NCBI GenBank assembly: GCA_020054495.1
Contig: JAHWGK010000008.1
Coordinates: forward strand, 2,883-66,882
Direction of reading: 5' to 3'
Source of the DNA: Thermoplasmata archaeon
GTDB taxonomy: Archaea > Thermoplasmatota > E2 > DHVEG-1
DNA: 64,000 nucleotides
The position numbers were made by a program, and so were the translations under genes. Positions 1 to 64,000 of this stretch are shown piece by piece. Under the pieces are notes generated by a model, which did not search any database, was not told the DNA's origin, and worked only from the letters and a program-made list of their open reading frames with translations. Every line of letters starts with the position of its first letter. Within the stretch, counting starts at the first letter, position 1.

Positions 1-492
1 ATTCCTTTTTTAAATCATATGGTTGAGACGCTTGCCTGGAGAGCAAGTTTAAACATTGGAGTGAAAATTGATTCAAAAGTAAATTTAGAGCACACTATCG
101 CAGAGGATATTGGAATAACCCTGGGAAATGCAATTCTAGAGTTATATAAAATAAAATTATCAGAAGGAATAGAGGGTTTTGGATCTGCAAAAGGAGTAAT
201 AGATGAAGCTTCGGCAGATGCAACAATAAATATTGAAGGTAGAGTAAACTACTTTATTAATGGTCCAGAATTTCAAAATGTCGATGGGATTTCTGGTTGT
301 AGCTTAGTTGCGTTTTTAGAAGGATTTTGCCAAGGTTGTAAATGTACTTTGAGGTTAGATTATTCTGGAAAAGACCCTCATCACTCATGGGAAGCAGCAT
401 TTAGAGCAGTAGGTCATGCAATTAAAAATGCTTTAAGTAAAAACACGTGGAGAAAAGGAACTATTTCTGCGATGAAAGGAACTTTAGATTAA
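1..492 (+). CDS. hisB: Imidazoleglycerol-phosphate dehydratase, 5' truncated by window edge
   Basis: Frame open from base 1 (IPFLNHMVE...); motifs EHTIAEDIGI and DPHHSWEA; first of a run of his genes. Confidence 0.85.
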   Translation: MPFLNHMVETLAWRASLNIGVKIDSKVNLEHTIAEDIGITLGNAILELYKIKLSEGIEGFGSAKGVIDEASADATINIEGRVNYFINGPEFQNVDGISGCSLVAFLEGFCQGCKCTLRLDYSGKDPHHSWEAAFRAVGHAIKNALSKNTWRKGTISAMKGTLD

Positions 493-502
493 AGGGAATT
501 CA

Positions 503-1111
503 ATGAAAATAGGAATTATAAATTACGGAATGGGAAACATTCAAAGTGTATACAATGCTTTTAAGTATCTTAAAGTAGAAGTTGAGTTTACAAGACCCGA
601 GAATATTGAAAAATATAAAGCAGTTGTATTACCTGGTGTTGGAGCTTTTAAAGACACATTAACTTTATTAAATCCTTATAAAAAATATATTCAAGAGTTT
701 ATTTCAGGAAGAAGAGCTTTTTTAGGAATCTGTGTTGGTCTTCAATACCTATTTGAAAAAAGTTATGAAAATGGAGAGTGGGAAGGGCTTGGTTATTTCA
801 AGGGGGAAGTAAAAAAACTACCAGAAAAAAAACTTCCACAGATCGGCTGGAACAAAATTGTTATTAAAGAAGAAACGCCTCTTTTAAAAGATATATTATC
901 TGGTAGTTACGTATATTATATCAATTCATATGCAGCTGAAAAAGAAAACGCTTTTGCAACAAGCTTTTATGGAATGGAATTTGCAGCTGTCGTTGGAAAA
1001 GAAAATGTTTTTGGCACACAATTTCACCCTGAAAAAAGTGGAGAAATTGGACTAAAAATTCTAAAAAACTTTGTTGAGGTGACAAAAAATGTTTGTAATT
1101 CCAAGTATTGA
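503..1111 (+). CDS. hisH: Imidazole glycerol phosphate synthase, glutamine amidotransferase subunit
   Basis: INYGMGN, LPGVG, LGICVGLQ and QFHPEKSG motifs. Confidence 0.95.
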   Translation: MKIGIINYGMGNIQSVYNAFKYLKVEVEFTRPENIEKYKAVVLPGVGAFKDTLTLLNPYKKYIQEFISGRRAFLGICVGLQYLFEKSYENGEWEGLGYFKGEVKKLPEKKLPQIGWNKIVIKEETPLLKDILSGSYVYYINSYAAEKENAFATSFYGMEFAAVVGKENVFGTQFHPEKSGEIGLKILKNFVEVTKNVCNSKY

Positions 1112-1778
1112 TATATTGAATGGTAAATGTGTTCAATTAATAAATGGAAAAATTGAAACAGCAACAGTTTACGGAAATCCAAAAGATTACTACAAAAAGT
1201 GGGTAGAGAAAGGTGCAGATATAATTCATGTGGTTGACTTAGATGCTGCTTTTAATCTTGGCTCTAACAAACAGATAATATTCAATTTACTTGAAAAAGA
1301 AGAATTAGATGTTCAAGTTGGAGGCGGCATACGAGATGAAAAATATGCATATGAACTAATTAAAAACGGCGCAAAAAGAATCATTATTGGGAGTAAATCA
1401 TTAGATGCAGATTTTCTAAAAAAATTGAGGAAAAATATCCCAAAAGATAAGATAATGGTCGCTCTTGACACTTGTTTTGGTAATATTGTCTCAAACGCTT
1501 GGCAAAATGATACAGGAATACCCTACAGTGAAGGAGTTAAAAAAATTAAACTATATGCTGGCTCCATATTATCAACAGATGTAATTAAGGAAGGATTACT
1601 AAAGGGGCCTAATTTAAAAATACTTAAAAAAATTGTTCAGAAGGAAATCCCTACATATATTTCTGGAGGATTTACTACAATTGATGATATAAAACTTGCA
1701 GAGAGCTTTGGTTTTTCAGGTGTGATAATTGGTAGAGCTCTTTACACAAATAAACTTGATTTGGAGGAGTTATGGTAA
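1089..1778 (+). CDS. hisA: ProFAR isomerase
   Basis: IPSIDILNGKCVQL, HVVDLD, QVGGGIR; his operon context. Confidence 0.92.
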   Translation: MFVIPSIDILNGKCVQLINGKIETATVYGNPKDYYKKWVEKGADIIHVVDLDAAFNLGSNKQIIFNLLEKEELDVQVGGGIRDEKYAYELIKNGAKRIIIGSKSLDADFLKKLRKNIPKDKIMVALDTCFGNIVSNAWQNDTGIPYSEGVKKIKLYAGSILSTDVIKEGLLKGPNLKILKKIVQKEIPTYISGGFTTIDDIKLAESFGFSGVIIGRALYTNKLDLEELW

Positions 1779-2531
1779 ATGCTTGCAAAAAGAATTATCC
1801 CTTGTCTTGATGTTGATAATGGTCTTGTTGTGAAGGGGGTAAAATTTCAAACACTTGAAACTGTAGGAGATCCAGTGGAACTTGCTAATTGTTACAATAA
1901 GCAAAGTGCAGATGAGCTCGTGTTTTTAGATATTGGCGCCTCACCAAATAAAAGAAAAACTTTGTTTGAAGTAGTTAAAGGTGTTTCTGAACGGGTGTTT
2001 ATTCCACTGACTGTCGGAGGAGGTATAAGATCAATACAGGATGTTCAAATGGCTTTATCAAATGGTGCAGATAAAGTTTCGATTAATACAGCAGGTGTAA
2101 AAAATCCTCAACTTATCAGAAAATCGTCAGAGAAATTTGGATCTCAATGCATTGTTTGTGCAATAGATGCTCGAAAAGATGGTATTTCATGGTCTGTTTT
2201 GATTAACGGGGGAAGGAAGAAAACTGATAACGATGCAATACAATGGGCAAAAAAAGTTGAGAAATATGGTGCTGGTGAAATACTTCTCACCAGCTGGGAT
2301 GCTGATGGAACAAGAAAAGGATATGATTTAAAACTGACAAGAAAAATTGCTGGAGCTGTAAATATACCAGTTATTGCATCAGGTGGTGCAGGATCACTAA
2401 AAGACATTTTAAATGTTTTAACAATAGGAAAAGCAGATGCAGCACTAATCGCGAGTCTTTTTCATTTTGGAACCTTCACAGTTCAAGATGTAAAGGAATT
2501 TTTAAAAAGAAATGGAGTTGTTATTAGATGA
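1779..2531 (+). CDS. hisF: Imidazole glycerol phosphate synthase, cyclase subunit
   Basis: [39 protein letters not shown]. Confidence 0.97.
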
Positions 2532-3142
2532 TGATAGATGCGCTTAAATTCAAGAATGATTTGATTCCTGTTATAGCTCAAGATATAGATAGAAATATTT
2601 TAATGCTAGCTTATGCAAACAAAGCATCTCTCAAAAAAACTCTTGAAACAAAAAAAGCTTGGTATTGGTCAAGGAAACGTAAAAAGCTCTGGATGAAGGG
2701 GGAAAAATCTGGTAATACACAGGAAATAATTGGAATTTATACTGACTGCGACAAAGATTCAATTTTGTATATAGTTAAACAAAATGGTGTTGCATGTCAC
2801 AATGGTACATATTCTTGTTTTACTGAACCGATCTTACCCAAAAAAGCCATGTCGATTTTAGAAGAAGTATATCAAGTAATAGAAGGGCGGAAAAAGTTCA
2901 AACCAAAAAACAGCTACGTAGCAGGCATAATAGAAGACAATAATAGATTAATTGCTAAGATTCAAGAAGAAAGTGAAGAATTAATCGAGGCTTTCAAAGA
3001 AAATGAAAATCTTGTCTGGGAAGCTGCCGATTTGATATTTCACACATTTTTGCTACTTGCAAATAAAAATGTAGAATGGGAAAAATTGGTCGAAGAATTT
3101 AAAAAAAGGAGGAGGAAAAAAGATGAAAATGCTGAGAAATGA
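2528..3142 (+). CDS. hisIE: Bifunctional phosphoribosyl-AMP cyclohydrolase / phosphoribosyl-ATP pyrophosphatase
   Basis: [25 protein letters not shown], then HisE-like EESEEL and EAADLIFH. Confidence 0.93.
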
Positions 3143-3299
3143 AAAGTTATATTATATAGGTAAAAAACTTAGATTGAAGAAGAAGGACATAGATCTAGTT
3201 ATAAATGATACAAATAACATAGAAGAACAATCTTCTTCAGCTGGGCCTCCCTGGTATCCAGGGACTCACTACGGGACAGTAAGCATCGACGAATTCTAA
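3123..3299 (+). CDS. Putative 58-aa small protein (not in ORF track)
   Basis: Hand-translated [16 protein letters not shown]...AGPPWYPGTHYGTVSIDEF*; AGGAGGAGG just upstream; overlaps end of hisIE. Confidence 0.5.
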   Translation: MKMLRNEKLYYIGKKLRLKKKDIDLVINDTNNIEEQSSSAGPPWYPGTHYGTVSIDEF

Positions 3300-3339
3300 A
3301 ATAATATAAATTCTTAGAAAGCAACAGATCAAAAAACAA

Positions 3340-4701
3340 TTATTGTAATTCATCGTGAATTGCTTTTATAGATTCCCTCAAAAACTTTTCTTTTATGATG
3401 AAATAATACGCAGCTTCTGATGCACCTGCTGAAATCATTTCAATATTAATTCCTTTTTTTGCAATTGAGCTGAATACTCTTGCAGCAATGCCGTGATGTT
3501 CAAGTAAACCTTCGCCTACTATTGCTATCAAAGCTATATCCTTAATTTTTTCCAGTTTTTCAACAGTTTTAATTTTATTAGTTGCTAGTATTTCATAACT
3601 TTTAGTTAAATCTTTATTTTCCAATAAAAGAGTGATACAAGTTTGTGAGGTAATTACTGATTTAATATTGATTTTATTTGAGCTTATATTTGAAGTAATT
3701 TCTGATAAAACACCGGGTTTATTGCCTATACCCGGACCGTGTATTTTGATACATGCGATATCTTTACTATGAACTATGCTTTTAACCAATTGTTTACTAT
3801 AGCCATTGTTTCCAATTATTGTTCCTATACCTTGGGGTTTATTAGTGTTTTTTATTACCAGTTTAATGTCTTTTTTCGCTAATGGTTCAACTGTTCTTGG
3901 ATGCAAAATTTTTGCGCCGAAATATGCCAGTTCTGCAGCCTCTTTGTATGAGAGATGATTCAGTAAGTGAGCTTCATTAATAATACTAGGGTCGACATTC
4001 ATGAAACCATCAACATCTTTCCATAGATCCACCTCATCGGCATTAACAGCATTAGCAATCACAGATGCACTATAGTCACTACCATTACGACCGAAAATAG
4101 TAGTATGCCCATTATTATCACATCCAAAAAAACCTGTAATAATAGGGACTATATTCTTTTTAAGGGTCGGTAAAATCTTTTGATTTATATTATTAGAGGA
4201 GAGGTGTAAAATTGCAATAGCATTTCCAAAATCACCATTGGTAAGAATACCTAAATTATCAGCTTCAAAAACTTGGGCTTTCACACTCCGATCACAAAGT
4301 GTTCCTGCAAGTATTGGTACTGAAAGTCTTTCACCGTAACTAAGTATCAAATCTCTGGTTTTATCGGTAAGTTCTCTGACATAATAGACCCCTCGTAACA
4401 ATCGTTCTAATTTTTCAATTTTTTTATTTATTATTTCCTGAACTCTTTTAAATATGGCTTTATCTGTAATTGCTTCTGAAGAGATTTTAAAGTGTAATCT
4501 GCGTAAATGTTGAATAAGCCCTTGTATTGCGATTTCATCAAATTTTTTATAGTTAAGATACTGCTGAATTGTATCTGTAACACCACAAACACCTGACAAT
4601 ATCACAATTTTTTTGTCTTTTTCATTTTTAATTATTTTTGCGACAGTTCGGAAACCATCTGCATTTTTTAGGCTTGAGCCACCAAATTTCATTACTTTCA
4701 T
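3340..4701 (-). CDS. lysC: Aspartate kinase with two ACT domains
   Basis: MKVMKFGGSS, GRNGSDYSA, WKDVDG, EAAELAYFGAKILHP. Confidence 0.93.
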   Translation of the reverse strand: MKVMKFGGSSLKNADGFRTVAKIIKNEKDKKIVILSGVCGVTDTIQQYLNYKKFDEIAIQGLIQHLRRLHFKISSEAITDKAIFKRVQEIINKKIEKLERLLRGVYYVRELTDKTRDLILSYGERLSVPILAGTLCDRSVKAQVFEADNLGILTNGDFGNAIAILHLSSNNINQKILPTLKKNIVPIITGFFGCDNNGHTTIFGRNGSDYSASVIANAVNADEVDLWKDVDGFMNVDPSIINEAHLLNHLSYKEAAELAYFGAKILHPRTVEPLAKKDIKLVIKNTNKPQGIGTIIGNNGYSKQLVKSIVHSKDIACIKIHGPGIGNKPGVLSEITSNISSNKINIKSVITSQTCITLLLENKDLTKSYEILATNKIKTVEKLEKIKDIALIAIVGEGLLEHHGIAARVFSSIAKKGINIEMISAGASEAAYYFIIKEKFLRESIKAIHDELQ

Positions 4702-4720
4702 TTTTTATTAATCCCCCTAT

Positions 4721-5776
4721 TTATCCTAAATATCCTTCTTGCTTTGTATATTCTGCATTCAAAACGGAATTGCCAGCTGCGCCCCTAATCGTGTTATGAA
4801 CGAGTAGTAAAAATCTAACTTGGTTCCCATGCTTTTTAAATCTTCCCACAGATACACTCATGCCTCTTGTTCTTGCAGGTGAACCTGCATTAACATCAAG
4901 TATAGGCTGTGGTCTGTTGTTCTCATTTCTTAAAATGAGGGGTTTGCGTGGAGAAGTTGGCAAATTTCCTATTGAACTAAATTTTCTAATTTCTTTTTTA
5001 ATATCATCTAAATCAACATCATCTTCAAATTCAACAATAACTGACTCAAGATGACCATCTCTAACTGGGACTCTTGCACAAGAAGGGATAATTTCAATTT
5101 TTTTATTGTTAATTTTATTATTATGAAATTCTCCTAAAATCTTTTTTGTTTCAATTTGAATCCTTTCTTCTTCGCCTCCAATATATGGTATAACATTACC
5201 TAAAATGTCAATTGATGAAACACCCGGGTATCCCGCCCCAGAAAGTGCTTGATAAGTTGTAACAATAACATTGCGGATTTTGTATTTAGTTAATGGTTTT
5301 AATGCAATAGCAAGGCCAGTTGTAGAACAATTTGGGTTTGTCACAATAAAACCCTTGTGTTTTTTCTTCTGAACCTTAATCAATTTTATATGATCGGGAT
5401 TTACTTCAGGAATCAGAATAGGAATGCTTTTGTCAAGTCTATAAGCACGAGAATTTGAAAACACTGCAAATCCATTTTCAGCAAGTGTTTTTTCTATGTT
5501 TACCGCAATAATTGGCGGAAGTGCACTAAACACAACCTTGATACCTTTCTTTTTAAACAATTTAAGATCAAATAATTTGATTTGCAATTTTTTTACATAT
5601 GAAGGAACCTCTCCGTCTATTAACCAATGCACTGCGTTTCCATATTTTTTACCCTCATTTTTTTCAGAGGCTGTTATAATTGTGAGTTCAAAGAACGGAT
5701 GGTTCTCTAGTAATTTTATAAAACGTTGACCAACAATTCCAGTTCCACCTAGTACTGAACACTTTATTTTTGTAAT
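4721..5776 (-). CDS. asd: Aspartate-semialdehyde dehydrogenase (archaeal type); N-terminus extends beyond ORF track, apparent ATT start
   Basis: [24 protein letters not shown]; Rossmann motif [19 protein letters not shown] is in frame upstream of the listed ATG. Confidence 0.9.
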
Positions 5777-5777
5777 T

Positions 5778-6500
5778 TTATCGCCCTCTTGTAATTAATT
5801 CATAAGGTACATTTGCAGTAAAAATTTCGGGAACATTCCCCCAAAAACCAATCTTTTCATCGATGATTATTGTTACACCAGATATTTCTTCAATACCCTT
5901 TAAAATCTTGAATGCATCTTTGATATCTCCGCCTTTATTTACTAGATTACCCAGAGCAGTTGCAGCTGCATCAGCAATTGATATATTATTTGATATGACA
6001 ATGACGGCATCAGTGTTACCAAAGCTGAGAGAATGCCCAATCTTACCAGATGACGTGCATAAACCAAGAATTTTATTTTTTGGTGAAATTCTAAAGGCAA
6101 GTTTCCCTGTAGATTGATTTCCAGTGTATATGCCAATAGTAATTGTCCTATCTGAAAATAGTGCGAGGTCTCCGCCATTATCAACAATTGCATGTTTTGC
6201 ACCTTTTGAGACCATTGCTTTTACAGCATACTCTGCAATAATTCCAGCCACTGTTGACATTGGACCAATATTTAACTTCTCAGAAGATCTACACATTTTC
6301 TTGATAATTTCAGGTGCATTATTGTCAAATTTGTAAGGCTCTAAAGTTATTTTAAAAAACTCGTCTTTTTGAATATATTGCTCTATATCTTTTCTACATT
6401 TTTTTATTTCTTCTATAGCAATTTCAATATAATGATCATTTTCTGCAATAATTGTAACAATTGTTTCATTAAGTTGAAAATGTTTTCTTTTTAGTTTTAT
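5778..6500 (-). CDS. UPF0280 / ApbE-like protein (COG2122); start not canonical
   Basis: GPMSTVAG, VDNGGD, CTSSGKIGHSLSFG, ADAAATA; in-frame upstream RKHFQLNETIVTIIA resembles the family N-terminus. Confidence 0.85.
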   Translation of the reverse strand: MKLKRKHFQLNETIVTIIAENDHYIEIAIEEIKKCRKDIEQYIQKDEFFKITLEPYKFDNNAPEIIKKMCRSSEKLNIGPMSTVAGIIAEYAVKAMVSKGAKHAIVDNGGDLALFSDRTITIGIYTGNQSTGKLAFRISPKNKILGLCTSSGKIGHSLSFGNTDAVIVISNNISIADAAATALGNLVNKGGDIKDAFKILKGIEEISGVTIIIDEKIGFWGNVPEIFTANVPYELITRGR

Positions 6501-6529
6501 ATCGCCTTCAAGAATTGTTTCGTTAACTT

Positions 6530-7696
6530 TTATGTTTCTCCCCCCTTCTTATTTGAATCCAACGATTTAAGTGATTTATCTAATGAAAAACGTTGGATCG
6601 GCTCTTGAATTAAAAACTGTCCTTTTTCAATCCATAATTTAAGAGTATCAGCAATTTTTTTGGCTTTGTTGTAATTTGATAAGGATCTGGTTGGAACTTC
6701 TTTTCCATTTATATTAATATAACCACGTCTCAACTGTTCATAATTAACTTCACCAAATACTGGATGATCTCGTGAACGAGAACTGTAATCATAAATAGTT
6801 GTGTAGATATCCTTGTCTCTAACCAATGTATATTTCAGAATCTCTTCATTTAAAATCGGAATGGGAACACCAATTCCAACTCTCATTGAAACTCCATATT
6901 TAGGAAGAGAAATAGCTTTGATATATTCTGAACTCATTTCCTTTAAATTACCTATTACTCCAAGGCAACCTGCAGGTTGTTTTGGTACGCCTCCCTCAGT
7001 CCTTGGAACTTTTGATTTAAATTGAGTTCCTTCCCATGTGACATATCCTTGTGTACCACCTAGAAAAATTCTAGTTCCGATTCCAATAGTTTTATAATAT
7101 GGGTCATTTAACAAGGGACTTAGCTGTCCAGCAGAGGAATAATTAGCATTACCAAAGTTTGGTAATAGTTTACCCATATACGTGTACAAAGTTTTATTTG
7201 AAGGATTTGTTGCAACTCCATAATTTTGATATGAATTACGAGGGTTGAACATTACTGCTTGATTAATTGATTTTAGTGAGATATATGTATCAATTTCTTT
7301 TCTAGGGTAGCAATCTGTAGGATAGCCAATTGCATGTAAAAGGATTTTTTTTCCTTTAATTAGGTCCTCAATTACATGAGCTCCACCATATTTTAGATTG
7401 AGATTTTTGTCAATTTCGGTAGCTCCTAAGTAAGCATCCACTGCAGCAAGTCCACAATAGACTTGGATGCCGTTTAACCATGCTTTAAGCATTTTAATAG
7501 GAGGATCTGCATGTCCAAAATTTAAATATATACCTGATGAGCACATTGCACCAAATGTACCTGTTGTAACAACGTCTACTTCTTTTGCAACCTTTTTTAC
7601 TCCATTTTGTCTTACTAATTCAATGATTTCTTCAGCATTTACTACGACGCATTCTTTATTAGCAATTTTTTTGTTTATTTCTTTATAGGTTTTCAT
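6530..7696 (-). CDS. Homocysteine biosynthesis protein / aspartate-semialdehyde sulfurtransferase (MJ0100/MA1821, DUF39 family), without CBS domains
   Basis: EVDVVTTGTFGAMCSSG, GTRIFLGG, NPRNSYQNY, SAGQLSPLLNDP; 388 aa, ends before any CBS pair. Confidence 0.9.
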   Translation of the reverse strand: MKTYKEINKKIANKECVVVNAEEIIELVRQNGVKKVAKEVDVVTTGTFGAMCSSGIYLNFGHADPPIKMLKAWLNGIQVYCGLAAVDAYLGATEIDKNLNLKYGGAHVIEDLIKGKKILLHAIGYPTDCYPRKEIDTYISLKSINQAVMFNPRNSYQNYGVATNPSNKTLYTYMGKLLPNFGNANYSSAGQLSPLLNDPYYKTIGIGTRIFLGGTQGYVTWEGTQFKSKVPRTEGGVPKQPAGCLGVIGNLKEMSSEYIKAISLPKYGVSMRVGIGVPIPILNEEILKYTLVRDKDIYTTIYDYSSRSRDHPVFGEVNYEQLRRGYININGKEVPTRSLSNYNKAKKIADTLKLWIEKGQFLIQEPIQRFSLDKSLKSLDSNKKGGET

Positions 7697-7758
7697 ATTT
7701 TTAATACCAACCCTATATTAAGATTGTATTAGGCATATAATAATATTTTTTGTTAAAA

Positions 7759-7776
7759 TTATTCCAATAGGAATAA
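7759..7776. promoter_or_regulatory. Inverted repeat TTATTCC-N4-GGAATAA, candidate operator
   Basis: Perfect 7-bp arms in the divergent intergenic region between the homocysteine operon and an HTH-CBS gene. Confidence 0.5.
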
Positions 7777-7805
7777 ATACTAGTAATGCAATAATACATA
7801 TTATT

Positions 7806-8357
7806 ATGTTATACGAACTGAGAAGAGTAAAACAAATGAGGCAGAAACTTGGACTTACTCAGACTCAACTTGCGAAATTAGCAAATGTTAGTCAGTCTAT
7901 TATTACAAAGATTGAAAGAGGAACAATAGAACCTTCATATTCAATTGCAAAAAGATTATTTGAAGTAATGGAAGAACAATTAGCAGATACCCAAGAACAA
8001 ATAATTGCAAAAAATATTTGTACAAAAAACATTACCTTTGTAAAATCCAGTGAGACTCTTGATAAAGCCATACAACTGATGAAAAAGCATTCAATCTCCC
8101 AGATGCCTGTAATTGATAATTCAGATATCATTGTGGGAAGTATCTCTGAGGAAACATTTATTAAAAATTATGACAAAATAAAAAATAAAGAAATGAACGT
8201 TGAACAAATTATGGATGACCCTTTTCCAACTATTCCTGAAAAATCACAAATAGCATTAATTAGAGATATACTAAAAAGATATCCAGCTGTAATTTTAACA
8301 AAGAAAGGTAAACCAACTGGCATCATTTCAAAAGCAGATTTACTTAAAAAACTTTAA
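7806..8357 (+). CDS. XRE-type HTH + CBS-pair transcriptional regulator
   Basis: RQKLGLTQTQLAKLANVSQSIITKIERG followed by two CBS repeats (ISQMPVID, GIISKADLL). Confidence 0.88.
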   Translation: MLYELRRVKQMRQKLGLTQTQLAKLANVSQSIITKIERGTIEPSYSIAKRLFEVMEEQLADTQEQIIAKNICTKNITFVKSSETLDKAIQLMKKHSISQMPVIDNSDIIVGSISEETFIKNYDKIKNKEMNVEQIMDDPFPTIPEKSQIALIRDILKRYPAVILTKKGKPTGIISKADLLKKL

Positions 8358-9121
8358 AACGCATTCACAATTTTGATATTTTTTCCTTTAGCAATCATAA
8401 ATATGTTCTTTTTTATCAAATCATAATTAGCAATGTTTTTTGAGATATCAGATTTCAATATTTTTTCAACATTTTCTTTAATACCTGGTTTTAAATTTAG
8501 TTTATCAACCATTATTTCTGTTGCACCGTTTTCGATAAAAGCATCTATAATTATTGGCAAATCCTCAAGCTTTATGGTTGGATAAACAGGACCAAAAAAT
8601 ATACTTGTTTTAATTCCTCTGTCAGAACACTTTTTCAAAGCTATGAATCTTTCTTTAATGGTTGATGAATATGGCTCCAGAAGTTTTCTTTTAGAATCAT
8701 CTAGAGTTGCAATACTAAACATGACTTCGGCCTTTGAAAATTTTGAAATCAAATCAATATCCCTTATTATCAAATCTGATTTTGTTTGAATGCAAACTGG
8801 AAAATCACGTAACAGAAGTTGCTCTAAACAATATCTAGTAAGCTTGTATTTTTTTTCAATAGGTTGGTAAGGATCAGTAACTGTTGAAATTGCAACAACA
8901 CCAGGTTTTTTTGATTTAAGCTCTTTTGAGAGAATAATAGGAATGTTTGTTTTGACATCAACAAAACTACCCCATGTGCTTCTTTTAATTCTTAAGACAT
9001 TTGGGACATAACAATAAGCACATGTATGTTGGCATCCCCTGTATGGATTTAAAGAATAATCTAAGCCTGGAAGTAAAGATTTTGAAAGTGCAGTCTTACA
9101 TTTTATTTCATTAGTTTTCAT
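8354..9121 (-). CDS. Radical SAM protein, SplB/Rv2578c-like
   Basis: NPYRGCQHTCAYCY, TVTDPYQPIE, IQTKS. Confidence 0.85.
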   Translation of the reverse strand: MKTNEIKCKTALSKSLLPGLDYSLNPYRGCQHTCAYCYVPNVLRIKRSTWGSFVDVKTNIPIILSKELKSKKPGVVAISTVTDPYQPIEKKYKLTRYCLEQLLLRDFPVCIQTKSDLIIRDIDLISKFSKAEVMFSIATLDDSKRKLLEPYSSTIKERFIALKKCSDRGIKTSIFFGPVYPTIKLEDLPIIIDAFIENGATEIMVDKLNLKPGIKENVEKILKSDISKNIANYDLIKKNIFMIAKGKNIKIVNAF

Positions 9122-9129
9122 TTAATCTC

Positions 9130-10413
9130 CTAAAAATCTTCAAGTCTTTTTTGATATAGTTGATTTTTAAGAATCGCACTATTTCGTATCCATCGCTGGA
9201 GAGGTATATCCATTTTTTCAGAAACGAATACTAGGGCTTGATTTAAAGTATCGAATTTTCGATAGGGTTCTTTTAGTGCTTTTCTTACACTTTCACGGAC
9301 ATTCCAAACACCGATGGGCATTATATACCCAGGATGCGCTTCTCTAAGAATTACGGCTCCTGCTTGTCTTCTTTCCTTATTCAATACTTCATTTACAGCA
9401 AGGCGGGCAGCATAATAACAACCACCAATTTCTGCATAAGTAGTTCTGCCCTTGTAAAACTCATAACTATTAAAAATCGAAATGGAACTACCATATGGGT
9501 TCCATGTTGTATTTGGATACCATGCTTCAATTAGCTCATACTGCCACTCAGATGGTGTCATAAGTACTGCCCATCTGTTATCAAATTGATTATGATAGTA
9601 AACCCTAAATTCATTAATCCAAGGATATGTCTTTGTATTTTTCATTAAGTTTTCACCAATATTAGAGTCAACAGCAGTGATACTCCAACGAGTTGGAACA
9701 AAACGTCTTAGTTTTTTAACTCCGAAAGCACCTACACTAAAAGCACGTTGAATTTTTGATATTCTAACTCCATCATTATACAAATTAAAAATTGCATCTT
9801 TAGATTTTAAATCAGTGTCATAAAACGCTTTTTCAATATGTTGTTCATATTTTGGATTTGAAATATCAAATTTCCTTATTGGTGCGGATGGCCCATGAGG
9901 TTGTGCATCATCATAAAAGGCAATGCTCCCACGGGGCTTCTTTGAAAAAATTGCATCAGTAAAAACACTGTTTTTAGCTAGAGCAAGCTCTCTAGTATAT
10001 TCAACAATTTTATTTGAGCTTTCAACATTATATACATCAACAGTGTGTTTACCTCGGATAAGCATTGAACGAAAATCTACAATATCGTCAATACTTTTAT
10101 TTAGCCACAGTTCTGGAGTATCAATAATTGATGTATCACCCATAATTGGTGGAATCATAGGACCAATCGATACTTTTGGATAACCAATTCTGCCGATAAA
10201 AACGCTAGGTGGAGATGACCCACCTATTCTAACAGTGTCAATTAAAGATTTCACTTTATCTCGTGAATGATATTTTACAATAACAGGGCACCTTGATTTA
10301 CCACATAAAAATTTTGTACCACGACATAGAGCACATAAACTAGTAGATTCTTGCTTTGTAATTGGTAGAAGTTTCTCTTGGTTATTTGAATAAAATTTAG
10401 TATTTTGCAACAT
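9130..10413 (-). CDS. nreA: Nre-family DNA repair protein
   Basis: CxxC...CG...CP N-terminus, SSPPSVFIG, VPTRWSITAVD, C-terminal PIP-like motif QKRLEDF. Confidence 0.88.
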   Translation of the reverse strand: MLQNTKFYSNNQEKLLPITKQESTSLCALCRGTKFLCGKSRCPVIVKYHSRDKVKSLIDTVRIGGSSPPSVFIGRIGYPKVSIGPMIPPIMGDTSIIDTPELWLNKSIDDIVDFRSMLIRGKHTVDVYNVESSNKIVEYTRELALAKNSVFTDAIFSKKPRGSIAFYDDAQPHGPSAPIRKFDISNPKYEQHIEKAFYDTDLKSKDAIFNLYNDGVRISKIQRAFSVGAFGVKKLRRFVPTRWSITAVDSNIGENLMKNTKTYPWINEFRVYYHNQFDNRWAVLMTPSEWQYELIEAWYPNTTWNPYGSSISIFNSYEFYKGRTTYAEIGGCYYAARLAVNEVLNKERRQAGAVILREAHPGYIMPIGVWNVRESVRKALKEPYRKFDTLNQALVFVSEKMDIPLQRWIRNSAILKNQLYQKRLEDF

Positions 10414-10523
10414 TGTATCATTGGATTGTTTGTTTTAAATAATTTTCCTTGAGTTGATTAAAAGTATAACATTTTTTACTCCAAATACTTATTTATTAGA
10501 TATTGCATTTCGGCGTGATAATT

Positions 10524-11222
10524 ATGTCAGCTAAAAAAATAACAAGTGAAAGAAAGAGATCTCGTCCTGTTGAAAAACGAAGTAAACTGATTAAGTTTAA
10601 AAAATACAAACTGTTGTTTGGCTTTATTTTATTAATAATTACAGTAGCTGCAATAGCTACAGTATATGTTTATACTGGAAACGATACAAACAATACTGAT
10701 AACAGTGACAATCCAATTAATACTGATAACAGTGACAATCCAATTGCAGTTTTTGATACAACAATGGGAACTATAAAAATTGAGCTTTATGAGGATAAAT
10801 TACCAATAACTGCAGGTAATTTTATAAAACTTGTAAATGATGGGTTTTATAATGGAATGACTTTCTATAGAATTAGCGATGACTTTATGATACAAGCAGG
10901 GAGACACTTCCCAGATGGTTCAGAAAACCAGAGCCCTTATGGAACAATAGAGTTTGAAACTCATGATGATGTGAAACATGTTGATGGTGCTATTTCGATG
11001 GCAAGCACTGCTGCAGGAACTGGTGGAAGTGGAGAATTTTTTATCTGTGATGGTGAACAGTCTTTTTTAGATGGCAACTATGCCCCTTTCGGTGTTGTTA
11101 TTGAAGGAATTGAAGTGGTTAGAGATATAGCAGCTCAACCACATGATAATAGCAATCCTGCAGGTGGGGGGGTTCCTCTAGAAGATATAATAATTAACAG
11201 CATAATTATTGAAAGTTCATAA
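10524..11222 (+). CDS. Membrane-anchored cyclophilin-type peptidyl-prolyl isomerase
   Basis: Basic N-terminus, one TM segment, PITAGNF, FYRISDDFMIQAG, GAISMA. Confidence 0.85.
   Translation: MSAKKITSERKRSRPVEKRSKLIKFKKYKLLFGFILLIITVAAIATVYVYTGNDTNNTDNSDNPINTDNSDNPIAVFDTTMGTIKIELYEDKLPITAGNFIKLVNDGFYNGMTFYRISDDFMIQAGRHFPDGSENQSPYGTIEFETHDDVKHVDGAISMASTAAGTGGSGEFFICDGEQSFLDGNYAPFGVVIEGIEVVRDIAAQPHDNSNPAGGGVPLEDIIINSIIIESS
10692..10745 (+). repeat. Perfect 27-bp tandem duplication (NTDNSDNPI x2) in PPIase linker
   Basis: aatactgataacagtgacaatccaatt occurs twice head-to-tail. Confidence 0.9.
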
Positions 11223-11237
11223 AAGGAATGATATAAA

Positions 11238-11702
11238 ATGGCAAATAAAATAGTGGAATTTAATACAAATAAAGGCAGTTTTAAAATCGAACTCTTTAAT
11301 GACAAAGCACCTCTTACAACCGGGAATTTTATGAAATTAGTAAACAAAGGATTTTACAATGGACTAATTTTTCATAGAGCAATTCCAAATTTTATGATAC
11401 AAGGTGGATGCCCGCACGGAACTGGAAAAGGAGGCCCAGGGTATACAATCAAGGATGAATTTCATCCTGATTTAAAACATGAATCTAAAGGAATACTTTC
11501 AATGGCAAACGCAGGTCCTAATACAGGAGGCAGTCAATTTTTCATAACAGTTGCACCAACTTCATGGCTTGATAAACATCATTCTATCTTTGGAAAAGTA
11601 ATTGAAGGCATGGATGTTGTAGAAAACATATCTAAAGTTGATAAAGATAGAAATGATAAACCACTTAAAGACGTTGTTATAAACAATATTACCATACGTT
11701 AA
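11238..11702 (+). CDS. Cytoplasmic cyclophilin-type peptidyl-prolyl isomerase
   Basis: [40 protein letters not shown]. Confidence 0.93.
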
Positions 11703-11719
11703 AAATTGAAGTGAATTAT

Positions 11720-12196
11720 ATGACCATTCTTTCGGACATTGATATTAAAAATTCAATAGAAAAAAATGATCTTGGAATAGAGCCTTTTAATGATAAGAAT
11801 CTCACACCAAATGGCTATGACTTATCAATTGATGAAATATACATTAAGAAATCAGATCAACACATCAAAGATGGAATTGCTAAAATTCCACCATTGACAT
11901 GGTTTGCAATTAGTACAAAAGAATTTGTCAAAATGGGCCCGAGAATTACTTCTCAATTATGGATAAGATCGAGTTACGCACGAAAAGGTGTTATGGCAAG
12001 TTTTGGAAAGGTAGATGCCGGTTTCCATGGAACACTTACAATTAGTTGTTTTAATTCAAATGATGAACCATTAGAACTCCCAATCGGTGATAGATTTTGC
12101 CAGATTGTTTTTGAAAATATGGAATCAATTCCATCAGAGCTTTATAATGAAAAATCAGGTAACTATCAAAATCAGCGTGGATTGAAACTACGGTGA
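11720..12196 (+). CDS. dcd: dCTP deaminase
   Basis: ILSDIDI, TPNGYDL, RSSYARKG, VDAGFHG, YQNQ. Confidence 0.85.
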   Translation: MTILSDIDIKNSIEKNDLGIEPFNDKNLTPNGYDLSIDEIYIKKSDQHIKDGIAKIPPLTWFAISTKEFVKMGPRITSQLWIRSSYARKGVMASFGKVDAGFHGTLTISCFNSNDEPLELPIGDRFCQIVFENMESIPSELYNEKSGNYQNQRGLKLR

Positions 12197-12365
12197 AACT
12201 TACTGGCTTTTTTCTTATTTTTGAAATGAAATGTAGAATAACCATTAATTTGGGTTAATATACTTATAATTTGAATTTAGCTTATATTATAAAAGTTTAG
12301 TAATGGCAATAATTTAATTAAGGATTATCTTATAAGAAATATTACGTACGTGGAGGCGATATTAA

Positions 12366-14303
12366 ATGGAGAAAATAAATAAAATTAATACTTTTTTAAA
12401 AGCGAGCTTACTAGCATTTGTTCTAATTTTGACTTCCTGCACAAATTTAACACTAGCAACTTCATCAATTTCAAATGTCGAAGAAGCAGCAAGTTTTATA
12501 GTTGAGCAACTATCAATTAATGAAAATGAAGTTCTTATTTATGTTTGGGGACCTGTTTCTGAAGGTGAAGAAGTATTCAGTACTAAGAATCATATTTTGG
12601 ACTCCCCCGATAAAGGATACGTAATTTATATTGATCTTTATCCCCAAGCTAATTTATTTCACCCTGTAAAATATATTTTCTTATCAGAAACCACAAAGGA
12701 ACTTATTGTCAAAGATGCAATTAGTCCACCTAGTAACTTTGCAGATTATCAAATGATCGAAACAGCAATGAGTGAAATATTTACATCAGCTGAAAATAGA
12801 ATAGCATCTATTCCTGAAGGTAAAATCCTCTCTTCTATGAAAAGCTCATCTGATTCAAGGTGGGCTGTACTTATGAATGGTGGATATAATTCTGGTAATA
12901 ATCATGTTCGGTATTGGAATGATTTATCAAATATCTATATTACCTTAACTTATGTGTATGGCTATCAAGATGAAAACATCATTGTTCTCTGTTCTGATGG
13001 ATTAGATCCATCTCCAGATCAATCAAATGGTCAAAATTCAAATCCAGATTTAGATGGTGATGGAGATGATGATATAATGTATTCTTGCGTTCTATCAAAT
13101 GTCGACATGGTTTTTGCAGAGCTTGCTAATATTTTATCTGACGGAAGCGAGTTGTTTATTTTCCAAACTGACCATGGTAGCAACAGCGGTGGGTGGAGTA
13201 CTCTATTTAATCTTTGGAATATGGAAGAATTAACAGATACTCATTTTGCATCTCTATTAGATGCATTACCAAATTGTGAAATTGTCTGCACCTTTGAACC
13301 ATGTTTCTCAGGAGGATTTTTAGATGATGTAGTATTACCCCCAGGTCCAATTGTTGCATCTTCTGCTTGTCGTCATGATGAATATTCGTGGGCAATGCCC
13401 CCCGATTACGTCTATGACGAATATGTATTTCATTGGACTGCTGCAGTCAATGGTGAGGATGCCTATGGAGTTCCTGTAGATGCTGATTATAATCAAGATG
13501 GAATGATTACCATGGATGAAGCTTTTATTTATGCAGAAACAAATGATGCTCAGCCTGAGAGTCCACAATATGGAGATTACCCAGAAGATATTGGCACTCT
13601 AATTTCTCTTTGGCCGGGCAGCGAACCACCGGAAACGCCAACTACACCAAATGGACCAGATGAATGGATTCCATATGTTGAAGCTACGTTTTCAAGTACC
13701 ACAACAGATCCAGAAGGAGAAAGTATCTATTATATGTTTGACTGGGGCGACGGAAACATGAGTGGATGGGTCGGACCATATGCATCAGGACAAACTGGAA
13801 AGGCATCTCATGATTGGACTGAACTTGGAGAATACGAGATAAAAGTAGTTGCAAAAGATGAAAACGGTATTGAAAGTAATTGGTCAGAACCAGCAGTTCT
13901 TTCAATCGTCGCAAATAAACCACCTGAAAAACCAACAATCACTGGACCTACCTCTGGTAAAGTTGGAGTACCCCTAGACTTCAATGTTGTTGCAACAGAT
14001 CCCGAGGGACACGATGTATACTATATGGTTTTATGGGGAGACGGGAGCTATGTGGATTATACAGGGCCATATGCATCAGGCGAAGAAGCAACATTTAGTC
14101 ATACATGGACTTCAGCTGGAGAATTTAATATTGTAGTAAAAGCACAAGATCATTTCGGAGCAAAAAGCCCACAGAACAACCTCGAATTAAGTATAACCAA
14201 GAACAAAGCAGTAACTAATCTGGTATTACTTAGATATCTAGAGTATCTGACAAATAATTATCCAAATGTGTTTCCAATTCTAAGGCAGCTATTGGGATTA
14301 TAA
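12366..14303 (+). CDS. Secreted C13 (legumain/caspase-hemoglobinase fold) peptidase with two PKD domains
   Basis: Signal-like N-terminus; TDHG and EPCFSGGF His/Cys dyad; DWGDG-type PKD repeats. Confidence 0.75.
   Translation: MEKINKINTFLKASLLAFVLILTSCTNLTLATSSISNVEEAASFIVEQLSINENEVLIYVWGPVSEGEEVFSTKNHILDSPDKGYVIYIDLYPQANLFHPVKYIFLSETTKELIVKDAISPPSNFADYQMIETAMSEIFTSAENRIASIPEGKILSSMKSSSDSRWAVLMNGGYNSGNNHVRYWNDLSNIYITLTYVYGYQDENIIVLCSDGLDPSPDQSNGQNSNPDLDGDGDDDIMYSCVLSNVDMVFAELANILSDGSELFIFQTDHGSNSGGWSTLFNLWNMEELTDTHFASLLDALPNCEIVCTFEPCFSGGFLDDVVLPPGPIVASSACRHDEYSWAMPPDYVYDEYVFHWTAAVNGEDAYGVPVDADYNQDGMITMDEAFIYAETNDAQPESPQYGDYPEDIGTLISLWPGSEPPETPTTPNGPDEWIPYVEATFSSTTTDPEGESIYYMFDWGDGNMSGWVGPYASGQTGKASHDWTELGEYEIKVVAKDENGIESNWSEPAVLSIVANKPPEKPTITGPTSGKVGVPLDFNVVATDPEGHDVYYMVLWGDGSYVDYTGPYASGEEATFSHTWTSAGEFNIVVKAQDHFGAKSPQNNLELSITKNKAVTNLVLLRYLEYLTNNYPNVFPILRQLLGL
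13881..14220 (+). repeat. Shared C-terminal PKD cassette, copy A
   Basis: Near-identical DNA to copies at about 39080, 41526, 44308 and 46657 (PEKPTITGPTSGKVGV...KSPQNNL). Confidence 0.9.
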
Positions 14304-14382
14304 ATCCACATTAATATATGCAAATTCAAAGGCTATTAATCAAAGTGGTAGTTTACTACCTAGATTGTTTCAATTATTTTAA

Positions 14383-15150
14383 TTACAAAACTTTCCTTGC
14401 AAATGTTAAATATCCTGTGTGACCGAGCATGTTAAAACTGGGTCTAGTACCACGATCAGATACTACCATCTCTCGCTGAATGTTTTCAATTGTTTTTACT
14501 TCTATAAAACTGTGTTTTTCAATTTCTTTAACAGTCTTTTCCACCTGCGATATAAGCGGAGAGTAAGAACACAAGTAACCACCAGGTTTAAGCGCTTTCC
14601 ACACATGAGTAACAGCGTTCCATGGATCAGGAATATCAAGGACCACGGCATCTAATTGTTTTTCTTCTATTCCTTTTGTAATATCCTTTATTTTTGCTGT
14701 AACATAGTTGTCCAGTTTCGCTGTTTTTAGGTTTTTCATAGCATGCTCAATAAAATCCTCACGAATATCATATGAAACAATTTTTCCACTTGGCATTATA
14801 GCAGTTACAAGTGCAATGGTAAGGGAACCTGAGCCGATACCTGCCTCTAACACTTTTTGACCAGATTCAACAGAACAATTCATAATAATATGTGCAGCAT
14901 CTCTAGGAAGAATAATCTGTGCACGGCGTTTCAAACCTTGGAGTTTATCCTGTAAAGAGGGGCGAAGAACCCAAAATTGTTTATTTCCAATCTCAATTTG
15001 TTCTCCATACTTTTTTCCAACGAGAATTGATGGATCTATAACGCCAACACCTTTGATTTTATCAGTTTTACCACCTGTGTCAACTAAGAATTTTCTAAAA
15101 GCAATGTCAATGAGAACCACGGTGTCCTTTTTTTTCACTTTTATTACCAT
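14383..15150 (-). CDS. trmI: tRNA (adenine-N1)-methyltransferase
   Basis: QIILPRD, VLEAGIGSGSLT, LDIPDPW, TRPSFNMLGHTGYL. Confidence 0.92.
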   Translation of the reverse strand: MVIKVKKKDTVVLIDIAFRKFLVDTGGKTDKIKGVGVIDPSILVGKKYGEQIEIGNKQFWVLRPSLQDKLQGLKRRAQIILPRDAAHIIMNCSVESGQKVLEAGIGSGSLTIALVTAIMPSGKIVSYDIREDFIEHAMKNLKTAKLDNYVTAKIKDITKGIEEKQLDAVVLDIPDPWNAVTHVWKALKPGGYLCSYSPLISQVEKTVKEIEKHSFIEVKTIENIQREMVVSDRGTRPSFNMLGHTGYLTFARKVL

Positions 15151-15163
15151 ATTTATCTTGTCC

Positions 15164-16195
15164 TTACATGTTCACAAGAGAACCAAAACCAAGATCTTCT
15201 ATATCGAGTTGATCGAGCCATTTTTCTTTACAATTACAATCAAGCTCCTTAAACACATTTATATTTTGCGAAAGAGAAAACTCATATACTGCATCAAGAA
15301 ATCTACGATCACATAATTTACAGTTATGTGCACCTCTGATACTTCCACCACCTGCTATATCACATTTAATTCTAACACTTCCAGCAGTTTTTTTACTTTC
15401 TTTAAGTATTTTAACAACACTAAAAAGCCATGCTGGCCGGTACTGTTTTCGATTCCATAAATAATTCACTAACGTATTTCGCTGTACGTTAGTTGGATTA
15501 AATGAAACAGTATCGGTAATTGTTTTAATTTTATCAACGGTATTTATTGCATCTTCGATTGATTCTTTTTCTGTTAAAAATGGAGGTTTAATCAAAACGT
15601 ACGTTTTCAACTTAACATCTTGTTTTTTTAGTATTTTTGTAGCTTTTTTATATTCTTCAAATGTAAATCCCTTGTTTAAACAGTGTTCACGCACAAAATT
15701 ACTAGCAGATTCAAGGCCAATTCCAATTTCAAAGGTTTTAGATTTGAAATAATCTTTGATTTCTGAGAGTTTTTCATCTGTAATAAATTCTGGCCTTGAT
15801 TCTACAGATACTTTATCAGCTGTTTCTACAAGTTTACCTAGGATTTTTTTTCTAACTATAGGTTTTATTTCTTTATCATCTAAAAAACTGCCAGATGTAA
15901 AAATTTTAATAAAATTTTGCCCAGAATAATTATTCATTGCTGTATCAAACTGTGCTAACAGGTCACTATCAGATACATTCTCCCACATACTGTCGTTGAA
16001 ATATCCACACATACTGCATCCAGAGTTTAGAGCCCAAGAGCACCCCTTCGTTCTAAAAATAATTACAAAAGCATCAATTATTTTGTCATCTAAAACATCT
16101 TTTTCAGACCAACAACTCACTGGTTTTTTAGCATCTTTAGATTTTGGCGTGAAATCTTTCTTTAGATTTCTACAGAATTGTGCTATTTCGTTCAT
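15164..16195 (-). CDS. Archaeosine biosynthesis radical SAM protein (RaSEA-like)
   Basis: RTKGCSW...GCSMCGY (CX6CX2C), KIFTSGSFLD, ESRPEF, RGAHNC. Confidence 0.85.
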   Translation of the reverse strand: MNEIAQFCRNLKKDFTPKSKDAKKPVSCWSEKDVLDDKIIDAFVIIFRTKGCSWALNSGCSMCGYFNDSMWENVSDSDLLAQFDTAMNNYSGQNFIKIFTSGSFLDDKEIKPIVRKKILGKLVETADKVSVESRPEFITDEKLSEIKDYFKSKTFEIGIGLESASNFVREHCLNKGFTFEEYKKATKILKKQDVKLKTYVLIKPPFLTEKESIEDAINTVDKIKTITDTVSFNPTNVQRNTLVNYLWNRKQYRPAWLFSVVKILKESKKTAGSVRIKCDIAGGGSIRGAHNCKLCDRRFLDAVYEFSLSQNINVFKELDCNCKEKWLDQLDIEDLGFGSLVNM

Positions 16196-17361
16196 TTCTG
16201 GTTTCTTCTATCTTTCTTCCGGTATTTAAAGATTAGAACAACGACAACAAGAGAGATAAGAAATACTAATATCTCAAAACCTGGTGCCATAACATAACGT
16301 GGACCCGGAAGTTTTATTTCTGGCGAAGGCTCTGTTCCAACGTTTGGATCATCAACTACACTAAAATAATATGGGACGGTGTCAATTATTGTATTGTTAA
16401 ACTCCACAAATTTACCATCAACTATGTGATTTTCGAAATAATAGATTATTTCAGCTGATATGTTGACTGTAGCGTTCTCGTTTTCTAACCAACCATTTTT
16501 CTTTGGAGTAGATAGATAATAATCGTCTTGTTCAGATTTTGTTGCATTAATTTCCATACCATCATTAACAGAATAGTAAACTCTGCTAACATCGGTGTTT
16601 ATACCAAATTTAAGTGTAGTAGCATGTCCTATTCTGGGACCTGGCGAAACATCTGCATCTAGAGGTTCAGGACAAGTTATTGTGCTATTACTATATGCAA
16701 AAGAACCTTCTCTTACTGTAGCATGACCACTAGAGTCCTCAATTGTTATTTTAAAATTGTATGTGTCTGTATTCTCTGTTAAATTGTCTGGGCTCTGATA
16801 AGTATAGCTGAAAATATTATTATTAAAATCAAAATTGGGAGATTCTGTTGTTCCATCTGGATAAGTCAAATCAAATTTGATATTTTGTTTTTCAATCCCT
16901 ACGTTATCTGTTATCTTTCCCACAATTAATACTGTACCGCCTAACTCCTGCATACCTGGCAAAACCGCAACTTCTACACGTGGTGCTTCATCATCATAAA
17001 ACGGCGGGTTGACAAGCACTATAACCACTATTAGCCAAGAGAAGAAATAAACAGCATAAGAGCCGAACCAATTTTTCCGTCCAAAATCAGTTAGATCAAG
17101 ATTTAATCGTATGAAAATAGATTTCAAAAATGCTGCGTTAACAACTACAACAAGTAAAACCAGCTCCCATCGAAGATAATGTTTACCCATAAGAGCCCAA
17201 AAACCAAAACATACAAGGCCCATAAAACAGCCGAATAAGAATGAAATAAACGTGGATTTGATGTTTCGTCTTTCTCTTTTAAAAAATGATTCTTCATCAA
17301 ATTTTGGTAACTTAAAGGGTTTATCTTCCTCCTCGTCTTTTTCTTTCCTTCGTTTTGCCAT
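16192..17361 (-). CDS. Membrane protein: N-terminal TM helices, extracellular beta-rich region, PGF-CTERM-like C-terminus
   Basis: Three hydrophobic segments near the N-terminus; ends PGFEILVFLISLVVVVLIFKYRKKDRR. Confidence 0.7.
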   Translation of the reverse strand: MAKRRKEKDEEEDKPFKLPKFDEESFFKRERRNIKSTFISFLFGCFMGLVCFGFWALMGKHYLRWELVLLVVVVNAAFLKSIFIRLNLDLTDFGRKNWFGSYAVYFFSWLIVVIVLVNPPFYDDEAPRVEVAVLPGMQELGGTVLIVGKITDNVGIEKQNIKFDLTYPDGTTESPNFDFNNNIFSYTYQSPDNLTENTDTYNFKITIEDSSGHATVREGSFAYSNSTITCPEPLDADVSPGPRIGHATTLKFGINTDVSRVYYSVNDGMEINATKSEQDDYYLSTPKKNGWLENENATVNISAEIIYYFENHIVDGKFVEFNNTIIDTVPYYFSVVDDPNVGTEPSPEIKLPGPRYVMAPGFEILVFLISLVVVVLIFKYRKKDRRNQK

Positions 17362-17402
17362 TAGTGGGGGGATAGAATTCTTATTTAAAGGCTTTTCTCA
17401 TA

Positions 17403-17768
17403 TTATTTTTTTGCCTTTTTTGATTTCTTAGTTTCGGTTTTTGCCTTTTTCTTCTCGAGTTTTAATCGCTCTTTTTCAACCTCGGTTTTCAGTTTTTCCG
17501 TCTCCAGCTCAACTGAAGGATGAACCTTTACAACTTCTTCTGTTGTAGATAAGCCTGCGCGATATTTATATGTAAAGAACAAAGAAATTATTATGTATAT
17601 GACTAAAATAACAACCAAAATAATAATAATTGGAGTCGGAAATTCTAATTGTTCAAAAAAAATGAGTCTAATTGCAAGAAATACTGAAAGAAGAACAGTA
17701 CCCGCCCAAGCATGATGACGAAATGCTTGATATTTCCTCTTACTCTCTGGTAAACTCTTATTATTCAT
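17403..17768 (-). CDS. Small two-TM membrane protein with charged C-terminal tail
   Basis: Two hydrophobic stretches, Lys/Glu-rich tail; 4-bp overlap with serS. Confidence 0.65.
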   Translation of the reverse strand: MNNKSLPESKRKYQAFRHHAWAGTVLLSVFLAIRLIFFEQLEFPTPIIIILVVILVIYIIISLFFTYKYRAGLSTTEEVVKVHPSVELETEKLKTEVEKERLKLEKKKAKTETKKSKKAKK

Positions 17769-19261
17769 AGGAATTCAGTGCCTTCAGGCAATTCCTTCAA
17801 ATATTTTCTAAAACCAGTTGGCCATTTATCAGGATCAAGACCTTTTTGAGCTAAAAATGCTGTTGTCCAACGTTCAAGACCAATACCGGAGCATCCGCTC
17901 CAAAGCTCACTTTTTTGAGCTTTTATATTAAATGCTTTTATGTACTTATCCCCAAGGATACTTAGGTTTTGGAATTCAAGCCACTCTGATTTTTTACGAT
18001 CACCTCGATATGGCATATAGGCTTCAAAATCAATGGTTCCGGTATCCTGATTACCAGCGTCGCCAATTTTTCCTGCTTGAGCCAGATACCATGGAGTAAC
18101 CCATGCCATACGCCATTCAAGCTTAAAAATTTCGTTAAAAACATGCTTATACCTCTCAAGTAGTTTTTCACGAAGATTGAGAAGCTGCTCTTTGGTTCCA
18201 ATGTAAACTGGTTCAATACGATGAAACTCATCAACACGCTCTATACCATGTCTTCCACCTGATTCATATCTACCTGAAACAGCAGTTTTATCATATATTA
18301 ACACAGGAAGCGATTTTTCAGAAATAGTTTTTCCCGTGAAAGACCAATAAATCACAGGGCATTGAGCATAACAAATACCTGCAGTAGGAATTGAAACATT
18401 CTTCTGCAATTCATCAAAAGGAACTTCTTTTGTGATCTTTGTAAGATCAACAAATCTTTCCCATTTTTCAGTATCTCTAGTTGCAGGTTCAGTGATATAG
18501 TAAAACTCACCAGGCATTCCCTCGAGATGACCAGTCTTTAGCCATATATCAAATGGAACCATACTAGACTCAATAATTTCTTGAAAACCGAGCGGCTTTA
18601 ATACTTCATCAATTGCAATTTTTTCCATTGTTTTTAAAATAGCAGCGGCTTGAGGACGATAAAACCATTTACCCTTTGTAGGGCCTTGTTTCAACCAACT
18701 AAGTTTTACCATTTCCTCAGTTGGATCCTTTAACCATACCTGTTTTTTCTCACCAGATTCCCAGATTAATTTCCAGAATTCTCCTTTGCCTTCATAATAT
18801 TGATTTTCAACTTTTTCTTTTACAAGGGTGATCATTCTGTCTATGTAATTCCTTTGTAAAAATTCTTCATCAACATCCTTTAACATAATAGTTGCTTGTT
18901 TTTCTTCAAGTTTTACATCTGCAAAAGGTATTGTAATTTTTTTCAATGGTTTTTTAACAAGTTCAAATCCTATTTTGTATTTCTCAATATTTATTTCTCT
19001 TACGCCAAGATGATGCTTTTTACCAAACTCTTTACTTATAGCATTTTTCATTTGAAGAAGTACATTATGCGGACGGAAACTTCCTTCAGAAACAATGTCA
19101 AAAGAAAGCGAGTTTTTTTGAATTTTCAAACTTTTAATTTTGGCACTTTTGTCTTGTCTAATTAGACTTTTACTATAGCTTGAAATAAAAGCCTCAATTT
19201 CCCTTTTAATTGAAGAAACATCACCGCTGAACGTAAAATCTACCTTTAAATCAAATTTCAT
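17765..19261 (-). CDS. serS: Serine--tRNA ligase, type 2 (methanogen-type, Zn-dependent)
   Basis: YAQCP, RYESGGRHGIERVDEFHRIE, WLEFQN, LWSGCSGIGLERW; N-terminal domain unlike the standard coiled coil. Confidence 0.9.
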   Translation of the reverse strand: MKFDLKVDFTFSGDVSSIKREIEAFISSYSKSLIRQDKSAKIKSLKIQKNSLSFDIVSEGSFRPHNVLLQMKNAISKEFGKKHHLGVREINIEKYKIGFELVKKPLKKITIPFADVKLEEKQATIMLKDVDEEFLQRNYIDRMITLVKEKVENQYYEGKGEFWKLIWESGEKKQVWLKDPTEEMVKLSWLKQGPTKGKWFYRPQAAAILKTMEKIAIDEVLKPLGFQEIIESSMVPFDIWLKTGHLEGMPGEFYYITEPATRDTEKWERFVDLTKITKEVPFDELQKNVSIPTAGICYAQCPVIYWSFTGKTISEKSLPVLIYDKTAVSGRYESGGRHGIERVDEFHRIEPVYIGTKEQLLNLREKLLERYKHVFNEIFKLEWRMAWVTPWYLAQAGKIGDAGNQDTGTIDFEAYMPYRGDRKKSEWLEFQNLSILGDKYIKAFNIKAQKSELWSGCSGIGLERWTTAFLAQKGLDPDKWPTGFRKYLKELPEGTEFL

Positions 19262-19288
19262 ATTAAAACCAACATTACATATAGATTA

Positions 19289-19513
19289 TTAATCTTTATC
19301 GACCACTTTTATTGCAACAGAAACACATGCAAGATAATCGTCAAGAGTATGAAGAAGCGAAGATATAGAATTAGTTTTTATCTGTGCTTCTAATCTTTTA
19401 CCATTAACTTTTGATTTAACAAAATGAAAGTTGTCAACTGCTATAGATTTCAGAACAGTTTTTGCTTTTTCAACATCATCAAGTTCTATAACAACATCAC
19501 AGGCTACATTCAT
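19289..19513 (-). CDS. pcc1: KEOPS complex subunit Pcc1
   Basis: 74 aa, SIAVDN...SSLLHTLDDYL; usual position after the DHH gene. Confidence 0.8.
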   Translation of the reverse strand: MNVACDVVIELDDVEKAKTVLKSIAVDNFHFVKSKVNGKRLEAQIKTNSISSLLHTLDDYLACVSVAIKVVDKD

Positions 19514-19517
19514 ACTA

Positions 19518-20858
19518 TCACTTCAGTTGATTAATAATAATTGCATCAACCATATCTAAAAATTCTTCTTCTTTTTCATAACTAATTGTTGCACCGGCAG
19601 CAATACTATGTCCGCCGCCAAGGCCATCTAATTTTTCTGCAGCCTCTTTCATTGCAAGTCCCAAATCTAGACCCTTACTTACAAGATATTGATTTCCACG
19701 ACTAGAAACATGGAGCTCATTATTTTTCCTTACAAGAGATAAGAGTGGTTTTTCGCTATCTATAATAAAGTTAGTTGCAATTCCACCTATAACGCCACCA
19801 AGTGAAGAATTTTTACTATAGAAAAAACGCATGCTTTTCTTTTCTTTAAAACCATCTTTTTCAAGCTTTAAAAGTTCATCAAGAATTTTTTGTTTATACT
19901 CTTTTTCAAGTTTTAATGCGTCATTAAAAGCTTTTTCGTCACCCATACAGAAAGCAAGACCTAGTCCACGATTACCACCTTTGCCACAAGAATCTAGAAG
20001 ATCAGCCAACCGCTCAAGCTCACAATTAAAAATGTTAGATTTATAGCGAGGTCTAATAACTGTATCAAGAATGTTTTTCTCACAACCTTTTTCAATTAAT
20101 TTCAACATAAGGTAAGATTGTAACTGCTTTTTTGCTTCTAAACTAAGACTACTAAATTTTGTATCTTTTTTAAGTTTTAATTTATTTAATAATTTAAAAG
20201 TTCCTTTTTCATTTCCAGATATACCAGAATAATATGGATCAACAGAGTAATATAATCCATCAAAAAGAGAATTTCCATAGAGTTTAATATCCACACATTC
20301 CTCAATAAATCCTTTTTTTAATGCTTCACCAACAATATCTTTGTTATAACCACGGAAACCACCAATGTATTGTTTATCACCAGTGGCACCTGCAAGAGAT
20401 AAACCAACAAGATCCATATTATTTGAGCTCAGTGCTTTTGAAAGCGAAAAAGCAAGTGTAGCACCACAAGCTTCATAATTACCATTAATTCCACAAAGGT
20501 TTGCATTAATCTGAAAGACATTCTCGGCTGTTTTTTCTTTAAGATATTGATGATGGTCGATAATGATTGTCTTACAACCCATTTTTTCTATAGTTTCAAT
20601 TTGACCACTTCCCATATCTGAAAAGATAATAAGTTCATTGTCTTCCTTTGACACTCGTTCTAATCCTTTGTCAAAAGGGTTTCTCATCAAAGTTGAATGA
20701 AAATCATAACCTGCACGGTGAAGAGCTTCACAAATGATTGCAGCAGAAGTAATGCCATCTGCATCATAATGAGAGATAACTCGTATCCTTGTTGACTTTT
20801 CAAATGAAAGAATTATTTCTGCTGCTTTTTTACAAAGCTCCAAAATATTCTTGGACAT
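19518..20858 (-). CDS. RecJ-like DHH-family phosphoesterase
   Basis: SHYDADG, SDMG, IDHH, GGGHSIAAG. Confidence 0.9.
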   Translation of the reverse strand: MSKNILELCKKAAEIILSFEKSTRIRVISHYDADGITSAAIICEALHRAGYDFHSTLMRNPFDKGLERVSKEDNELIIFSDMGSGQIETIEKMGCKTIIIDHHQYLKEKTAENVFQINANLCGINGNYEACGATLAFSLSKALSSNNMDLVGLSLAGATGDKQYIGGFRGYNKDIVGEALKKGFIEECVDIKLYGNSLFDGLYYSVDPYYSGISGNEKGTFKLLNKLKLKKDTKFSSLSLEAKKQLQSYLMLKLIEKGCEKNILDTVIRPRYKSNIFNCELERLADLLDSCGKGGNRGLGLAFCMGDEKAFNDALKLEKEYKQKILDELLKLEKDGFKEKKSMRFFYSKNSSLGGVIGGIATNFIIDSEKPLLSLVRKNNELHVSSRGNQYLVSKGLDLGLAMKEAAEKLDGLGGGHSIAAGATISYEKEEEFLDMVDAIIINQLK

Positions 20859-20934
20859 AAGGAATATAAGAAATAGACACTATCTAAAAAAATTAACCCA
20901 TTAAAAAAAGAAAAAAAAGAGAAGCGTTTGGTTA

Positions 20935-22086
20935 TTATCCAAAGATTATTTTCAATATTGGATACTCCGCTATATATTCCTCTAACCAAGGATACTTCAT
21001 TTTTATTAACCTTACCAAAGGTCTTGTGTTTTCTGTTTCAACGATTGTTTCTGCCTCCTTTGAGTCATATATAGTATTTGCTGATTTTGTTTCTAAACCT
21101 AATGGGCCTAATGTTCTGAACTCTTTTATTTCTCCCTTATGTTCACAAACACCGTTATTAGCAACAGCTCTTACCCAATATGTTGTTTCAGGTGTAAGTC
21201 CATCTTCATCTATGAAAAACGCCCCTGTACTATCCAGCAAAATTGAATCGGTTGTTTCATCTAATTGATTTGGATTTTCATCTCCATATTCAAACCAAAC
21301 ATCACAGGTTGAAGTTCCTCCTAATTTGAATAATTGCCCTCGGAATTTCGCAGATGTTGTTGTAACTTCATGTGGTAAATATGTTTCAACAGTTGGCATG
21401 CCTGGAGTTACCTGAAGTCTCCAAACGCTCGCCCATGTATCTGCATCATTTGTTGCATACGCCTTAAAATGATAAGTTTGACAACTTGTAAGACCAGTAA
21501 TATCTGCATGAAATGTTCCTGTGGAGGTCATTATTTCAACAGGCGTTTCCATGTTTAAATTATCAGGATCTGCACCATATTTAAATGATACATTACAAGA
21601 TTGTGCACCACCCATATGAGTTAATTCACCTTCAAGTCTAGCTGAAGTAACTCCAATTGAAGAAGCATTATATACAACAACTCTTGGACCTCCAGGTATA
21701 AATGTGAAATCTAATCCTGGTTGCACCGGACTTCCTGCTGATTTATACTCCCCCATTGCCCGATAATGATATTCAGTTAAACGATCAAGACCATAAATAT
21801 CAACGGAAAAGAAATTCCAGTTATCATAATTATCTGCTTCAATTGTATATTCATACATCTCCCAGTCATCATGATATTCTGTATCGTATACAAAGAATCC
21901 ATCCCAATTATGGAAATTTTCACCTAATCTTAAAAATCCCCAAAGCTTAACACCTGTTCCTTCAGAATTTATATGGTCCCAATGTTTTGTCTGTATTGAA
22001 TTTGGTGCAACACAGCCTGATAGTGCCGAAACAATCATTAAAAGTGGCACTAAAATTAAAATCACTTTAACTTTCTTTTTATCCAT
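20935..22086 (-). CDS. Putative lipoprotein with fibronectin-III-like repeats
   Basis: Lipobox-like ALSGC; repeated GL.....YH/YW.RA.A.N segments. Confidence 0.7.
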   Translation of the reverse strand: MDKKKVKVILILVPLLMIVSALSGCVAPNSIQTKHWDHINSEGTGVKLWGFLRLGENFHNWDGFFVYDTEYHDDWEMYEYTIEADNYDNWNFFSVDIYGLDRLTEYHYRAMGEYKSAGSPVQPGLDFTFIPGGPRVVVYNASSIGVTSARLEGELTHMGGAQSCNVSFKYGADPDNLNMETPVEIMTSTGTFHADITGLTSCQTYHFKAYATNDADTWASVWRLQVTPGMPTVETYLPHEVTTTSAKFRGQLFKLGGTSTCDVWFEYGDENPNQLDETTDSILLDSTGAFFIDEDGLTPETTYWVRAVANNGVCEHKGEIKEFRTLGPLGLETKSANTIYDSKEAETIVETENTRPLVRLIKMKYPWLEEYIAEYPILKIIFG

Positions 22087-22402
22087 ATTTTCACCTCCAA
22101 CATCTTTAAAGATGGGATTTAATATTAATTTTTGTATTTATAATAGTTGTGATATTATCATAGGCAAATGTCGAATAAATTCACAAAATTACCTCATTAA
22201 TAACAATTTTTTTTATCCTAAATATGAACGTTATTATTACAAAAGGAAAAAAAGACCAATTCTTAATTTATTAAAAGTATATCCAATTGTTTATAAATCT
22301 TAGCTTTATTTTTTACAGTTTGGGTTAGTCAGTTGTATAGAAAAAATTTTTATCTGGTAGGATATTATTATTTTTAAAAGTTTAAAGTTTTTAGTGGGGA
22401 AA

Positions 22403-24040
22403 ATGAAGAAATACTTTAAGAATAAACTTTCACAAAAAATATTACTAACTATATTTATGGTATGTATCCTTCTCATATCAATAACAAGCAATGTATCAGG
22501 CTTATTTTTTACCAATTTGGACGGTATAGAATTAAATAGTTATGATTATATCAAAAACCCAATAGGAGGTCCTAAAGGGGTAAAACCCGGTCGAGTAGTC
22601 TGGGTTTGGAATCCAGATGCTACAAAAAAGAATTTGACTGGCTATTGGTGGGAACCTGAAAATAACAATCAAACAATAATTGATCAGATGTTTTCACAAG
22701 CTCTAAGAAATCTAACTGATACAAATAATTGTAATGAGGTTTGGGAACAGATATTTAGATATTTTAATAGAGTCCATGATAATGGAGATCGCGGTTATCA
22801 ACAAGGTGAAAGTATATCTATTAAATTAAACCTGGCAAATAACCAGAATGAACCTTATGATAATTTGGATAACGATTTTGATGCAAACCCATATGTTGTA
22901 ATAGCTCTTTTAAAACAGTTAATAAATAACGCAGGAATTCCTGAAGACTTTATCACAATTTTTGATGCCTCTACAGTCATGCAAGACTGGTTTTACAATC
23001 TAGTTGCTTCAGAGTTTCCAGAGATTCACTATATAGATGTATTTGGTGAAGCAGAGGGTCGTGAGAAAGTAGTAAGCAGTGAAACTCTTGTTTACTTTGC
23101 TTGGGGTCAATGTAAATATAGAACACTCCCAAAATGTGTTGCTAACGCAGATTATATTATAAACATGCCACTTCTTAAAAGACATCCCATTATGAATGGA
23201 ATTACTCTTGCAGGAAAAAACTTTTTTGGATGTTTTATGGAGGAAGTAACTCCTCTTCATCAGTATATGCAATGGGGATCCATTATGGGAAACCCTGCTC
23301 CACAAACTGATCTGTTAGGACATAAGGATCTAGGGAAGAAAACTTTATTGCTGGTGGGAGATGGAACATTTGCAACTCGGCAAAATATTAAAACAATCGA
23401 AAAATTTTATATGTATCCTTTTGACGATGATTGGACAAATAGTCTTTTTTTCTCACGGGACTCAGTGGCTTTAGATTCTGTTATGTATGATTTTTTAAAA
23501 GTTGAAGGGACTCATCCTAGTAGAGGATCACATAATTATCTTCATCAAGCAACTCGTCCACCTAAAAATCGTTATGATCCTGAAAATGATGGTGTGTTTC
23601 TTACTGAAAGTTTAGGTGTGCATGAACATTGTGATCCAGAGGTTGATGTTTTTTCTTTCGATAGATATTCTGGCCCTGATAAAAATGGAATTGACTACAT
23701 TGCTCTTGGTGAAGAATATGCATTGTTTTCTGTTGATATCTTAAAACCTATGCGTAAGTCTTTATGCATATTTGAAAACTTGCAAATACCGCTGCGAAAA
23801 TTAAATACAACATTAATTATAGGAAAAATCAATGTAAAAGCACAAGTAAATGGTATATTGGGAAACCCTGATCGGGTAGAATTTTATGTTGATGATGTCT
23901 TAGAAAACACTGATTTTGATTATCCATATGAATGGCTATGGGATAACCCATCATTTATAAAATTATCTGAAATAACGGTGAAAGCCTACAGCAATAGCAG
24001 TATCGTCATTGATAAAATCATGGTCTGGAAGTTCTTTTAA
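22403..24040 (+). CDS. Secreted DUF362-family protein with C-terminal Ig-like domain
   Basis: Signal peptide; PGRVVWVWNP, ADYIINMPLLKRH, GITLAGKN; VEFYVDD...PYEWLW. Confidence 0.7.
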   Translation: MKKYFKNKLSQKILLTIFMVCILLISITSNVSGLFFTNLDGIELNSYDYIKNPIGGPKGVKPGRVVWVWNPDATKKNLTGYWWEPENNNQTIIDQMFSQALRNLTDTNNCNEVWEQIFRYFNRVHDNGDRGYQQGESISIKLNLANNQNEPYDNLDNDFDANPYVVIALLKQLINNAGIPEDFITIFDASTVMQDWFYNLVASEFPEIHYIDVFGEAEGREKVVSSETLVYFAWGQCKYRTLPKCVANADYIINMPLLKRHPIMNGITLAGKNFFGCFMEEVTPLHQYMQWGSIMGNPAPQTDLLGHKDLGKKTLLLVGDGTFATRQNIKTIEKFYMYPFDDDWTNSLFFSRDSVALDSVMYDFLKVEGTHPSRGSHNYLHQATRPPKNRYDPENDGVFLTESLGVHEHCDPEVDVFSFDRYSGPDKNGIDYIALGEEYALFSVDILKPMRKSLCIFENLQIPLRKLNTTLIIGKINVKAQVNGILGNPDRVEFYVDDVLENTDFDYPYEWLWDNPSFIKLSEITVKAYSNSSIVIDKIMVWKFF

Positions 24041-24052
24041 GAATAATAGTTT

Positions 24053-24511
24053 TTATTCAAACATCAATTTTGCTTGGTCAAGACTGTATTTCCAACCAGC
24101 TGGAAGTCTATTTTGGCTATGATAGTATTTTGTAAGACGTCTTATCTTAGCCTCAGTAAGATGCAAATTCCTTTTGTTTTCCAAATCCTTTTTATTAATA
24201 TCCAGATGTTTTTTCAACTGAAGAGCAGTTTGTATGAGATTCCTTAAATCCTCTGGGATCTCTGGTTTAATGTTATTTCCTTCAAGTATTTTCGATATTT
24301 TTTTCCCAGTTGCAAGTTTTACATCAGGAACAGCATATTGATCTCTTAAAATTAGTCCTATTTCACTAGTAGATTTGCCAGTTTTAGCAAGTTCTAAAAC
24401 TCTGGATTCAACCTCCCTAGGATTTAATGAACTCCATTCAGGATGTTTTTTTCTATCAACAGGATAAGTTGAACCGGATTGCCCCTTTCGTCTTGCATGC
24501 ATTCTTGCCAT
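24053..24511 (-). CDS. rps15: 30S ribosomal protein uS15 (S15P/S13e)
   Basis: MARMHARRKGQSGS, IGLILRDQY, IPEDL, EAKIRRL. Confidence 0.97.
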   Translation of the reverse strand: MARMHARRKGQSGSTYPVDRKKHPEWSSLNPREVESRVLELAKTGKSTSEIGLILRDQYAVPDVKLATGKKISKILEGNNIKPEIPEDLRNLIQTALQLKKHLDINKKDLENKRNLHLTEAKIRRLTKYYHSQNRLPAGWKYSLDQAKLMFE

Positions 24512-24560
24512 TGTATTATACTCCAAGATTTAAAGTAACTCCAGAATAAGATTATAATAT

Positions 24561-25250
24561 TTATCCTTTACCCTTAGAAATTTTACTTTTTTTCCATGCA
24601 TCTCTTATCACAGGGTTTCTTTTCATATATTCATCCACTAAATCTTTTGGAACTTTATTAAACTGACAGGAGAAATTAATACATTTTGGACAGAATTTTA
24701 AAAGAAATAAAGATATAAAAACTAAGTATGAAATTATTGTAGTTATAAGGATAACTAAAGAACCTAAAATTTTATAAATATTTGAATTTGGATCTATTGA
24801 TAATATAAACCAAATACAATAAAGCTCAGATGCAATAGGAAAGCATCCAAGAAATGCAAAACCTAAAAAAGACCCAAATTTTTCAATAGGACTAATAGGT
24901 TTAGGATTATATTTCCAAATTTTTGGGAAAAAATTATTACCTGGGCAGTTTAAAAATTTTTTATTTTCTGCATAATATGGACAATGACTACAATTTAATT
25001 TTATCTCAATTATAAAGAAAAATAACACAATAAATATGATGTAAATCAACAGAAGCCACCAAAAATTAGTAATTTTTCCAGTAATAATTAAGCCAAATGT
25101 TGCAATAATTATAAATGAAAAAACAGTTTTCATTGAAATTTTTTGTTGATTTTTATCCAACTTACAATCTAGCTTACCTTTGTTTTTACATTTATTACAG
25201 TTTGAATTTGGATCAAGAGTACAAATATTGTATGGATTTCTGTTCATCAT
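24561..25250 (-). CDS. Four-TM membrane protein with three Cys clusters
   Basis: Cys groups CNKC...C, CSHCPYY...C and CPKCINFSC flank hydrophobic helices; divergent from the lipid cluster. Confidence 0.65.
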   Translation of the reverse strand: MMNRNPYNICTLDPNSNCNKCKNKGKLDCKLDKNQQKISMKTVFSFIIIATFGLIITGKITNFWWLLLIYIIFIVLFFFIIEIKLNCSHCPYYAENKKFLNCPGNNFFPKIWKYNPKPISPIEKFGSFLGFAFLGCFPIASELYCIWFILSIDPNSNIYKILGSLVILITTIISYLVFISLFLLKFCPKCINFSCQFNKVPKDLVDEYMKRNPVIRDAWKKSKISKGKG

Positions 25251-25259
25251 TTCAAGTTA

Positions 25260-25292
25260 ATAAACCATCTAATTTAATTATTTATGGTTTAT
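25260..25292. promoter_or_regulatory. Inverted repeat ATAAACCAT-N15-ATGGTTTAT, candidate operator
   Basis: Perfect 9-bp arms in the short divergent intergenic region upstream of the lipid cluster. Confidence 0.45.
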
Positions 25293-25354
25293 AGAAAACA
25301 TTTAAGAGGAATAATTCTATGACGGAAGCTTTACTATCAACGATTGGGGGTAAA

Positions 25355-27316
25355 ATGACATTAGATAAAGTGTTATCAACGGAAAAAGCAGAATTAGAAG
25401 AGGCTGTAAAAATTGCCAATAAAGGAACACATTGTGGTATGTGTAAGGTTGATTTTTTAGAATCAGGTTTATGCCCAGCTGGTAAAAAACATGGATTTGC
25501 TGCATATTGGCCTGAAGGAAGAATGGAAATTGTAAAAGCTCTTTATTCTGATAAAATAAAACCTACAAAGGAATTATTGGAAATTGCCAATTCCTGTACA
25601 ATTTGTGGTATTTGCGACAAACAATGCAACTTTATTACACATCTTAGACCAGAAAAAGTTAGCAAGGCTTTGAAGGAATATGTCAATAAATTAGACGATA
25701 AAGATATTGTAACTATTCCTGAAAATCAAACATTAAAGGACATTCGATCAATAGTTGGAGAGAGATGGGCATCTAATGACCCAGCAGTTATTGTATCTTA
25801 TACAAAGACAATCATTACTGAGGATGCTGGAGTGAATTTTTACGTTGTTATGCCTGAAACAACAGAAGAAGTAGCTGAAGTTGTTAAATATGCAGATAAA
25901 AACAATATTCCATATCTTCCACGTGGAAATGGAACATTACTATCGATGTTTATAGAAACACTTCTTGCAAAAGCTGTTGGTCTAGAGAAAGGAATAATAT
26001 TTGATTTTAGAAGACTGAGAAAACTTGAAATCGATATAGATAATAAAACAGCAACAATTGGTGTTGGAATAACAGCATTCGAGCTTCAAAAAGAAGCCTA
26101 TAAACATGAAATGCGCGCTCTTGTTGCTGAAGCAGAGGCTCATTTGTGTGTAAATATTGCATCAGTTGGAATTATTTCTACTTGGGGTAATACTTACGGA
26201 TGGGGGTCTGACAATTTTATTGATGCAACTCTAGTTAATTCAAAAGGTAATATTGTCCGTCATAGCGATGAGGAAGTATCCAATCCTTATTCAACTAACA
26301 ATAAATTCACAAATCTTACATTAACTCCATCAAAAATCATTACTGAGGCAACTGTAAAACTCCATCCTATATTTGAAGATGAAGAAGCACTTTTAATTCC
26401 ATTTGAAAAACTTGATGATACACTTGACCTTGCGATGACACTTGCAAAAAGAAATATTGGACTTTCTCTTGCTGTAATATCAAGTAAATATCTATCTGAG
26501 TTCATCTGTCCAACAAATGAAATCGCAGAGGATTTTGACTTTATTGCACAAAATTATCTAAAAATGAACTATTTATTAGATGTTATATGTGATAAGTACG
26601 ATAAGAAGACAGTGCAAGATCTAGCTGATGTTTTTATTGATGAAAATATGATGAAATCCTTGATTCTTGGATCACCTAGGCTTGCTTCACTTAAAGAAAG
26701 TGAATTTCTAAAAATTCTATCTGAGGAAAAGGATCCCCTCAAAGCAATATTTACAGGACCGATGAGAAAACATTTGGAAAAAGCATTAGATCCATCGCCA
26801 GAACAAATATCAAAGGTTTTTGATGAAGATTTACAGGATTTTTTCAAAAAAGTATATTCAAAACCAGAAATGACAGATGTTGTTTGGCTTCATTCATTTA
26901 GGATTCTACCTAGCAGACTAATGAGACAGAGAATGTTCATGTTGAGAGGTGGATATATTGTTGCAGATAAAGAGAAAATATTGAACCTAAACAAAATGCT
27001 CAAAGAAACAGGTGATAAATACAAATTATCAAACGCCCTTGGATTTATTAGTTTCATTGAGAATGGTAAATTTGCATTTGTAGAATATGATTACTACTTT
27101 GATCATTTGGATCCTGACTCTCATAATCGTTTGAACCAGGCAATTGTTGAAACATTACAATTGGAACTCAAAATTAAAGGTTTGTTACCAATTGAATATG
27201 TTTTTCATAAGGGTTTACATCGAAAGGAGCATTTATTTTATCCAATGCCCGAGGGTCTATCAGACGATGAATTAAAAATATTAGGAGAAATGGTTCAATC
27301 TGTCGTTGGAGGATAA
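25355..27316 (+). CDS. Fe-S + FAD-binding (VAO/PCMH-fold) oxidoreductase, paralog 1
   Basis: N-terminal HCGMC...CP and CTICGICDKQC; VVMPETTEEVAEVVK...PYLPRGNGT; GGGGG RBS before ATG 25355. Confidence 0.8.
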   Translation: MTLDKVLSTEKAELEEAVKIANKGTHCGMCKVDFLESGLCPAGKKHGFAAYWPEGRMEIVKALYSDKIKPTKELLEIANSCTICGICDKQCNFITHLRPEKVSKALKEYVNKLDDKDIVTIPENQTLKDIRSIVGERWASNDPAVIVSYTKTIITEDAGVNFYVVMPETTEEVAEVVKYADKNNIPYLPRGNGTLLSMFIETLLAKAVGLEKGIIFDFRRLRKLEIDIDNKTATIGVGITAFELQKEAYKHEMRALVAEAEAHLCVNIASVGIISTWGNTYGWGSDNFIDATLVNSKGNIVRHSDEEVSNPYSTNNKFTNLTLTPSKIITEATVKLHPIFEDEEALLIPFEKLDDTLDLAMTLAKRNIGLSLAVISSKYLSEFICPTNEIAEDFDFIAQNYLKMNYLLDVICDKYDKKTVQDLADVFIDENMMKSLILGSPRLASLKESEFLKILSEEKDPLKAIFTGPMRKHLEKALDPSPEQISKVFDEDLQDFFKKVYSKPEMTDVVWLHSFRILPSRLMRQRMFMLRGGYIVADKEKILNLNKMLKETGDKYKLSNALGFISFIENGKFAFVEYDYYFDHLDPDSHNRLNQAIVETLQLELKIKGLLPIEYVFHKGLHRKEHLFYPMPEGLSDDELKILGEMVQSVVGG

Positions 27317-27324
27317 TAAAGTTT

Positions 27325-27729
27325 ATGAAGTTCTTATCTGAAGAGTGGATTGAAAAAGCTAAAAAAATAGCTACTGAAAAATTAGACCCAGAAAAAGACC
27401 TAAAAAAGGCAACAACTTCGCTATTGAATATAATTGAAAACATACCTCCTGATGGCAAAACTGTTTATTTCTACCTATCAGTAAAAGAAGGTAATCTTCA
27501 AGAAATGCTAATAAATCAGTCTGGATCACTGCTTGATAAAAATGCAGAATTTGTAGTAACTGGTAATTACGACACTTTTGGTCAAATCTTTAAAGGAGAA
27601 ATGAGTACACTCATTGCTTTAATAAAAAATAGAGTAAAAATTAAAGGAGATAAAGTAAAAGCCCTTAAATTTGTAAAGCCAATTGATAAAATTAATGATT
27701 GTTTAAGAGAGCTAGAAACTGAATTTTAA
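27325..27729 (+). CDS. SCP2 sterol/lipid-binding domain protein
   Basis: KFLSEEW start; AEFVVTGNYDTF...RVKIKGD. Confidence 0.8.
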   Translation: MKFLSEEWIEKAKKIATEKLDPEKDLKKATTSLLNIIENIPPDGKTVYFYLSVKEGNLQEMLINQSGSLLDKNAEFVVTGNYDTFGQIFKGEMSTLIALIKNRVKIKGDKVKALKFVKPIDKINDCLRELETEF

Positions 27730-27870
27730 ACATATTTAATTTTAAATTATGAAAAAATTGATGCGATATTATCCTTTATTTATTTTTTTATATATTTTCC
27801 AATAAAAACCTTTAATAATATGAGTTGTTATCATTTCTATTGTATATATTATTATTTTGGGGGAAAAAAC

Positions 27871-29841
27871 ATGACATCAGATAATGTTTTGGTTATGGAG
27901 AAAACATCATTTAAAGACGCAGTTACTATTGCAAAAAAAGGTACCCATTGTGGCATGTGCAGATTTGATTTTCTTGGAAGTGGCGTGTGCCCAGCGGGTA
28001 GAAAACATGGATTTTTAGCATATTGGCCACAAGGGCGCATGGAAATCGTGAAACAATTGGATTCAGGCCGAGTTAAACCTACAGAGAAGCTAAAAGATAT
28101 TGTTAATTCGTGTAATCTTTGTGGTATTTGTGATAAACAATGTAATTTTATTACACAATTACGACCCGAAAAGGTTGCAGGCGCATTAAAAGAATATGTT
28201 GATAGTCTAGATGAAAGTGAAATTCAGCATGTTCCTGAGGACGATATTCTTCACGGATTACGTGAAATTGTCGGTGATGATTGGGCAACAAATGATCCTA
28301 TTATAATCTCCGCCTATACAATGACAATTCTTCCCCCAGATAATAAACTAAATTATTATGTTGTAATGCCAGAAAATACAGAGCAAATATCAAAGATTGT
28401 AAAATTTGCTAATAAAAACAATGTCCCATATTTACCGCGAAGTGGTGGAACAGCATTTTCAGCAGCTGCACCAACTGTTTTGGTAAAAGGTCTTAGTCTT
28501 GAACAAGGAATTATTATCGATCTTTATAGATTAAGAAATCTCGAGATTCATCCTGATAGTCAAACTGCAACAATAGGCGCAGGTATTACTATGTTTGAAC
28601 TGCAAAAAGAAGCACTTAATCATAAATTAAGAGCATTGGCGGCAGAAGCTGGAGCACATGTATGCTCTAATATTTTGACAACAGGAATTATCTCTACTTG
28701 GGGAAACAAATACGGAGCTTTTGCAGATAATTTTATTGATTTAACAACAGTAGATGATGAAGGCAATATTAAAAAACATAGTGATTGGGAGAGAAACAAT
28801 CCTTATTCCACAGAACCTGGTTTTACAAATCTATCTCTCACTCCATCTGTAATTGTAACTGAAGCCGTGGTTAAACTACATCCAGTTTTTGATGATGAAG
28901 AAGCTGTTCTTGTGCCATTTGATAACATTAGAGATGCCTTTAGACTTTTAATTAAGTTAGGAAAACGTGATGTAGGTTTATCACTTGCTGTTCTCTCACG
29001 TAAATATCTTGCTGAGTTTCTAAGTCCAACCATCCAAATCTCTAAAGACTTTGATTATGTTTGTAAAAACTATCTTAAACTAAACTATGTAGTAGCTGTC
29101 ATCTGCGATCAAAATGACAAAAAAATTGTAGAAGATATGGTAAATTGTACAATTGATCAATCTTTAATGAAGAGTCTGATATTAGGTGCTCCTAGATTTT
29201 CAAAACTTAGAGATAGTGAATTTTTAAAGATACTTTCAGAGGAAGAAGACCCTCTGAAAGCAATATTTGCTGGCCCAATGAGAAAACATTTGGAAAAAGC
29301 ATTAGATCCATCACCTGAACAAGTTTCGAAAGTTTTTGATGAAGATTTGCAGGATTTTTTCAAAAAAGTTTATTCCAAACCAGAAATGACCGATATTGTT
29401 TGGCTACATGCATTTCGAATACTTCCTACAAGAATGATGAGACAGCAAATGTTTATGGGGCCTGGAGGAGCTATGTGGACTGGAGATGAAGACCATTATT
29501 TGAATTGGATCCAAATGTTTGCAGACATGGGAGATAAATTAGATGTTGAACATTCACTTGGTTTCATTAGCCCACTGGATCATGGTAAGTTTGCATATAT
29601 GGAATATGACTATTATTATGATCATAATGATCCTGAGGAACGCAATAAAATAAGTAAGATTACTGTTGACTCAATGGAACAATCATTAGTAATGGGGAAA
29701 GTACTCACAATTCTAAATTATTTATACAAAGGTATATACCGTAAAGAACATGTTCTATATCCAATAGCTAAGGGAATTTCAGAGGAAGAGCAAGAACTGT
29801 TCAAAGAATTGCTAGGAACAGTTCTAGGGGAGGAAATATAA
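27871..29841 (+). CDS. Fe-S + FAD-binding (VAO/PCMH-fold) oxidoreductase, paralog 2
   Basis: Same architecture as paralog 1: HCGMC, CNLCGICDKQC, PYLPRSGGT, IGAGIT. Confidence 0.8.
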   Translation: MTSDNVLVMEKTSFKDAVTIAKKGTHCGMCRFDFLGSGVCPAGRKHGFLAYWPQGRMEIVKQLDSGRVKPTEKLKDIVNSCNLCGICDKQCNFITQLRPEKVAGALKEYVDSLDESEIQHVPEDDILHGLREIVGDDWATNDPIIISAYTMTILPPDNKLNYYVVMPENTEQISKIVKFANKNNVPYLPRSGGTAFSAAAPTVLVKGLSLEQGIIIDLYRLRNLEIHPDSQTATIGAGITMFELQKEALNHKLRALAAEAGAHVCSNILTTGIISTWGNKYGAFADNFIDLTTVDDEGNIKKHSDWERNNPYSTEPGFTNLSLTPSVIVTEAVVKLHPVFDDEEAVLVPFDNIRDAFRLLIKLGKRDVGLSLAVLSRKYLAEFLSPTIQISKDFDYVCKNYLKLNYVVAVICDQNDKKIVEDMVNCTIDQSLMKSLILGAPRFSKLRDSEFLKILSEEEDPLKAIFAGPMRKHLEKALDPSPEQVSKVFDEDLQDFFKKVYSKPEMTDIVWLHAFRILPTRMMRQQMFMGPGGAMWTGDEDHYLNWIQMFADMGDKLDVEHSLGFISPLDHGKFAYMEYDYYYDHNDPEERNKISKITVDSMEQSLVMGKVLTILNYLYKGIYRKEHVLYPIAKGISEEEQELFKELLGTVLGEEI

Positions 29842-30254
29842 TGGTAAAATTTCTTTCAGAAGAATGGATTGAGATTGGTAAAAAATATATGATTGAAAAG
29901 CTCGATCCAGTAAAAGATTTGAAAAGTATAACCACATCTTTACTTGGCGTTGTAGAGCATATTCCACCAGATGACTCAACAATGAATTTCTATCTAGAAC
30001 TTGAAGGTGGAAAATTAAAGGATTTTATCGTTAACACTGGGTACACTTTTGAAGAAAAAGAAGCTGCTTATGAAATTAAAGGTAACTACGGTACATATAA
30101 AAGCGTTCTTAAAGGAGAGATGAGTCTGGGTATTGCTGTTTTAAAAAACAGATTAAAAGTAAAGGGAAGTAAAATGGCAGCTCTTAAGCTAATTAAACCG
30201 CTTGATGGAGTAATTGTATCGCTGCAAGAAATCACAGATGAATTTGAAGAATAA
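29841..30254 (+). CDS. SCP2 sterol/lipid-binding domain protein
   Basis: KFLSEEW start; paralog of 27325-27729. Confidence 0.8.
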   Translation: MVKFLSEEWIEIGKKYMIEKLDPVKDLKSITTSLLGVVEHIPPDDSTMNFYLELEGGKLKDFIVNTGYTFEEKEAAYEIKGNYGTYKSVLKGEMSLGIAVLKNRLKVKGSKMAALKLIKPLDGVIVSLQEITDEFEE

Positions 30255-30295
30255 TTAAAAGTCAATTTGAAAGAATTAATTGAAGAGGGTTGAAT

Positions 30296-31657
30296 ATGGC
30301 AGTGTCAAATCAATATGCTGAAATAAAAAAGCTATTAGATAAGTTTATTACTCCTAGCGAGTCTTGGACTCCTGTAGAAAAAGCACTTTTTACTCCTGAG
30401 ATGTTTTTTACAAATTATAAGAAGAATCAGGAGTTGCTTTTACCTGCGATAAAACATAGCTTCAAACATCACTATGAAAACAATGTTCTTTTCAAAAGAT
30501 TATGTGAAGTAGACAATGTCACAGTTGATAATATCAAAACATTAGATGACGTAAAAAAGATACCACTACTCCCTGATAGTTTTTTCAAAGATTATCCTGA
30601 AGGTAAAGGCTTTTTGACATGGTTGGATAACATATATACAGGCTCAACTCCAATGCCAAATTTCAGAACTGAAGCACCAGATCATGATGAGGTTATCGAG
30701 CAGTTTAACCAAAAAGGTGTTTCCATCATGTTTACAAGTGGTACATCTGGTAGATTCAGTTTTATTCCAAGAAATACAGGCTCATGGGATCGTCTTAGAT
30801 ACAATGCAATTAGATCTATTGTCGAATTAATGGATTATGATCCAAATGACTCTGTAGTTTTACTAATACCGGATCCAAGGCAGACCAATCTTACAATTGC
30901 TGGTCTTTTTGGTATAGCTTATGATTTATACAAACCAGAAAACATTCATGTTGCACTTGAAGACACAAAAATTACCACCCAGTTTTTACGTATGCAAAGA
31001 GCAGATACAATCGGGCTTAAAGAAAAAATAAAAGCAAAAGCAATGGCGAAATTAAGCCCAATTGTCCAGAAGAAATCAGACCTCAGAATGATTGCTCTTT
31101 TTGAAAAATTCGAAAAAGAAGGAAAAAGAGCAAATATTGCAGGTCCTCCTTTTTGGCTTAATAGAGTTATGGAAAGAATGATAAAAGAAGATAGAAAAGT
31201 AAAATTACCTGACAGTCAAGTTCTAACAGGAGGCGGCTGGAAAGCCGAAGAAGATAAAAGGGCGCCAGAGGAAGCCTTCCGGGAGAAAGTTGAAGATATT
31301 CTCGGTATTCCTCAAAATCGTTATCATGATGTTTATGCTATGTCCGAATGCAGCTCTGTTTTTTTAAGCTGTGAAGGACATTACAAACATGTTCCACCAA
31401 CAATTATACCGCTTGTTTTAGACGAAGAGCTTAAACCAATTGGCTATAATAAATTTGGTCGTTTTGCATTTATTGACCCAATACCTGACAGCTACCCAGG
31501 TTTTATTATAACAGGTGACAAAGTAAAACTGTTTGAAAAATGCCCAGTGTGTAATCATGAGGGGCCAGTACTTGACATTGAAGTTGCTCGCCTGCCAGGA
31601 GTTGAAGGGCGAGGTTGTGCAGCTGTAATGGCTGAGCTAATGGAATCGGAGGAATAA
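30296..31657 (+). CDS. luxE: LuxE-family acyl-protein synthetase
   Basis: FTSGTSG, TGGGWK, DVYAMSE, SYPGFIITGD, C-terminal GRGC with the putative acylated Cys. Confidence 0.82.
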   Translation: MAVSNQYAEIKKLLDKFITPSESWTPVEKALFTPEMFFTNYKKNQELLLPAIKHSFKHHYENNVLFKRLCEVDNVTVDNIKTLDDVKKIPLLPDSFFKDYPEGKGFLTWLDNIYTGSTPMPNFRTEAPDHDEVIEQFNQKGVSIMFTSGTSGRFSFIPRNTGSWDRLRYNAIRSIVELMDYDPNDSVVLLIPDPRQTNLTIAGLFGIAYDLYKPENIHVALEDTKITTQFLRMQRADTIGLKEKIKAKAMAKLSPIVQKKSDLRMIALFEKFEKEGKRANIAGPPFWLNRVMERMIKEDRKVKLPDSQVLTGGGWKAEEDKRAPEEAFREKVEDILGIPQNRYHDVYAMSECSSVFLSCEGHYKHVPPTIIPLVLDEELKPIGYNKFGRFAFIDPIPDSYPGFIITGDKVKLFEKCPVCNHEGPVLDIEVARLPGVEGRGCAAVMAELMESEE

Positions 31658-31661
31658 GACA

Positions 31662-32063
31662 ATGGTTCGTTTCCCATCCGATGAATGGATTAAAATATTT
31701 AAAGAAGAGCTGAATAAAAATAAATCATATGAAGAAGCCGCTAAAACATGGGAGGGAGACTTTCTCTTTGTGGTTACCCCTGATGAAGAATTAAAAGAAG
31801 AAGTTACTTTTTATGTTGATCTCTGGCATGGAAAATGTAAAGATGCATATCTTGTAAATGATAATAAAACAGCAGCATTCATTTTTAAAGGACCATATTC
31901 TAACTGGAAGAAAGTAATAAACAAAGAGCTTGACCCAATTCGTGGATTAATCAGGGGAATGTTCACTATTGAAGGAGATTCAAAGGTAATTCTTGACCAA
32001 TCTAAAGCAGCCCAAGAGCTTGTAAATACTGCAAGTACCATTCCAGTCGAATTTGAGGTATAA
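31662..32063 (+). CDS. SCP2 sterol/lipid-binding domain protein
   Basis: RFPSDEW, WEGDF, DLWHGKC, GPYSNWKKV...LDP. Confidence 0.85.
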   Translation: MVRFPSDEWIKIFKEELNKNKSYEEAAKTWEGDFLFVVTPDEELKEEVTFYVDLWHGKCKDAYLVNDNKTAAFIFKGPYSNWKKVINKELDPIRGLIRGMFTIEGDSKVILDQSKAAQELVNTASTIPVEFEV

Positions 32064-32068
32064 CTTAT

Positions 32069-33622
32069 ATGGGGAAAACAATAAACACTTATTTCTGGAA
32101 CCCTAAACTGGGTATCGATGATAATTTAGAGTTTAGTTATGAAGATGTTGGAAATGGAATTGAACTGAAAAAACCAATTTTTACTAAAGAATCTCTCAAT
32201 ATAATAATTAGCAGCTTAAAACAATCAAGACAAAATTACCTCCTCAATATTAACATTCCAGTTGTCTTTGATGTTATTGAAAAAGTAACAGAACTTTGGG
32301 CGAATCCAAATTATAAAGGTAGAAAAATTGCAAGAGAAGTTCTACCAACAGTCACTGGTTTTTCAGAACAAATGATTGACTCCTGGGGTTTTGATCATTT
32401 TATGAAAATCCTAAAAAAAGAAAACCTTCCTTTATTTGGAAAGTTAAAACCTGAAAATTATCAGAAATTTTCTGATCTTCAAGATGGACTTGTTAAAGCC
32501 TATGGCAAAGTAGATGTAAGTCATTCAAATTTTGAACCTGAAATAATAGGTCATATTTGTGCTGGAAACATCCTTGGCATTGCTGCTTTTGAAATGATTA
32601 TTGATAAACTAGTTGATGCAGCAACATGGATAAAGGTTCCAACAGAAGAACCTGTTTTTGGCGCTCTCTATGCTAAATCAATTGAAGAAATAGATCCAAA
32701 ACTAGCATACTCAATTGCAATTCTACCATTTGGAAGTAAGGATAAATTTGTTCAAGATTTTCTCTTTTCAAAATCTGATATCGTTCGTGCAACAGGTGGT
32801 GAACAAGCCCGAATAAGTTTAACAAATCTTGCAGAAAAACATAATATACCTATTTCTGGCCACTGGCATAAATTTAGTTTTATTACAATTGCAAAAGATT
32901 ACATGAATGAGCAAGCCAGTCAAATTGCAGAACTTGTTTCACTTGATGTAACTGCCTGGGATCAACAGGGTTGTTTTTCGCCACAAGAAATATTTGTTGA
33001 AAAAGGTGGAGAAGTTGATCCTTTAAAATTTGCTGAACTGCTTTCTGAAGAAATGGAAACAACTTCAATAGCACTCCCAAAAGGTACAAATTCTGGGAAG
33101 ATGCAGGTTTTAGATGGCTATCACCAATACTTCAAGAAAGAGATGATGGGGGAACCTGTGAAAATATTTCCTTCAGCGACACATCAATGGCTTGTAATTT
33201 ATGATGGAACAACTACACGTTTTGAACCGTCTCCATTATTTCGAGTAATTAGAGTAAAACCTGTGGATGATATAATGGAGATTCCTAAACTTGTAAAGCC
33301 ACTAGGAAGCTTCTTGCAAACTGTTGGTGTTGCAATTCCTAATAATCGTTTGATTCCTTTTGCAGATGCAATTGGCGAAGCAGGCGCAACAAACATACGT
33401 GCAATTAGCAGTATGACACTTCAAAAACCTTGGGAACCATGGGATGGAAGATTTCCATTGCATGAACTTTTTGAACATGATAATATCCGTTGGGTGAGTA
33501 TTAGCACAAGAGATATCGACAAAGAAATAGAAATAGCACTTGAACGAAAACGGTCAATTGTTAATCAACGTATTGATACTATCCAGCAAAAAGAACAGTC
33601 TACTTTGCATTTACCTGAATAA
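32069..33622 (+). CDS. luxC: LuxC-family acyl-CoA/acyl-protein reductase
   Basis: HICAGN, ATGG, HKFSF, catalytic DQQGCFSPQ, LQTVG, PWDG. Confidence 0.82.
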   Translation: MGKTINTYFWNPKLGIDDNLEFSYEDVGNGIELKKPIFTKESLNIIISSLKQSRQNYLLNINIPVVFDVIEKVTELWANPNYKGRKIAREVLPTVTGFSEQMIDSWGFDHFMKILKKENLPLFGKLKPENYQKFSDLQDGLVKAYGKVDVSHSNFEPEIIGHICAGNILGIAAFEMIIDKLVDAATWIKVPTEEPVFGALYAKSIEEIDPKLAYSIAILPFGSKDKFVQDFLFSKSDIVRATGGEQARISLTNLAEKHNIPISGHWHKFSFITIAKDYMNEQASQIAELVSLDVTAWDQQGCFSPQEIFVEKGGEVDPLKFAELLSEEMETTSIALPKGTNSGKMQVLDGYHQYFKKEMMGEPVKIFPSATHQWLVIYDGTTTRFEPSPLFRVIRVKPVDDIMEIPKLVKPLGSFLQTVGVAIPNNRLIPFADAIGEAGATNIRAISSMTLQKPWEPWDGRFPLHELFEHDNIRWVSISTRDIDKEIEIALERKRSIVNQRIDTIQQKEQSTLHLPE

Positions 33623-33627
33623 GGATT

Positions 33628-34740
33628 TTATTTAACCTTTTTGAACCTTGAACCTAGCTTTTTCATTACCTTTGGAAGAGTTGTATATTCCATATCAGCC
33701 ATTGGAAGACGATGTGGTTCAAAAGGACCATGTCTTCTCATATAATCAGTTATATGCTGTGCTTCTTTTCTTGTGATATCAAATGCAGGATCATCAAACA
33801 AATCAACTGGTTCTGTAATTTTTCCTTCCTTAAGTTGGAAACCAAGTGCAGTAACTCTAGGTGGGCCATCAAACCTTGTACATTTCGCATCTTTTACAGA
33901 AACTGGCATCAAAGGACCATTATGAGACCCTCTCATCCAGCCTGAGACAAGATGCCCAAGTGAAAAACCTTCAAGTACCTCTCCAACTGCAGGTAGTCCA
34001 GATTGCGCACGAACGATACCCGCGGGATCATCCTTTCCAACATACTCCCCAGCTATCTCATAAAGTTTTTCAGTTGATATTGCAGAAACTGGTTCATCTG
34101 ATGGTAACTTTGAAGTCTTTTTTGGAAATACTCGTTTTATTACAAAACGAGATTTTGCGCCAATTAATGCTAAAAGATCATACATTTCCTCAGGTGTTTC
34201 TAAAAATACATTTTTGTGTTCTTGGATATCCCATACTTCAAAAATAAAACCGTCGTGAATAGAAGGATCAATTATAAGCCCAGCCGTGTTAAATGGATCT
34301 GCAAAGATTTTGAAAATTGGCAAATTAAACGCTCCAGGCTCTGTTTTATCCATCATAAAGACAATAACCGGCTCGGCTTTTCTCTCTGTAAATTCTATTT
34401 CTGCTATACCTGGCCCCATTCCCTTTATATTACCTGAAAAAGCATCAGATAGAAGATCTTGACCTGCTCCATATAAACCAAGATCGCTTGCCCTATCGGT
34501 TGCTTCACAAAAAGTATCCCAGGCTAGACCGTGAATTTCTTTACTATCAACACCTTTTTTATGAGTCATAATAAGTTCGAGATCATCTCCGCAGTGTGTG
34601 ACATGAAAATCCATCAATAATTTATCTTTTTTAGCTTTCGATAATTTTTTCCTTGCAATGTCTTCAAGATCTGGATGAACTAAAGCATGTCCCGGCCATC
34701 CACCGACGTCTGCTTTAATTACACTAAAGGTAGTTTTCAT
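33628..34740 (-). CDS. fbp: Fructose-1,6-bisphosphate aldolase/phosphatase
   Basis: SVIKADVGG, LYGAGQDLL, DKTEPGAFN, YVGKDDP, GWMRGSH, RFDGPPR. Confidence 0.96.
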   Translation of the reverse strand: MKTTFSVIKADVGGWPGHALVHPDLEDIARKKLSKAKKDKLLMDFHVTHCGDDLELIMTHKKGVDSKEIHGLAWDTFCEATDRASDLGLYGAGQDLLSDAFSGNIKGMGPGIAEIEFTERKAEPVIVFMMDKTEPGAFNLPIFKIFADPFNTAGLIIDPSIHDGFIFEVWDIQEHKNVFLETPEEMYDLLALIGAKSRFVIKRVFPKKTSKLPSDEPVSAISTEKLYEIAGEYVGKDDPAGIVRAQSGLPAVGEVLEGFSLGHLVSGWMRGSHNGPLMPVSVKDAKCTRFDGPPRVTALGFQLKEGKITEPVDLFDDPAFDITRKEAQHITDYMRRHGPFEPHRLPMADMEYTTLPKVMKKLGSRFKKVK

Positions 34741-34855
34741 AGTTTTAAACCTCCTGTTTCCAGGGTATACAAACCATATTTATAAATGATTTGGAAGCCC
34801 TATTAGTAAAGTATATATTTTTCCCCCTATTTGGGATAAAAGGTTGATTGTTAAA

Positions 34856-36361
34856 ATGACGTTGAAAATATACAACACACTATCTAGAAAAAAAGAAGAT
34901 TTCATTCCAGTTGAAAAAGGAAAAGTAAAGATGTATGTATGTGGTATGACAGTATATAGCGACGCGCATATTGGTCATGCTCGTACCTATTTTGCTTTTG
35001 ATGTTATACGAAGATACTTTGAGTATAAAGGATACAATGTGACATATGTTCAAAATATTACTGATGTAGATGATAAAATAATTGCAGCAGCAAATCAAGA
35101 AGGTGTAGATGCTCTTGAATATTCGCAACGTTTTACTGATCGATGCCTTAGTGATCTTGACAAACTTGGCATTAGAAGAGCAGATATTTATCCAAAGGCT
35201 TCTGAGACCATACCTGACATGATAAAGCTGACTCAACAAATAATAGAAAAAGGATATGGATATGAGTCTGGCGGAGATGTATATTTTTCTGTTGAGAAAT
35301 TTAAGGATTATGGTGTACTATCAGGCCAGAAGCTTGATGATTTGAAGAGTGGTGCTCGTATACAACCTGGCGAAAACAAAAGTAGTCCACTTGATTTCGC
35401 CCTTTGGAAAAAAGCAAAACCTGGTGAACCATCTTGGAATAGCCCATGGGGGGAGGGCAGACCTGGTTGGCATATTGAGTGCTCTACTATGAGCAGTAAA
35501 TATCTAGGTCTTCCTTTTGATATTCATGGTGGTGGGATGGACCTTCGATTTCCTCATCATGAAAATGAAATTGCACAAGCAGAAGCTGCAACAGGTAAAG
35601 TTTTTGCAAAATATTGGATGCACATAGGGCTACTCACTATTAACGGTGAGAAGATGTCTAAATCACTTGGAAATATTACTAATGTAAAGGATCTTCTGGT
35701 AAAGTGGGATCCAGAAGTTATTAGATTATTCCTTGTCCAGACACACTATCGCAGTCCACCTGATTTTAATGAAAAAGGTTTAAAAAACGCTGAGAAAGGG
35801 CTTATTAGAATACATAGACTTAAAGAAAAATTAGAAAGTTTGTCAAATGACACTATTATTGACAAATTAGATGAAAAAAGTTTGAACCCTGAAGAAAAAA
35901 CCTACCTTAAAATCATAGATGATTTTAAAACAGAGTTTGAAACAGCAATAGATGATGATTTTAATACGCCGCAAGCAGTGTCTGTGATTTTTGAATTTGT
36001 AAACAAAAGTAATAGATATCTTGAGGAACACCCAAATCTAAATAAAATGTTATGTGGCTATGCGCTTGGTTCATTAAAAAAACTAGGTAATATTTTGACT
36101 TTATTTCAGCCTAGTATTGTTAAAAGTGAGGTCTCAGATGAAAAAATTCTTTTAGAAAAAGTGCAAAGGATTGTACACAAATATCAGGAAGATATAAAAG
36201 AGAAAAATATTGAAAAACTAGTAGATCTACTATTAGAAGTTAGAGAAAACGCGCGTAAGAAGAAAGATTGGGATACTGCTGATAATATTAGAAAAGAACT
36301 AGATGAAATTGGTTTTGAAATTCAGGATACAATTGATGGTCCTGTTTGGAGAAAAAAATAG
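34856..36361 (+). CDS. cysS: Cysteine--tRNA ligase
   Basis: MYVCG, HIGH, GRPGWHIECS, FPHHENE, KMSKS. Confidence 0.97.
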   Translation: MTLKIYNTLSRKKEDFIPVEKGKVKMYVCGMTVYSDAHIGHARTYFAFDVIRRYFEYKGYNVTYVQNITDVDDKIIAAANQEGVDALEYSQRFTDRCLSDLDKLGIRRADIYPKASETIPDMIKLTQQIIEKGYGYESGGDVYFSVEKFKDYGVLSGQKLDDLKSGARIQPGENKSSPLDFALWKKAKPGEPSWNSPWGEGRPGWHIECSTMSSKYLGLPFDIHGGGMDLRFPHHENEIAQAEAATGKVFAKYWMHIGLLTINGEKMSKSLGNITNVKDLLVKWDPEVIRLFLVQTHYRSPPDFNEKGLKNAEKGLIRIHRLKEKLESLSNDTIIDKLDEKSLNPEEKTYLKIIDDFKTEFETAIDDDFNTPQAVSVIFEFVNKSNRYLEEHPNLNKMLCGYALGSLKKLGNILTLFQPSIVKSEVSDEKILLEKVQRIVHKYQEDIKEKNIEKLVDLLLEVRENARKKKDWDTADNIRKELDEIGFEIQDTIDGPVWRKK

Positions 36362-36364
36362 ATT

Positions 36365-36772
36365 ATGAAAAAAATTCTTTTGGGTTTTGATGGGTCAGAG
36401 GGATCTGAACAGGCTTTGAATAGAGCTATGATGATGATTGATGAATATGAAGAGTTAATAATATTAGCAGTTATCCCAAGTTTAGCAGATAAAGCATTTG
36501 TTGATGAAGAAATGTATAAGAAAATGAAGAAAAAAGCAGAGAACCTAATTCATGATGTTATCGAGGACATTGGAGACCATGAATTTACTATTACCGGCAT
36601 GGTTGAAGAGGGTGATCCTGCTGCAATAATTATCGATGTATCAAATAGGTTAAAAGTTGATTTAATTGTTCTTGGCAGTAAGGGCACAAGCGAGCTTGGA
36701 CAATATCTTATTGGTAGCGTTGCAAATAAAGTTGTACAGTATGCACATAAACCAGTTATGGTTGTAAGATAA
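36365..36772 (+). CDS. Universal stress protein
   Basis: KKILLGFDGS, GDPA, DLIVLGSKG, IGSVANKV. Confidence 0.92.
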   Translation: MKKILLGFDGSEGSEQALNRAMMMIDEYEELIILAVIPSLADKAFVDEEMYKKMKKKAENLIHDVIEDIGDHEFTITGMVEEGDPAAIIIDVSNRLKVDLIVLGSKGTSELGQYLIGSVANKVVQYAHKPVMVVR

Positions 36773-36868
36773 GGGTTTTATAATAAAAGGATAAAAATTT
36801 TTTTTATAAAATTTTTTAATATATTAAAAAGTTTTAAATCTTACAAAAGTATTATAACTTATAAAGTG

Positions 36869-36884
36869 ATTAACACTTGTTAAT
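36869..36884. promoter_or_regulatory. Palindrome ATTAACA-CT-TGTTAAT upstream of first C25 gene
   Basis: Same core TTAACA-N2-TGTTAA as at 41946-41959; core starts 18 bp after a TTATAA box. Confidence 0.55.
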
Positions 36885-36901
36885 TAGTGGAGGTAGTGTA
36901 T

Positions 36902-39451
36902 ATGAGAAAGACAATGTTGGGAATTTTAGTGAGTATGTTAATGATTGGAAGTGTCTTAGCTAGTGCTACAGTAATTGAAAACAAAGAGTATCTAAAAAAT
37001 GAAAAAACAAGTTTTTTTGAAATTGAAGATGGTGAAATAAGTGTTACAACGCCTATAGGAAGCTACGAAATTAAACAAACTGATCAAGGCGACTATGTTT
37101 CTGTTGAAGATTTTGGTCGGCTTTTAATTCCAGGAAAACCTGAACTTCCAACAAAGATTTATGCAATTGCTATTCCACCCGCCGCTGAATTTGATGATGT
37201 AACTTATGAAATTGGTGAAGGAATCGAACTTCCTGGAGAATATAACGTAATACCAACTCCTCTCCCAAAGGTAATTGGGGTTGAAGACCCAGAAGTTCGT
37301 GAAAAAGAAGAGCAAATTTATAATGAAAATTATGAAAATACATATAACAGCGATGATCAGTATCCTACTTCAGTAGTAGAATTTGAGCGAACTGCAGGTT
37401 TTAGAAAATATAATCTAGTTGATGTGAAAGTAACTCCTTTTTCGTATAAACCATTATCTGGCAAACTTACTTTTTATCCAGATATAACCATCCATGTAAG
37501 TTATACATTTCCCGAGGGTACAGACCCCACTGAAATCATGTTTGATGAAGTAGAAAGCTTTGAACAAAGAGCAAGTGAGTTCATACTAAATCATGAAACA
37601 GCGAAAGGTTGGTATACGCCAGGAAAGAGCGGAAGAGAAACCTATGATTATATAATTATTACCCTTGATTCTCTGACCTCATCTGTAGACCCATTAGTTG
37701 ATTGGGAAGAAGTAAAAGGACGGAGTGTAAAAGTTGTCACAACTTCTTGGATCAATTCAAATTATGATGGATATGATTTAGCAGAAAAGATAAGGAATTT
37801 TTTAATAGACAAATATCCTTCAAGTGAATGGGGAATTGAGTATGTATGTTTAATTGGTGATTATGATGATGTATCAATTCGTCGTACGGCACAGAATACA
37901 GGTTACGGAAGGCCTGAAACTGATTTCTATCATGCCGAGCTTACATTACCTGACAGTCAATCATGGGATGCGGATGGAGATCATCAATATGGTGAAAACT
38001 CTGATCCCGTTGATTTCTATGCAGAAGTTTATGTCGGTAGAATTCCATGGAGCACCCCGTCAATCGTAGAAAGTATTTGCGAAAAGACAGCTGCCTATGA
38101 AGGGGAGATTGATCCTTCATTTAAGAAAAATATACTTCTTTTAGGTGCGTATTTCTGGCCTGATACAGATAACGCGGTATTAATGGAATACAAAACAGAT
38201 GACAGTATACATCCATGGATGTCTGATTGGACAATGACAAAAATGTATGAACAAGGTCAATCTTCATATCCAATGGATTACAACCTGGACTACAATAACG
38301 TTAAATCTGTCTGGTCGTCAGGAACTTTTGCTTTTGTAAACTGGGCTGGACATGGTTCACCAACTGCATGTTATGAATATTATCCCTCACAAGCTTTTGT
38401 TGATACAAACACCTGTAATTATCTGAATGATGATTACCCGGCAATCGTTTTTGCAGATGCGTGTAGTAACTCTGATACCGATGAAGACAACATTGGCCAG
38501 ATGATGCTGAAACAAGGCGCAGTAGGCTTTCTTGGAGCAACTAAAGTAGCATATGGAATGCCTGCATGGAGCAATCCATTGAGTGGTTCCAGCCAATCTA
38601 TGGATTATTTCTTTACAACAGGTTGTACAGAGGGGATTTTAACTCAAGGTGAATCCCATCAATTAGCTTTACAAGAAATGTATGAAAATGATTTATGGTA
38701 CTATCAGAAATATGAGCATTTTCAATGGGGCGCACTATGGGGTAATCCAGATCTAACAATGGGTGAAGTTGTAACAACTGAACCGCCAAGCATTCCAATT
38801 ATAGATGGTCCAACTGCGGGTGTACCTCATGACCAGTTGACATTTACAGTCGAATCAATTGATCCTGATGGAGATATGATTTATTATAAGTGGGATTTGG
38901 GTAATGGCGAAGTGACTTTCTGGTATGGACCTTATAATTCTGGAGAAACTATAGAGTTTACTTATGAATATTTGGAGGTTGGAATATATGAGGTTAAGGC
39001 ATATGCAAAAGATATAAACCAAAGAACTAGTGAAGACTGGTCAGATCCGATTACGGTAACAATTGGCGATAATCGTGCTCCAGAAAAACCAACAATCACT
39101 GGACCAACCTCTGGAAAAGTTGGAGTACCCCTAGATTTCACATTTGTATCAACTGATCCCGATGGGCACGATATATATTATATGGTTCTATGGGGAGACG
39201 GCAATATGGAAGACTATACAGGACCATATGCATCAGGTGAAGAAGCAACATTTAGCCATGTATGGAGCTCAGTAGGTGAATTTAATATTATTGTAAAAGC
39301 AAAAGATCAATACGAAGCGAAAAGCCCACAGAACAATCTCAAATTAAGGATACAACTGAGCAGAGCCATAACTAACCCAGTATTATTTCGGATTCTTGAA
39401 AATCTAATGAGTCATTTTCCACTGTTAAATCATCTACTTTTAAACATATAG
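36902..39451 (+). CDS. Secreted C25 (gingipain-like) cysteine peptidase with propeptide and PKD domains
   Basis: Signal peptide; PGKPELP propeptide; YVCLIGD, VGRIP, AGHGS, DACS, LWGNP; two PKD repeats. Confidence 0.85.
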   Translation: MRKTMLGILVSMLMIGSVLASATVIENKEYLKNEKTSFFEIEDGEISVTTPIGSYEIKQTDQGDYVSVEDFGRLLIPGKPELPTKIYAIAIPPAAEFDDVTYEIGEGIELPGEYNVIPTPLPKVIGVEDPEVREKEEQIYNENYENTYNSDDQYPTSVVEFERTAGFRKYNLVDVKVTPFSYKPLSGKLTFYPDITIHVSYTFPEGTDPTEIMFDEVESFEQRASEFILNHETAKGWYTPGKSGRETYDYIIITLDSLTSSVDPLVDWEEVKGRSVKVVTTSWINSNYDGYDLAEKIRNFLIDKYPSSEWGIEYVCLIGDYDDVSIRRTAQNTGYGRPETDFYHAELTLPDSQSWDADGDHQYGENSDPVDFYAEVYVGRIPWSTPSIVESICEKTAAYEGEIDPSFKKNILLLGAYFWPDTDNAVLMEYKTDDSIHPWMSDWTMTKMYEQGQSSYPMDYNLDYNNVKSVWSSGTFAFVNWAGHGSPTACYEYYPSQAFVDTNTCNYLNDDYPAIVFADACSNSDTDEDNIGQMMLKQGAVGFLGATKVAYGMPAWSNPLSGSSQSMDYFFTTGCTEGILTQGESHQLALQEMYENDLWYYQKYEHFQWGALWGNPDLTMGEVVTTEPPSIPIIDGPTAGVPHDQLTFTVESIDPDGDMIYYKWDLGNGEVTFWYGPYNSGETIEFTYEYLEVGIYEVKAYAKDINQRTSEDWSDPITVTIGDNRAPEKPTITGPTSGKVGVPLDFTFVSTDPDGHDIYYMVLWGDGNMEDYTGPYASGEEATFSHVWSSVGEFNIIVKAKDQYEAKSPQNNLKLRIQLSRAITNPVLFRILENLMSHFPLLNHLLLNI
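39080..39385 (+). repeat. Shared C-terminal PKD cassette, copy B
   Basis: 39182-39301 reads identical to 41628-41747. Confidence 0.9.
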
Positions 39452-39461
39452 AGGCATTAAA

Positions 39462-41900
39462 ATGATTAAAAATACAAAAAAAATAAAAATCATTGGAGCT
39501 GCATTTTTACTTGTTTTGGCATCTTTACCAACTGTTTTTGGAATGGCAACTAATACAACTGCACTAGATGGTGTTAGTGGACAAGTTGGATTTGAGGTTA
39601 AAAATATTGATGAAACAACAATTGAAATAAATGTGAATCCTCAAGATTTTGTTTTTAAAAGTGTAAAAACCGAAGATGGCATATTTGCAACTATTTCATT
39701 ACCAAGTTATGGATTTACTTATGTTAAGGGCGAAGCAAAATTACCAATCATTAGAAGGATGATTGAAATACCCCAAGAATCAAATCCAGAAATACTTGTT
39801 ACGTCAATTTCTTGGGATGATACTACACTTGATGAATTGAACCTTCCAAATAGGATCATTCCTGCTCAACAATCAGTTGAAAAGATACCAGAACCAATAG
39901 ATGATTTTGTAGTAGATGAAAAATATTATTCAACTGATACATTTATGCCGGAAACAATTGCAAAAATTGTTGAAACCGGAGAAATACGTTCCAGACGTTT
40001 TGCACTGGTTGAAGTTTCACCTATACAATACAAACCTGCGACTGGTGAATTAAAAATCATAAATTCTTGTGAAATAGCAATAAATCTACCAAATAGTGAT
40101 ATGACTAAAACATATGAAAAAATAAATCGTTATTCTTCTCCAAGTTTTGAAAAAATGTTTGAGGTCGCCTTTCAAAATTATGGTTTTTATGAAAGCGGCA
40201 TTGAAAATAGAGACCAAGAGGGCATCTTAATTATTGTTTATGATAGCTTTTATGAGGAAATTCAACCGCTTGTAAATTTGAAAACAAGCAAGGGATATGA
40301 TGTTACTGTTACAAAAACATCACAAATACCTGGTGGTCCAACAAAAGAAAATATATATGACTATATTGAGGATGCTTACAATACTTGGACGATTCCTCCA
40401 ACATATGTTTTACTTGTTGGAGACACACCACAGATACCAACATATTCTGGAACAACAGGACCATCTGCTGTTGATCTTTATTATGTTACAGTTGATGGAT
40501 CTGATTATTTTCCAGATATCTACATAGGAAGATTCCCAGGATCTCAAGAGTCTCAAATTGAAGCTATGGTCGAAAAATCTGTTTATTATGAAACGGGTAA
40601 TTTTCCATTGAATGAATGGATTAAAAAAGCAGCATTTTTAGCTTCGACTGATAATTATCAAATTTCTGAAGGAACACATAACTATGTAATTGATAATTTT
40701 CTTAATCCAAATGGTTACACTTGTGATAAACTTTATACTGTTTCATATGGTGCGACAACTCAAGATGTTCATGATTCAATAAATGACGGGCGAAGCCTTG
40801 TTGCCTTCTCAGGTCATGGCAGTCCAAGCGGATGGGGAGATGGTCCGTCCTTCTACCAATCAGATGTACAGGCTCTAATGAATGAAGATATGTATCCATT
40901 TGTTTGTAGCCATTCTTGTTCAACAAATACATTTGACGATTCAGAATGTTTTGGAGAAACCTGGCTTCGTGAGGCTGACAAAGGAGGAATTGGCTTTTGG
41001 GGAGCATCTGCCAGTACCTATTGGGATGAGGACGATATTCTTGAGAAAGCAATGTTTCAAGCCTGGTGGGAAGACGACCTCGAATGGCTTGGCGGCATGA
41101 CTGACATGGGGCTAATTTATCTATATGAAAACTACAGCGGCGGCGGTTCCACAAAATACTACTTCGAAGCTTACAATCTTAATGGTGATCCATCCTTAAG
41201 ATTATGGAGTGATGACCCAAATAGTCCACCAGAGATTCCTGAGAAACCAGATGGACCATCAGAAGGAGTTCAATATGGGGAATTAACATTTTCTACAAGC
41301 ACAACAGACCCTGAAGGAGAACAAATTAGATACGGATGGGACTTTGATGAAGATGATGTAGTGGATAAGTGGACAAATTTCTATAACTCAGGAGAAACAG
41401 TTTATGCATCCCACATCTGGGAAGTACCTGGAGTATATGATATTAAGGTAATGGCTGAAGATTTAAACAATCGTCAAAGTGGATGGTCAGAACCATTAAC
41501 TGTAACAATTGGTGAAAATAGTGCTCCAGAAAAACCAACAATAACTGGTCCAACTTCTGGAAAAGTTGGAGTACCCCTAGATTTCAATGTTGTAACAACA
41601 GATCCCGAAGGACACGATATATATTACATGGTTCTATGGGGAGACGGCAATATGGAAGACTATACAGGACCATATGCATCAGGTGAAGAAGCAACATTTA
41701 GCCATGTATGGAGCTCAGTAGGTGAATTTAATATTATTGTAAAAGCACAAGATCATTTCGGAGCAAAAAGCCCACAGAACAACCTCGAATTAAGTATAAC
41801 CAAGAACAAAGCAGTAACTAACCCAGTATTTCTTCAGCTTCTCGAGAAATTAATGGATCGTTTTCCATTTATCGAGCGGCTTCTACTAAATCTTTGTTAA
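39462..41900 (+). CDS. Secreted C25 (gingipain-like) cysteine peptidase with PKD domains
   Basis: YVLLVGD, IGRFP, SGHGS, HSCS, LNGDP; two PKD repeats. Confidence 0.87.
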   Translation: MIKNTKKIKIIGAAFLLVLASLPTVFGMATNTTALDGVSGQVGFEVKNIDETTIEINVNPQDFVFKSVKTEDGIFATISLPSYGFTYVKGEAKLPIIRRMIEIPQESNPEILVTSISWDDTTLDELNLPNRIIPAQQSVEKIPEPIDDFVVDEKYYSTDTFMPETIAKIVETGEIRSRRFALVEVSPIQYKPATGELKIINSCEIAINLPNSDMTKTYEKINRYSSPSFEKMFEVAFQNYGFYESGIENRDQEGILIIVYDSFYEEIQPLVNLKTSKGYDVTVTKTSQIPGGPTKENIYDYIEDAYNTWTIPPTYVLLVGDTPQIPTYSGTTGPSAVDLYYVTVDGSDYFPDIYIGRFPGSQESQIEAMVEKSVYYETGNFPLNEWIKKAAFLASTDNYQISEGTHNYVIDNFLNPNGYTCDKLYTVSYGATTQDVHDSINDGRSLVAFSGHGSPSGWGDGPSFYQSDVQALMNEDMYPFVCSHSCSTNTFDDSECFGETWLREADKGGIGFWGASASTYWDEDDILEKAMFQAWWEDDLEWLGGMTDMGLIYLYENYSGGGSTKYYFEAYNLNGDPSLRLWSDDPNSPPEIPEKPDGPSEGVQYGELTFSTSTTDPEGEQIRYGWDFDEDDVVDKWTNFYNSGETVYASHIWEVPGVYDIKVMAEDLNNRQSGWSEPLTVTIGENSAPEKPTITGPTSGKVGVPLDFNVVTTDPEGHDIYYMVLWGDGNMEDYTGPYASGEEATFSHVWSSVGEFNIIVKAQDHFGAKSPQNNLELSITKNKAVTNPVFLQLLEKLMDRFPFIERLLLNLC
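41526..41830 (+). repeat. Shared C-terminal PKD cassette, copy C
   Basis: Segments match copies D, B and A in turn. Confidence 0.9.
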
Positions 41901-41945
41901 TTTTCAATAAATTTTTTTTCCCAAAGATTTAAAACCTTCAATTGG

Positions 41946-41959
41946 TTAACAGATGTTAA
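41946..41959. promoter_or_regulatory. Palindrome TTAACA-GA-TGTTAA upstream of third C25 gene
   Basis: Starts 18 bp after a TTTAAAA box at 41928; same motif and spacing as 36870. Confidence 0.55.
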
Positions 41960-41982
41960 TCATATATATGTGGAGGTAAAAT

Positions 41983-44724
41983 ATGAGAGACTATACTTTT
42001 AAGGAGATAAAAAGAAGTAGAAGCGGTATTGGTGTAATTTTTTGTGTTTTTTTACTCATTGCATCCATCGCTACAGCAATTGATATACCAAAAGAGTTAG
42101 ATGAAAAAGATGGCAGCAAAACGGATAGCTTGAGTTATACGTTTCTTTTTGAAGAGCCTAGTTTTCAAATAACAGAAGCAAATGATCAAGAATTTTCATT
42201 AATAGAAATGGGCGGATGTATTGCAATAGGAAAAAATGCTGGTCATCCCATGATGCCAGTTAAACCTGTTACTTTACTTCTTCCACCGAAAAAAACAGTT
42301 TCAAATGTAGAAATTAATGGAATTCCTGCAAATGTCGATCTAGCAGGTATTGATTTGGTGGAAAAACCAGTTTTTCCATATCAAAATCCAGTACCATTTG
42401 GACATTCTCCTGGCGATTTTGAATATGATAATGGCCTTTATTCTACTGATGCTTTTTATCCAAGTGTTTTACAAGACGAGTATCATATCGGCTATTCCCG
42501 AGGGTATGCAATATTTGATATATCGCTTAATCCAATAAAATTTAATCCTGTAGATGGAAACTTATTATATTACTCTGAGATGACAATTAATATCGAACTT
42601 GAAGAAACAGAAGCAAATCCGCTTTTTAGAAATAATCCAGAAGACAAAGCATGGGTTGAAAAACTTGTTTATAATCCAGATGCAACAAAATATTATACAC
42701 CGGATTTAGCAGCTTTTAGTTATGATGGTGGCCTTTGTGATCCAGGTGATGATTATGATTATGTCATTATAACTACAACCTATAATAGTCTTGATTACTG
42801 GAGTACAGGTGGCTCTACACCATATAATTGGGAGAGTCTTATGGATAAACATGAATCTGAAGATGGCATGAGTTGTACACTTGTTACAGTTCAGGATATT
42901 GAGGCCTGTTCTGATTATGGAAATTCAAATCCATTGTTTGACGATCAAGAGGCACATATTCGAGAATTTGCCAAAGATGCATATCAAGACTGGGGAACTT
43001 CATATATACTTATTGGCGGTGATGATGAGTGGATAAACGCGCGTCATATGGATACAAATTACGAAGGCAACATTGATTCAGATATTTACTGGAGCAATCT
43101 TGATAGTACGTTTAATGAGGATGGAGATTATGATTGGGGTGAAGAAGGCGACAATGGTTTTGATCTTTATGCCGAGATCTTTATTGGTCGTGTTACTTGC
43201 GATACGCCACAAGATGTATCAAATTGGTTGACTAAGAGCTTTTACTATGCTGATAGTATGGATGACGTCTATTTGGATAATGCAGCATTTTATGGTGGAA
43301 ATACTGGTTGGAATTGTCAGGGTGATGATTTCATGGACTACAGTGCCATTAAGGGAACTAATGATTGGCTTGGCCCGAATCCTGGTGCTGATGGACCGTT
43401 TCCTACATGGGCCGGTTTCCAATTTGGCTTTGAAACTTGGAATGCTGAAAACCCTGATGATCAATATGATATTTCAGTCCAGTGGACTGCAGAACCGCCA
43501 AATCCTGGTTGGCAAGGCGGATCAGAATCTGCAGCTATAAACGGACTGAAAAATGACATTAACAACGATCAAGTGACAATTTTGAGCGGCATGGCCCATG
43601 CAAATTCTCAGATGTCGCTAGATGTTTCTTCAAGCAACTGGGAATCTGATTACCATAACACGAAACCTTTCTTCATCCATGACTATGGATGCCATTGTGG
43701 TGACATGGATGCATCAGATGATGGCGTCCTTCACTCAATGTTATTCCACAGTGATACAGAACTTGCTTTTGCAGCTGTATACAATACATGTTACGGATGG
43801 GGTAATTTTGATACAACAAATTCAAGCAGTGCGTTCCAGACAAAAGAGTTCTGGTCATACTTCCTTGATATGAAAAACAAATCTGGAGATTTTAATAGTT
43901 GGCAACTTGGAAAAGCACATGCCTTTTCCAAAGATAGAATGGCTCCAACAATTAACTGGGATTATTCAACTGGCACATGGCGGGCTATTATCCAAGGCTG
44001 TCTATTATTTGGAGATCCTGCACAACAACTCAAAACACCACACCAAAGCGAACCTCCAGCAAACCCAGATGCACCAGATGGGCCAGATGACTGGATTCCT
44101 AACGTAGAATGCACGTTTTCTGCAGTCACAACTGATCCTGAAGGGGAACAAATTTTTTATATGTTTGACTGGGGCGACGGAACCTTTAGTAATTGGCTAG
44201 GACCCTATTCTTCCGGGCAAACTATAGATGAATCTCATATCTGGACAGAATTGGGAAACTATGAAATAAGTGTAAAAGCAAGAGACATATGGGGCGTATC
44301 AAGCGATTGGTCAGAACCAGCAGTTCTTTCAATTATTCCGAATAAACCACCTGAAAAACCAACAATCACTGGACCTACCTCTGGAAAAGTTGGAGTACCC
44401 CTAGACTTCAATGTTGTAACAACAGATCCCGAAGGACACGATATATATTACATGGTTCTGTGGGGAGATGGAAGCTATGTGGATTATACAGGCCCATATG
44501 CATCAGGTGAAGAGGCAACATTTAGCCATACATGGACTTCAGCTGGAGAATTTAATATTGTAGTAAAAGCACAAGATCATTTCGGAGCAAAAAGCCCACA
44601 GAACAACCTCGAATTAAGTATAACCAAGAATAAGGCTGTTACTAATTCGGTATTACTTCAATTTCTTGAAAAACTAATGGATCTTTTCCCACTGTTAGAA
44701 CAAATACTGCAAAATATAGTCTGA
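41983..44724 (+). CDS. Secreted C25 (gingipain-like) cysteine peptidase with PKD domains
   Basis: YILIGGD, IGRV, MAHAN, YGCH, LFGDP; two PKD repeats. Confidence 0.82.
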   Translation: MRDYTFKEIKRSRSGIGVIFCVFLLIASIATAIDIPKELDEKDGSKTDSLSYTFLFEEPSFQITEANDQEFSLIEMGGCIAIGKNAGHPMMPVKPVTLLLPPKKTVSNVEINGIPANVDLAGIDLVEKPVFPYQNPVPFGHSPGDFEYDNGLYSTDAFYPSVLQDEYHIGYSRGYAIFDISLNPIKFNPVDGNLLYYSEMTINIELEETEANPLFRNNPEDKAWVEKLVYNPDATKYYTPDLAAFSYDGGLCDPGDDYDYVIITTTYNSLDYWSTGGSTPYNWESLMDKHESEDGMSCTLVTVQDIEACSDYGNSNPLFDDQEAHIREFAKDAYQDWGTSYILIGGDDEWINARHMDTNYEGNIDSDIYWSNLDSTFNEDGDYDWGEEGDNGFDLYAEIFIGRVTCDTPQDVSNWLTKSFYYADSMDDVYLDNAAFYGGNTGWNCQGDDFMDYSAIKGTNDWLGPNPGADGPFPTWAGFQFGFETWNAENPDDQYDISVQWTAEPPNPGWQGGSESAAINGLKNDINNDQVTILSGMAHANSQMSLDVSSSNWESDYHNTKPFFIHDYGCHCGDMDASDDGVLHSMLFHSDTELAFAAVYNTCYGWGNFDTTNSSSAFQTKEFWSYFLDMKNKSGDFNSWQLGKAHAFSKDRMAPTINWDYSTGTWRAIIQGCLLFGDPAQQLKTPHQSEPPANPDAPDGPDDWIPNVECTFSAVTTDPEGEQIFYMFDWGDGTFSNWLGPYSSGQTIDESHIWTELGNYEISVKARDIWGVSSDWSEPAVLSIIPNKPPEKPTITGPTSGKVGVPLDFNVVTTDPEGHDIYYMVLWGDGSYVDYTGPYASGEEATFSHTWTSAGEFNIVVKAQDHFGAKSPQNNLELSITKNKAVTNSVLLQFLEKLMDLFPLLEQILQNIV
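44308..44707 (+). repeat. Shared C-terminal PKD cassette, copy D
   Basis: 5' part matches copy A; tail 44641-44706 nearly identical to 46951-47016. Confidence 0.9.
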
Positions 44725-44874
44725 TAAACCACCAATCTCTATCTAAATCACTAAAACCCTTTTTTTCTTTATATATTAAAGTTAGAAAGGAGATCAGTAT
44801 TGGTCATAACTATTGGAATTTTATGTAAGATTTAAATATACTATTAACGATGATATTATTGGTGGAGGTAAAAA

Positions 44875-47034
44875 ATGAAAATAAAAAAACAAATTTTTTT
44901 AACAGCAATTTTCGTAATTATTGGGCTGGTAATATCTAATGCAACTGGTAGTATTATGTTGATGCCTTTGACTGATAACACTCTTAAAGATATCGCGTCT
45001 TTATCTGGTGATATATTTGAAGGGAACGATGAAGAAGTTGTTTCAGTATTAGTTTATTTAAAAGATCAGGTTGACCTTGATGCCATCAATGGGCAGATGG
45101 ATGAGCAGCGAGCAACACTACAAGATCGCCATGAGACAACAGTTGTTACACTTCAAAATACTGCATATGCAACGCAACCTCAACTAGTTGAATATCTAAA
45201 TGAACTTCAGAGTCAAAAATTTGTAAAAGAATTTAAGTCTTTTTGGATTAGAAATATTATTCGAGTTGATACCTATCAAAGTGTTGTTGATGAAATCGCT
45301 AAACGTGATGATGTTTTAAGGGTGTATCCAAACTATAATATTGAATTAATTGAACCAACAGGCGAAAGATTTGATGGTAAATCTGGTAATAAAGATGACA
45401 TTGAAATTGGTGTTATAGCTGTTAGAGCACCAGAGGTCTGGGATATGGGCATCACAGGTGAAGGTGTCCTTGTTGCAACAATTGATACTGGAGTAGATGG
45501 TAACCACCCTGCACTTGCTGATAGATGGGCAGGTGTAGCAGATCCCAGATATGAAGGACATCCAGAGTGGGCATGGTTTGACCCATATGCAGGTCAGAAC
45601 GATTTTCCTTATGATAGCAATGGTCATGGCACTCATACAATGGGTACTGTATGTGGTGGTACACCAGGGGATCAAATTGGTGTTGCACCAGGTGCCCTGT
45701 GGATATCAGCAGGAGCTATCGACAGAGGCGGGGGCATTTCTCAAACTGTTTCAGATGCAATAGAATCATTCGAATGGATGATTGATCCTGATGGTGATCC
45801 ATCAACAAATTGGGATGTCCCAGCAGTTTGTTCAAATTCATGGAGGTTAACTACGGGGCATGGATATCCGCCCTGCGATGAAACATTTTGGACTTTTCTT
45901 GATGCTTGTGAATCTGCAGGAACTGTTATAATCTTCTCAGCTGGCAACGAGGGTTATTCGGGTTTAGGTAGACCTTCTGACCGAGCAACTGATGATTATC
46001 GAACCTTTGCAGTTGCAGCAGTTGATGCAAATAATCCAAGCTGGCCAATTGCAGGTTTTTCATCTAGAGGTCCAACATATTGTACTCCAACTGGCGGTGC
46101 AGCAATTAAACCAGATATCGCAGCACCCGGTGTTGATGTACGTTCATCAGTGCCAGGTGGCGGTTATGGATACAAAGATGGTACTTCGATGGCTTCACCA
46201 CATATCAATGGTGTTGTCGCACTAATGCGTGAAGTTAATCCAAATATAAGTGTTGAGGAAATAAAAGAAATCATATATCAAGCAGCATATGACTTAGGTA
46301 GTCCAGGTGAAGATAACGATTATGGCTGGGGAATGGTTGATGCCTATGAAGCAGTTTTGCTTACCAATCAACATCCAGATACGCCTGTTATTGATGGCCC
46401 AACAAATGGAAACGCAGATGCCTCTTATGATTTTACATTCAAATCAGTAGACCCAGAAGGTGATGATGTTTATTACTGGATTGACTGGGGAGATGGTACC
46501 TCCAGTGAATGGATAGGACCTTACAATACAGGTGAAGAGATAATTGTGAACCACACATGGAATAATCCAGATACATATGAAATCAGAGCGAAAGCCAAGG
46601 ATGATAATGGTGAGAGTGACTGGTCAGAACCGCATATTATTTCAATTGTTAATCAACCACCAGAAAAACCAACAATCACTGGACCAACCTCTGGTAAAGT
46701 TGGAGTATCCCTAGATTTCACTGTTGTTACAACAGACCCCGAGGGCCACGATGTATACTACCGGTTTGTATGGGGAGACGGCAGCTATATAGACTATACA
46801 GGTCCATATGCATCAGGTGAAGAAGCAACATTTAGCCATACATGGACTTCAGCTGGAGAATTTAATATTGTAGTAAAAGCACAAGATCATTTAGGAGCAA
46901 AAAGCCCCCAGAACAACCTCGAATTAAGTATAACCAAGAACAAAGCATTAACTAATTCGGTACTACTTCAATTTCTTGAAAAACTAATGGATCTTTTCCC
47001 ACTGTTAGAACAAATATTACTAAACTTGCGTTGA
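44875..47034 (+). CDS. Secreted S8 subtilisin-like serine peptidase with PKD domains
   Basis: IDTG, HGTHTMG and GTSMASPH triad; FSAGN; two PKD repeats. Confidence 0.93.
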   Translation: MKIKKQIFLTAIFVIIGLVISNATGSIMLMPLTDNTLKDIASLSGDIFEGNDEEVVSVLVYLKDQVDLDAINGQMDEQRATLQDRHETTVVTLQNTAYATQPQLVEYLNELQSQKFVKEFKSFWIRNIIRVDTYQSVVDEIAKRDDVLRVYPNYNIELIEPTGERFDGKSGNKDDIEIGVIAVRAPEVWDMGITGEGVLVATIDTGVDGNHPALADRWAGVADPRYEGHPEWAWFDPYAGQNDFPYDSNGHGTHTMGTVCGGTPGDQIGVAPGALWISAGAIDRGGGISQTVSDAIESFEWMIDPDGDPSTNWDVPAVCSNSWRLTTGHGYPPCDETFWTFLDACESAGTVIIFSAGNEGYSGLGRPSDRATDDYRTFAVAAVDANNPSWPIAGFSSRGPTYCTPTGGAAIKPDIAAPGVDVRSSVPGGGYGYKDGTSMASPHINGVVALMREVNPNISVEEIKEIIYQAAYDLGSPGEDNDYGWGMVDAYEAVLLTNQHPDTPVIDGPTNGNADASYDFTFKSVDPEGDDVYYWIDWGDGTSSEWIGPYNTGEEIIVNHTWNNPDTYEIRAKAKDDNGESDWSEPHIISIVNQPPEKPTITGPTSGKVGVSLDFTVVTTDPEGHDVYYRFVWGDGSYIDYTGPYASGEEATFSHTWTSAGEFNIVVKAQDHLGAKSPQNNLELSITKNKALTNSVLLQFLEKLMDLFPLLEQILLNLR
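46657..47016 (+). repeat. Shared C-terminal PKD cassette, copy E
   Basis: Near-identical to copies A and D. Confidence 0.9.
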
Positions 47035-47083
47035 GAAGTAAAACAATTTCTTCTCTTCTTTTTCTATTTTAAAGTATATTGTG

Positions 47084-47584
47084 TTAATAGATAACTACAG
47101 CTTTAACTCCATTTATCTTCCTTATTTTTGGAATTAGCATTCCTGGAACTTGATTTTCTGTTACGATAAAAAGTCTTGGTTCTTCGGAAAGCTCAAAGTC
47201 ATCAACAATTGCTTGTCTTATACTTATCTTTGCATCTGCAACAACCATTGCAACATTTGCAAGAATTCCAGGCATACTAGGATCTTCGGGAATTATTTCT
47301 ATTACGCCCCAGTTCATATCTGTAGCTACGTCTTTTAGGTGACAAGTCGGCTTCAATCTGGAAAAAACCTTTTGTAAATCTTTTTGCTCCATTATTGTTT
47401 TTATAGTACTAGTAATAATTCTTCTATCCAAATCAAAGGCTCGTGCTATCTTTGAATCCGAAAGTTCTATTTCTCCACAATAAATCTTATTATTACTTAC
47501 TTTAAGTCCATATTCAAGTAGTTTTTGCGTAAGTTTTTTCCTCTTAGGATATTGATTAAAATATTTTGCCAATTGTCGCCACAT
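47084..47584 (-). CDS. trpY: TrpY-like ACT-domain regulator of amino acid metabolism (COG2150)
   Basis: LLEYGL...IYCGEIEL...IARA.DLDRRII, PGILANV, ISIRQ; divergent from trpB2 with TGTACA boxes between. Confidence 0.78.
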   Translation of the reverse strand: MWRQLAKYFNQYPKRKKLTQKLLEYGLKVSNNKIYCGEIELSDSKIARAFDLDRRIITSTIKTIMEQKDLQKVFSRLKPTCHLKDVATDMNWGVIEIIPEDPSMPGILANVAMVVADAKISIRQAIVDDFELSEEPRLFIVTENQVPGMLIPKIRKINGVKAVVIY

Positions 47585-47638
47585 ATGAAAATCATTAATA
47601 ACCTATCATTATTTAACAATTACATTTATGTCAAAAAT

Positions 47639-47664
47639 TGTACATTAATGTACATTAATGCTCA
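47639..47664. promoter_or_regulatory. TRP boxes: TGTACA-ttaa-TGTACA-ttaa-tgctca
   Basis: Two perfect and one degenerate TGTACA with 4-bp spacers directly before TTTATATA (47668-47675). Confidence 0.75.
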
Positions 47665-47705
47665 ATATTTATATAGTATTGAAGACATAATAGTATGTGA
47701 TAAGT

Positions 47706-49067
47706 ATGACAAAAACTAAAATACTGCTTGATGAAAATGACATTCCAAAAAAATGGTATAATATTCAGGCTGATTTAAAAACACCATTAGATCCTCCATT
47801 AAATCCTAAAACTAAAAAGCCAATAGGTCCAAATGATCTAAAAGCAATATTTCCAATGGAGCTGATAAAACAAGAAGTAAGTACTGAAAGATACATTTCA
47901 ATTCCAGAGGAAATAAGGGAAATCTACCGTATATGGAGACCTACACCGCTATACAGAGCGAAAAACCTTGAGAAGGCTTTGAAGACACCGGCGAAAATAT
48001 ATTACAAATGGGAGGGAGTAAGTCCACCAGGGAGCCACAAACCAAACTCTGCTGTAGCACAAGCTTATTTTAATATGAAAGCTGGAATTACCCGAGTTGT
48101 AACAGAAACAGGAGCTGGACAATGGGGATCCGCTCTTGCTTTTGCAAGTAGCAAATTCAATCTCAAATGTAGAGTATATATGGTTAAATGCAGCTATGAA
48201 CAGAAACCTTACAGAAGAATACTCATGGAAAACTGGGGTGCAAAAGTATTTTCTAGTCCAACAAATCTCACAAAAAGTGGAAAAGAAATCCTTAAAAAAG
48301 ATCCAAATACACCAGGAAGCTTAGGAATATCAATAAGTGAAGCAGTCGAAGATGCAGCAACACATGAAGATACAAACTATTGCCTTGGCTCAGTATTAAA
48401 CCACGTTGTATTGCATCAGACAGTTATCGGTCTAGAATTAAAAAAACAGTTTGAACTCCTTGACGAATACCCAGATATAATTTGCGGATGCGTCGGTGGT
48501 GGAAGTAACTTTGCTGGAACAAGTTTTCCATTCATTAGAGATAAAATTATAGGAAAAAAACCAGATCTAAAAATTGTATCTGTTGAACCACTGGTTTGTC
48601 CAACACTGACAAAGGGGGAATACCGGTACGACTTTGGAGATAGTGTTGGTCTTACACCCCTTCTTAAGATGTATACATTAGGACATGGTTTTGTACCCCC
48701 TGCAATTCACGCAGGCGGTTTGAGATATCACGGTGGTTCACCCCTGCTGTGTAAATTAACAAAAGAAAGGTACATGGAAGCACTTGCATATTATCAAAAT
48801 GAGGTATTTGAAGCAGCTACTCTTTTTGCAAAAACAGAAGGATTTGTTGTAGCACCAGAAGCTGCACATGCAGTAAAAGCAGCAATAGATTTTGCAAGAA
48901 TTTGTAAAAATGAAAACAAGAAAAAGATAATTGTTTTTGGAAACAGCGGACATGGACATTTTGATCTTTCAGCTTATGATGCATATAATAACAAGCAAAT
49001 GCAGAATTATGCTTATCCAGAAAAACTAATTACAAATAATCTAGAAAAATTACCCTTAATAAATTAA
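47706..49067 (+). CDS. trpB2: Tryptophan synthase beta chain, TrpB2 type
   Basis: [50 protein letters not shown]. Confidence 0.93.
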
Positions 49068-49114
49068 ACAACTTAGTTGCCAAAGAACCAAATAAAATAC
49101 CTTAAAAAAAGAAT

Positions 49115-49702
49115 CTACTTGCCTCTATTAAGGTTAGCACGAATACTAGGTCTAATCTTTTCAGCACCACGACCCTTATACATAAGACCTCTACCCTTTT
49201 GGCCAGCACTAGTTTTTCCTCTGAGAACTCTTCTTTTGTTGGAAGTGCTGGTGATCCAATTAATTTTTGGATCGTTCATAACTGCAGGATGAACTGGATC
49301 AACTAGAATTACTTCATAGTAATGATGCTTACCGTCTTCCCCAACCCAGTAAGAATTTAAAACCTCCATATTTGGATAACGTTTTGCGGTACGTTCTTCA
49401 GCAATTCTTTGTATACTCTTAGCTGCAGTAATTTTCGTAATACCTTTTGCAGATGGTTTCCTTCCACCTTTTATAGTTGGTTTTCTTAAACCCCCTCTTC
49501 TAACATATGAACGTACAACAATGTAACCTTGTTTTGCTTTATAACCAAGTGATCTTGCTCTATCGATTCTTAACGGTTTATCTACTCTTACAAAATTTTC
49601 TTCTTTTCTCCACTGAATGAGGCGCTGTTGCTGCGGTGACTTGTATGAAATATCAGGTTTCTTCCATTGATTCCCAACGTAATCATACATACTTTTTACC
49701 AT
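49115..49702 (-). CDS. rpl15e: 50S ribosomal protein eL15
   Basis: DRARSLGYKAKQG, EVLNSYWVGEDG, EVILVDP, RGKTSAG. Confidence 0.97.
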   Translation of the reverse strand: MVKSMYDYVGNQWKKPDISYKSPQQQRLIQWRKEENFVRVDKPLRIDRARSLGYKAKQGYIVVRSYVRRGGLRKPTIKGGRKPSAKGITKITAAKSIQRIAEERTAKRYPNMEVLNSYWVGEDGKHHYYEVILVDPVHPAVMNDPKINWITSTSNKRRVLRGKTSAGQKGRGLMYKGRGAEKIRPSIRANLNRGK

Positions 49703-49937
49703 GATTAATACACCTAACCTTAAGAATTGGTAGGAGCATAGGAAGGAAATTGTTTATTTAAAACTTTTGTTAGGAAATAATTATTTCTCATAACTGTTTT
49801 TTTTATAACATTTTTTTGAAATTTGTTATTTTTTCGTATACTAATTCATCAAAGATAACAATTTAACCATTTTTATTTTTAAAAAAACATAAATCTTAAG
49901 TATTTTGCTTACCAAACATTAAGATAAGGGGGTAGAA

Positions 49938-51275
49938 ATGAGAGGGAAAATAATAGGAGTAGTTTTGACGCTGGTTATTGTCGGTATAATCCTTCTTTCT
50001 ATATTTGTTGTCACAACACAAAACGAAATAAAAGAAATAAATGAAGAATTTGAAGAAATAAAAAACAAGCCTATATCATTAAAAATTCTTGCAGATACTA
50101 GTTCTGGAATAAGTCCACTGACTGTAAATTTCAAGAGCTTATTGTTAAATAACAAAAACCAGGTAAAATATAATTGGGATTTTGGTGATGGAAATACATC
50201 AAATGAAAAAGAACCGACAAACATCTATAAAAAAAGCGGTAGTTATAATTGCATATTAACTGTTCAAGATGGGGATATAACAGTATCTGATTTTTACAAC
50301 ATAACTGTCTTTCAAAATAATCCACCAAAAGTCAAAATTTTATGTAATACGATTGCTTATAGACCTGAACGAGTATATTTTGACGCAGAGGTTTTTGACC
50401 CTGAAGGAGATGAGCTGGAATATAAATGGAAATTAGTACTACCACCGATTATGAGTGCTATTAAATTAGATCAATCTTTTAACACTAAAAATTTTTCAAA
50501 GCTCTTCATAAGATGTGGTCGTTATGTTGCTGAATTAACTGTTACTGATGAAGCAGGAAACCAAGTAACTGATTATGAAATCGTTCAGGTACGACCAAAC
50601 CAAATTGGTGGTGGCGGTCTCGCGCTTATAACTCTTTTAGGTACACAGATACCAAATGGGTTAAATCTTATTTGGACTCTTTCAAATTTGATTTTTAAAT
50701 ATGAAGAAAACCTTGATAAAAATTGGTTTGATAAATCGGATATGTTTAGGTTTTTTATTAATATATACATAGCATTAGGTAATGTCAATTATGAACCACC
50801 TATTCCAAAAGCTGATTTAAGAGTTTCTGAGATTCAAGATCTAAATCTATCTTACTATGTAAATGATACAACTAGAATAGTTGAAAATGATGCAACTGTA
50901 AATAGCTCTTTTACTATTACAAATATTGATAATTCAAACATATCAAAAAACATATACATAACATTAGACCATCCTTTAAATAAAGATGAAGGATTAATTG
51001 ATGATATTGAAATAGAAGATCTATATGTTGGATTAGATGTAGGAGTTTTATCAAATAAACTTTTTTTCAATAGAGTTTACACAAGATGGCAAGATTGCTA
51101 TGATGTCGAAAAACTTGTTCCAGGTGAATTTATCTCAATGGATCTATTTGTCACGTTAAAGAAAGGTGCAACAATACAAAAGGGATCATATGATTGTAAA
51201 TTATTCATGTATCAGGAAAAATCTCTGAAAATCGAAAAATATGTTGATGAAATCCCATTTACGATTATACTTTAG
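49938..51275 (+). CDS. Membrane-anchored PKD-domain protein
   Basis: N-terminal TM; PLTVNF...YNWDFGDG; DPEGDELEYKW. Confidence 0.75.
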   Translation: MRGKIIGVVLTLVIVGIILLSIFVVTTQNEIKEINEEFEEIKNKPISLKILADTSSGISPLTVNFKSLLLNNKNQVKYNWDFGDGNTSNEKEPTNIYKKSGSYNCILTVQDGDITVSDFYNITVFQNNPPKVKILCNTIAYRPERVYFDAEVFDPEGDELEYKWKLVLPPIMSAIKLDQSFNTKNFSKLFIRCGRYVAELTVTDEAGNQVTDYEIVQVRPNQIGGGGLALITLLGTQIPNGLNLIWTLSNLIFKYEENLDKNWFDKSDMFRFFINIYIALGNVNYEPPIPKADLRVSEIQDLNLSYYVNDTTRIVENDATVNSSFTITNIDNSNISKNIYITLDHPLNKDEGLIDDIEIEDLYVGLDVGVLSNKLFFNRVYTRWQDCYDVEKLVPGEFISMDLFVTLKKGATIQKGSYDCKLFMYQEKSLKIEKYVDEIPFTIIL

Positions 51276-51395
51276 AGAAAAATCAGAAAAAAAATGATGT
51301 ATAATTAACCTTTTCACCTCTCTTTTTTTCTTTATTTGTTTAGTCACCAAACTATTATAATGGGTATTCTATTTCCTTCGGCCGGAGAATCCAAA

Positions 51396-52697
51396 ATGGA
51401 TAATCTTTTTAATCTCAAAATAGAAAAATTACCTCGAACAAAAATTAAGGAACTGCAGCTTAAACAATTGAAAAAAACAGTAAAACTTGTTTATGATAAT
51501 GTTCCTTTTTATAAGAAAAAGTTCCAGGAACTAAAGATAAAGCCAGATGATATTAAAACATTAGAAGATGTGCAAAAGTTGCCAGTTACAACAAAAGATG
51601 ACCTAAGAGATAATGCACCATTCAATATGATGGCCACTTCACTTGATAATTGTATCGAACTACATGCTTCATCTGGTACAACGGGCATCCCAGTTACTGT
51701 ATGCTACACTCCAAACGATATTGAAGTATGGTCTGAAGTTATGGCACGTTGTCTATCCATGTCTGGTCTAACTAAAAAAGATGTCTTTCAAAATCCAATA
51801 CCATATGGAACGTTTACTGGTGCCTTTGGATTTCATTATGGCGCTCACAAGATTGGTGCCCTAGTTATTCCCTCAGGTATGGGACAATCTGAAAGACAGA
51901 TAAAGCTTATGGACTATTATGGCACTACCTTTATCTCAGGCGTTGCATCATATGCAATGCGTCTATCTCAAGTTGCTCTTGACATGAAGATAGATCCGAA
52001 AAAACTGAAGGTTAGAAATGGACTTTTTGGTGCTGAAACATTTTCCCCTGGCTTGAAAAAACGCATTATGGACATCTGGGAGATGGACGTACATGATATT
52101 TATGGTTTAACAGAGATGTGCGGGCCGGGTGTCTCAACAGATTGTGATCAACACAATGGTCTTCATTTATGGGAGGATCATTTTCTGGTAGAATGTCTAG
52201 ATCCAGTTACACTAGAACCTGTGGGACCTGAAGAAGAAGGAGAAATCGTCATAACTACACTGACAAAAGAAGGTATGCCCTTACTGAGATATAGAACAAG
52301 GGATATAGCAAAACTTTATGATGAAAAAATTTGTGAATGTGGAAGAACTCATATCAAACATACTCCAGTAAAAGGACGTAGTGATGATATGGTGATTATA
52401 CATGGGACAAATATCTATCCTGGTCAAATTGAATCTGTATTAATGAAAAACAAAGATGTTGGTAATAACTGGAGAATGGTACTCAAGACAGTTGATGATG
52501 TTGACATGCTCACTGTTGAGGTGGAAAGTAAAAATCAATTGAGTCAAGTTGAGTCTATGGACCTTGAAGAGATTTTAAAAACTGATATAAAATCAGTAAT
52601 TGTGTTTACACCAAGAGTAACTGTTTTACCTCCAAAGAGTATTCCTCAAGAGGGTTTAAAAGCAAAACGTGTCATCGATGAAAGGAAAAAGGTATAA
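51396..52697 (+). CDS. paaK: Phenylacetate--CoA ligase family protein
   Basis: HASSGTTG, DIYGLTEMCGPG, LLRYRTRD, KAKRVID. Confidence 0.87.
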   Translation: MDNLFNLKIEKLPRTKIKELQLKQLKKTVKLVYDNVPFYKKKFQELKIKPDDIKTLEDVQKLPVTTKDDLRDNAPFNMMATSLDNCIELHASSGTTGIPVTVCYTPNDIEVWSEVMARCLSMSGLTKKDVFQNPIPYGTFTGAFGFHYGAHKIGALVIPSGMGQSERQIKLMDYYGTTFISGVASYAMRLSQVALDMKIDPKKLKVRNGLFGAETFSPGLKKRIMDIWEMDVHDIYGLTEMCGPGVSTDCDQHNGLHLWEDHFLVECLDPVTLEPVGPEEEGEIVITTLTKEGMPLLRYRTRDIAKLYDEKICECGRTHIKHTPVKGRSDDMVIIHGTNIYPGQIESVLMKNKDVGNNWRMVLKTVDDVDMLTVEVESKNQLSQVESMDLEEILKTDIKSVIVFTPRVTVLPPKSIPQEGLKAKRVIDERKKV

Positions 52698-52699
52698 TC

Positions 52700-53356
52700 A
52701 TGAAAGCAAGCATTAAAAAATTGATAGAAAAAAAGGGACCTCTTGCTGAAAATGAAGTAAAGGATTTATTGAAAGAATATGGAATAGGAACAACAAAATA
52801 CAAATTGGTAAATAAGATTGAAGATTTAGAAAATCTAGAATTGAAGTTTCCAGTGGCCCTCAAAGTTTGTTCAAGTAAAATTCTACATAAAACAGATGTT
52901 GGAGGTGTAAAACTAGATATCAAAGACATGGATGAACTCAAAAAAACATTCAAGGACTTCAGGAAAAAATTCCCTAAAGAAAATCTTTTAGTTGACCAGA
53001 TGGCAGAAAAAGGCGTCGAAATTATCATTGGTCTTATTCAAGACCCAACATTTGGTCTATCTATTATGTGTGGAATCGGTGGTATTTTTACCGAACTTTA
53101 TAAGGACGTAACATTCCGTGTTGTACCAATTGTAAAATTTGATGCAGAACAAATGGTTGAAGAGATAAAAGGAAAAAAACTATTAGAAGGATTTAGAAAC
53201 ATCCCTGCAAATAAACAATTAGTTATTGATTTACTTATAAGGGTATCAAAAATTGGAGAAGAATTAAAGGATCATATTGATGAAATGGATTTGAATCCAG
53301 TTTTTGTTTATAAGGATAACATTTGTGTTGTAGATGCTAAGCTAATATTAAAATAA
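52700..53356 (+). CDS. acdB: ADP-forming acetate/acyl-CoA ligase beta subunit (ATP-grasp)
   Basis: FPVALK, HKTDVGGV, DPTFG, EMDLNPV, VDA. Confidence 0.85.
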   Translation: MKASIKKLIEKKGPLAENEVKDLLKEYGIGTTKYKLVNKIEDLENLELKFPVALKVCSSKILHKTDVGGVKLDIKDMDELKKTFKDFRKKFPKENLLVDQMAEKGVEIIIGLIQDPTFGLSIMCGIGGIFTELYKDVTFRVVPIVKFDAEQMVEEIKGKKLLEGFRNIPANKQLVIDLLIRVSKIGEELKDHIDEMDLNPVFVYKDNICVVDAKLILK

Positions 53357-53370
53357 TATAAGGTGTTGTA

Positions 53371-54789
53371 ATGATGGAGTCAAATATGGAAGATTATAAA
53401 ATCAAAGATATCAATCTAGCAGATTTCGGACGAAAAGAAATCGAGATTGCCGAAAAAGAAATGCCAGGTCTTATGGCTATTCGTGATAAATATGGGGCTC
53501 AAAAACCTTTAGAGGGTGCTCGTATAATGGGCAGTTTACATATGACTATCCAGACAGCTGTTCTAATTGAAACACTTGCTGAGTTAGGTGCTTCTGTTAG
53601 ATGGGCTAGTTGTAATATTTTTTCAACTCAGGACCATGCGGCCGCGACCATTGCTAATACTGGTGTTCCTGTTTTTGCATGGAAAGGCGAGAGCCTTAAA
53701 GAGTATTGGTGGTGTGCTCAAAAAGCTCTTGATTTTGGCAATGGTATGGGACCAAACTTAATAGTTGATGACGGTGGAGATGCAACCCTTATGGTTCATA
53801 AGGGTTATGAAGTTGAACAAAATCCGTCCTTACTTGATAAGGATTATAGCTCTGAGGGCGAGGATTTCAAGGAACTTATGGCCTGTTTAAAAGAAATCTA
53901 TGAAAAAGATCCGCAAAGATGGACCAGAGTTTCAAAAGATATCAAAGGTATCTCCGAGGAAACTACAACTGGAGTTCACCGCTTGTATCAAAGATTGGAA
54001 GAGGGAACACTTCTTTTCCCCGCGTTTAACGTGAATGATTCAGTTACAAAATCTAAGTTTGATAATTTGTATGGTTGCAGAGAAAGCCTTGCTGATGGTA
54101 TAAAGAGGGCAACTGATGTTATGGTTGCTGGAAAAACTGTTGTTGTCTGTGGCTATGGTGATGTTGGAAAAGGATGTTGCCAGTCAATGCGTGGTTTTGG
54201 TGCAAGAGTAATTGTTACTGAAATCGATCCGATTTGTGCACTTCAGGCAGTTATGGAGGGTTATGAAGTAAAAACTGTCGAAGGTACTCTTGGCGAAGGA
54301 AATATTTATGTCACTGCAACAGGTAATAGGGACATTATCACTGCAGAACATATGGAAAAAATGAAGGATCAAGCTATTGTTTGTAACATTGGTCATTTTG
54401 ATAATGAAATCCAAGTAACTGAACTTGAAAATATTCCAGGGATTAAAAAAGTAAATATTAAACCGCAGGTGGATAAATATATTTTTCCAGATGGACATGA
54501 AATATTTATGCTTGCCGAAGGACGCCTTGTGAATCTAGGATGCGCGACAGGCCATCCTAGTTTCGTTATGAGCAATTCATTCACGAATCAGTGTCTTGCA
54601 CAAATTGAACTTTGGAATAAAGATCACAAAATAGGAGTATATATGCTTCCTAAAAATCTTGATGAAGAAGTTGCCAGGCTTCATCTTGAAAAGCTTGGTG
54701 TTATACTTTCAAAACTTACAAAAGAGCAAGCTGACTACATTGGTGTTAAAGTAGAAGGTCCTTACAAATCTAAACATTATAGATATTAG
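53371..54789 (+). CDS. ahcY: Adenosylhomocysteinase, long (insert-containing) type
   Basis: [46 protein letters not shown]. Confidence 0.97.
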
Positions 54790-54800
54790 GATAAAATAAA

Positions 54801-55535
54801 ATGATTACCTTAATTGGAACTGGACATGTTTTTGATCTATCTCAAGCGTTACTTAACATTTTTGAGGAAAAACAACCTGAAATTCTATGTGTAGAGCTTG
54901 ATAAGCAAAGATTCAATGCACTTATGCTTAAACAAACCAATCCGGAGGCTTATAAAAATTACGAAAAAAATGTCCCAGTTCTTTATAGATTGTTAGCCAG
55001 ATTTCAAGATGGAATGGCAAAACAATATGGAGTAACCGCTGGAGAAGAAATGCTAACGACAATTAACTTTGCTAAAAGCCATCAGCTTCCAATTGCATTT
55101 ATTGATATGAATGCACAAAACCTATTTTCTAAAATGCTAAAAAAAATGTCTTGGTCTGAAAAATTTAAATTAGCATTTACAGGCCTTGGAGGTTTTTTTG
55201 TTAGCAAAAAAAGAGTTGATAGTGAAATCAAAAAACTCGAGGGGGACTTAGAAAAATATATTGAAGAAGTTGGTGAAAAATTTCCGACAATTAAAAAGAT
55301 TTTGATTGATGATCGAAATCAATATATGGTGAAGCAACTAGCAAGTGCAAATGAACAATATGAAAAAGTTGCAGCGGTTATTGGTGATGGTCATGTTCCT
55401 GGGATATCTGAACTTTTAACAAAAAAAGATATCAAGTTTGAAACAATAAGACTTAGCGAACTGCGAAGTCATAAAACAGATAAAACAGATTCATCGACAG
55501 CATCATTTAGCATGGAATATAAAGATTTACAGTAG
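54801..55535 (+). CDS. TraB/PrgY/GumN family protein
   Basis: LIGTGHV, CVELD..R, GEEM, DDRNQYM, VIGDGHV. Confidence 0.85.
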   Translation: MITLIGTGHVFDLSQALLNIFEEKQPEILCVELDKQRFNALMLKQTNPEAYKNYEKNVPVLYRLLARFQDGMAKQYGVTAGEEMLTTINFAKSHQLPIAFIDMNAQNLFSKMLKKMSWSEKFKLAFTGLGGFFVSKKRVDSEIKKLEGDLEKYIEEVGEKFPTIKKILIDDRNQYMVKQLASANEQYEKVAAVIGDGHVPGISELLTKKDIKFETIRLSELRSHKTDKTDSSTASFSMEYKDLQ

Positions 55536-55585
55536 TATTTTTCCTACGAGGTTTTAAAAAACATTTTTCTTTGTTGTATTTTGTT

Positions 55586-55660
55586 GGGCCTGTAGCCTAG
55601 TCTGGACAGGGCGATAGCCTCCTAAGCTATAGATCGCGGGTTCGAATCCCGCCAGGTCCG
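55586..55660 (+). tRNA. tRNA-Arg (anticodon CCT), no intron, CCA not encoded
   Basis: Acceptor GGGCCTG/CAGGTCC, anticodon arm ATAGC-CTCCTAA-GCTAT, T arm GCGGG-TTCGAAT-CCCGC. Confidence 0.95.
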
Positions 55661-55724
55661 CTTCACTCTCTCGGAGGGAATTTGGTCGAAAGATGCTATT
55701 TTTTGCGTTTTTTGAATTCTCGTG

Positions 55725-56915
55725 TTATCCCCACCCATTACTTGGAGCTTTAAGGACACGATGAACCCAATCATAAGGAGCAAGTAGATAGTAGTGCTTT
55801 GCATCTTTGATGTATCCCATAGTTGTTTCTATTTTGGTGTGACCTAGCCAGTCTCTTACTTCGTATTCATCGAATGCTTTGTATTGTAGTTTGGTTCTGA
55901 TTAGTCTTGATACTGCTGCAAAATGTCTTGAGCAGTAGTTGTAGTATTCTGGAAAAACAGTTTGTATTACCGGTTTTGCTTTTCTGTTAAGTAGTTGTCT
56001 TAGTTGATCTCTTGAGTATGGATGTCCATCGGATCGAAGATACAGGTAGTCTTTGCTATGTTGGTTTTCTACCTTTGGCCTCCATGCATCTACCCAGTTT
56101 TTAAATGACTTTCTTCGTCTGTTTGACATTATTTCTTCTGGTGATAGATTTCTTGTGCTACTGTGCTTCTTTGGTTCTGTTATTGTTATATATCCTCGTT
56201 CTACGTGAACATCTGTTGTTTTCATTTCTGTTGGTTCACTTGGAAATCTCCATCCTATGATGAAGTTGTGTGTGAGTAGGTATTGTATTAGTACGTTTTC
56301 GTAGGAATCCTTTGAGTAGGTTAGGTTTAGTATTTTGTATACTTGGTCTGGAAACGGCATTACTCTTACTCTGTAGATTGGTGTTGATGGTGGTTTGTAG
56401 GTCCAGAGTTTCAGTCCATATGCTTTTAGAAACATCCTCATGGTTTTCCATTCGTTTTGAAGCGCGCATGGTCCTGTGTTTTCTATTTGTTCTCTGTAGT
56501 CCATGTGTGCCATGAAGTTTTCATATGTTGGGTTTCTGAAGTCTACTGGTTGTGGATGTGTTTCCATGAATCTTGCTGTTGATAGTCGTTTTTCTATTGT
56601 GTTTTGACTTAGTCTTTGTCTTAAGTAACAGTGTATTGCTACATCGTTAAAAGACGCAGTTTTTGGGTCCAATATTATTGGAAAATCGGTTCTTTTAATT
56701 TTTTTTAGATCATAGTTTATTTTCACTTTTTTCTCCCTAAATATTGGAGAAGTTAGTTCTTTTGATCTTTGGCTTATTATTTTGTTTATTATTTTCCATT
56801 CTTTGTTTCTACCTCCATCTAACACATCATTGAGTGAGTTAGTTGAATCTGAATATTTTGAATTGTATATCTGATTTTGGTGTTCAAATTTCAATTTGAT
56901 TTCCACCTTTTTCAT
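55725..56915 (-). CDS. Tyrosine recombinase / integrase
   Basis: GWRFPSE (R), EPKK (K), YCSRH (R), WLGH (H), TMGY (Y); start uncertain, ATG 56915 chosen. Confidence 0.85.
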   Translation of the reverse strand: MKKVEIKLKFEHQNQIYNSKYSDSTNSLNDVLDGGRNKEWKIINKIISQRSKELTSPIFREKKVKINYDLKKIKRTDFPIILDPKTASFNDVAIHCYLRQRLSQNTIEKRLSTARFMETHPQPVDFRNPTYENFMAHMDYREQIENTGPCALQNEWKTMRMFLKAYGLKLWTYKPPSTPIYRVRVMPFPDQVYKILNLTYSKDSYENVLIQYLLTHNFIIGWRFPSEPTEMKTTDVHVERGYITITEPKKHSSTRNLSPEEIMSNRRRKSFKNWVDAWRPKVENQHSKDYLYLRSDGHPYSRDQLRQLLNRKAKPVIQTVFPEYYNYCSRHFAAVSRLIRTKLQYKAFDEYEVRDWLGHTKIETTMGYIKDAKHYYLLAPYDWVHRVLKAPSNGWG

Positions 56916-56995
56916 TTGTATTACTTGCATTATTTGTAATACAATATATGTAATGTAAACGTAATATTTATATCTTTCTGTGTTATTTGCATTAC
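56916..56995. promoter_or_regulatory. Array of TTGYAWTAY 9-mers including inverted repeat TTGTATTAC-N11-GTAATACAA
   Basis: Related 9-mers at 56916, 56925, 56934 and 56987 between integrase and divergent small ORF. Confidence 0.5.
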
Positions 56996-56996
56996 A

Positions 56997-57161
56997 ATGC
57001 CTTCGAAGAAAGACAAAGGTGGAACACATTCATTTCGTGTATCAAAAGACATGGAAAAATGGATAGAATCAAAAATAAAATCACATGAACTTGGATCCTG
57101 GACTCATGCCCTAGAATGGGGTTTGGATTTACTAAAAGAGAAATTAGACTCTAAAAAATAA
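56997..57161 (+). CDS. Putative 54-aa ribbon-helix-helix protein (not in ORF track)
   Basis: Hand-translated MPSKKDKGGTHSFRVSKDMEKWIESKIKSHELGSWTHALEWGLDLLKEKLDSKK*; strand-helix-GS-helix pattern; fills the gap between two genes. Confidence 0.6.
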   Translation: MPSKKDKGGTHSFRVSKDMEKWIESKIKSHELGSWTHALEWGLDLLKEKLDSKK

Positions 57162-57165
57162 TTTT

Positions 57166-60100
57166 TTAAAATTTATTTAAAAATTCATCAATTATTTTGA
57201 TATCACTATTTTTTATTTTATAAAGTTTGTAAACGAGTTTGTCGAGTTCTTCTTCAAGATCTTCGATTTTAGTTGTCTTTTCAAGTTTCTTAATATCTTT
57301 CTTATGCATATCAATAATTTTTTCTGTTTTTTTATCTTCAATAGGAATTCTTAAGAGTATCTCTTGATCTTTAGAAACCTTAGAATTTTTAATCGATCTT
57401 ATTACATATTCTAATTTTTTATCTGAATCCAATTTATAGTTATCAATAATATCATTTTTTCCAAGTTGAATCTTTTTAGTTCCTTGTAAATCTTCTTGAA
57501 TTTCAGGCAAAATATTTGAGTAATTCCTTTTTACTACATGTCTAATTTCAAAAAATTCTTCAATTTCATTTTCTTTTCTTAGTTGAGAAAAATATGGCGT
57601 TGGAAACATCTCGATTTTTCTTTTCAGTTCTTCAATAAACATTAATTTTTTAGCTATTGCTGTTGTTTTTTTAGATATTTCTTTTTCTGCTGATGTTTCT
57701 GGTTCTTTAATTGGTAATAATTTTATGAATTGGTCTCCATATGAGTAAAATTTACCTGAAAAAATATTACTAATATGCTTATGGTAATATTCTAACAATT
57801 TACTATTAAGTATAGATAACAAAAACCATGGATCTTTAGTCTCCTTTGGCAATATGCCAAAAACATTTGATCCTCCTGCCCCTGCGAAAACATAATTATC
57901 GCTTTCATCATAGACAAAATTTGAGCTATTAGCGAGAGTTTGAACTAATAATTTTTTACTATCATATTTTTCAATATTTCGTGGGTATGTAATACCGTAC
58001 CATCGGTGGTCGTTTGCTTTATCTTTTTTATACAATCCATTTTCTCTATTTCTTAATATTTCCTCATTATTTTTAAAATAATTCCAAGCTGAAGGATACA
58101 AATTTTCAATATACTCATTACTATACTCAAATTTATCTTCATCTTCTTTAGAAGGAATCAATAGATATTTTTCGTTCCCATTAAGTTCAAATTTTTTATA
58201 TGGGAAAAAAACATACCATCCTTTCCAATCTATTTTCCAGCGATGAACATCTTTGCCAAATAGAAATGGTCTAATTATGTCCTTCTCAACTTCTATTAAG
58301 TCTCCTCCACCCTTTGGAATTGCTACAATAGAATTTTTTTTATCTTCAATTAATTTTAGAATATATACATCGTCTTTACTAGTGGAAATCCCTTGAAAAC
58401 CTCCACTTTGTGTTTTTGTAAATTTTTCTAATACATCGGTTGATTCTTTTTCAATTTTTGAAAATATCGCCCTTTCGTTATGAGGCATTAAGTACCAACC
58501 TTGAGATCGGAGATTTTTATATTTGAAGTAAAAAACATCAGAATATTGACCCACTAAATGATCTTTTGGTGTTTTTAACTTTCCAAAATTATTTTCAACT
58601 TCTGAGAGTAAATCTTTTCCATTATTCGGATCCTTAAAAACTCTTGCAACAGGAAAATAATCTCTTTCTTTTTTTCCTTTTGAAAAAACAAAAATCGATG
58701 GATAATTAAGCGCATCCTCAAATACACGACTATCTTTTAAATCTAAAAATTTATTGATATTTACAGTTTCTAATAACCCTTCCCGCATTTTTTTACCATA
58801 ATTTGTAAGGAGGAATCTATTAGAAACAATGTAACTTAGTTTTCCTCTATTACCATCTTTAATCCATTCTAAACCACGTTCAATGAAAGGAATATAGATA
58901 TCAAAGTTCCCTTCAACCCATTTATAACTACCTAACCATTTATTTTTCTGTTTTTCAGGTAGGTCCTGGACTCTTACATATGGTGGATTACCTACAACAT
59001 AATCATAATCAACAAAATTCTTCAATAAAGCAGCAAGCATAACATCTTCAATTGATTTTACTAACCTGCCATCATCAAATTCCGTTTTTAATGTCTTAAT
59101 ATGTATTAATAAACGATTTGCATGATCTTCAAAAAAATCTGCTAAAATATCCCATTTTTTATCACTAAGATATTTCTGAAGATTTTTTTCCATCAAAGAT
59201 TTATCAATTTCATACTTGCCTTTATCAGCAGTTTGTTTAACAGTATCAAAAACAGCTTGCAAAGCACCAAAATACTGTTGTATATCATTGATATCAGTTT
59301 GATTAAGAACAGTTTTTTCATCAGGAATGTTAAATGTATCCTCAAAAAATGATTCTCCTTCCTCTTTTTGAACAGGAAGTTCTATCTTCATCGAAAAAAC
59401 TTTTCCCGCATCCCATTCTTCTATATTCATACGTCCAACTTGAGTCTCTTTAGTTAACGAATCTGTTCTAAAAATTGGAAGCCTATTTAAAACAAAACCA
59501 GGTGATTCATCCTTAGCTATTTTATATTGAGGTAAAAGCGCAAGAGTAAACTGAACTTGAGCCATAATCGTTGCGAATGGATGAATATCAAAACCAACGA
59601 TATGATATTTATTGCATAGATCAGCAAGTACTTTACTCCATCCCTCTTGCTTTGCTTTTCTTTTAGCATTATTCAGATATCTTTTTAATGCACCAACTAA
59701 AAAAGTTCCAGAACCGCATGCTGGATCTAAAAGTCTCTTGTTAATAACTCCCGAATTATTATATCCTACAGCATCGAGAATGTATTCAACTACTTCAATT
59801 GGAGTATAAAATTCACCTAAAGCTTTTCTTGTTTCAGTATCAAAATATTTTTGATAGAGTATCCCAAGTGGGTCACCTTCAATACGTGAGAAATTGAACT
59901 TGTAAACTGCTAAAAGTATCTTTGCAACATTTCGACCAAAACGACTCATTGGCAAAGTAGTATCTCGGAAAAACTCCTGATAACCTCTATTATCAAATTC
60001 CTCAGTCCACCAATAAAAAATATCCTCCTCAAAAACAGATGCAATAAGTTTCTCCTGCATATCCCTAACTATTTCCATAGCAATTTTTGGATATGAAGAC

Positions 60101-61041
60101 TGAGCGATGTCCTTATTTGATCGGGATGCTTTTTTAATTTCATTTTCTAAAAAATCAGAAAAACTCGCATCAGGGAAACCAAAATCTTCACAAGCTTTAG
60201 TAAGAATAAGTCTCATAAATAATGCAAAAGCAGTCTCAAGACAGAATGATACAATATATCTATCTTCTTCTTTGCTTATCAACAAACCAGTTTCTTTAAA
60301 AATCGGTCTCCAATTATTTGGAACCTGATCCTTTGTTAATGATTTTGCATAAGATTTCTTCCAAAAATTATAAGCACTCTCAGTAAAAGTTAATTTTTCT
60401 CTTTCATCTTTGAATAAATCGATAATCGAACAAACGAGTGAAGAAAAAATAGATCCTTCACAAAGTCTGAAACTTTCATAAAAATGCTCTCGAGAAATTT
60501 CCTCTTCTAAAGCTAATCTTTCATCCGGATCTGTAAATTTTTCAAGATAATTCTTTACGTTCTTAATTAAAGTGGTACCATAATCTGGTTTTTTAAGATG
60601 TATTAATAGATCAGAAATTAAAATTTCATGAAAATTTTCAACAGAGTTAGAAAGTTTATTATTTCGTATCAAACTATTTCTTTGCCGTTCATAAAAAATA
60701 AGATCTTTACCATTGTATAATAAACCATATTTTGCCTTTAGTGGTTTAACATATTTTTCCAATAAATCATTTTCAAAACTATCTAAATTTTCAACTGAAG
60801 GTTTTTTGAACTCTATTACAAAAATTACATCCCCAAATTCATCAGTACAGTGAATATCAGTTCTTTTACCGGTGACTAATCTTTCTTCATAAAATACTTC
60901 ATTTTTTAGATATCCAAGTGTTTTTAGAATATTAGTTTGAGCGAAATTTATTCTGAGAGTCGATTCATTCATTGATGGTTTTTTCTTAACATCCTTTAAT
61001 ACTATTTCAAAACCTTTTTTTATTTCATGTAAATCAGTCAT
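57166..61041 (-). CDS. Type IIG/IIC-like fused restriction-modification enzyme (nuclease + N6-adenine MTase + target recognition region)
   Basis: RTDI...IEFKKP nuclease; LGEFYTP, LDPACGSGTFL, VVGNPPY; LSILNSKL...Y TaqI-like C-terminus. Confidence 0.88.
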   Translation of the reverse strand: MTDLHEIKKGFEIVLKDVKKKPSMNESTLRINFAQTNILKTLGYLKNEVFYEERLVTGKRTDIHCTDEFGDVIFVIEFKKPSVENLDSFENDLLEKYVKPLKAKYGLLYNGKDLIFYERQRNSLIRNNKLSNSVENFHEILISDLLIHLKKPDYGTTLIKNVKNYLEKFTDPDERLALEEEISREHFYESFRLCEGSIFSSLVCSIIDLFKDEREKLTFTESAYNFWKKSYAKSLTKDQVPNNWRPIFKETGLLISKEEDRYIVSFCLETAFALFMRLILTKACEDFGFPDASFSDFLENEIKKASRSNKDIAQSSYPKIAMEIVRDMQEKLIASVFEEDIFYWWTEEFDNRGYQEFFRDTTLPMSRFGRNVAKILLAVYKFNFSRIEGDPLGILYQKYFDTETRKALGEFYTPIEVVEYILDAVGYNNSGVINKRLLDPACGSGTFLVGALKRYLNNAKRKAKQEGWSKVLADLCNKYHIVGFDIHPFATIMAQVQFTLALLPQYKIAKDESPGFVLNRLPIFRTDSLTKETQVGRMNIEEWDAGKVFSMKIELPVQKEEGESFFEDTFNIPDEKTVLNQTDINDIQQYFGALQAVFDTVKQTADKGKYEIDKSLMEKNLQKYLSDKKWDILADFFEDHANRLLIHIKTLKTEFDDGRLVKSIEDVMLAALLKNFVDYDYVVGNPPYVRVQDLPEKQKNKWLGSYKWVEGNFDIYIPFIERGLEWIKDGNRGKLSYIVSNRFLLTNYGKKMREGLLETVNINKFLDLKDSRVFEDALNYPSIFVFSKGKKERDYFPVARVFKDPNNGKDLLSEVENNFGKLKTPKDHLVGQYSDVFYFKYKNLRSQGWYLMPHNERAIFSKIEKESTDVLEKFTKTQSGGFQGISTSKDDVYILKLIEDKKNSIVAIPKGGGDLIEVEKDIIRPFLFGKDVHRWKIDWKGWYVFFPYKKFELNGNEKYLLIPSKEDEDKFEYSNEYIENLYPSAWNYFKNNEEILRNRENGLYKKDKANDHRWYGITYPRNIEKYDSKKLLVQTLANSSNFVYDESDNYVFAGAGGSNVFGILPKETKDPWFLLSILNSKLLEYYHKHISNIFSGKFYSYGDQFIKLLPIKEPETSAEKEISKKTTAIAKKLMFIEELKRKIEMFPTPYFSQLRKENEIEEFFEIRHVVKRNYSNILPEIQEDLQGTKKIQLGKNDIIDNYKLDSDKKLEYVIRSIKNSKVSKDQEILLRIPIEDKKTEKIIDMHKKDIKKLEKTTKIEDLEEELDKLVYKLYKIKNSDIKIIDEFLNKF

Positions 61042-61708
61042 CCTGACCCTCAACTTGCTCAAAATCTTCAATTATAAAGTTGTTTTCAAATTCTCTACCT
61101 TTAAAAGAATATTTTTTACTAATTAGTTTAACCTGAATCAAGCAATTTAAATCTTCTTCTTCCATTTTCTTTGCGTTTTCTATTTTAATACCAAGTAATT
61201 TTTCAGCAATTTTTCCATTAGCAATAAAAATCCTTGAATCAGAATCCATAGACCATTTTACTCTAATATCCTCTTTTGGTTTTACATCTACATGAACCGG
61301 ACAATGATCATTAACTAAAACTCTATTACATTCAGGACAACGATGAATATATCCACTTTTTGGAATTATATTTTTTATTGTCCCTTCAATATCCCAAGAA
61401 CCTGATGAAGACTTAACATTTTTTCCAATAGGCGTAATTTTTGTCCTTGCATTAAAATTAATTTGCTTATTACCATTCCATGTATCCACAATTGCACTAT
61501 TGATTAGATAACTTCTACCTTCCTCAACTTCTAACAATTTCGATTTCTTCCAAGATACAAATTTAATTTCACCTGTATCATCTGCAACGACTCCTGATTG
61601 CGATATTGAATCTGATGTTGGTTCCCAAAGTTTTAAAACTTTAATTTCTAAAGAAACCCATTCACCTTTTTTGTTTAAATCCGAGATATTCCTCACATCA
61701 TCAGCCAT
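61034..61708 (-). CDS. RPA-like single-stranded DNA-binding protein (OB folds + CX2CX8CX2H zinc finger)
   Basis: EWVSLEIKVLKLWEP...QSGVVADDTGEIKFVSW; RCPECNRVLVNDHCPVH. Confidence 0.8.
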   Translation of the reverse strand: MADDVRNISDLNKKGEWVSLEIKVLKLWEPTSDSISQSGVVADDTGEIKFVSWKKSKLLEVEEGRSYLINSAIVDTWNGNKQINFNARTKITPIGKNVKSSSGSWDIEGTIKNIIPKSGYIHRCPECNRVLVNDHCPVHVDVKPKEDIRVKWSMDSDSRIFIANGKIAEKLLGIKIENAKKMEEEDLNCLIQVKLISKKYSFKGREFENNFIIEDFEQVEGQDD

Positions 61709-61810
61709 AGCTATTAGATTCCCCTTTGAAAACTTCAAAATAGTGATTGATAAACCTAATAATAAATTTTGTCAATAAATAAAATATTTGTTATAGTTCA
61801 TCATTGTAAA

Positions 61811-62308
61811 TCATCCTATGAAACATTTTGAAAATAGTCTATCCAAAGAATCATCTATGGATATTTGTATAAATTTAGTTGGGGGGATTGCAAAAAAGTA
61901 GGTCTTAGATTTACTTGACGTATATTTTGGAATCCCCTCTTCTAAGATTTTTGATATTGGAATCCAAAACCATGTTTTGTAGTCATATTCCTCATTAGAT
62001 AACACATACCATATAGGTAAATTGAATGTTCTTTGTAGGAATGAATATTTTTTTGTTTCGTCACTATCTAAAGTAAACGTTTTGTACCTCTCATTCAGCT
62101 TTTTATTTTTTATATCTACAAAAATGAACCCTAAATTAGGAAGCAATATCATAAAATCTGGTCTTTTACCTTTAAAGTATTTATTAAACGCTGAAGAAAA
62201 TGTCTCTATATCTTGTTGAATATACAAATAAGGTATATTGTGCTTATCCAGCCATTCTTTAAATCTTTGTTCGGCTACATCTCCTTTTATTTTAATTTGT
62301 TCAGCCAT
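61811..62308 (-). CDS. Putative PD-(D/E)xK nuclease
   Basis: GDVAE...RPDFMI...FVDIK. Confidence 0.65.
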   Translation of the reverse strand: MAEQIKIKGDVAEQRFKEWLDKHNIPYLYIQQDIETFSSAFNKYFKGKRPDFMILLPNLGFIFVDIKNKKLNERYKTFTLDSDETKKYSFLQRTFNLPIWYVLSNEEYDYKTWFWIPISKILEEGIPKYTSSKSKTYFFAIPPTKFIQISIDDSLDRLFSKCFIG

Positions 62309-62362
62309 GGTGTATTGTATATCAAAAAAGCATATATAAGCATTGGATACTCTGAAATATGA

Positions 62363-62695
62363 ATGTCACAAGGTAAGGAGGCCATTATTCGCTATATGGA
62401 GCCTGAAAAAGGAAGATTTATTCTTTGTACATGGAGACTTGAAGGAATACCATGGAAAGTAATTGAGGACATTAGAAAATGGACCGATAAAACTGTTTTT
62501 GTCAAAGGCGCAAGAATATGGATTAAACCGAGGAGCAAAATAGGATATCCAGGAGAATACGATCTAAACATTAAAGGCAGAGGACATGATGATAGATGTA
62601 CTTGGTGCGAATCGTTTAGGACAGCTTTGACTAATAAGATGAAAGAAGATATGAATTGCTCTGTAAGGGAAACCGGTAGCTGTATTTTTGATTAA
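62363..62695 (+). CDS. Hypothetical protein, 110 aa
   Basis: Fills the gap, TATATAA upstream; no recognised motif. Confidence 0.55.
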   Translation: MSQGKEAIIRYMEPEKGRFILCTWRLEGIPWKVIEDIRKWTDKTVFVKGARIWIKPRSKIGYPGEYDLNIKGRGHDDRCTWCESFRTALTNKMKEDMNCSVRETGSCIFD

Positions 62696-62792
62696 AAATT
62701 TGGTGGAATATCATCGTTAGTAATTATTGAAACTTTACAATCATCACAAATATCGTCAGGATTATCTGTTTCGTTTACACCACAAATTTTAC
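62692..62792 (-). pseudogene. 3' part of a small zinc-finger-like gene interrupted by the group II intron
   Basis: Minus strand reads (x)GT-AAA-ATT-TGT: [C]KICGVNETDNPDDICDDCKVSIITNDDIPPNF*; first codon is cut at the intron 5' boundary. Confidence 0.55.
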
Positions 62793-64000
62793 GGGTGCCT
62801 TGCATGGCTGTCTGCTAGGCAGTGAAAATCTGCCCTCTTCAATTTCCCTTTCGGAAGAGTAGTCGAAGGGACTCAAAAGTCTGGCATCCTACATGGATGG
62901 CAAGCTTATAACCGTGAGGTTATGGGTGAAGGAAGCTGCAGACAAAACCACAGGCCAAAACCATAATGGTGAACCTAGATGTAGCATCATACAATTGATG
63001 ACCTACTGTAAAATTAGGGAAATCTGGTGCAGCATACTGCTGATATAAAGGGAATATAAAGTATGCTGGATGTATGGTGTATCAGGGTTGGCATGTGGCG
63101 AAAGTAGATGGTCTTACCAAGGGAGAACTCATACAATCCTACATGGGAAGGTAGGTAAGGAACAACATAACCACGTTCGTGGGAAAGTCAAGTACTAATG
63201 TTGTATGAGGAGTCAGCTGACTCATAGTAGCAATGAAGTCAAGCCAATGATATGCTGGTAACAGATTGGAGGATAAAACTTGGCTGAGTGAAGGGGTCTG
63301 GTTCGTGAGAACTGAATACTGGCAAATCGTGGATTAGCAATGCTTTGCGTTGCTTGGAAACGCAAACTTAAGGTTTGTAGATTTGTTGGTTTTGGTCGGT
63401 GAGGAAGACATAGAATGTTTGAGTATCTTAGGAAATTCAGGGAGCATTTTCCAGAGCGGAAATTTTTCCAGTTGATAGACAAGATATACGACATGAATAA
63501 CCTGAGGGATGCCTGGAAAAAAGGTTAAATCCAATAAAGGTTGTGCAGGGATAGATAAACAGAGTATATGTGATTTCCAGAAACAATGTGACTTATATCT
63601 CAAGGAAATTCAGAGAGCAGTGAAGAACGGTAGTTACGAGGCAATGCCGGTGTTACGGAAATATATTCCTAAAGGAAACGGTAAGTTTAGACCGTTGGGT
63701 ATACCAACAGTAAAAGATAGAATTCTACAACAAGCAACAAAGAATGTTATTGAAACGATATTTGAAATGAAATTTCTTGATTGCAGTTACGGGTATCGAC
63801 CTGACAGAAATGCACATCAAGCAGTGAAGCAAATAAGGAAATACATAGAACAGGGTTACACATGGGTTATTGATGCGGATGTGGAAAAATTCTTTGACTC
63901 TGTAGACCATAAATTACTAATGGGCTTGGTGTCAGAGGAAATCAGTGATGGAAAAGTATTGGACCTTATAGAATCATGGCTTAAAGCAGGTGTAATGAAC
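62793..64000 (+). mobile_element. Group II intron, 5' part (ribozyme domains I-III and start of RT ORF)
   Basis: Starts GGGTGCCTTGCATGG; GAAGGAAG and CTTACCAAGGGAG elements; stem 63128-63136/63201-63209; loop GTAAAAT (63008-63014) complementary to exon end ATTTTAC (62786-62792); RT follows. Confidence 0.88.
63415..64000 (+). pseudogene. ltrA: Group II intron reverse transcriptase/maturase, frameshifted at A6 run 63517-63522, truncated by window end
   Basis: LIDKIYDMNNLRDAWK then, in +1 frame, KVKSNKGCAGID, YIPKGNGKFRPLGIPTVKDRILQ, SYGYRP, IDADVEKFFDSVDH. Confidence 0.85.

Follow-up and report, generated by a model that had tools for sequence, protein, structure and literature searches.

Five peptidases encoded by an uncultured Thermoplasmatota archaeon from marine sediment, of the MBG-D type, share a PKD-hinge-tail ending. 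About 87 exported proteins of the genome carry this ending as a C-terminal tag that extends across the lineage, and the tag is both wider than the five proteases and undescribed. The five enzymes, together with an M28 peptidase, carry one peptidase-restricted subtype of the last PKD unit. According to the reading that we consider probable, they are exported peptidases bearing the lineage-wide tail tag, whose peptidase subtype has been homogenised by gene conversion and which would serve for retention at the cell surface.

The peptidase locus and its shared cassette

Positions 12366-47034 of the window (the whole 64,000-nucleotide stretch of DNA analysed here) contain five peptidase ORFs, one C13, three C25 and one S8, on the + strand throughout:

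12366..14303, + strand: C13 (legumain-type) peptidase gene, 645 aa, translation P0001, PF01650 at 34.3 bits
36887..39451, + strand: C25a, C25 (gingipain-type) peptidase gene, 854 aa, Peptidase_C25 at 137.9 bits
39462..41900, + strand: C25b, C25 peptidase gene, 812 aa, Peptidase_C25 at 236.8 bits
41983..44724, + strand: C25c, divergent C25 peptidase gene, 913 aa, Peptidase_C25 at 73.4 bits
44875..47034, + strand: S8 subtilase gene, 719 aa, Peptidase_S8 at 154.2 bits

The Pfam cut-off for the Peptidase_C13 match is 22.8 bits. C25a has a propeptide and a catalytic domain, and the conserved His and Cys columns of the family are present in the alignment of C25a and C25b; the catalytic His and Cys of C25c were not placed by the family alignment, and the S8 translation displays the Asp, His and Ser motifs. 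Four of the paralogues are arranged in tandem and co-oriented, with 10 nt between the C25a stop codon and the C25b start. The neighbouring genes are of the housekeeping type (ribosomal proteins S15 and L15e, CysRS, FBPase), and therefore the locus is not a mobile island. Pfam places two PKD stretches in each of the five proteins, all of which end in the order PKD1, PKD2, basic hinge and helical tail; in the C13 gene these are preceded by an N-terminal hydrophobic signal segment and the C13 domain. Export signals are understood throughout as hydrophobic N-terminal segments judged by eye and by a hydropathy score, without a signal-peptide predictor.

The first-pass annotation had described a C-terminal PKD cassette of some 300 nt common to the C13, the three C25 and the S8 proteases, and ORFs, Pfam and a repeat search confirm it. 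The repeat search returned a single family of five 300-nt copies, starting at 13914, 39071, 41517, 44341 and 46651, whose DNA is 81-94% identical to the reference copy. The cassettes are delimited as follows:

13923..14300, + strand: cassette in the C13 gene; PKD2 13923-14180, hinge and helical tail 14181-14300
39080..39448, + strand: cassette in C25a; PKD2 39080-39337, hinge and tail 39338-39448
41526..41897, + strand: cassette in C25b, mosaic (repeat search, breakpoint scan)
44350..44721, + strand: cassette in C25c (reference copy); PKD2 44350-44607, hinge and tail 44608-44721
46660..47031, + strand: cassette in S8; PKD2 46660-46917, hinge and tail 46918-47031

One copy does lie about 25 kb from the rest, as had been noticed: 25,157 nt separate the start of the C13 copy from that of the next one downstream. 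The count itself has to be raised, given that BLASTN against the 2.72-Mb genome adds a sixth copy, on an M28 peptidase of a different contig (C184:13802-14152, 77.8% over 351 nt); all remaining matches in the genome are of 116 nt or less. The proteins were also said to end at KSPQNNL, a point that has to be corrected, since a hinge and tail of 37-40 residues (counted from the residue after SPQN in the five translations) come after it.

The left edge of high identity is abrupt. In 30-nt windows, mean pairwise identity jumps from 0.58 to 0.91 at the first PEKPTITGP codon, which marks the PKD1/PKD2 linker, stays at 0.76-0.96 for about 270-300 nt, and drops to 0.60 by +330 and to 0.45 beyond the stop codon, so that on the right side it fades within the tail. 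PKD2 pairs among the six copies, M28 included, show 81-94% DNA identity, pS of 0.15-0.41 and dS of 0.17-0.60 (94% DNA identity and dN/dS of 0.010/0.26 for C13 against C25c), whereas dS in the flanks (PKD1 and heads) is above 0.7 or saturated. The earlier description of near-identity including synonymous sites holds in that dS is clearly lower than in the flanks, but is overstated, as these values are not near zero. That the catalytic domains and PKD1 are far more diverged is borne out: heads share 22-29% protein identity between copies, and PKD1 53-76% DNA and 36-68% protein identity. Tails are 39-74% identical in protein between copies, with the exception of the C25c-S8 pair (89%; 87% in DNA).

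A C-terminal tag and its peptidase subtype

With a tail-only HMM run to convergence, 87 ORFs of the genome were found to end in the same tail (match within 25 aa of the C-terminus). A hydrophobic N-terminal segment is present in 80 of them, against 321 of 924 background ORFs, and the seven lacking it comprise three cut by contig ends, two with mis-called starts and two short fragments. Among the 60 carriers scanned with Pfam there are 17 peptidases. The unrelated heads of the remainder comprise, among others, propellers of the PQQ and FG-GAP types, NosD beta-helices, a LamG domain, a lectin, a nitroreductase and a phosphoesterase. The notion that the module is interchangeable thus survives as far as the position at the C-terminus, the exported carriers and the location outside catalytic domains are concerned, but the module is not confined to proteases. 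Of 55 tails, not one matches an NCBIfam model below E 0.1.

One archaeal family has the tag commonly; in the other families sampled it is rare or was not found. In the family to which this archaeon belongs, 20 of 24 genomes have the tail (at most 110 matches in any one of them). It occurs in 1/8 and 2/2 genomes of two other families of the order with weak E-values, and in none of six genomes from five further families of the class. In a 150-genome sample of the class it is present in 46/67 genomes of family f1, 6/25 of f4 (single hits) and 1/1 of f11, and in 0/32 of f6 and 0/13 of f10. In a worldwide search, matches at E<=1e-3 comprise 2218 cluster representatives (clustering at 50% identity), of which 434 reach E<=1e-10, and 149 of the best 150 matches end within 10 aa of the C-terminus.

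The PKD unit itself has a solved relative. PDB 4XED, the PKD domain of an M14-like peptidase from Thermoplasmatales archaeon SCGC AB-540-F20, is the same unit (54-module profile match at E 4.9e-39 over profile positions 2-97; model superposed at TM 0.97 on target, rmsd 0.9 Å, 44% identity) and its source is alike, an exported peptidase of a similar archaeon. However, the crystallised chain ends at the hinge (…MPK), leaving the tail without a solved structure, and the entry is silent on function and on sharing between genes; no papers citing it were found in a literature search.

Within the tree, the peptidase subtype forms a clade of 19 modules (100/98), every one of them on a peptidase, and the 15 database matches that reach 50% identity and 90% coverage all belong to the C13, C25, S8 or M28 peptidases. 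The subtype is confined to these four families within the sample, other lineages included, and its tails have a signature of their own, with acidic residues and a lower net charge. A pure by-product of recombination does not predict such a peptidase-only subtype, and its distinct PKD2 and tail therefore keep a protease-docking role viable. According to this proposal, which we regard as unlikely, the shared PKD2 and tail gather C13, C25, S8 and M28 enzymes into a surface protease complex, assembled on one scaffold or on each other, and the copies stay alike through selection for one and the same docking surface. The low dN/dS of PKD2 is in agreement with it, and a precedent is offered by the gingipains and HagA of P. 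gingivalis, which share adhesin cassettes and form complexes (PMC5266723). On the other hand, the restriction to peptidases may be a sampling effect, because peptidases make up a large share of the carriers and the queries came from a peptidase module; the same-genus genome G001 has one subtype gene only (best 58%, others at most 46%); and the last ~25 residues are the least conserved among copies. Gene conversion explains the near-identity of the five copies better than a need for an identical docking surface, because the part likeliest to serve as the tag, these last ~25 residues, is the least homogenised.

Nor do the known docking and sorting systems to which the cassette had been likened provide a match. 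As an idea, the cohesin-dockerin system of the cellulosome is similar, an interchangeable C-terminal module assembling different enzymes, but the archaeal module lacks the calcium-binding repeat architecture, the five proteins show no dockerin match in Pfam, and no cohesin was found in the genome (89.9% complete; the control matched in 2/14 genomes). The type IX CTD (Por_Secre_tail) with its PorU resembles the tag as a C-terminal non-catalytic module on many exported proteins, gingipain-family ones included, and in having an Ig-like beta-sandwich near the C-terminus. It differs in that the five proteins have no Por_Secre_tail match in Pfam, the terminal element is a helix and not a beta-sandwich in AlphaFold2 models, and the scores of the PorU model, 34-84 bits, fall short of its cut-off of 420; archaea, as is well established, have no outer membrane. 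The suggested co-occurring scaffold or processing enzyme did not emerge either: besides the lack of a cohesin match, neither C25 peptidases nor archaeosortase co-vary with the tail.

The tail and its possible processing

The tail is a helix-kink-helix of 25-30 residues with a conserved F-P kink between its two helices, placed after a basic hinge [RK]-x-[RK] that is found in 79 of the 87 tails of the genome. Two AlphaFold2 models give the PKD unit a pLDDT of 97-98 followed by two helices at only 64-75; for the C25c cassette the predicted helices span residues 99-116 and 118-127 at 64-70. A Kyte-Doolittle 19-residue mean of 1.6 is not attained in any of 85 tails, none of which has a membrane-spanning segment. 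Net charge has a median of +3, being +2 or more in 77/85. In hydrophobic moment the tails lie moderately above other C-termini (medians 0.48 and 0.37; background 95th percentile 0.59). Peptidase-subtype tails are less cationic (0, +1, +1, +2, +3 and +4, against the family median of +3), which fits poorly with a purely electrostatic membrane anchor for these enzymes. E. coli PBP5 and PBP6 are exported enzymes anchored to the membrane by a C-terminal amphipathic helix. The archaeal tails, predicted to be cationic and amphipathic, resemble them in having a short terminal amphipathic element and no membrane-spanning segment, but there is no sequence relation, and they differ in their two helices, the F-P kink, the basic hinge and the ~87 proteins that bear them.

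Tripartite signals (PGF-CTERM/archaeosortase, PEP-CTERM/exosortase and LPXTG/sortase) are likewise short C-terminal signatures on dozens of exported proteins of one lineage. They differ from the archaeal tail, which has no transmembrane helix, no NCBIfam sorting-signal match and no co-variation with archaeosortase; the PGF_CTERM model has no match in this genome. Archaeosortase PF09721 is present in 10/24 family genomes. G003 and G009, which are single-contig and rich in tails, gave no match to it, and the tail-less G007 and G016 do have it. PF09721 does not track the tail, and therefore the tag is not archaeosortase-dependent.

The same properties bear on a cleaved sorting signal, an explanation that we hold to be quite improbable, in which the conserved basic hinge is the cleavage site of a dedicated peptidase that passes the protein on to a lipid or to a polymer of the envelope. 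By analogy with PorU, the C25-like sortase of type IX secretion, the cutter could be one of the many C25 enzymes, acting as a sortase on a signal of new architecture. In favour of such processing, gingipains cleave after Arg or Lys, a P-[RK]-x-[RK] motif is found in 58/87 tails against 23/1471 background C-termini, C25 peptidases occur in 24/24 family genomes with up to 38 matches per genome, and C25b partially matches the PorU model (83.5 bits). This score, however, is far under the cut-off, and C25 peptidases are equally present in tail-less genomes (19, 33 and 10 matches in G002, G016 and G014), so that they show no co-variation with the tail. C13 was not found in the tail-rich G001, G003 and G005, and the tails contain no transmembrane segment to hold the signal in the membrane.

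Probable gene conversion among paralogues and the proposed role of the tag

That the cassette DNA has been kept alike by gene conversion, or by recent transfer of segments among paralogues, is shown in part. The converted tract would start at the PKD1/PKD2 linker and usually end in the first third of the tail, and the homogenised PKD would for the most part be a side effect of recombination between homologous 3' ends that lie next to each other. The C25b cassette is identical to C25a at cassette positions 103-222 (a 120-nt exact run) and to C13 at 214-296, and a breakpoint scan puts the best cut at 213-223 (p 1e-5 to 2e-4, uncorrected). In the tree, an 11-row clade (97/93) unites the six modules of this genome with those of their close-strain orthologues; the C25b module does not pair with its orthologue P0016. 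The module of the C25a orthologue in G001, whose head is 66% identical, falls outside this clade, in a sister clade mixing S8 and C25 modules. Modules therefore cluster by genome lineage and not by enzyme family, which fits gene conversion. Moreover, PKD2 is more diverged than the head in three of five close-strain orthologue pairs: S8 (0.87, 75/86 residues, against 0.97, 487/500; p 2e-4), C25b (0.83 against 0.92, p 0.009) and C25a (0.90 against 0.96, p 0.02); in the other two, C25c and M28, its divergence is not above that of the head. The C25c and S8 orthologues are 93.5% (P0006, over 913 aa) and 96% (P0007, over 719 aa) identical overall. Homogenisation is not general, since repeats in a comparable peptidase cluster of the single-contig genome G009 are just 72-76% identical.

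An old shared domain kept alike through strong purifying selection and codon bias alone, without gene conversion, is a very improbable account. It would accommodate the low dN/dS in PKD2 and the pairing of most modules with their close-strain orthologues in the tree (C25c-P0006, S8-P0007, C25a-P0012, M28-P0010), but not the abrupt DNA-level boundary, nor a synonymous divergence in PKD2 2 to >5 times below that of the adjacent PKD1 of the same genes, nor the grouping of modules by lineage, separately from the module of the G001 orthologue, nor a PKD2 that is most diverged between orthologues in those three pairs and most conserved between paralogues.

Equally hard to credit is an assembly artefact, with the likeness arising from short-read collapse or mis-threading through the repeat in this metagenome-assembled genome: exact runs of 83-120 nt are common to copies and public k=31 contigs from four runs break within every cassette, with no bridging contig among those listed, but the five copies differ at 6-19% of sites with unique flanks each on one contig, unitigs of 101-169 nt specific to single copies agree exactly with the window at a depth of 38-45, slightly higher than in the flanks (30-36), and independent assemblies hold full-length orthologues of the same architecture (913, 719 and 811 aa) and one of 574 aa that matches C25a from residue 270 only, all with 90-96% identity. 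Fine phasing, above all the C25b mosaic, could be an assembly chimera.

A similar situation has been reported for P. gingivalis, in which RgpA, Kgp and HagA have adhesin cassettes in common (Dashper et al. 2017, PMC5266723). There, the domains are modular and rearranged between genes, gene conversion is invoked, and short-read assemblers break at the rgpA, kgp and hagA repeats. Both cases concern protease genes, C25 included, with identical or near-identical C-terminal non-catalytic repeat DNA; the bacterium, however, is a diderm, and its cassettes consist of cleaved-adhesin and DUF2436 modules with a type IX CTD behind them, unlike the archaeal PKD unit and helical tail, found on four peptidase families and, as a tag, on many non-proteases.

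Judged from sequence, the most likely role of the tail is surface retention. The PKD units would form a stalk, and the tail would keep its enzyme on the surface of the cell by docking on an envelope component or by lying in the membrane plane, so that retention would be achieved without a transmembrane anchor and without an archaeosortase.

A PKD cassette at the 3' end of five peptidase genes

The window (bases 2883-66882 of contig C237, in a genome of 2.72 Mb, 248 contigs and 33% G+C) contains five peptidase genes surrounded by housekeeping genes:

12366-14303, + strand: C13 peptidase gene (Pfam Peptidase_C13, 34.3 bits)
36887-39451, + strand: C25a, C25 peptidase gene (Peptidase_C25, 137.9 bits; C25 propeptide present)
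39462-41900, + strand: C25b, C25 peptidase gene (Peptidase_C25, 236.8 bits; C25 propeptide present)
41983-44724, + strand: C25c, C25 peptidase gene (Peptidase_C25, 73.4 bits; C25 propeptide present)
44875-47034, + strand: S8 peptidase gene (Peptidase_S8, 154.2 bits)

All five proteins exceed the curated Pfam cut-off for their C13, C25 or S8 assignment, each of them contains two PKD stretches (44-62 bits against a cut-off of 23.5; PF00801 / PF18911), and every translation starts with a basic and then hydrophobic N-terminus. The His and Cys columns of the C25 family are kept in C25a and C25b, while the catalytic core of C25c aligned only in part; the Asp, His and Ser motifs of S8 and the His and Cys motifs of C13 were recognized by eye in the translations. 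C25a, C25b, C25c and S8 form a co-oriented tandem with gaps of 10, 82 and 150 nt, and the C13 gene is located about 22.6 kb upstream of it on the same strand. The public runs that hold DNA of the window are labelled as marine-sediment and cold-seep metagenomes, and no RNA dataset is found among the 21 runs listed for window positions 36887-46886.

Elsewhere in the window, two adjacent paralogues with an FAD_binding_4 domain (25319-27316 and 27820-29841, one of them also with a 4Fe-4S dicluster domain) share a 300-nt repeat of 65% identity. A LuxE-like acyl-protein synthetase gene adjoins a LuxC-like acyl-CoA reductase gene (30290-31657 and 32069-33622), in this case in an archaeon, and a 389-aa ORF with an EMC6-arch domain (16195-17361; 33.7 bits) adjoins a radical SAM gene.

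The first-pass annotation had proposed that these peptidases of three families share a C-terminal PKD cassette, and this was borne out by a repeat search in which the window displays one family of five 300-nt direct repeats with 81-94% identity to the copy at 44341-44640. Mean pairwise DNA identity, calculated in 30-nt windows, is 0.33-0.65 upstream and 0.91 from the first PEKPTITGP codon; in the DNA alignment it stays at 0.76-0.96 over some 270-300 nt, and then drops to 0.60 by +330 and to 0.45 past the stop codons. The shared cassette is thus real and far beyond chance. The BLASTN search suggested in the annotation to count the copies and their attached enzymes retrieved, over the whole genome, the five copies of the window and a sixth one (contig C184, 13802-14152; 77.8% over 351 nt) that belongs to an M28 peptidase. 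The last PKD unit (PKD2) is 81-94% identical in DNA between pairs including the M28 copy, with a dS of 0.17-0.60. The divergence claimed for the remainder of the proteins holds, as the penultimate unit (PKD1) has a dS ranging from 0.72 to saturated, and protein identity among the heads preceding it is 22-29%, at a saturated dS. Accordingly, synonymous divergence is indeed lower in the cassette than in its flanks, but to call the copies near-identical including synonymous sites was too strong a wording for these values. Neither do the proteins end at KSPQNNL, a motif followed by a basic hinge and about 28-30 further residues, hereafter the tail. On the shared region Pfam recognizes PKD domains alone, the cleaved-adhesin / DUF2436 domain type being absent. 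PKD1 is also common to the C13, C25c and M28 genes at 71-76% DNA identity (window 13620-13858 versus 44047-44285, repeat D4; contig C184), so that the homologous block comprises about 225 codons there and is longer than in the other copies.

At the assembly level, the cassette copies share exact runs of 83-120 nt, and in four public runs (X1, X2, X4 and X5) the k=31 contigs break inside every cassette over 36800-47200; none of the contigs listed for these runs bridges a cassette in that interval, three contig joints with sides of 22-23 letters having been left out. Copy-specific unitigs of 101-169 nt match exactly, at a depth of 38-45 compared with 30-36 in the flanks. The association of each gene with its cassette is independently backed by full-length orthologues in other assemblies; the fine mosaic is without such backing, and it is the original short-read assembly that links variant blocks to one another inside a cassette.

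Evolution of the protease 3' ends

The relationship among the copies was addressed in a careful maximum-likelihood tree that took in 27 modules. The variant of PKD2 and tail found in the six peptidases defines a subtype clade of 19 modules (support 100/98), all of them on peptidases. Inside this subtype, an 11-row clade (97/93) gathers the six modules of this genome with those of P0006, P0007, P0012, P0016 and P0010, orthologues from other assemblies that are 90-96% identical overall to C25c, S8, C25a, C25b and M28, respectively. Its sister clade (97/94) mixes S8 and C25 modules of other lineages and holds the module of the C25a orthologue from a genome of the same genus (G001). Compared with C25a, that orthologue has an identity of 66% over the head, 35% over PKD1 and 65% over PKD2, and the PKD2 of C25a is 78-91% identical to those of unrelated peptidases in its own genome. 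The modules therefore cluster by lineage and not by gene, the signature of concerted evolution. The 35% identity between the PKD1 of the G001 orthologue (contig C168, 859-3405) and that of C25a (38795-39079) is accompanied by a resemblance, judged by eye, of the former to the PKD1 of the C13 and C25c genes; from the sequences, PKD1 units may also have been exchanged between paralogues.

PKD2 is the most diverged segment in three of the five orthologue pairs from close strains, yet the most conserved one between paralogues: S8 keeps 75 of 86 PKD2 residues versus 487 of 500 head residues (p 2e-4), and the counts are 71 of 86 against 545 of 593 for C25b (p 0.009), and 77 of 86 against 343 of 356 for C25a (p 0.02); in the C25c and M28 pairs PKD2 is not the most diverged segment. 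C25b looks like a mosaic that resembles C25a to the left of cassette positions 213-223 and C13, C25c and S8 to the right (uncorrected p of 1e-5 to 2e-4 for the breakpoint, in about 1800 implicit tests), and in the tree its module does not pair with that of its orthologue P0016. A comparable peptidase cluster in a single-contig genome of the family (G009, 252000-271900) has repeats of 72-76% only and provides no second example of homogenization. The 3' ends of the protease genes constitute a clear case of concerted evolution.

A related situation is known in Porphyromonas gingivalis, in which rgpA, kgp and hagA are described as sharing adhesin cassettes subject to gene conversion and posing the same assembly problem (PMC5266723). 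Both systems have near-identical DNA in C-terminal non-catalytic regions of different protease genes, with mosaic exchange that here depends on the phasing of C25b, although the cassettes are of the cleaved-adhesin / DUF2436 type in P. gingivalis and of the PKD type here.

The terminal tail and its carriers

In two AlphaFold2 models the tail, of about 28-30 residues after the hinge, folds as a helix, a kink at a conserved F-P and a second helix, with a pLDDT of 64-75 compared with 97-98 for the PKD sandwich before it. The hinge reads TKNK in five of the six copies and LSR in C25a, and the consensus of the tail in the genome is L.V.MPRNKA..N..FL.FL...PN.FPIL..LL..L. None of 85 tails reaches transmembrane-like hydrophobicity (19-residue Kyte-Doolittle mean, threshold 1.6), the tails have a median net charge of +3, and their hydrophobic moment has a median of 0.48 versus 0.37 for other C-termini. 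Two classes of tail were noticed, a long one with H-P-N-x-F-P and a short one without that insert. In some tails (G001 contig C168, 859-3405, L041; P0011; and contig C171 of this genome, 66007-67239) the F-P motif is doubled, and these look like the ends of the two classes fused or duplicated.

The PKD unit itself is already known. The closest structure to its model is PDB 4XED (TM 0.97; profile match E 4.9e-39), a PKD domain taken from an M14-like peptidase that a single-cell genome of MBG-D type encodes; the PKD domains of ColG/ColH come next. As the 4XED construct stops exactly at the hinge, the solved structure covers the PKD unit and not the tail. A look-up in the ESM Atlas returned only PKD clusters of Thermoplasmatota and Methanobacteriota. 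A description of the tail was not found in open-access full texts and bioRxiv (main texts), nor in Pfam or NCBIfam, and in the latter 0 of 55 tails had a match below E 0.1. The new elements are a subtype restricted to peptidases, evidence that the cassettes evolve in concert, and co-occurrence tests with archaeosortase, C13 and C25 that turned out negative.

Successive rounds of a tail-only HMM on the complete ORF set of the genome yielded 39, 87, 89 and finally 90 domain hits, which reduce to 87 ORFs whose match ends at most 25 aa from the C-terminus. These carriers occupy 42 regions, where arrays of 3-5 genes are frequent, and 80 of the 87 have a hydrophobic N-terminal segment compared with 321 of 924 other ORFs; the remaining seven are truncated at a contig end, have a wrongly called start or are short fragments. 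Among the 60 carriers covered by a Pfam scan, 17 are peptidases (six C25, four C1, three M28, and one each of S8, M14, C39-like and C15-like), eight are PQQ-type propellers, three are FG-GAP proteins, two are NosD beta-helix and two BNR/sortilin proteins. Other heads include LamG, H-lectin, metallophosphoesterase, nitroreductase, DUF362, InlB-repeat and more, nine carriers have PKD only and seven are without any Pfam match. From this mixture of heads, the module of PKD and tail is an ending that the organism uses on its exported proteins in general, and not a device belonging to a protease set. A 445-aa PKD-domain protein encoded near the protease array (49938-51275) is without the tail.

Of the 35 C25 ORFs in the genome (37 matches by the Pfam model; examples at contig C33, 43592-45505 and 45558-47444, C180, 17654-19549, and C190, 121-2019), 13 have an HMM-positive tail, four display by eye a diverged tail that follows the catalytic domain directly, the PKD unit being absent, two have by eye a tail-like end below threshold, and in about 13 the protein finishes with the C25 domain. 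Since the tail is present on some of these proteins without PKD, it is the tail and not the PKD unit that looks like the autonomous element, and its absence from about 13 ORFs indicates that an exported C25 can do without it.

Beyond this genome, 20 of 24 genomes from the same family contain matches to the tail profile, at most 110 in any one of them (106 in the present one). In two other families of the order, 1/8 and 2/2 genomes match with weak E-values, and 0/6 do so in five more families of the class. In a 150-genome sample of the class at E<=1e-6, the tail appears in 46/67 genomes of f1, in 6/25 of f4 (single hits) and in 1/1 of f11, and was not found in f6 (0/32), f10 (0/13), f2 (0/4) or f8 (0/4). 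Among 1.84 billion cluster representatives, 2218 proteins match the profile at E<=1e-3 and 434 at E<=1e-10, and 149 of the best 150 matches end within 10 residues of the C-terminus. Database relatives are named as MAGs of Thermoplasmatales, Thermoplasmata and Thermoplasmatota archaea.

Proposed working of the module

In the most likely working of the module, the PKD units would form a stalk, and the cationic amphipathic helix-kink-helix would retain exported proteins on the cell surface, whether in the membrane plane or on a component of the envelope, with PKD2 being homogenized mostly, we infer, through recombination between neighbouring homologous 3' ends. Anchors of the PBP5/6 type consist of a C-terminal amphipathic helix lying in the plane of the membrane, and the tail is a candidate of this kind, with its predicted amphipathic terminal helices, the lack of a transmembrane segment and the cationic median charge. 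The tail would represent a C-terminal surface-retention or sorting tag of unusual architecture, devoid of a transmembrane segment.

Alternatively, but less probably, the tail may work as a signal cleaved at the basic hinge, whose [RK]-x-[RK] pattern is kept in 79 of 87 tails. Three candidate enzymes were followed across genomes in relation to processing. Archaeosortase (PF09721) occurs in 10 of 24 family genomes, and, this genome included, in 9 of 21 tail-positive versus 2 of 4 tail-negative ones; it is present in G007 and G016, which lack the tail, and was not found in G003 and G009, two single-contig genomes rich in tails. C13 was not found in the tail-rich G001, G003 and G005, which discards it as a universal processing enzyme, archaeosortase being discarded likewise, and C25, present in all 24 family genomes, tail-less ones included, does not discriminate as a candidate. 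None of the three consequently co-varies with the tail. The genome has a single archaeosortase-like gene (contig C110, 23337-23771, L042; PF09721, 38.6 bits), despite the lack of any PGF_CTERM match.

A docking code is an unlikely explanation. In it, the PKD2 subtype confined to peptidases, whose tail is less cationic and partly acidic, would assemble C13, C25, S8 and M28 into one surface multi-protease machine. These peptidases would pair with one another, with cationic tails on other tagged proteins or with a putative scaffold, and conversion would be retained as it keeps the docking surfaces matched. For the generic tail, this reading would imply a novel class of signals that retain archaeal proteins at the surface independently of sortase. 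The confinement of the subtype to peptidases in the sample speaks against a purely neutral view and leaves room for docking, and the subtype tails have acidic residues and a lower net charge (0 to +4 versus the median of +3).

A tripartite signal of the archaeosortase type is rejected by the lack of a transmembrane helix in the tails, of any model match (0 matches to PGF-CTERM, TIGR04126, in this genome, with the control matched in two genomes) and of co-occurrence with PF09721. The cohesin-dockerin type is discarded because no dockerin was matched in the five proteins and cohesin (PF00963) gave 0 matches in this genome, which is 89.9% complete, with the control matched in two genomes. Archaea are monoderm, and the type IX CTD goes with an outer membrane. 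The type IX CTD is a beta-sandwich of about 75-100 residues at the extreme C-terminus, in contrast to the helix that ends the proteins of the window in two models; Por_Secre_tail (PF18962) has no match in the five proteins at E<=0.01, and the PorU model NF033707, whose cut-off is 420 bits, reaches 34.1 and 83.5, so that a type IX secretion CTD is also rejected. A whole-genome search with PF18962 gave no match, but neither did its control in any genome, so this search does not bear on the question. The likeness once drawn to dockerin or to the CTD tags of Bacteroidetes is therefore not sustained.

MBG-D-type Thermoplasmatota are among the most frequent archaea of marine sediments. They are thought to live on detrital protein by means of exported C25, C13, C1, M28 and S8 peptidases, which are highly transcribed in sediments (PMC6461988). 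The recombination of protease gene 3' ends, which mirrors the known gingipain genes of Porphyromonas, bears on the assembly and binning of such genomes and on the reading of their protease repertoires. Carried by about 87 exported proteins and by 2218 cluster representatives, with no transmembrane segment and no match to a described signal, the tail is a concrete and testable candidate for the means by which these cells, wall-less or little known, retain their enzymes nearby.
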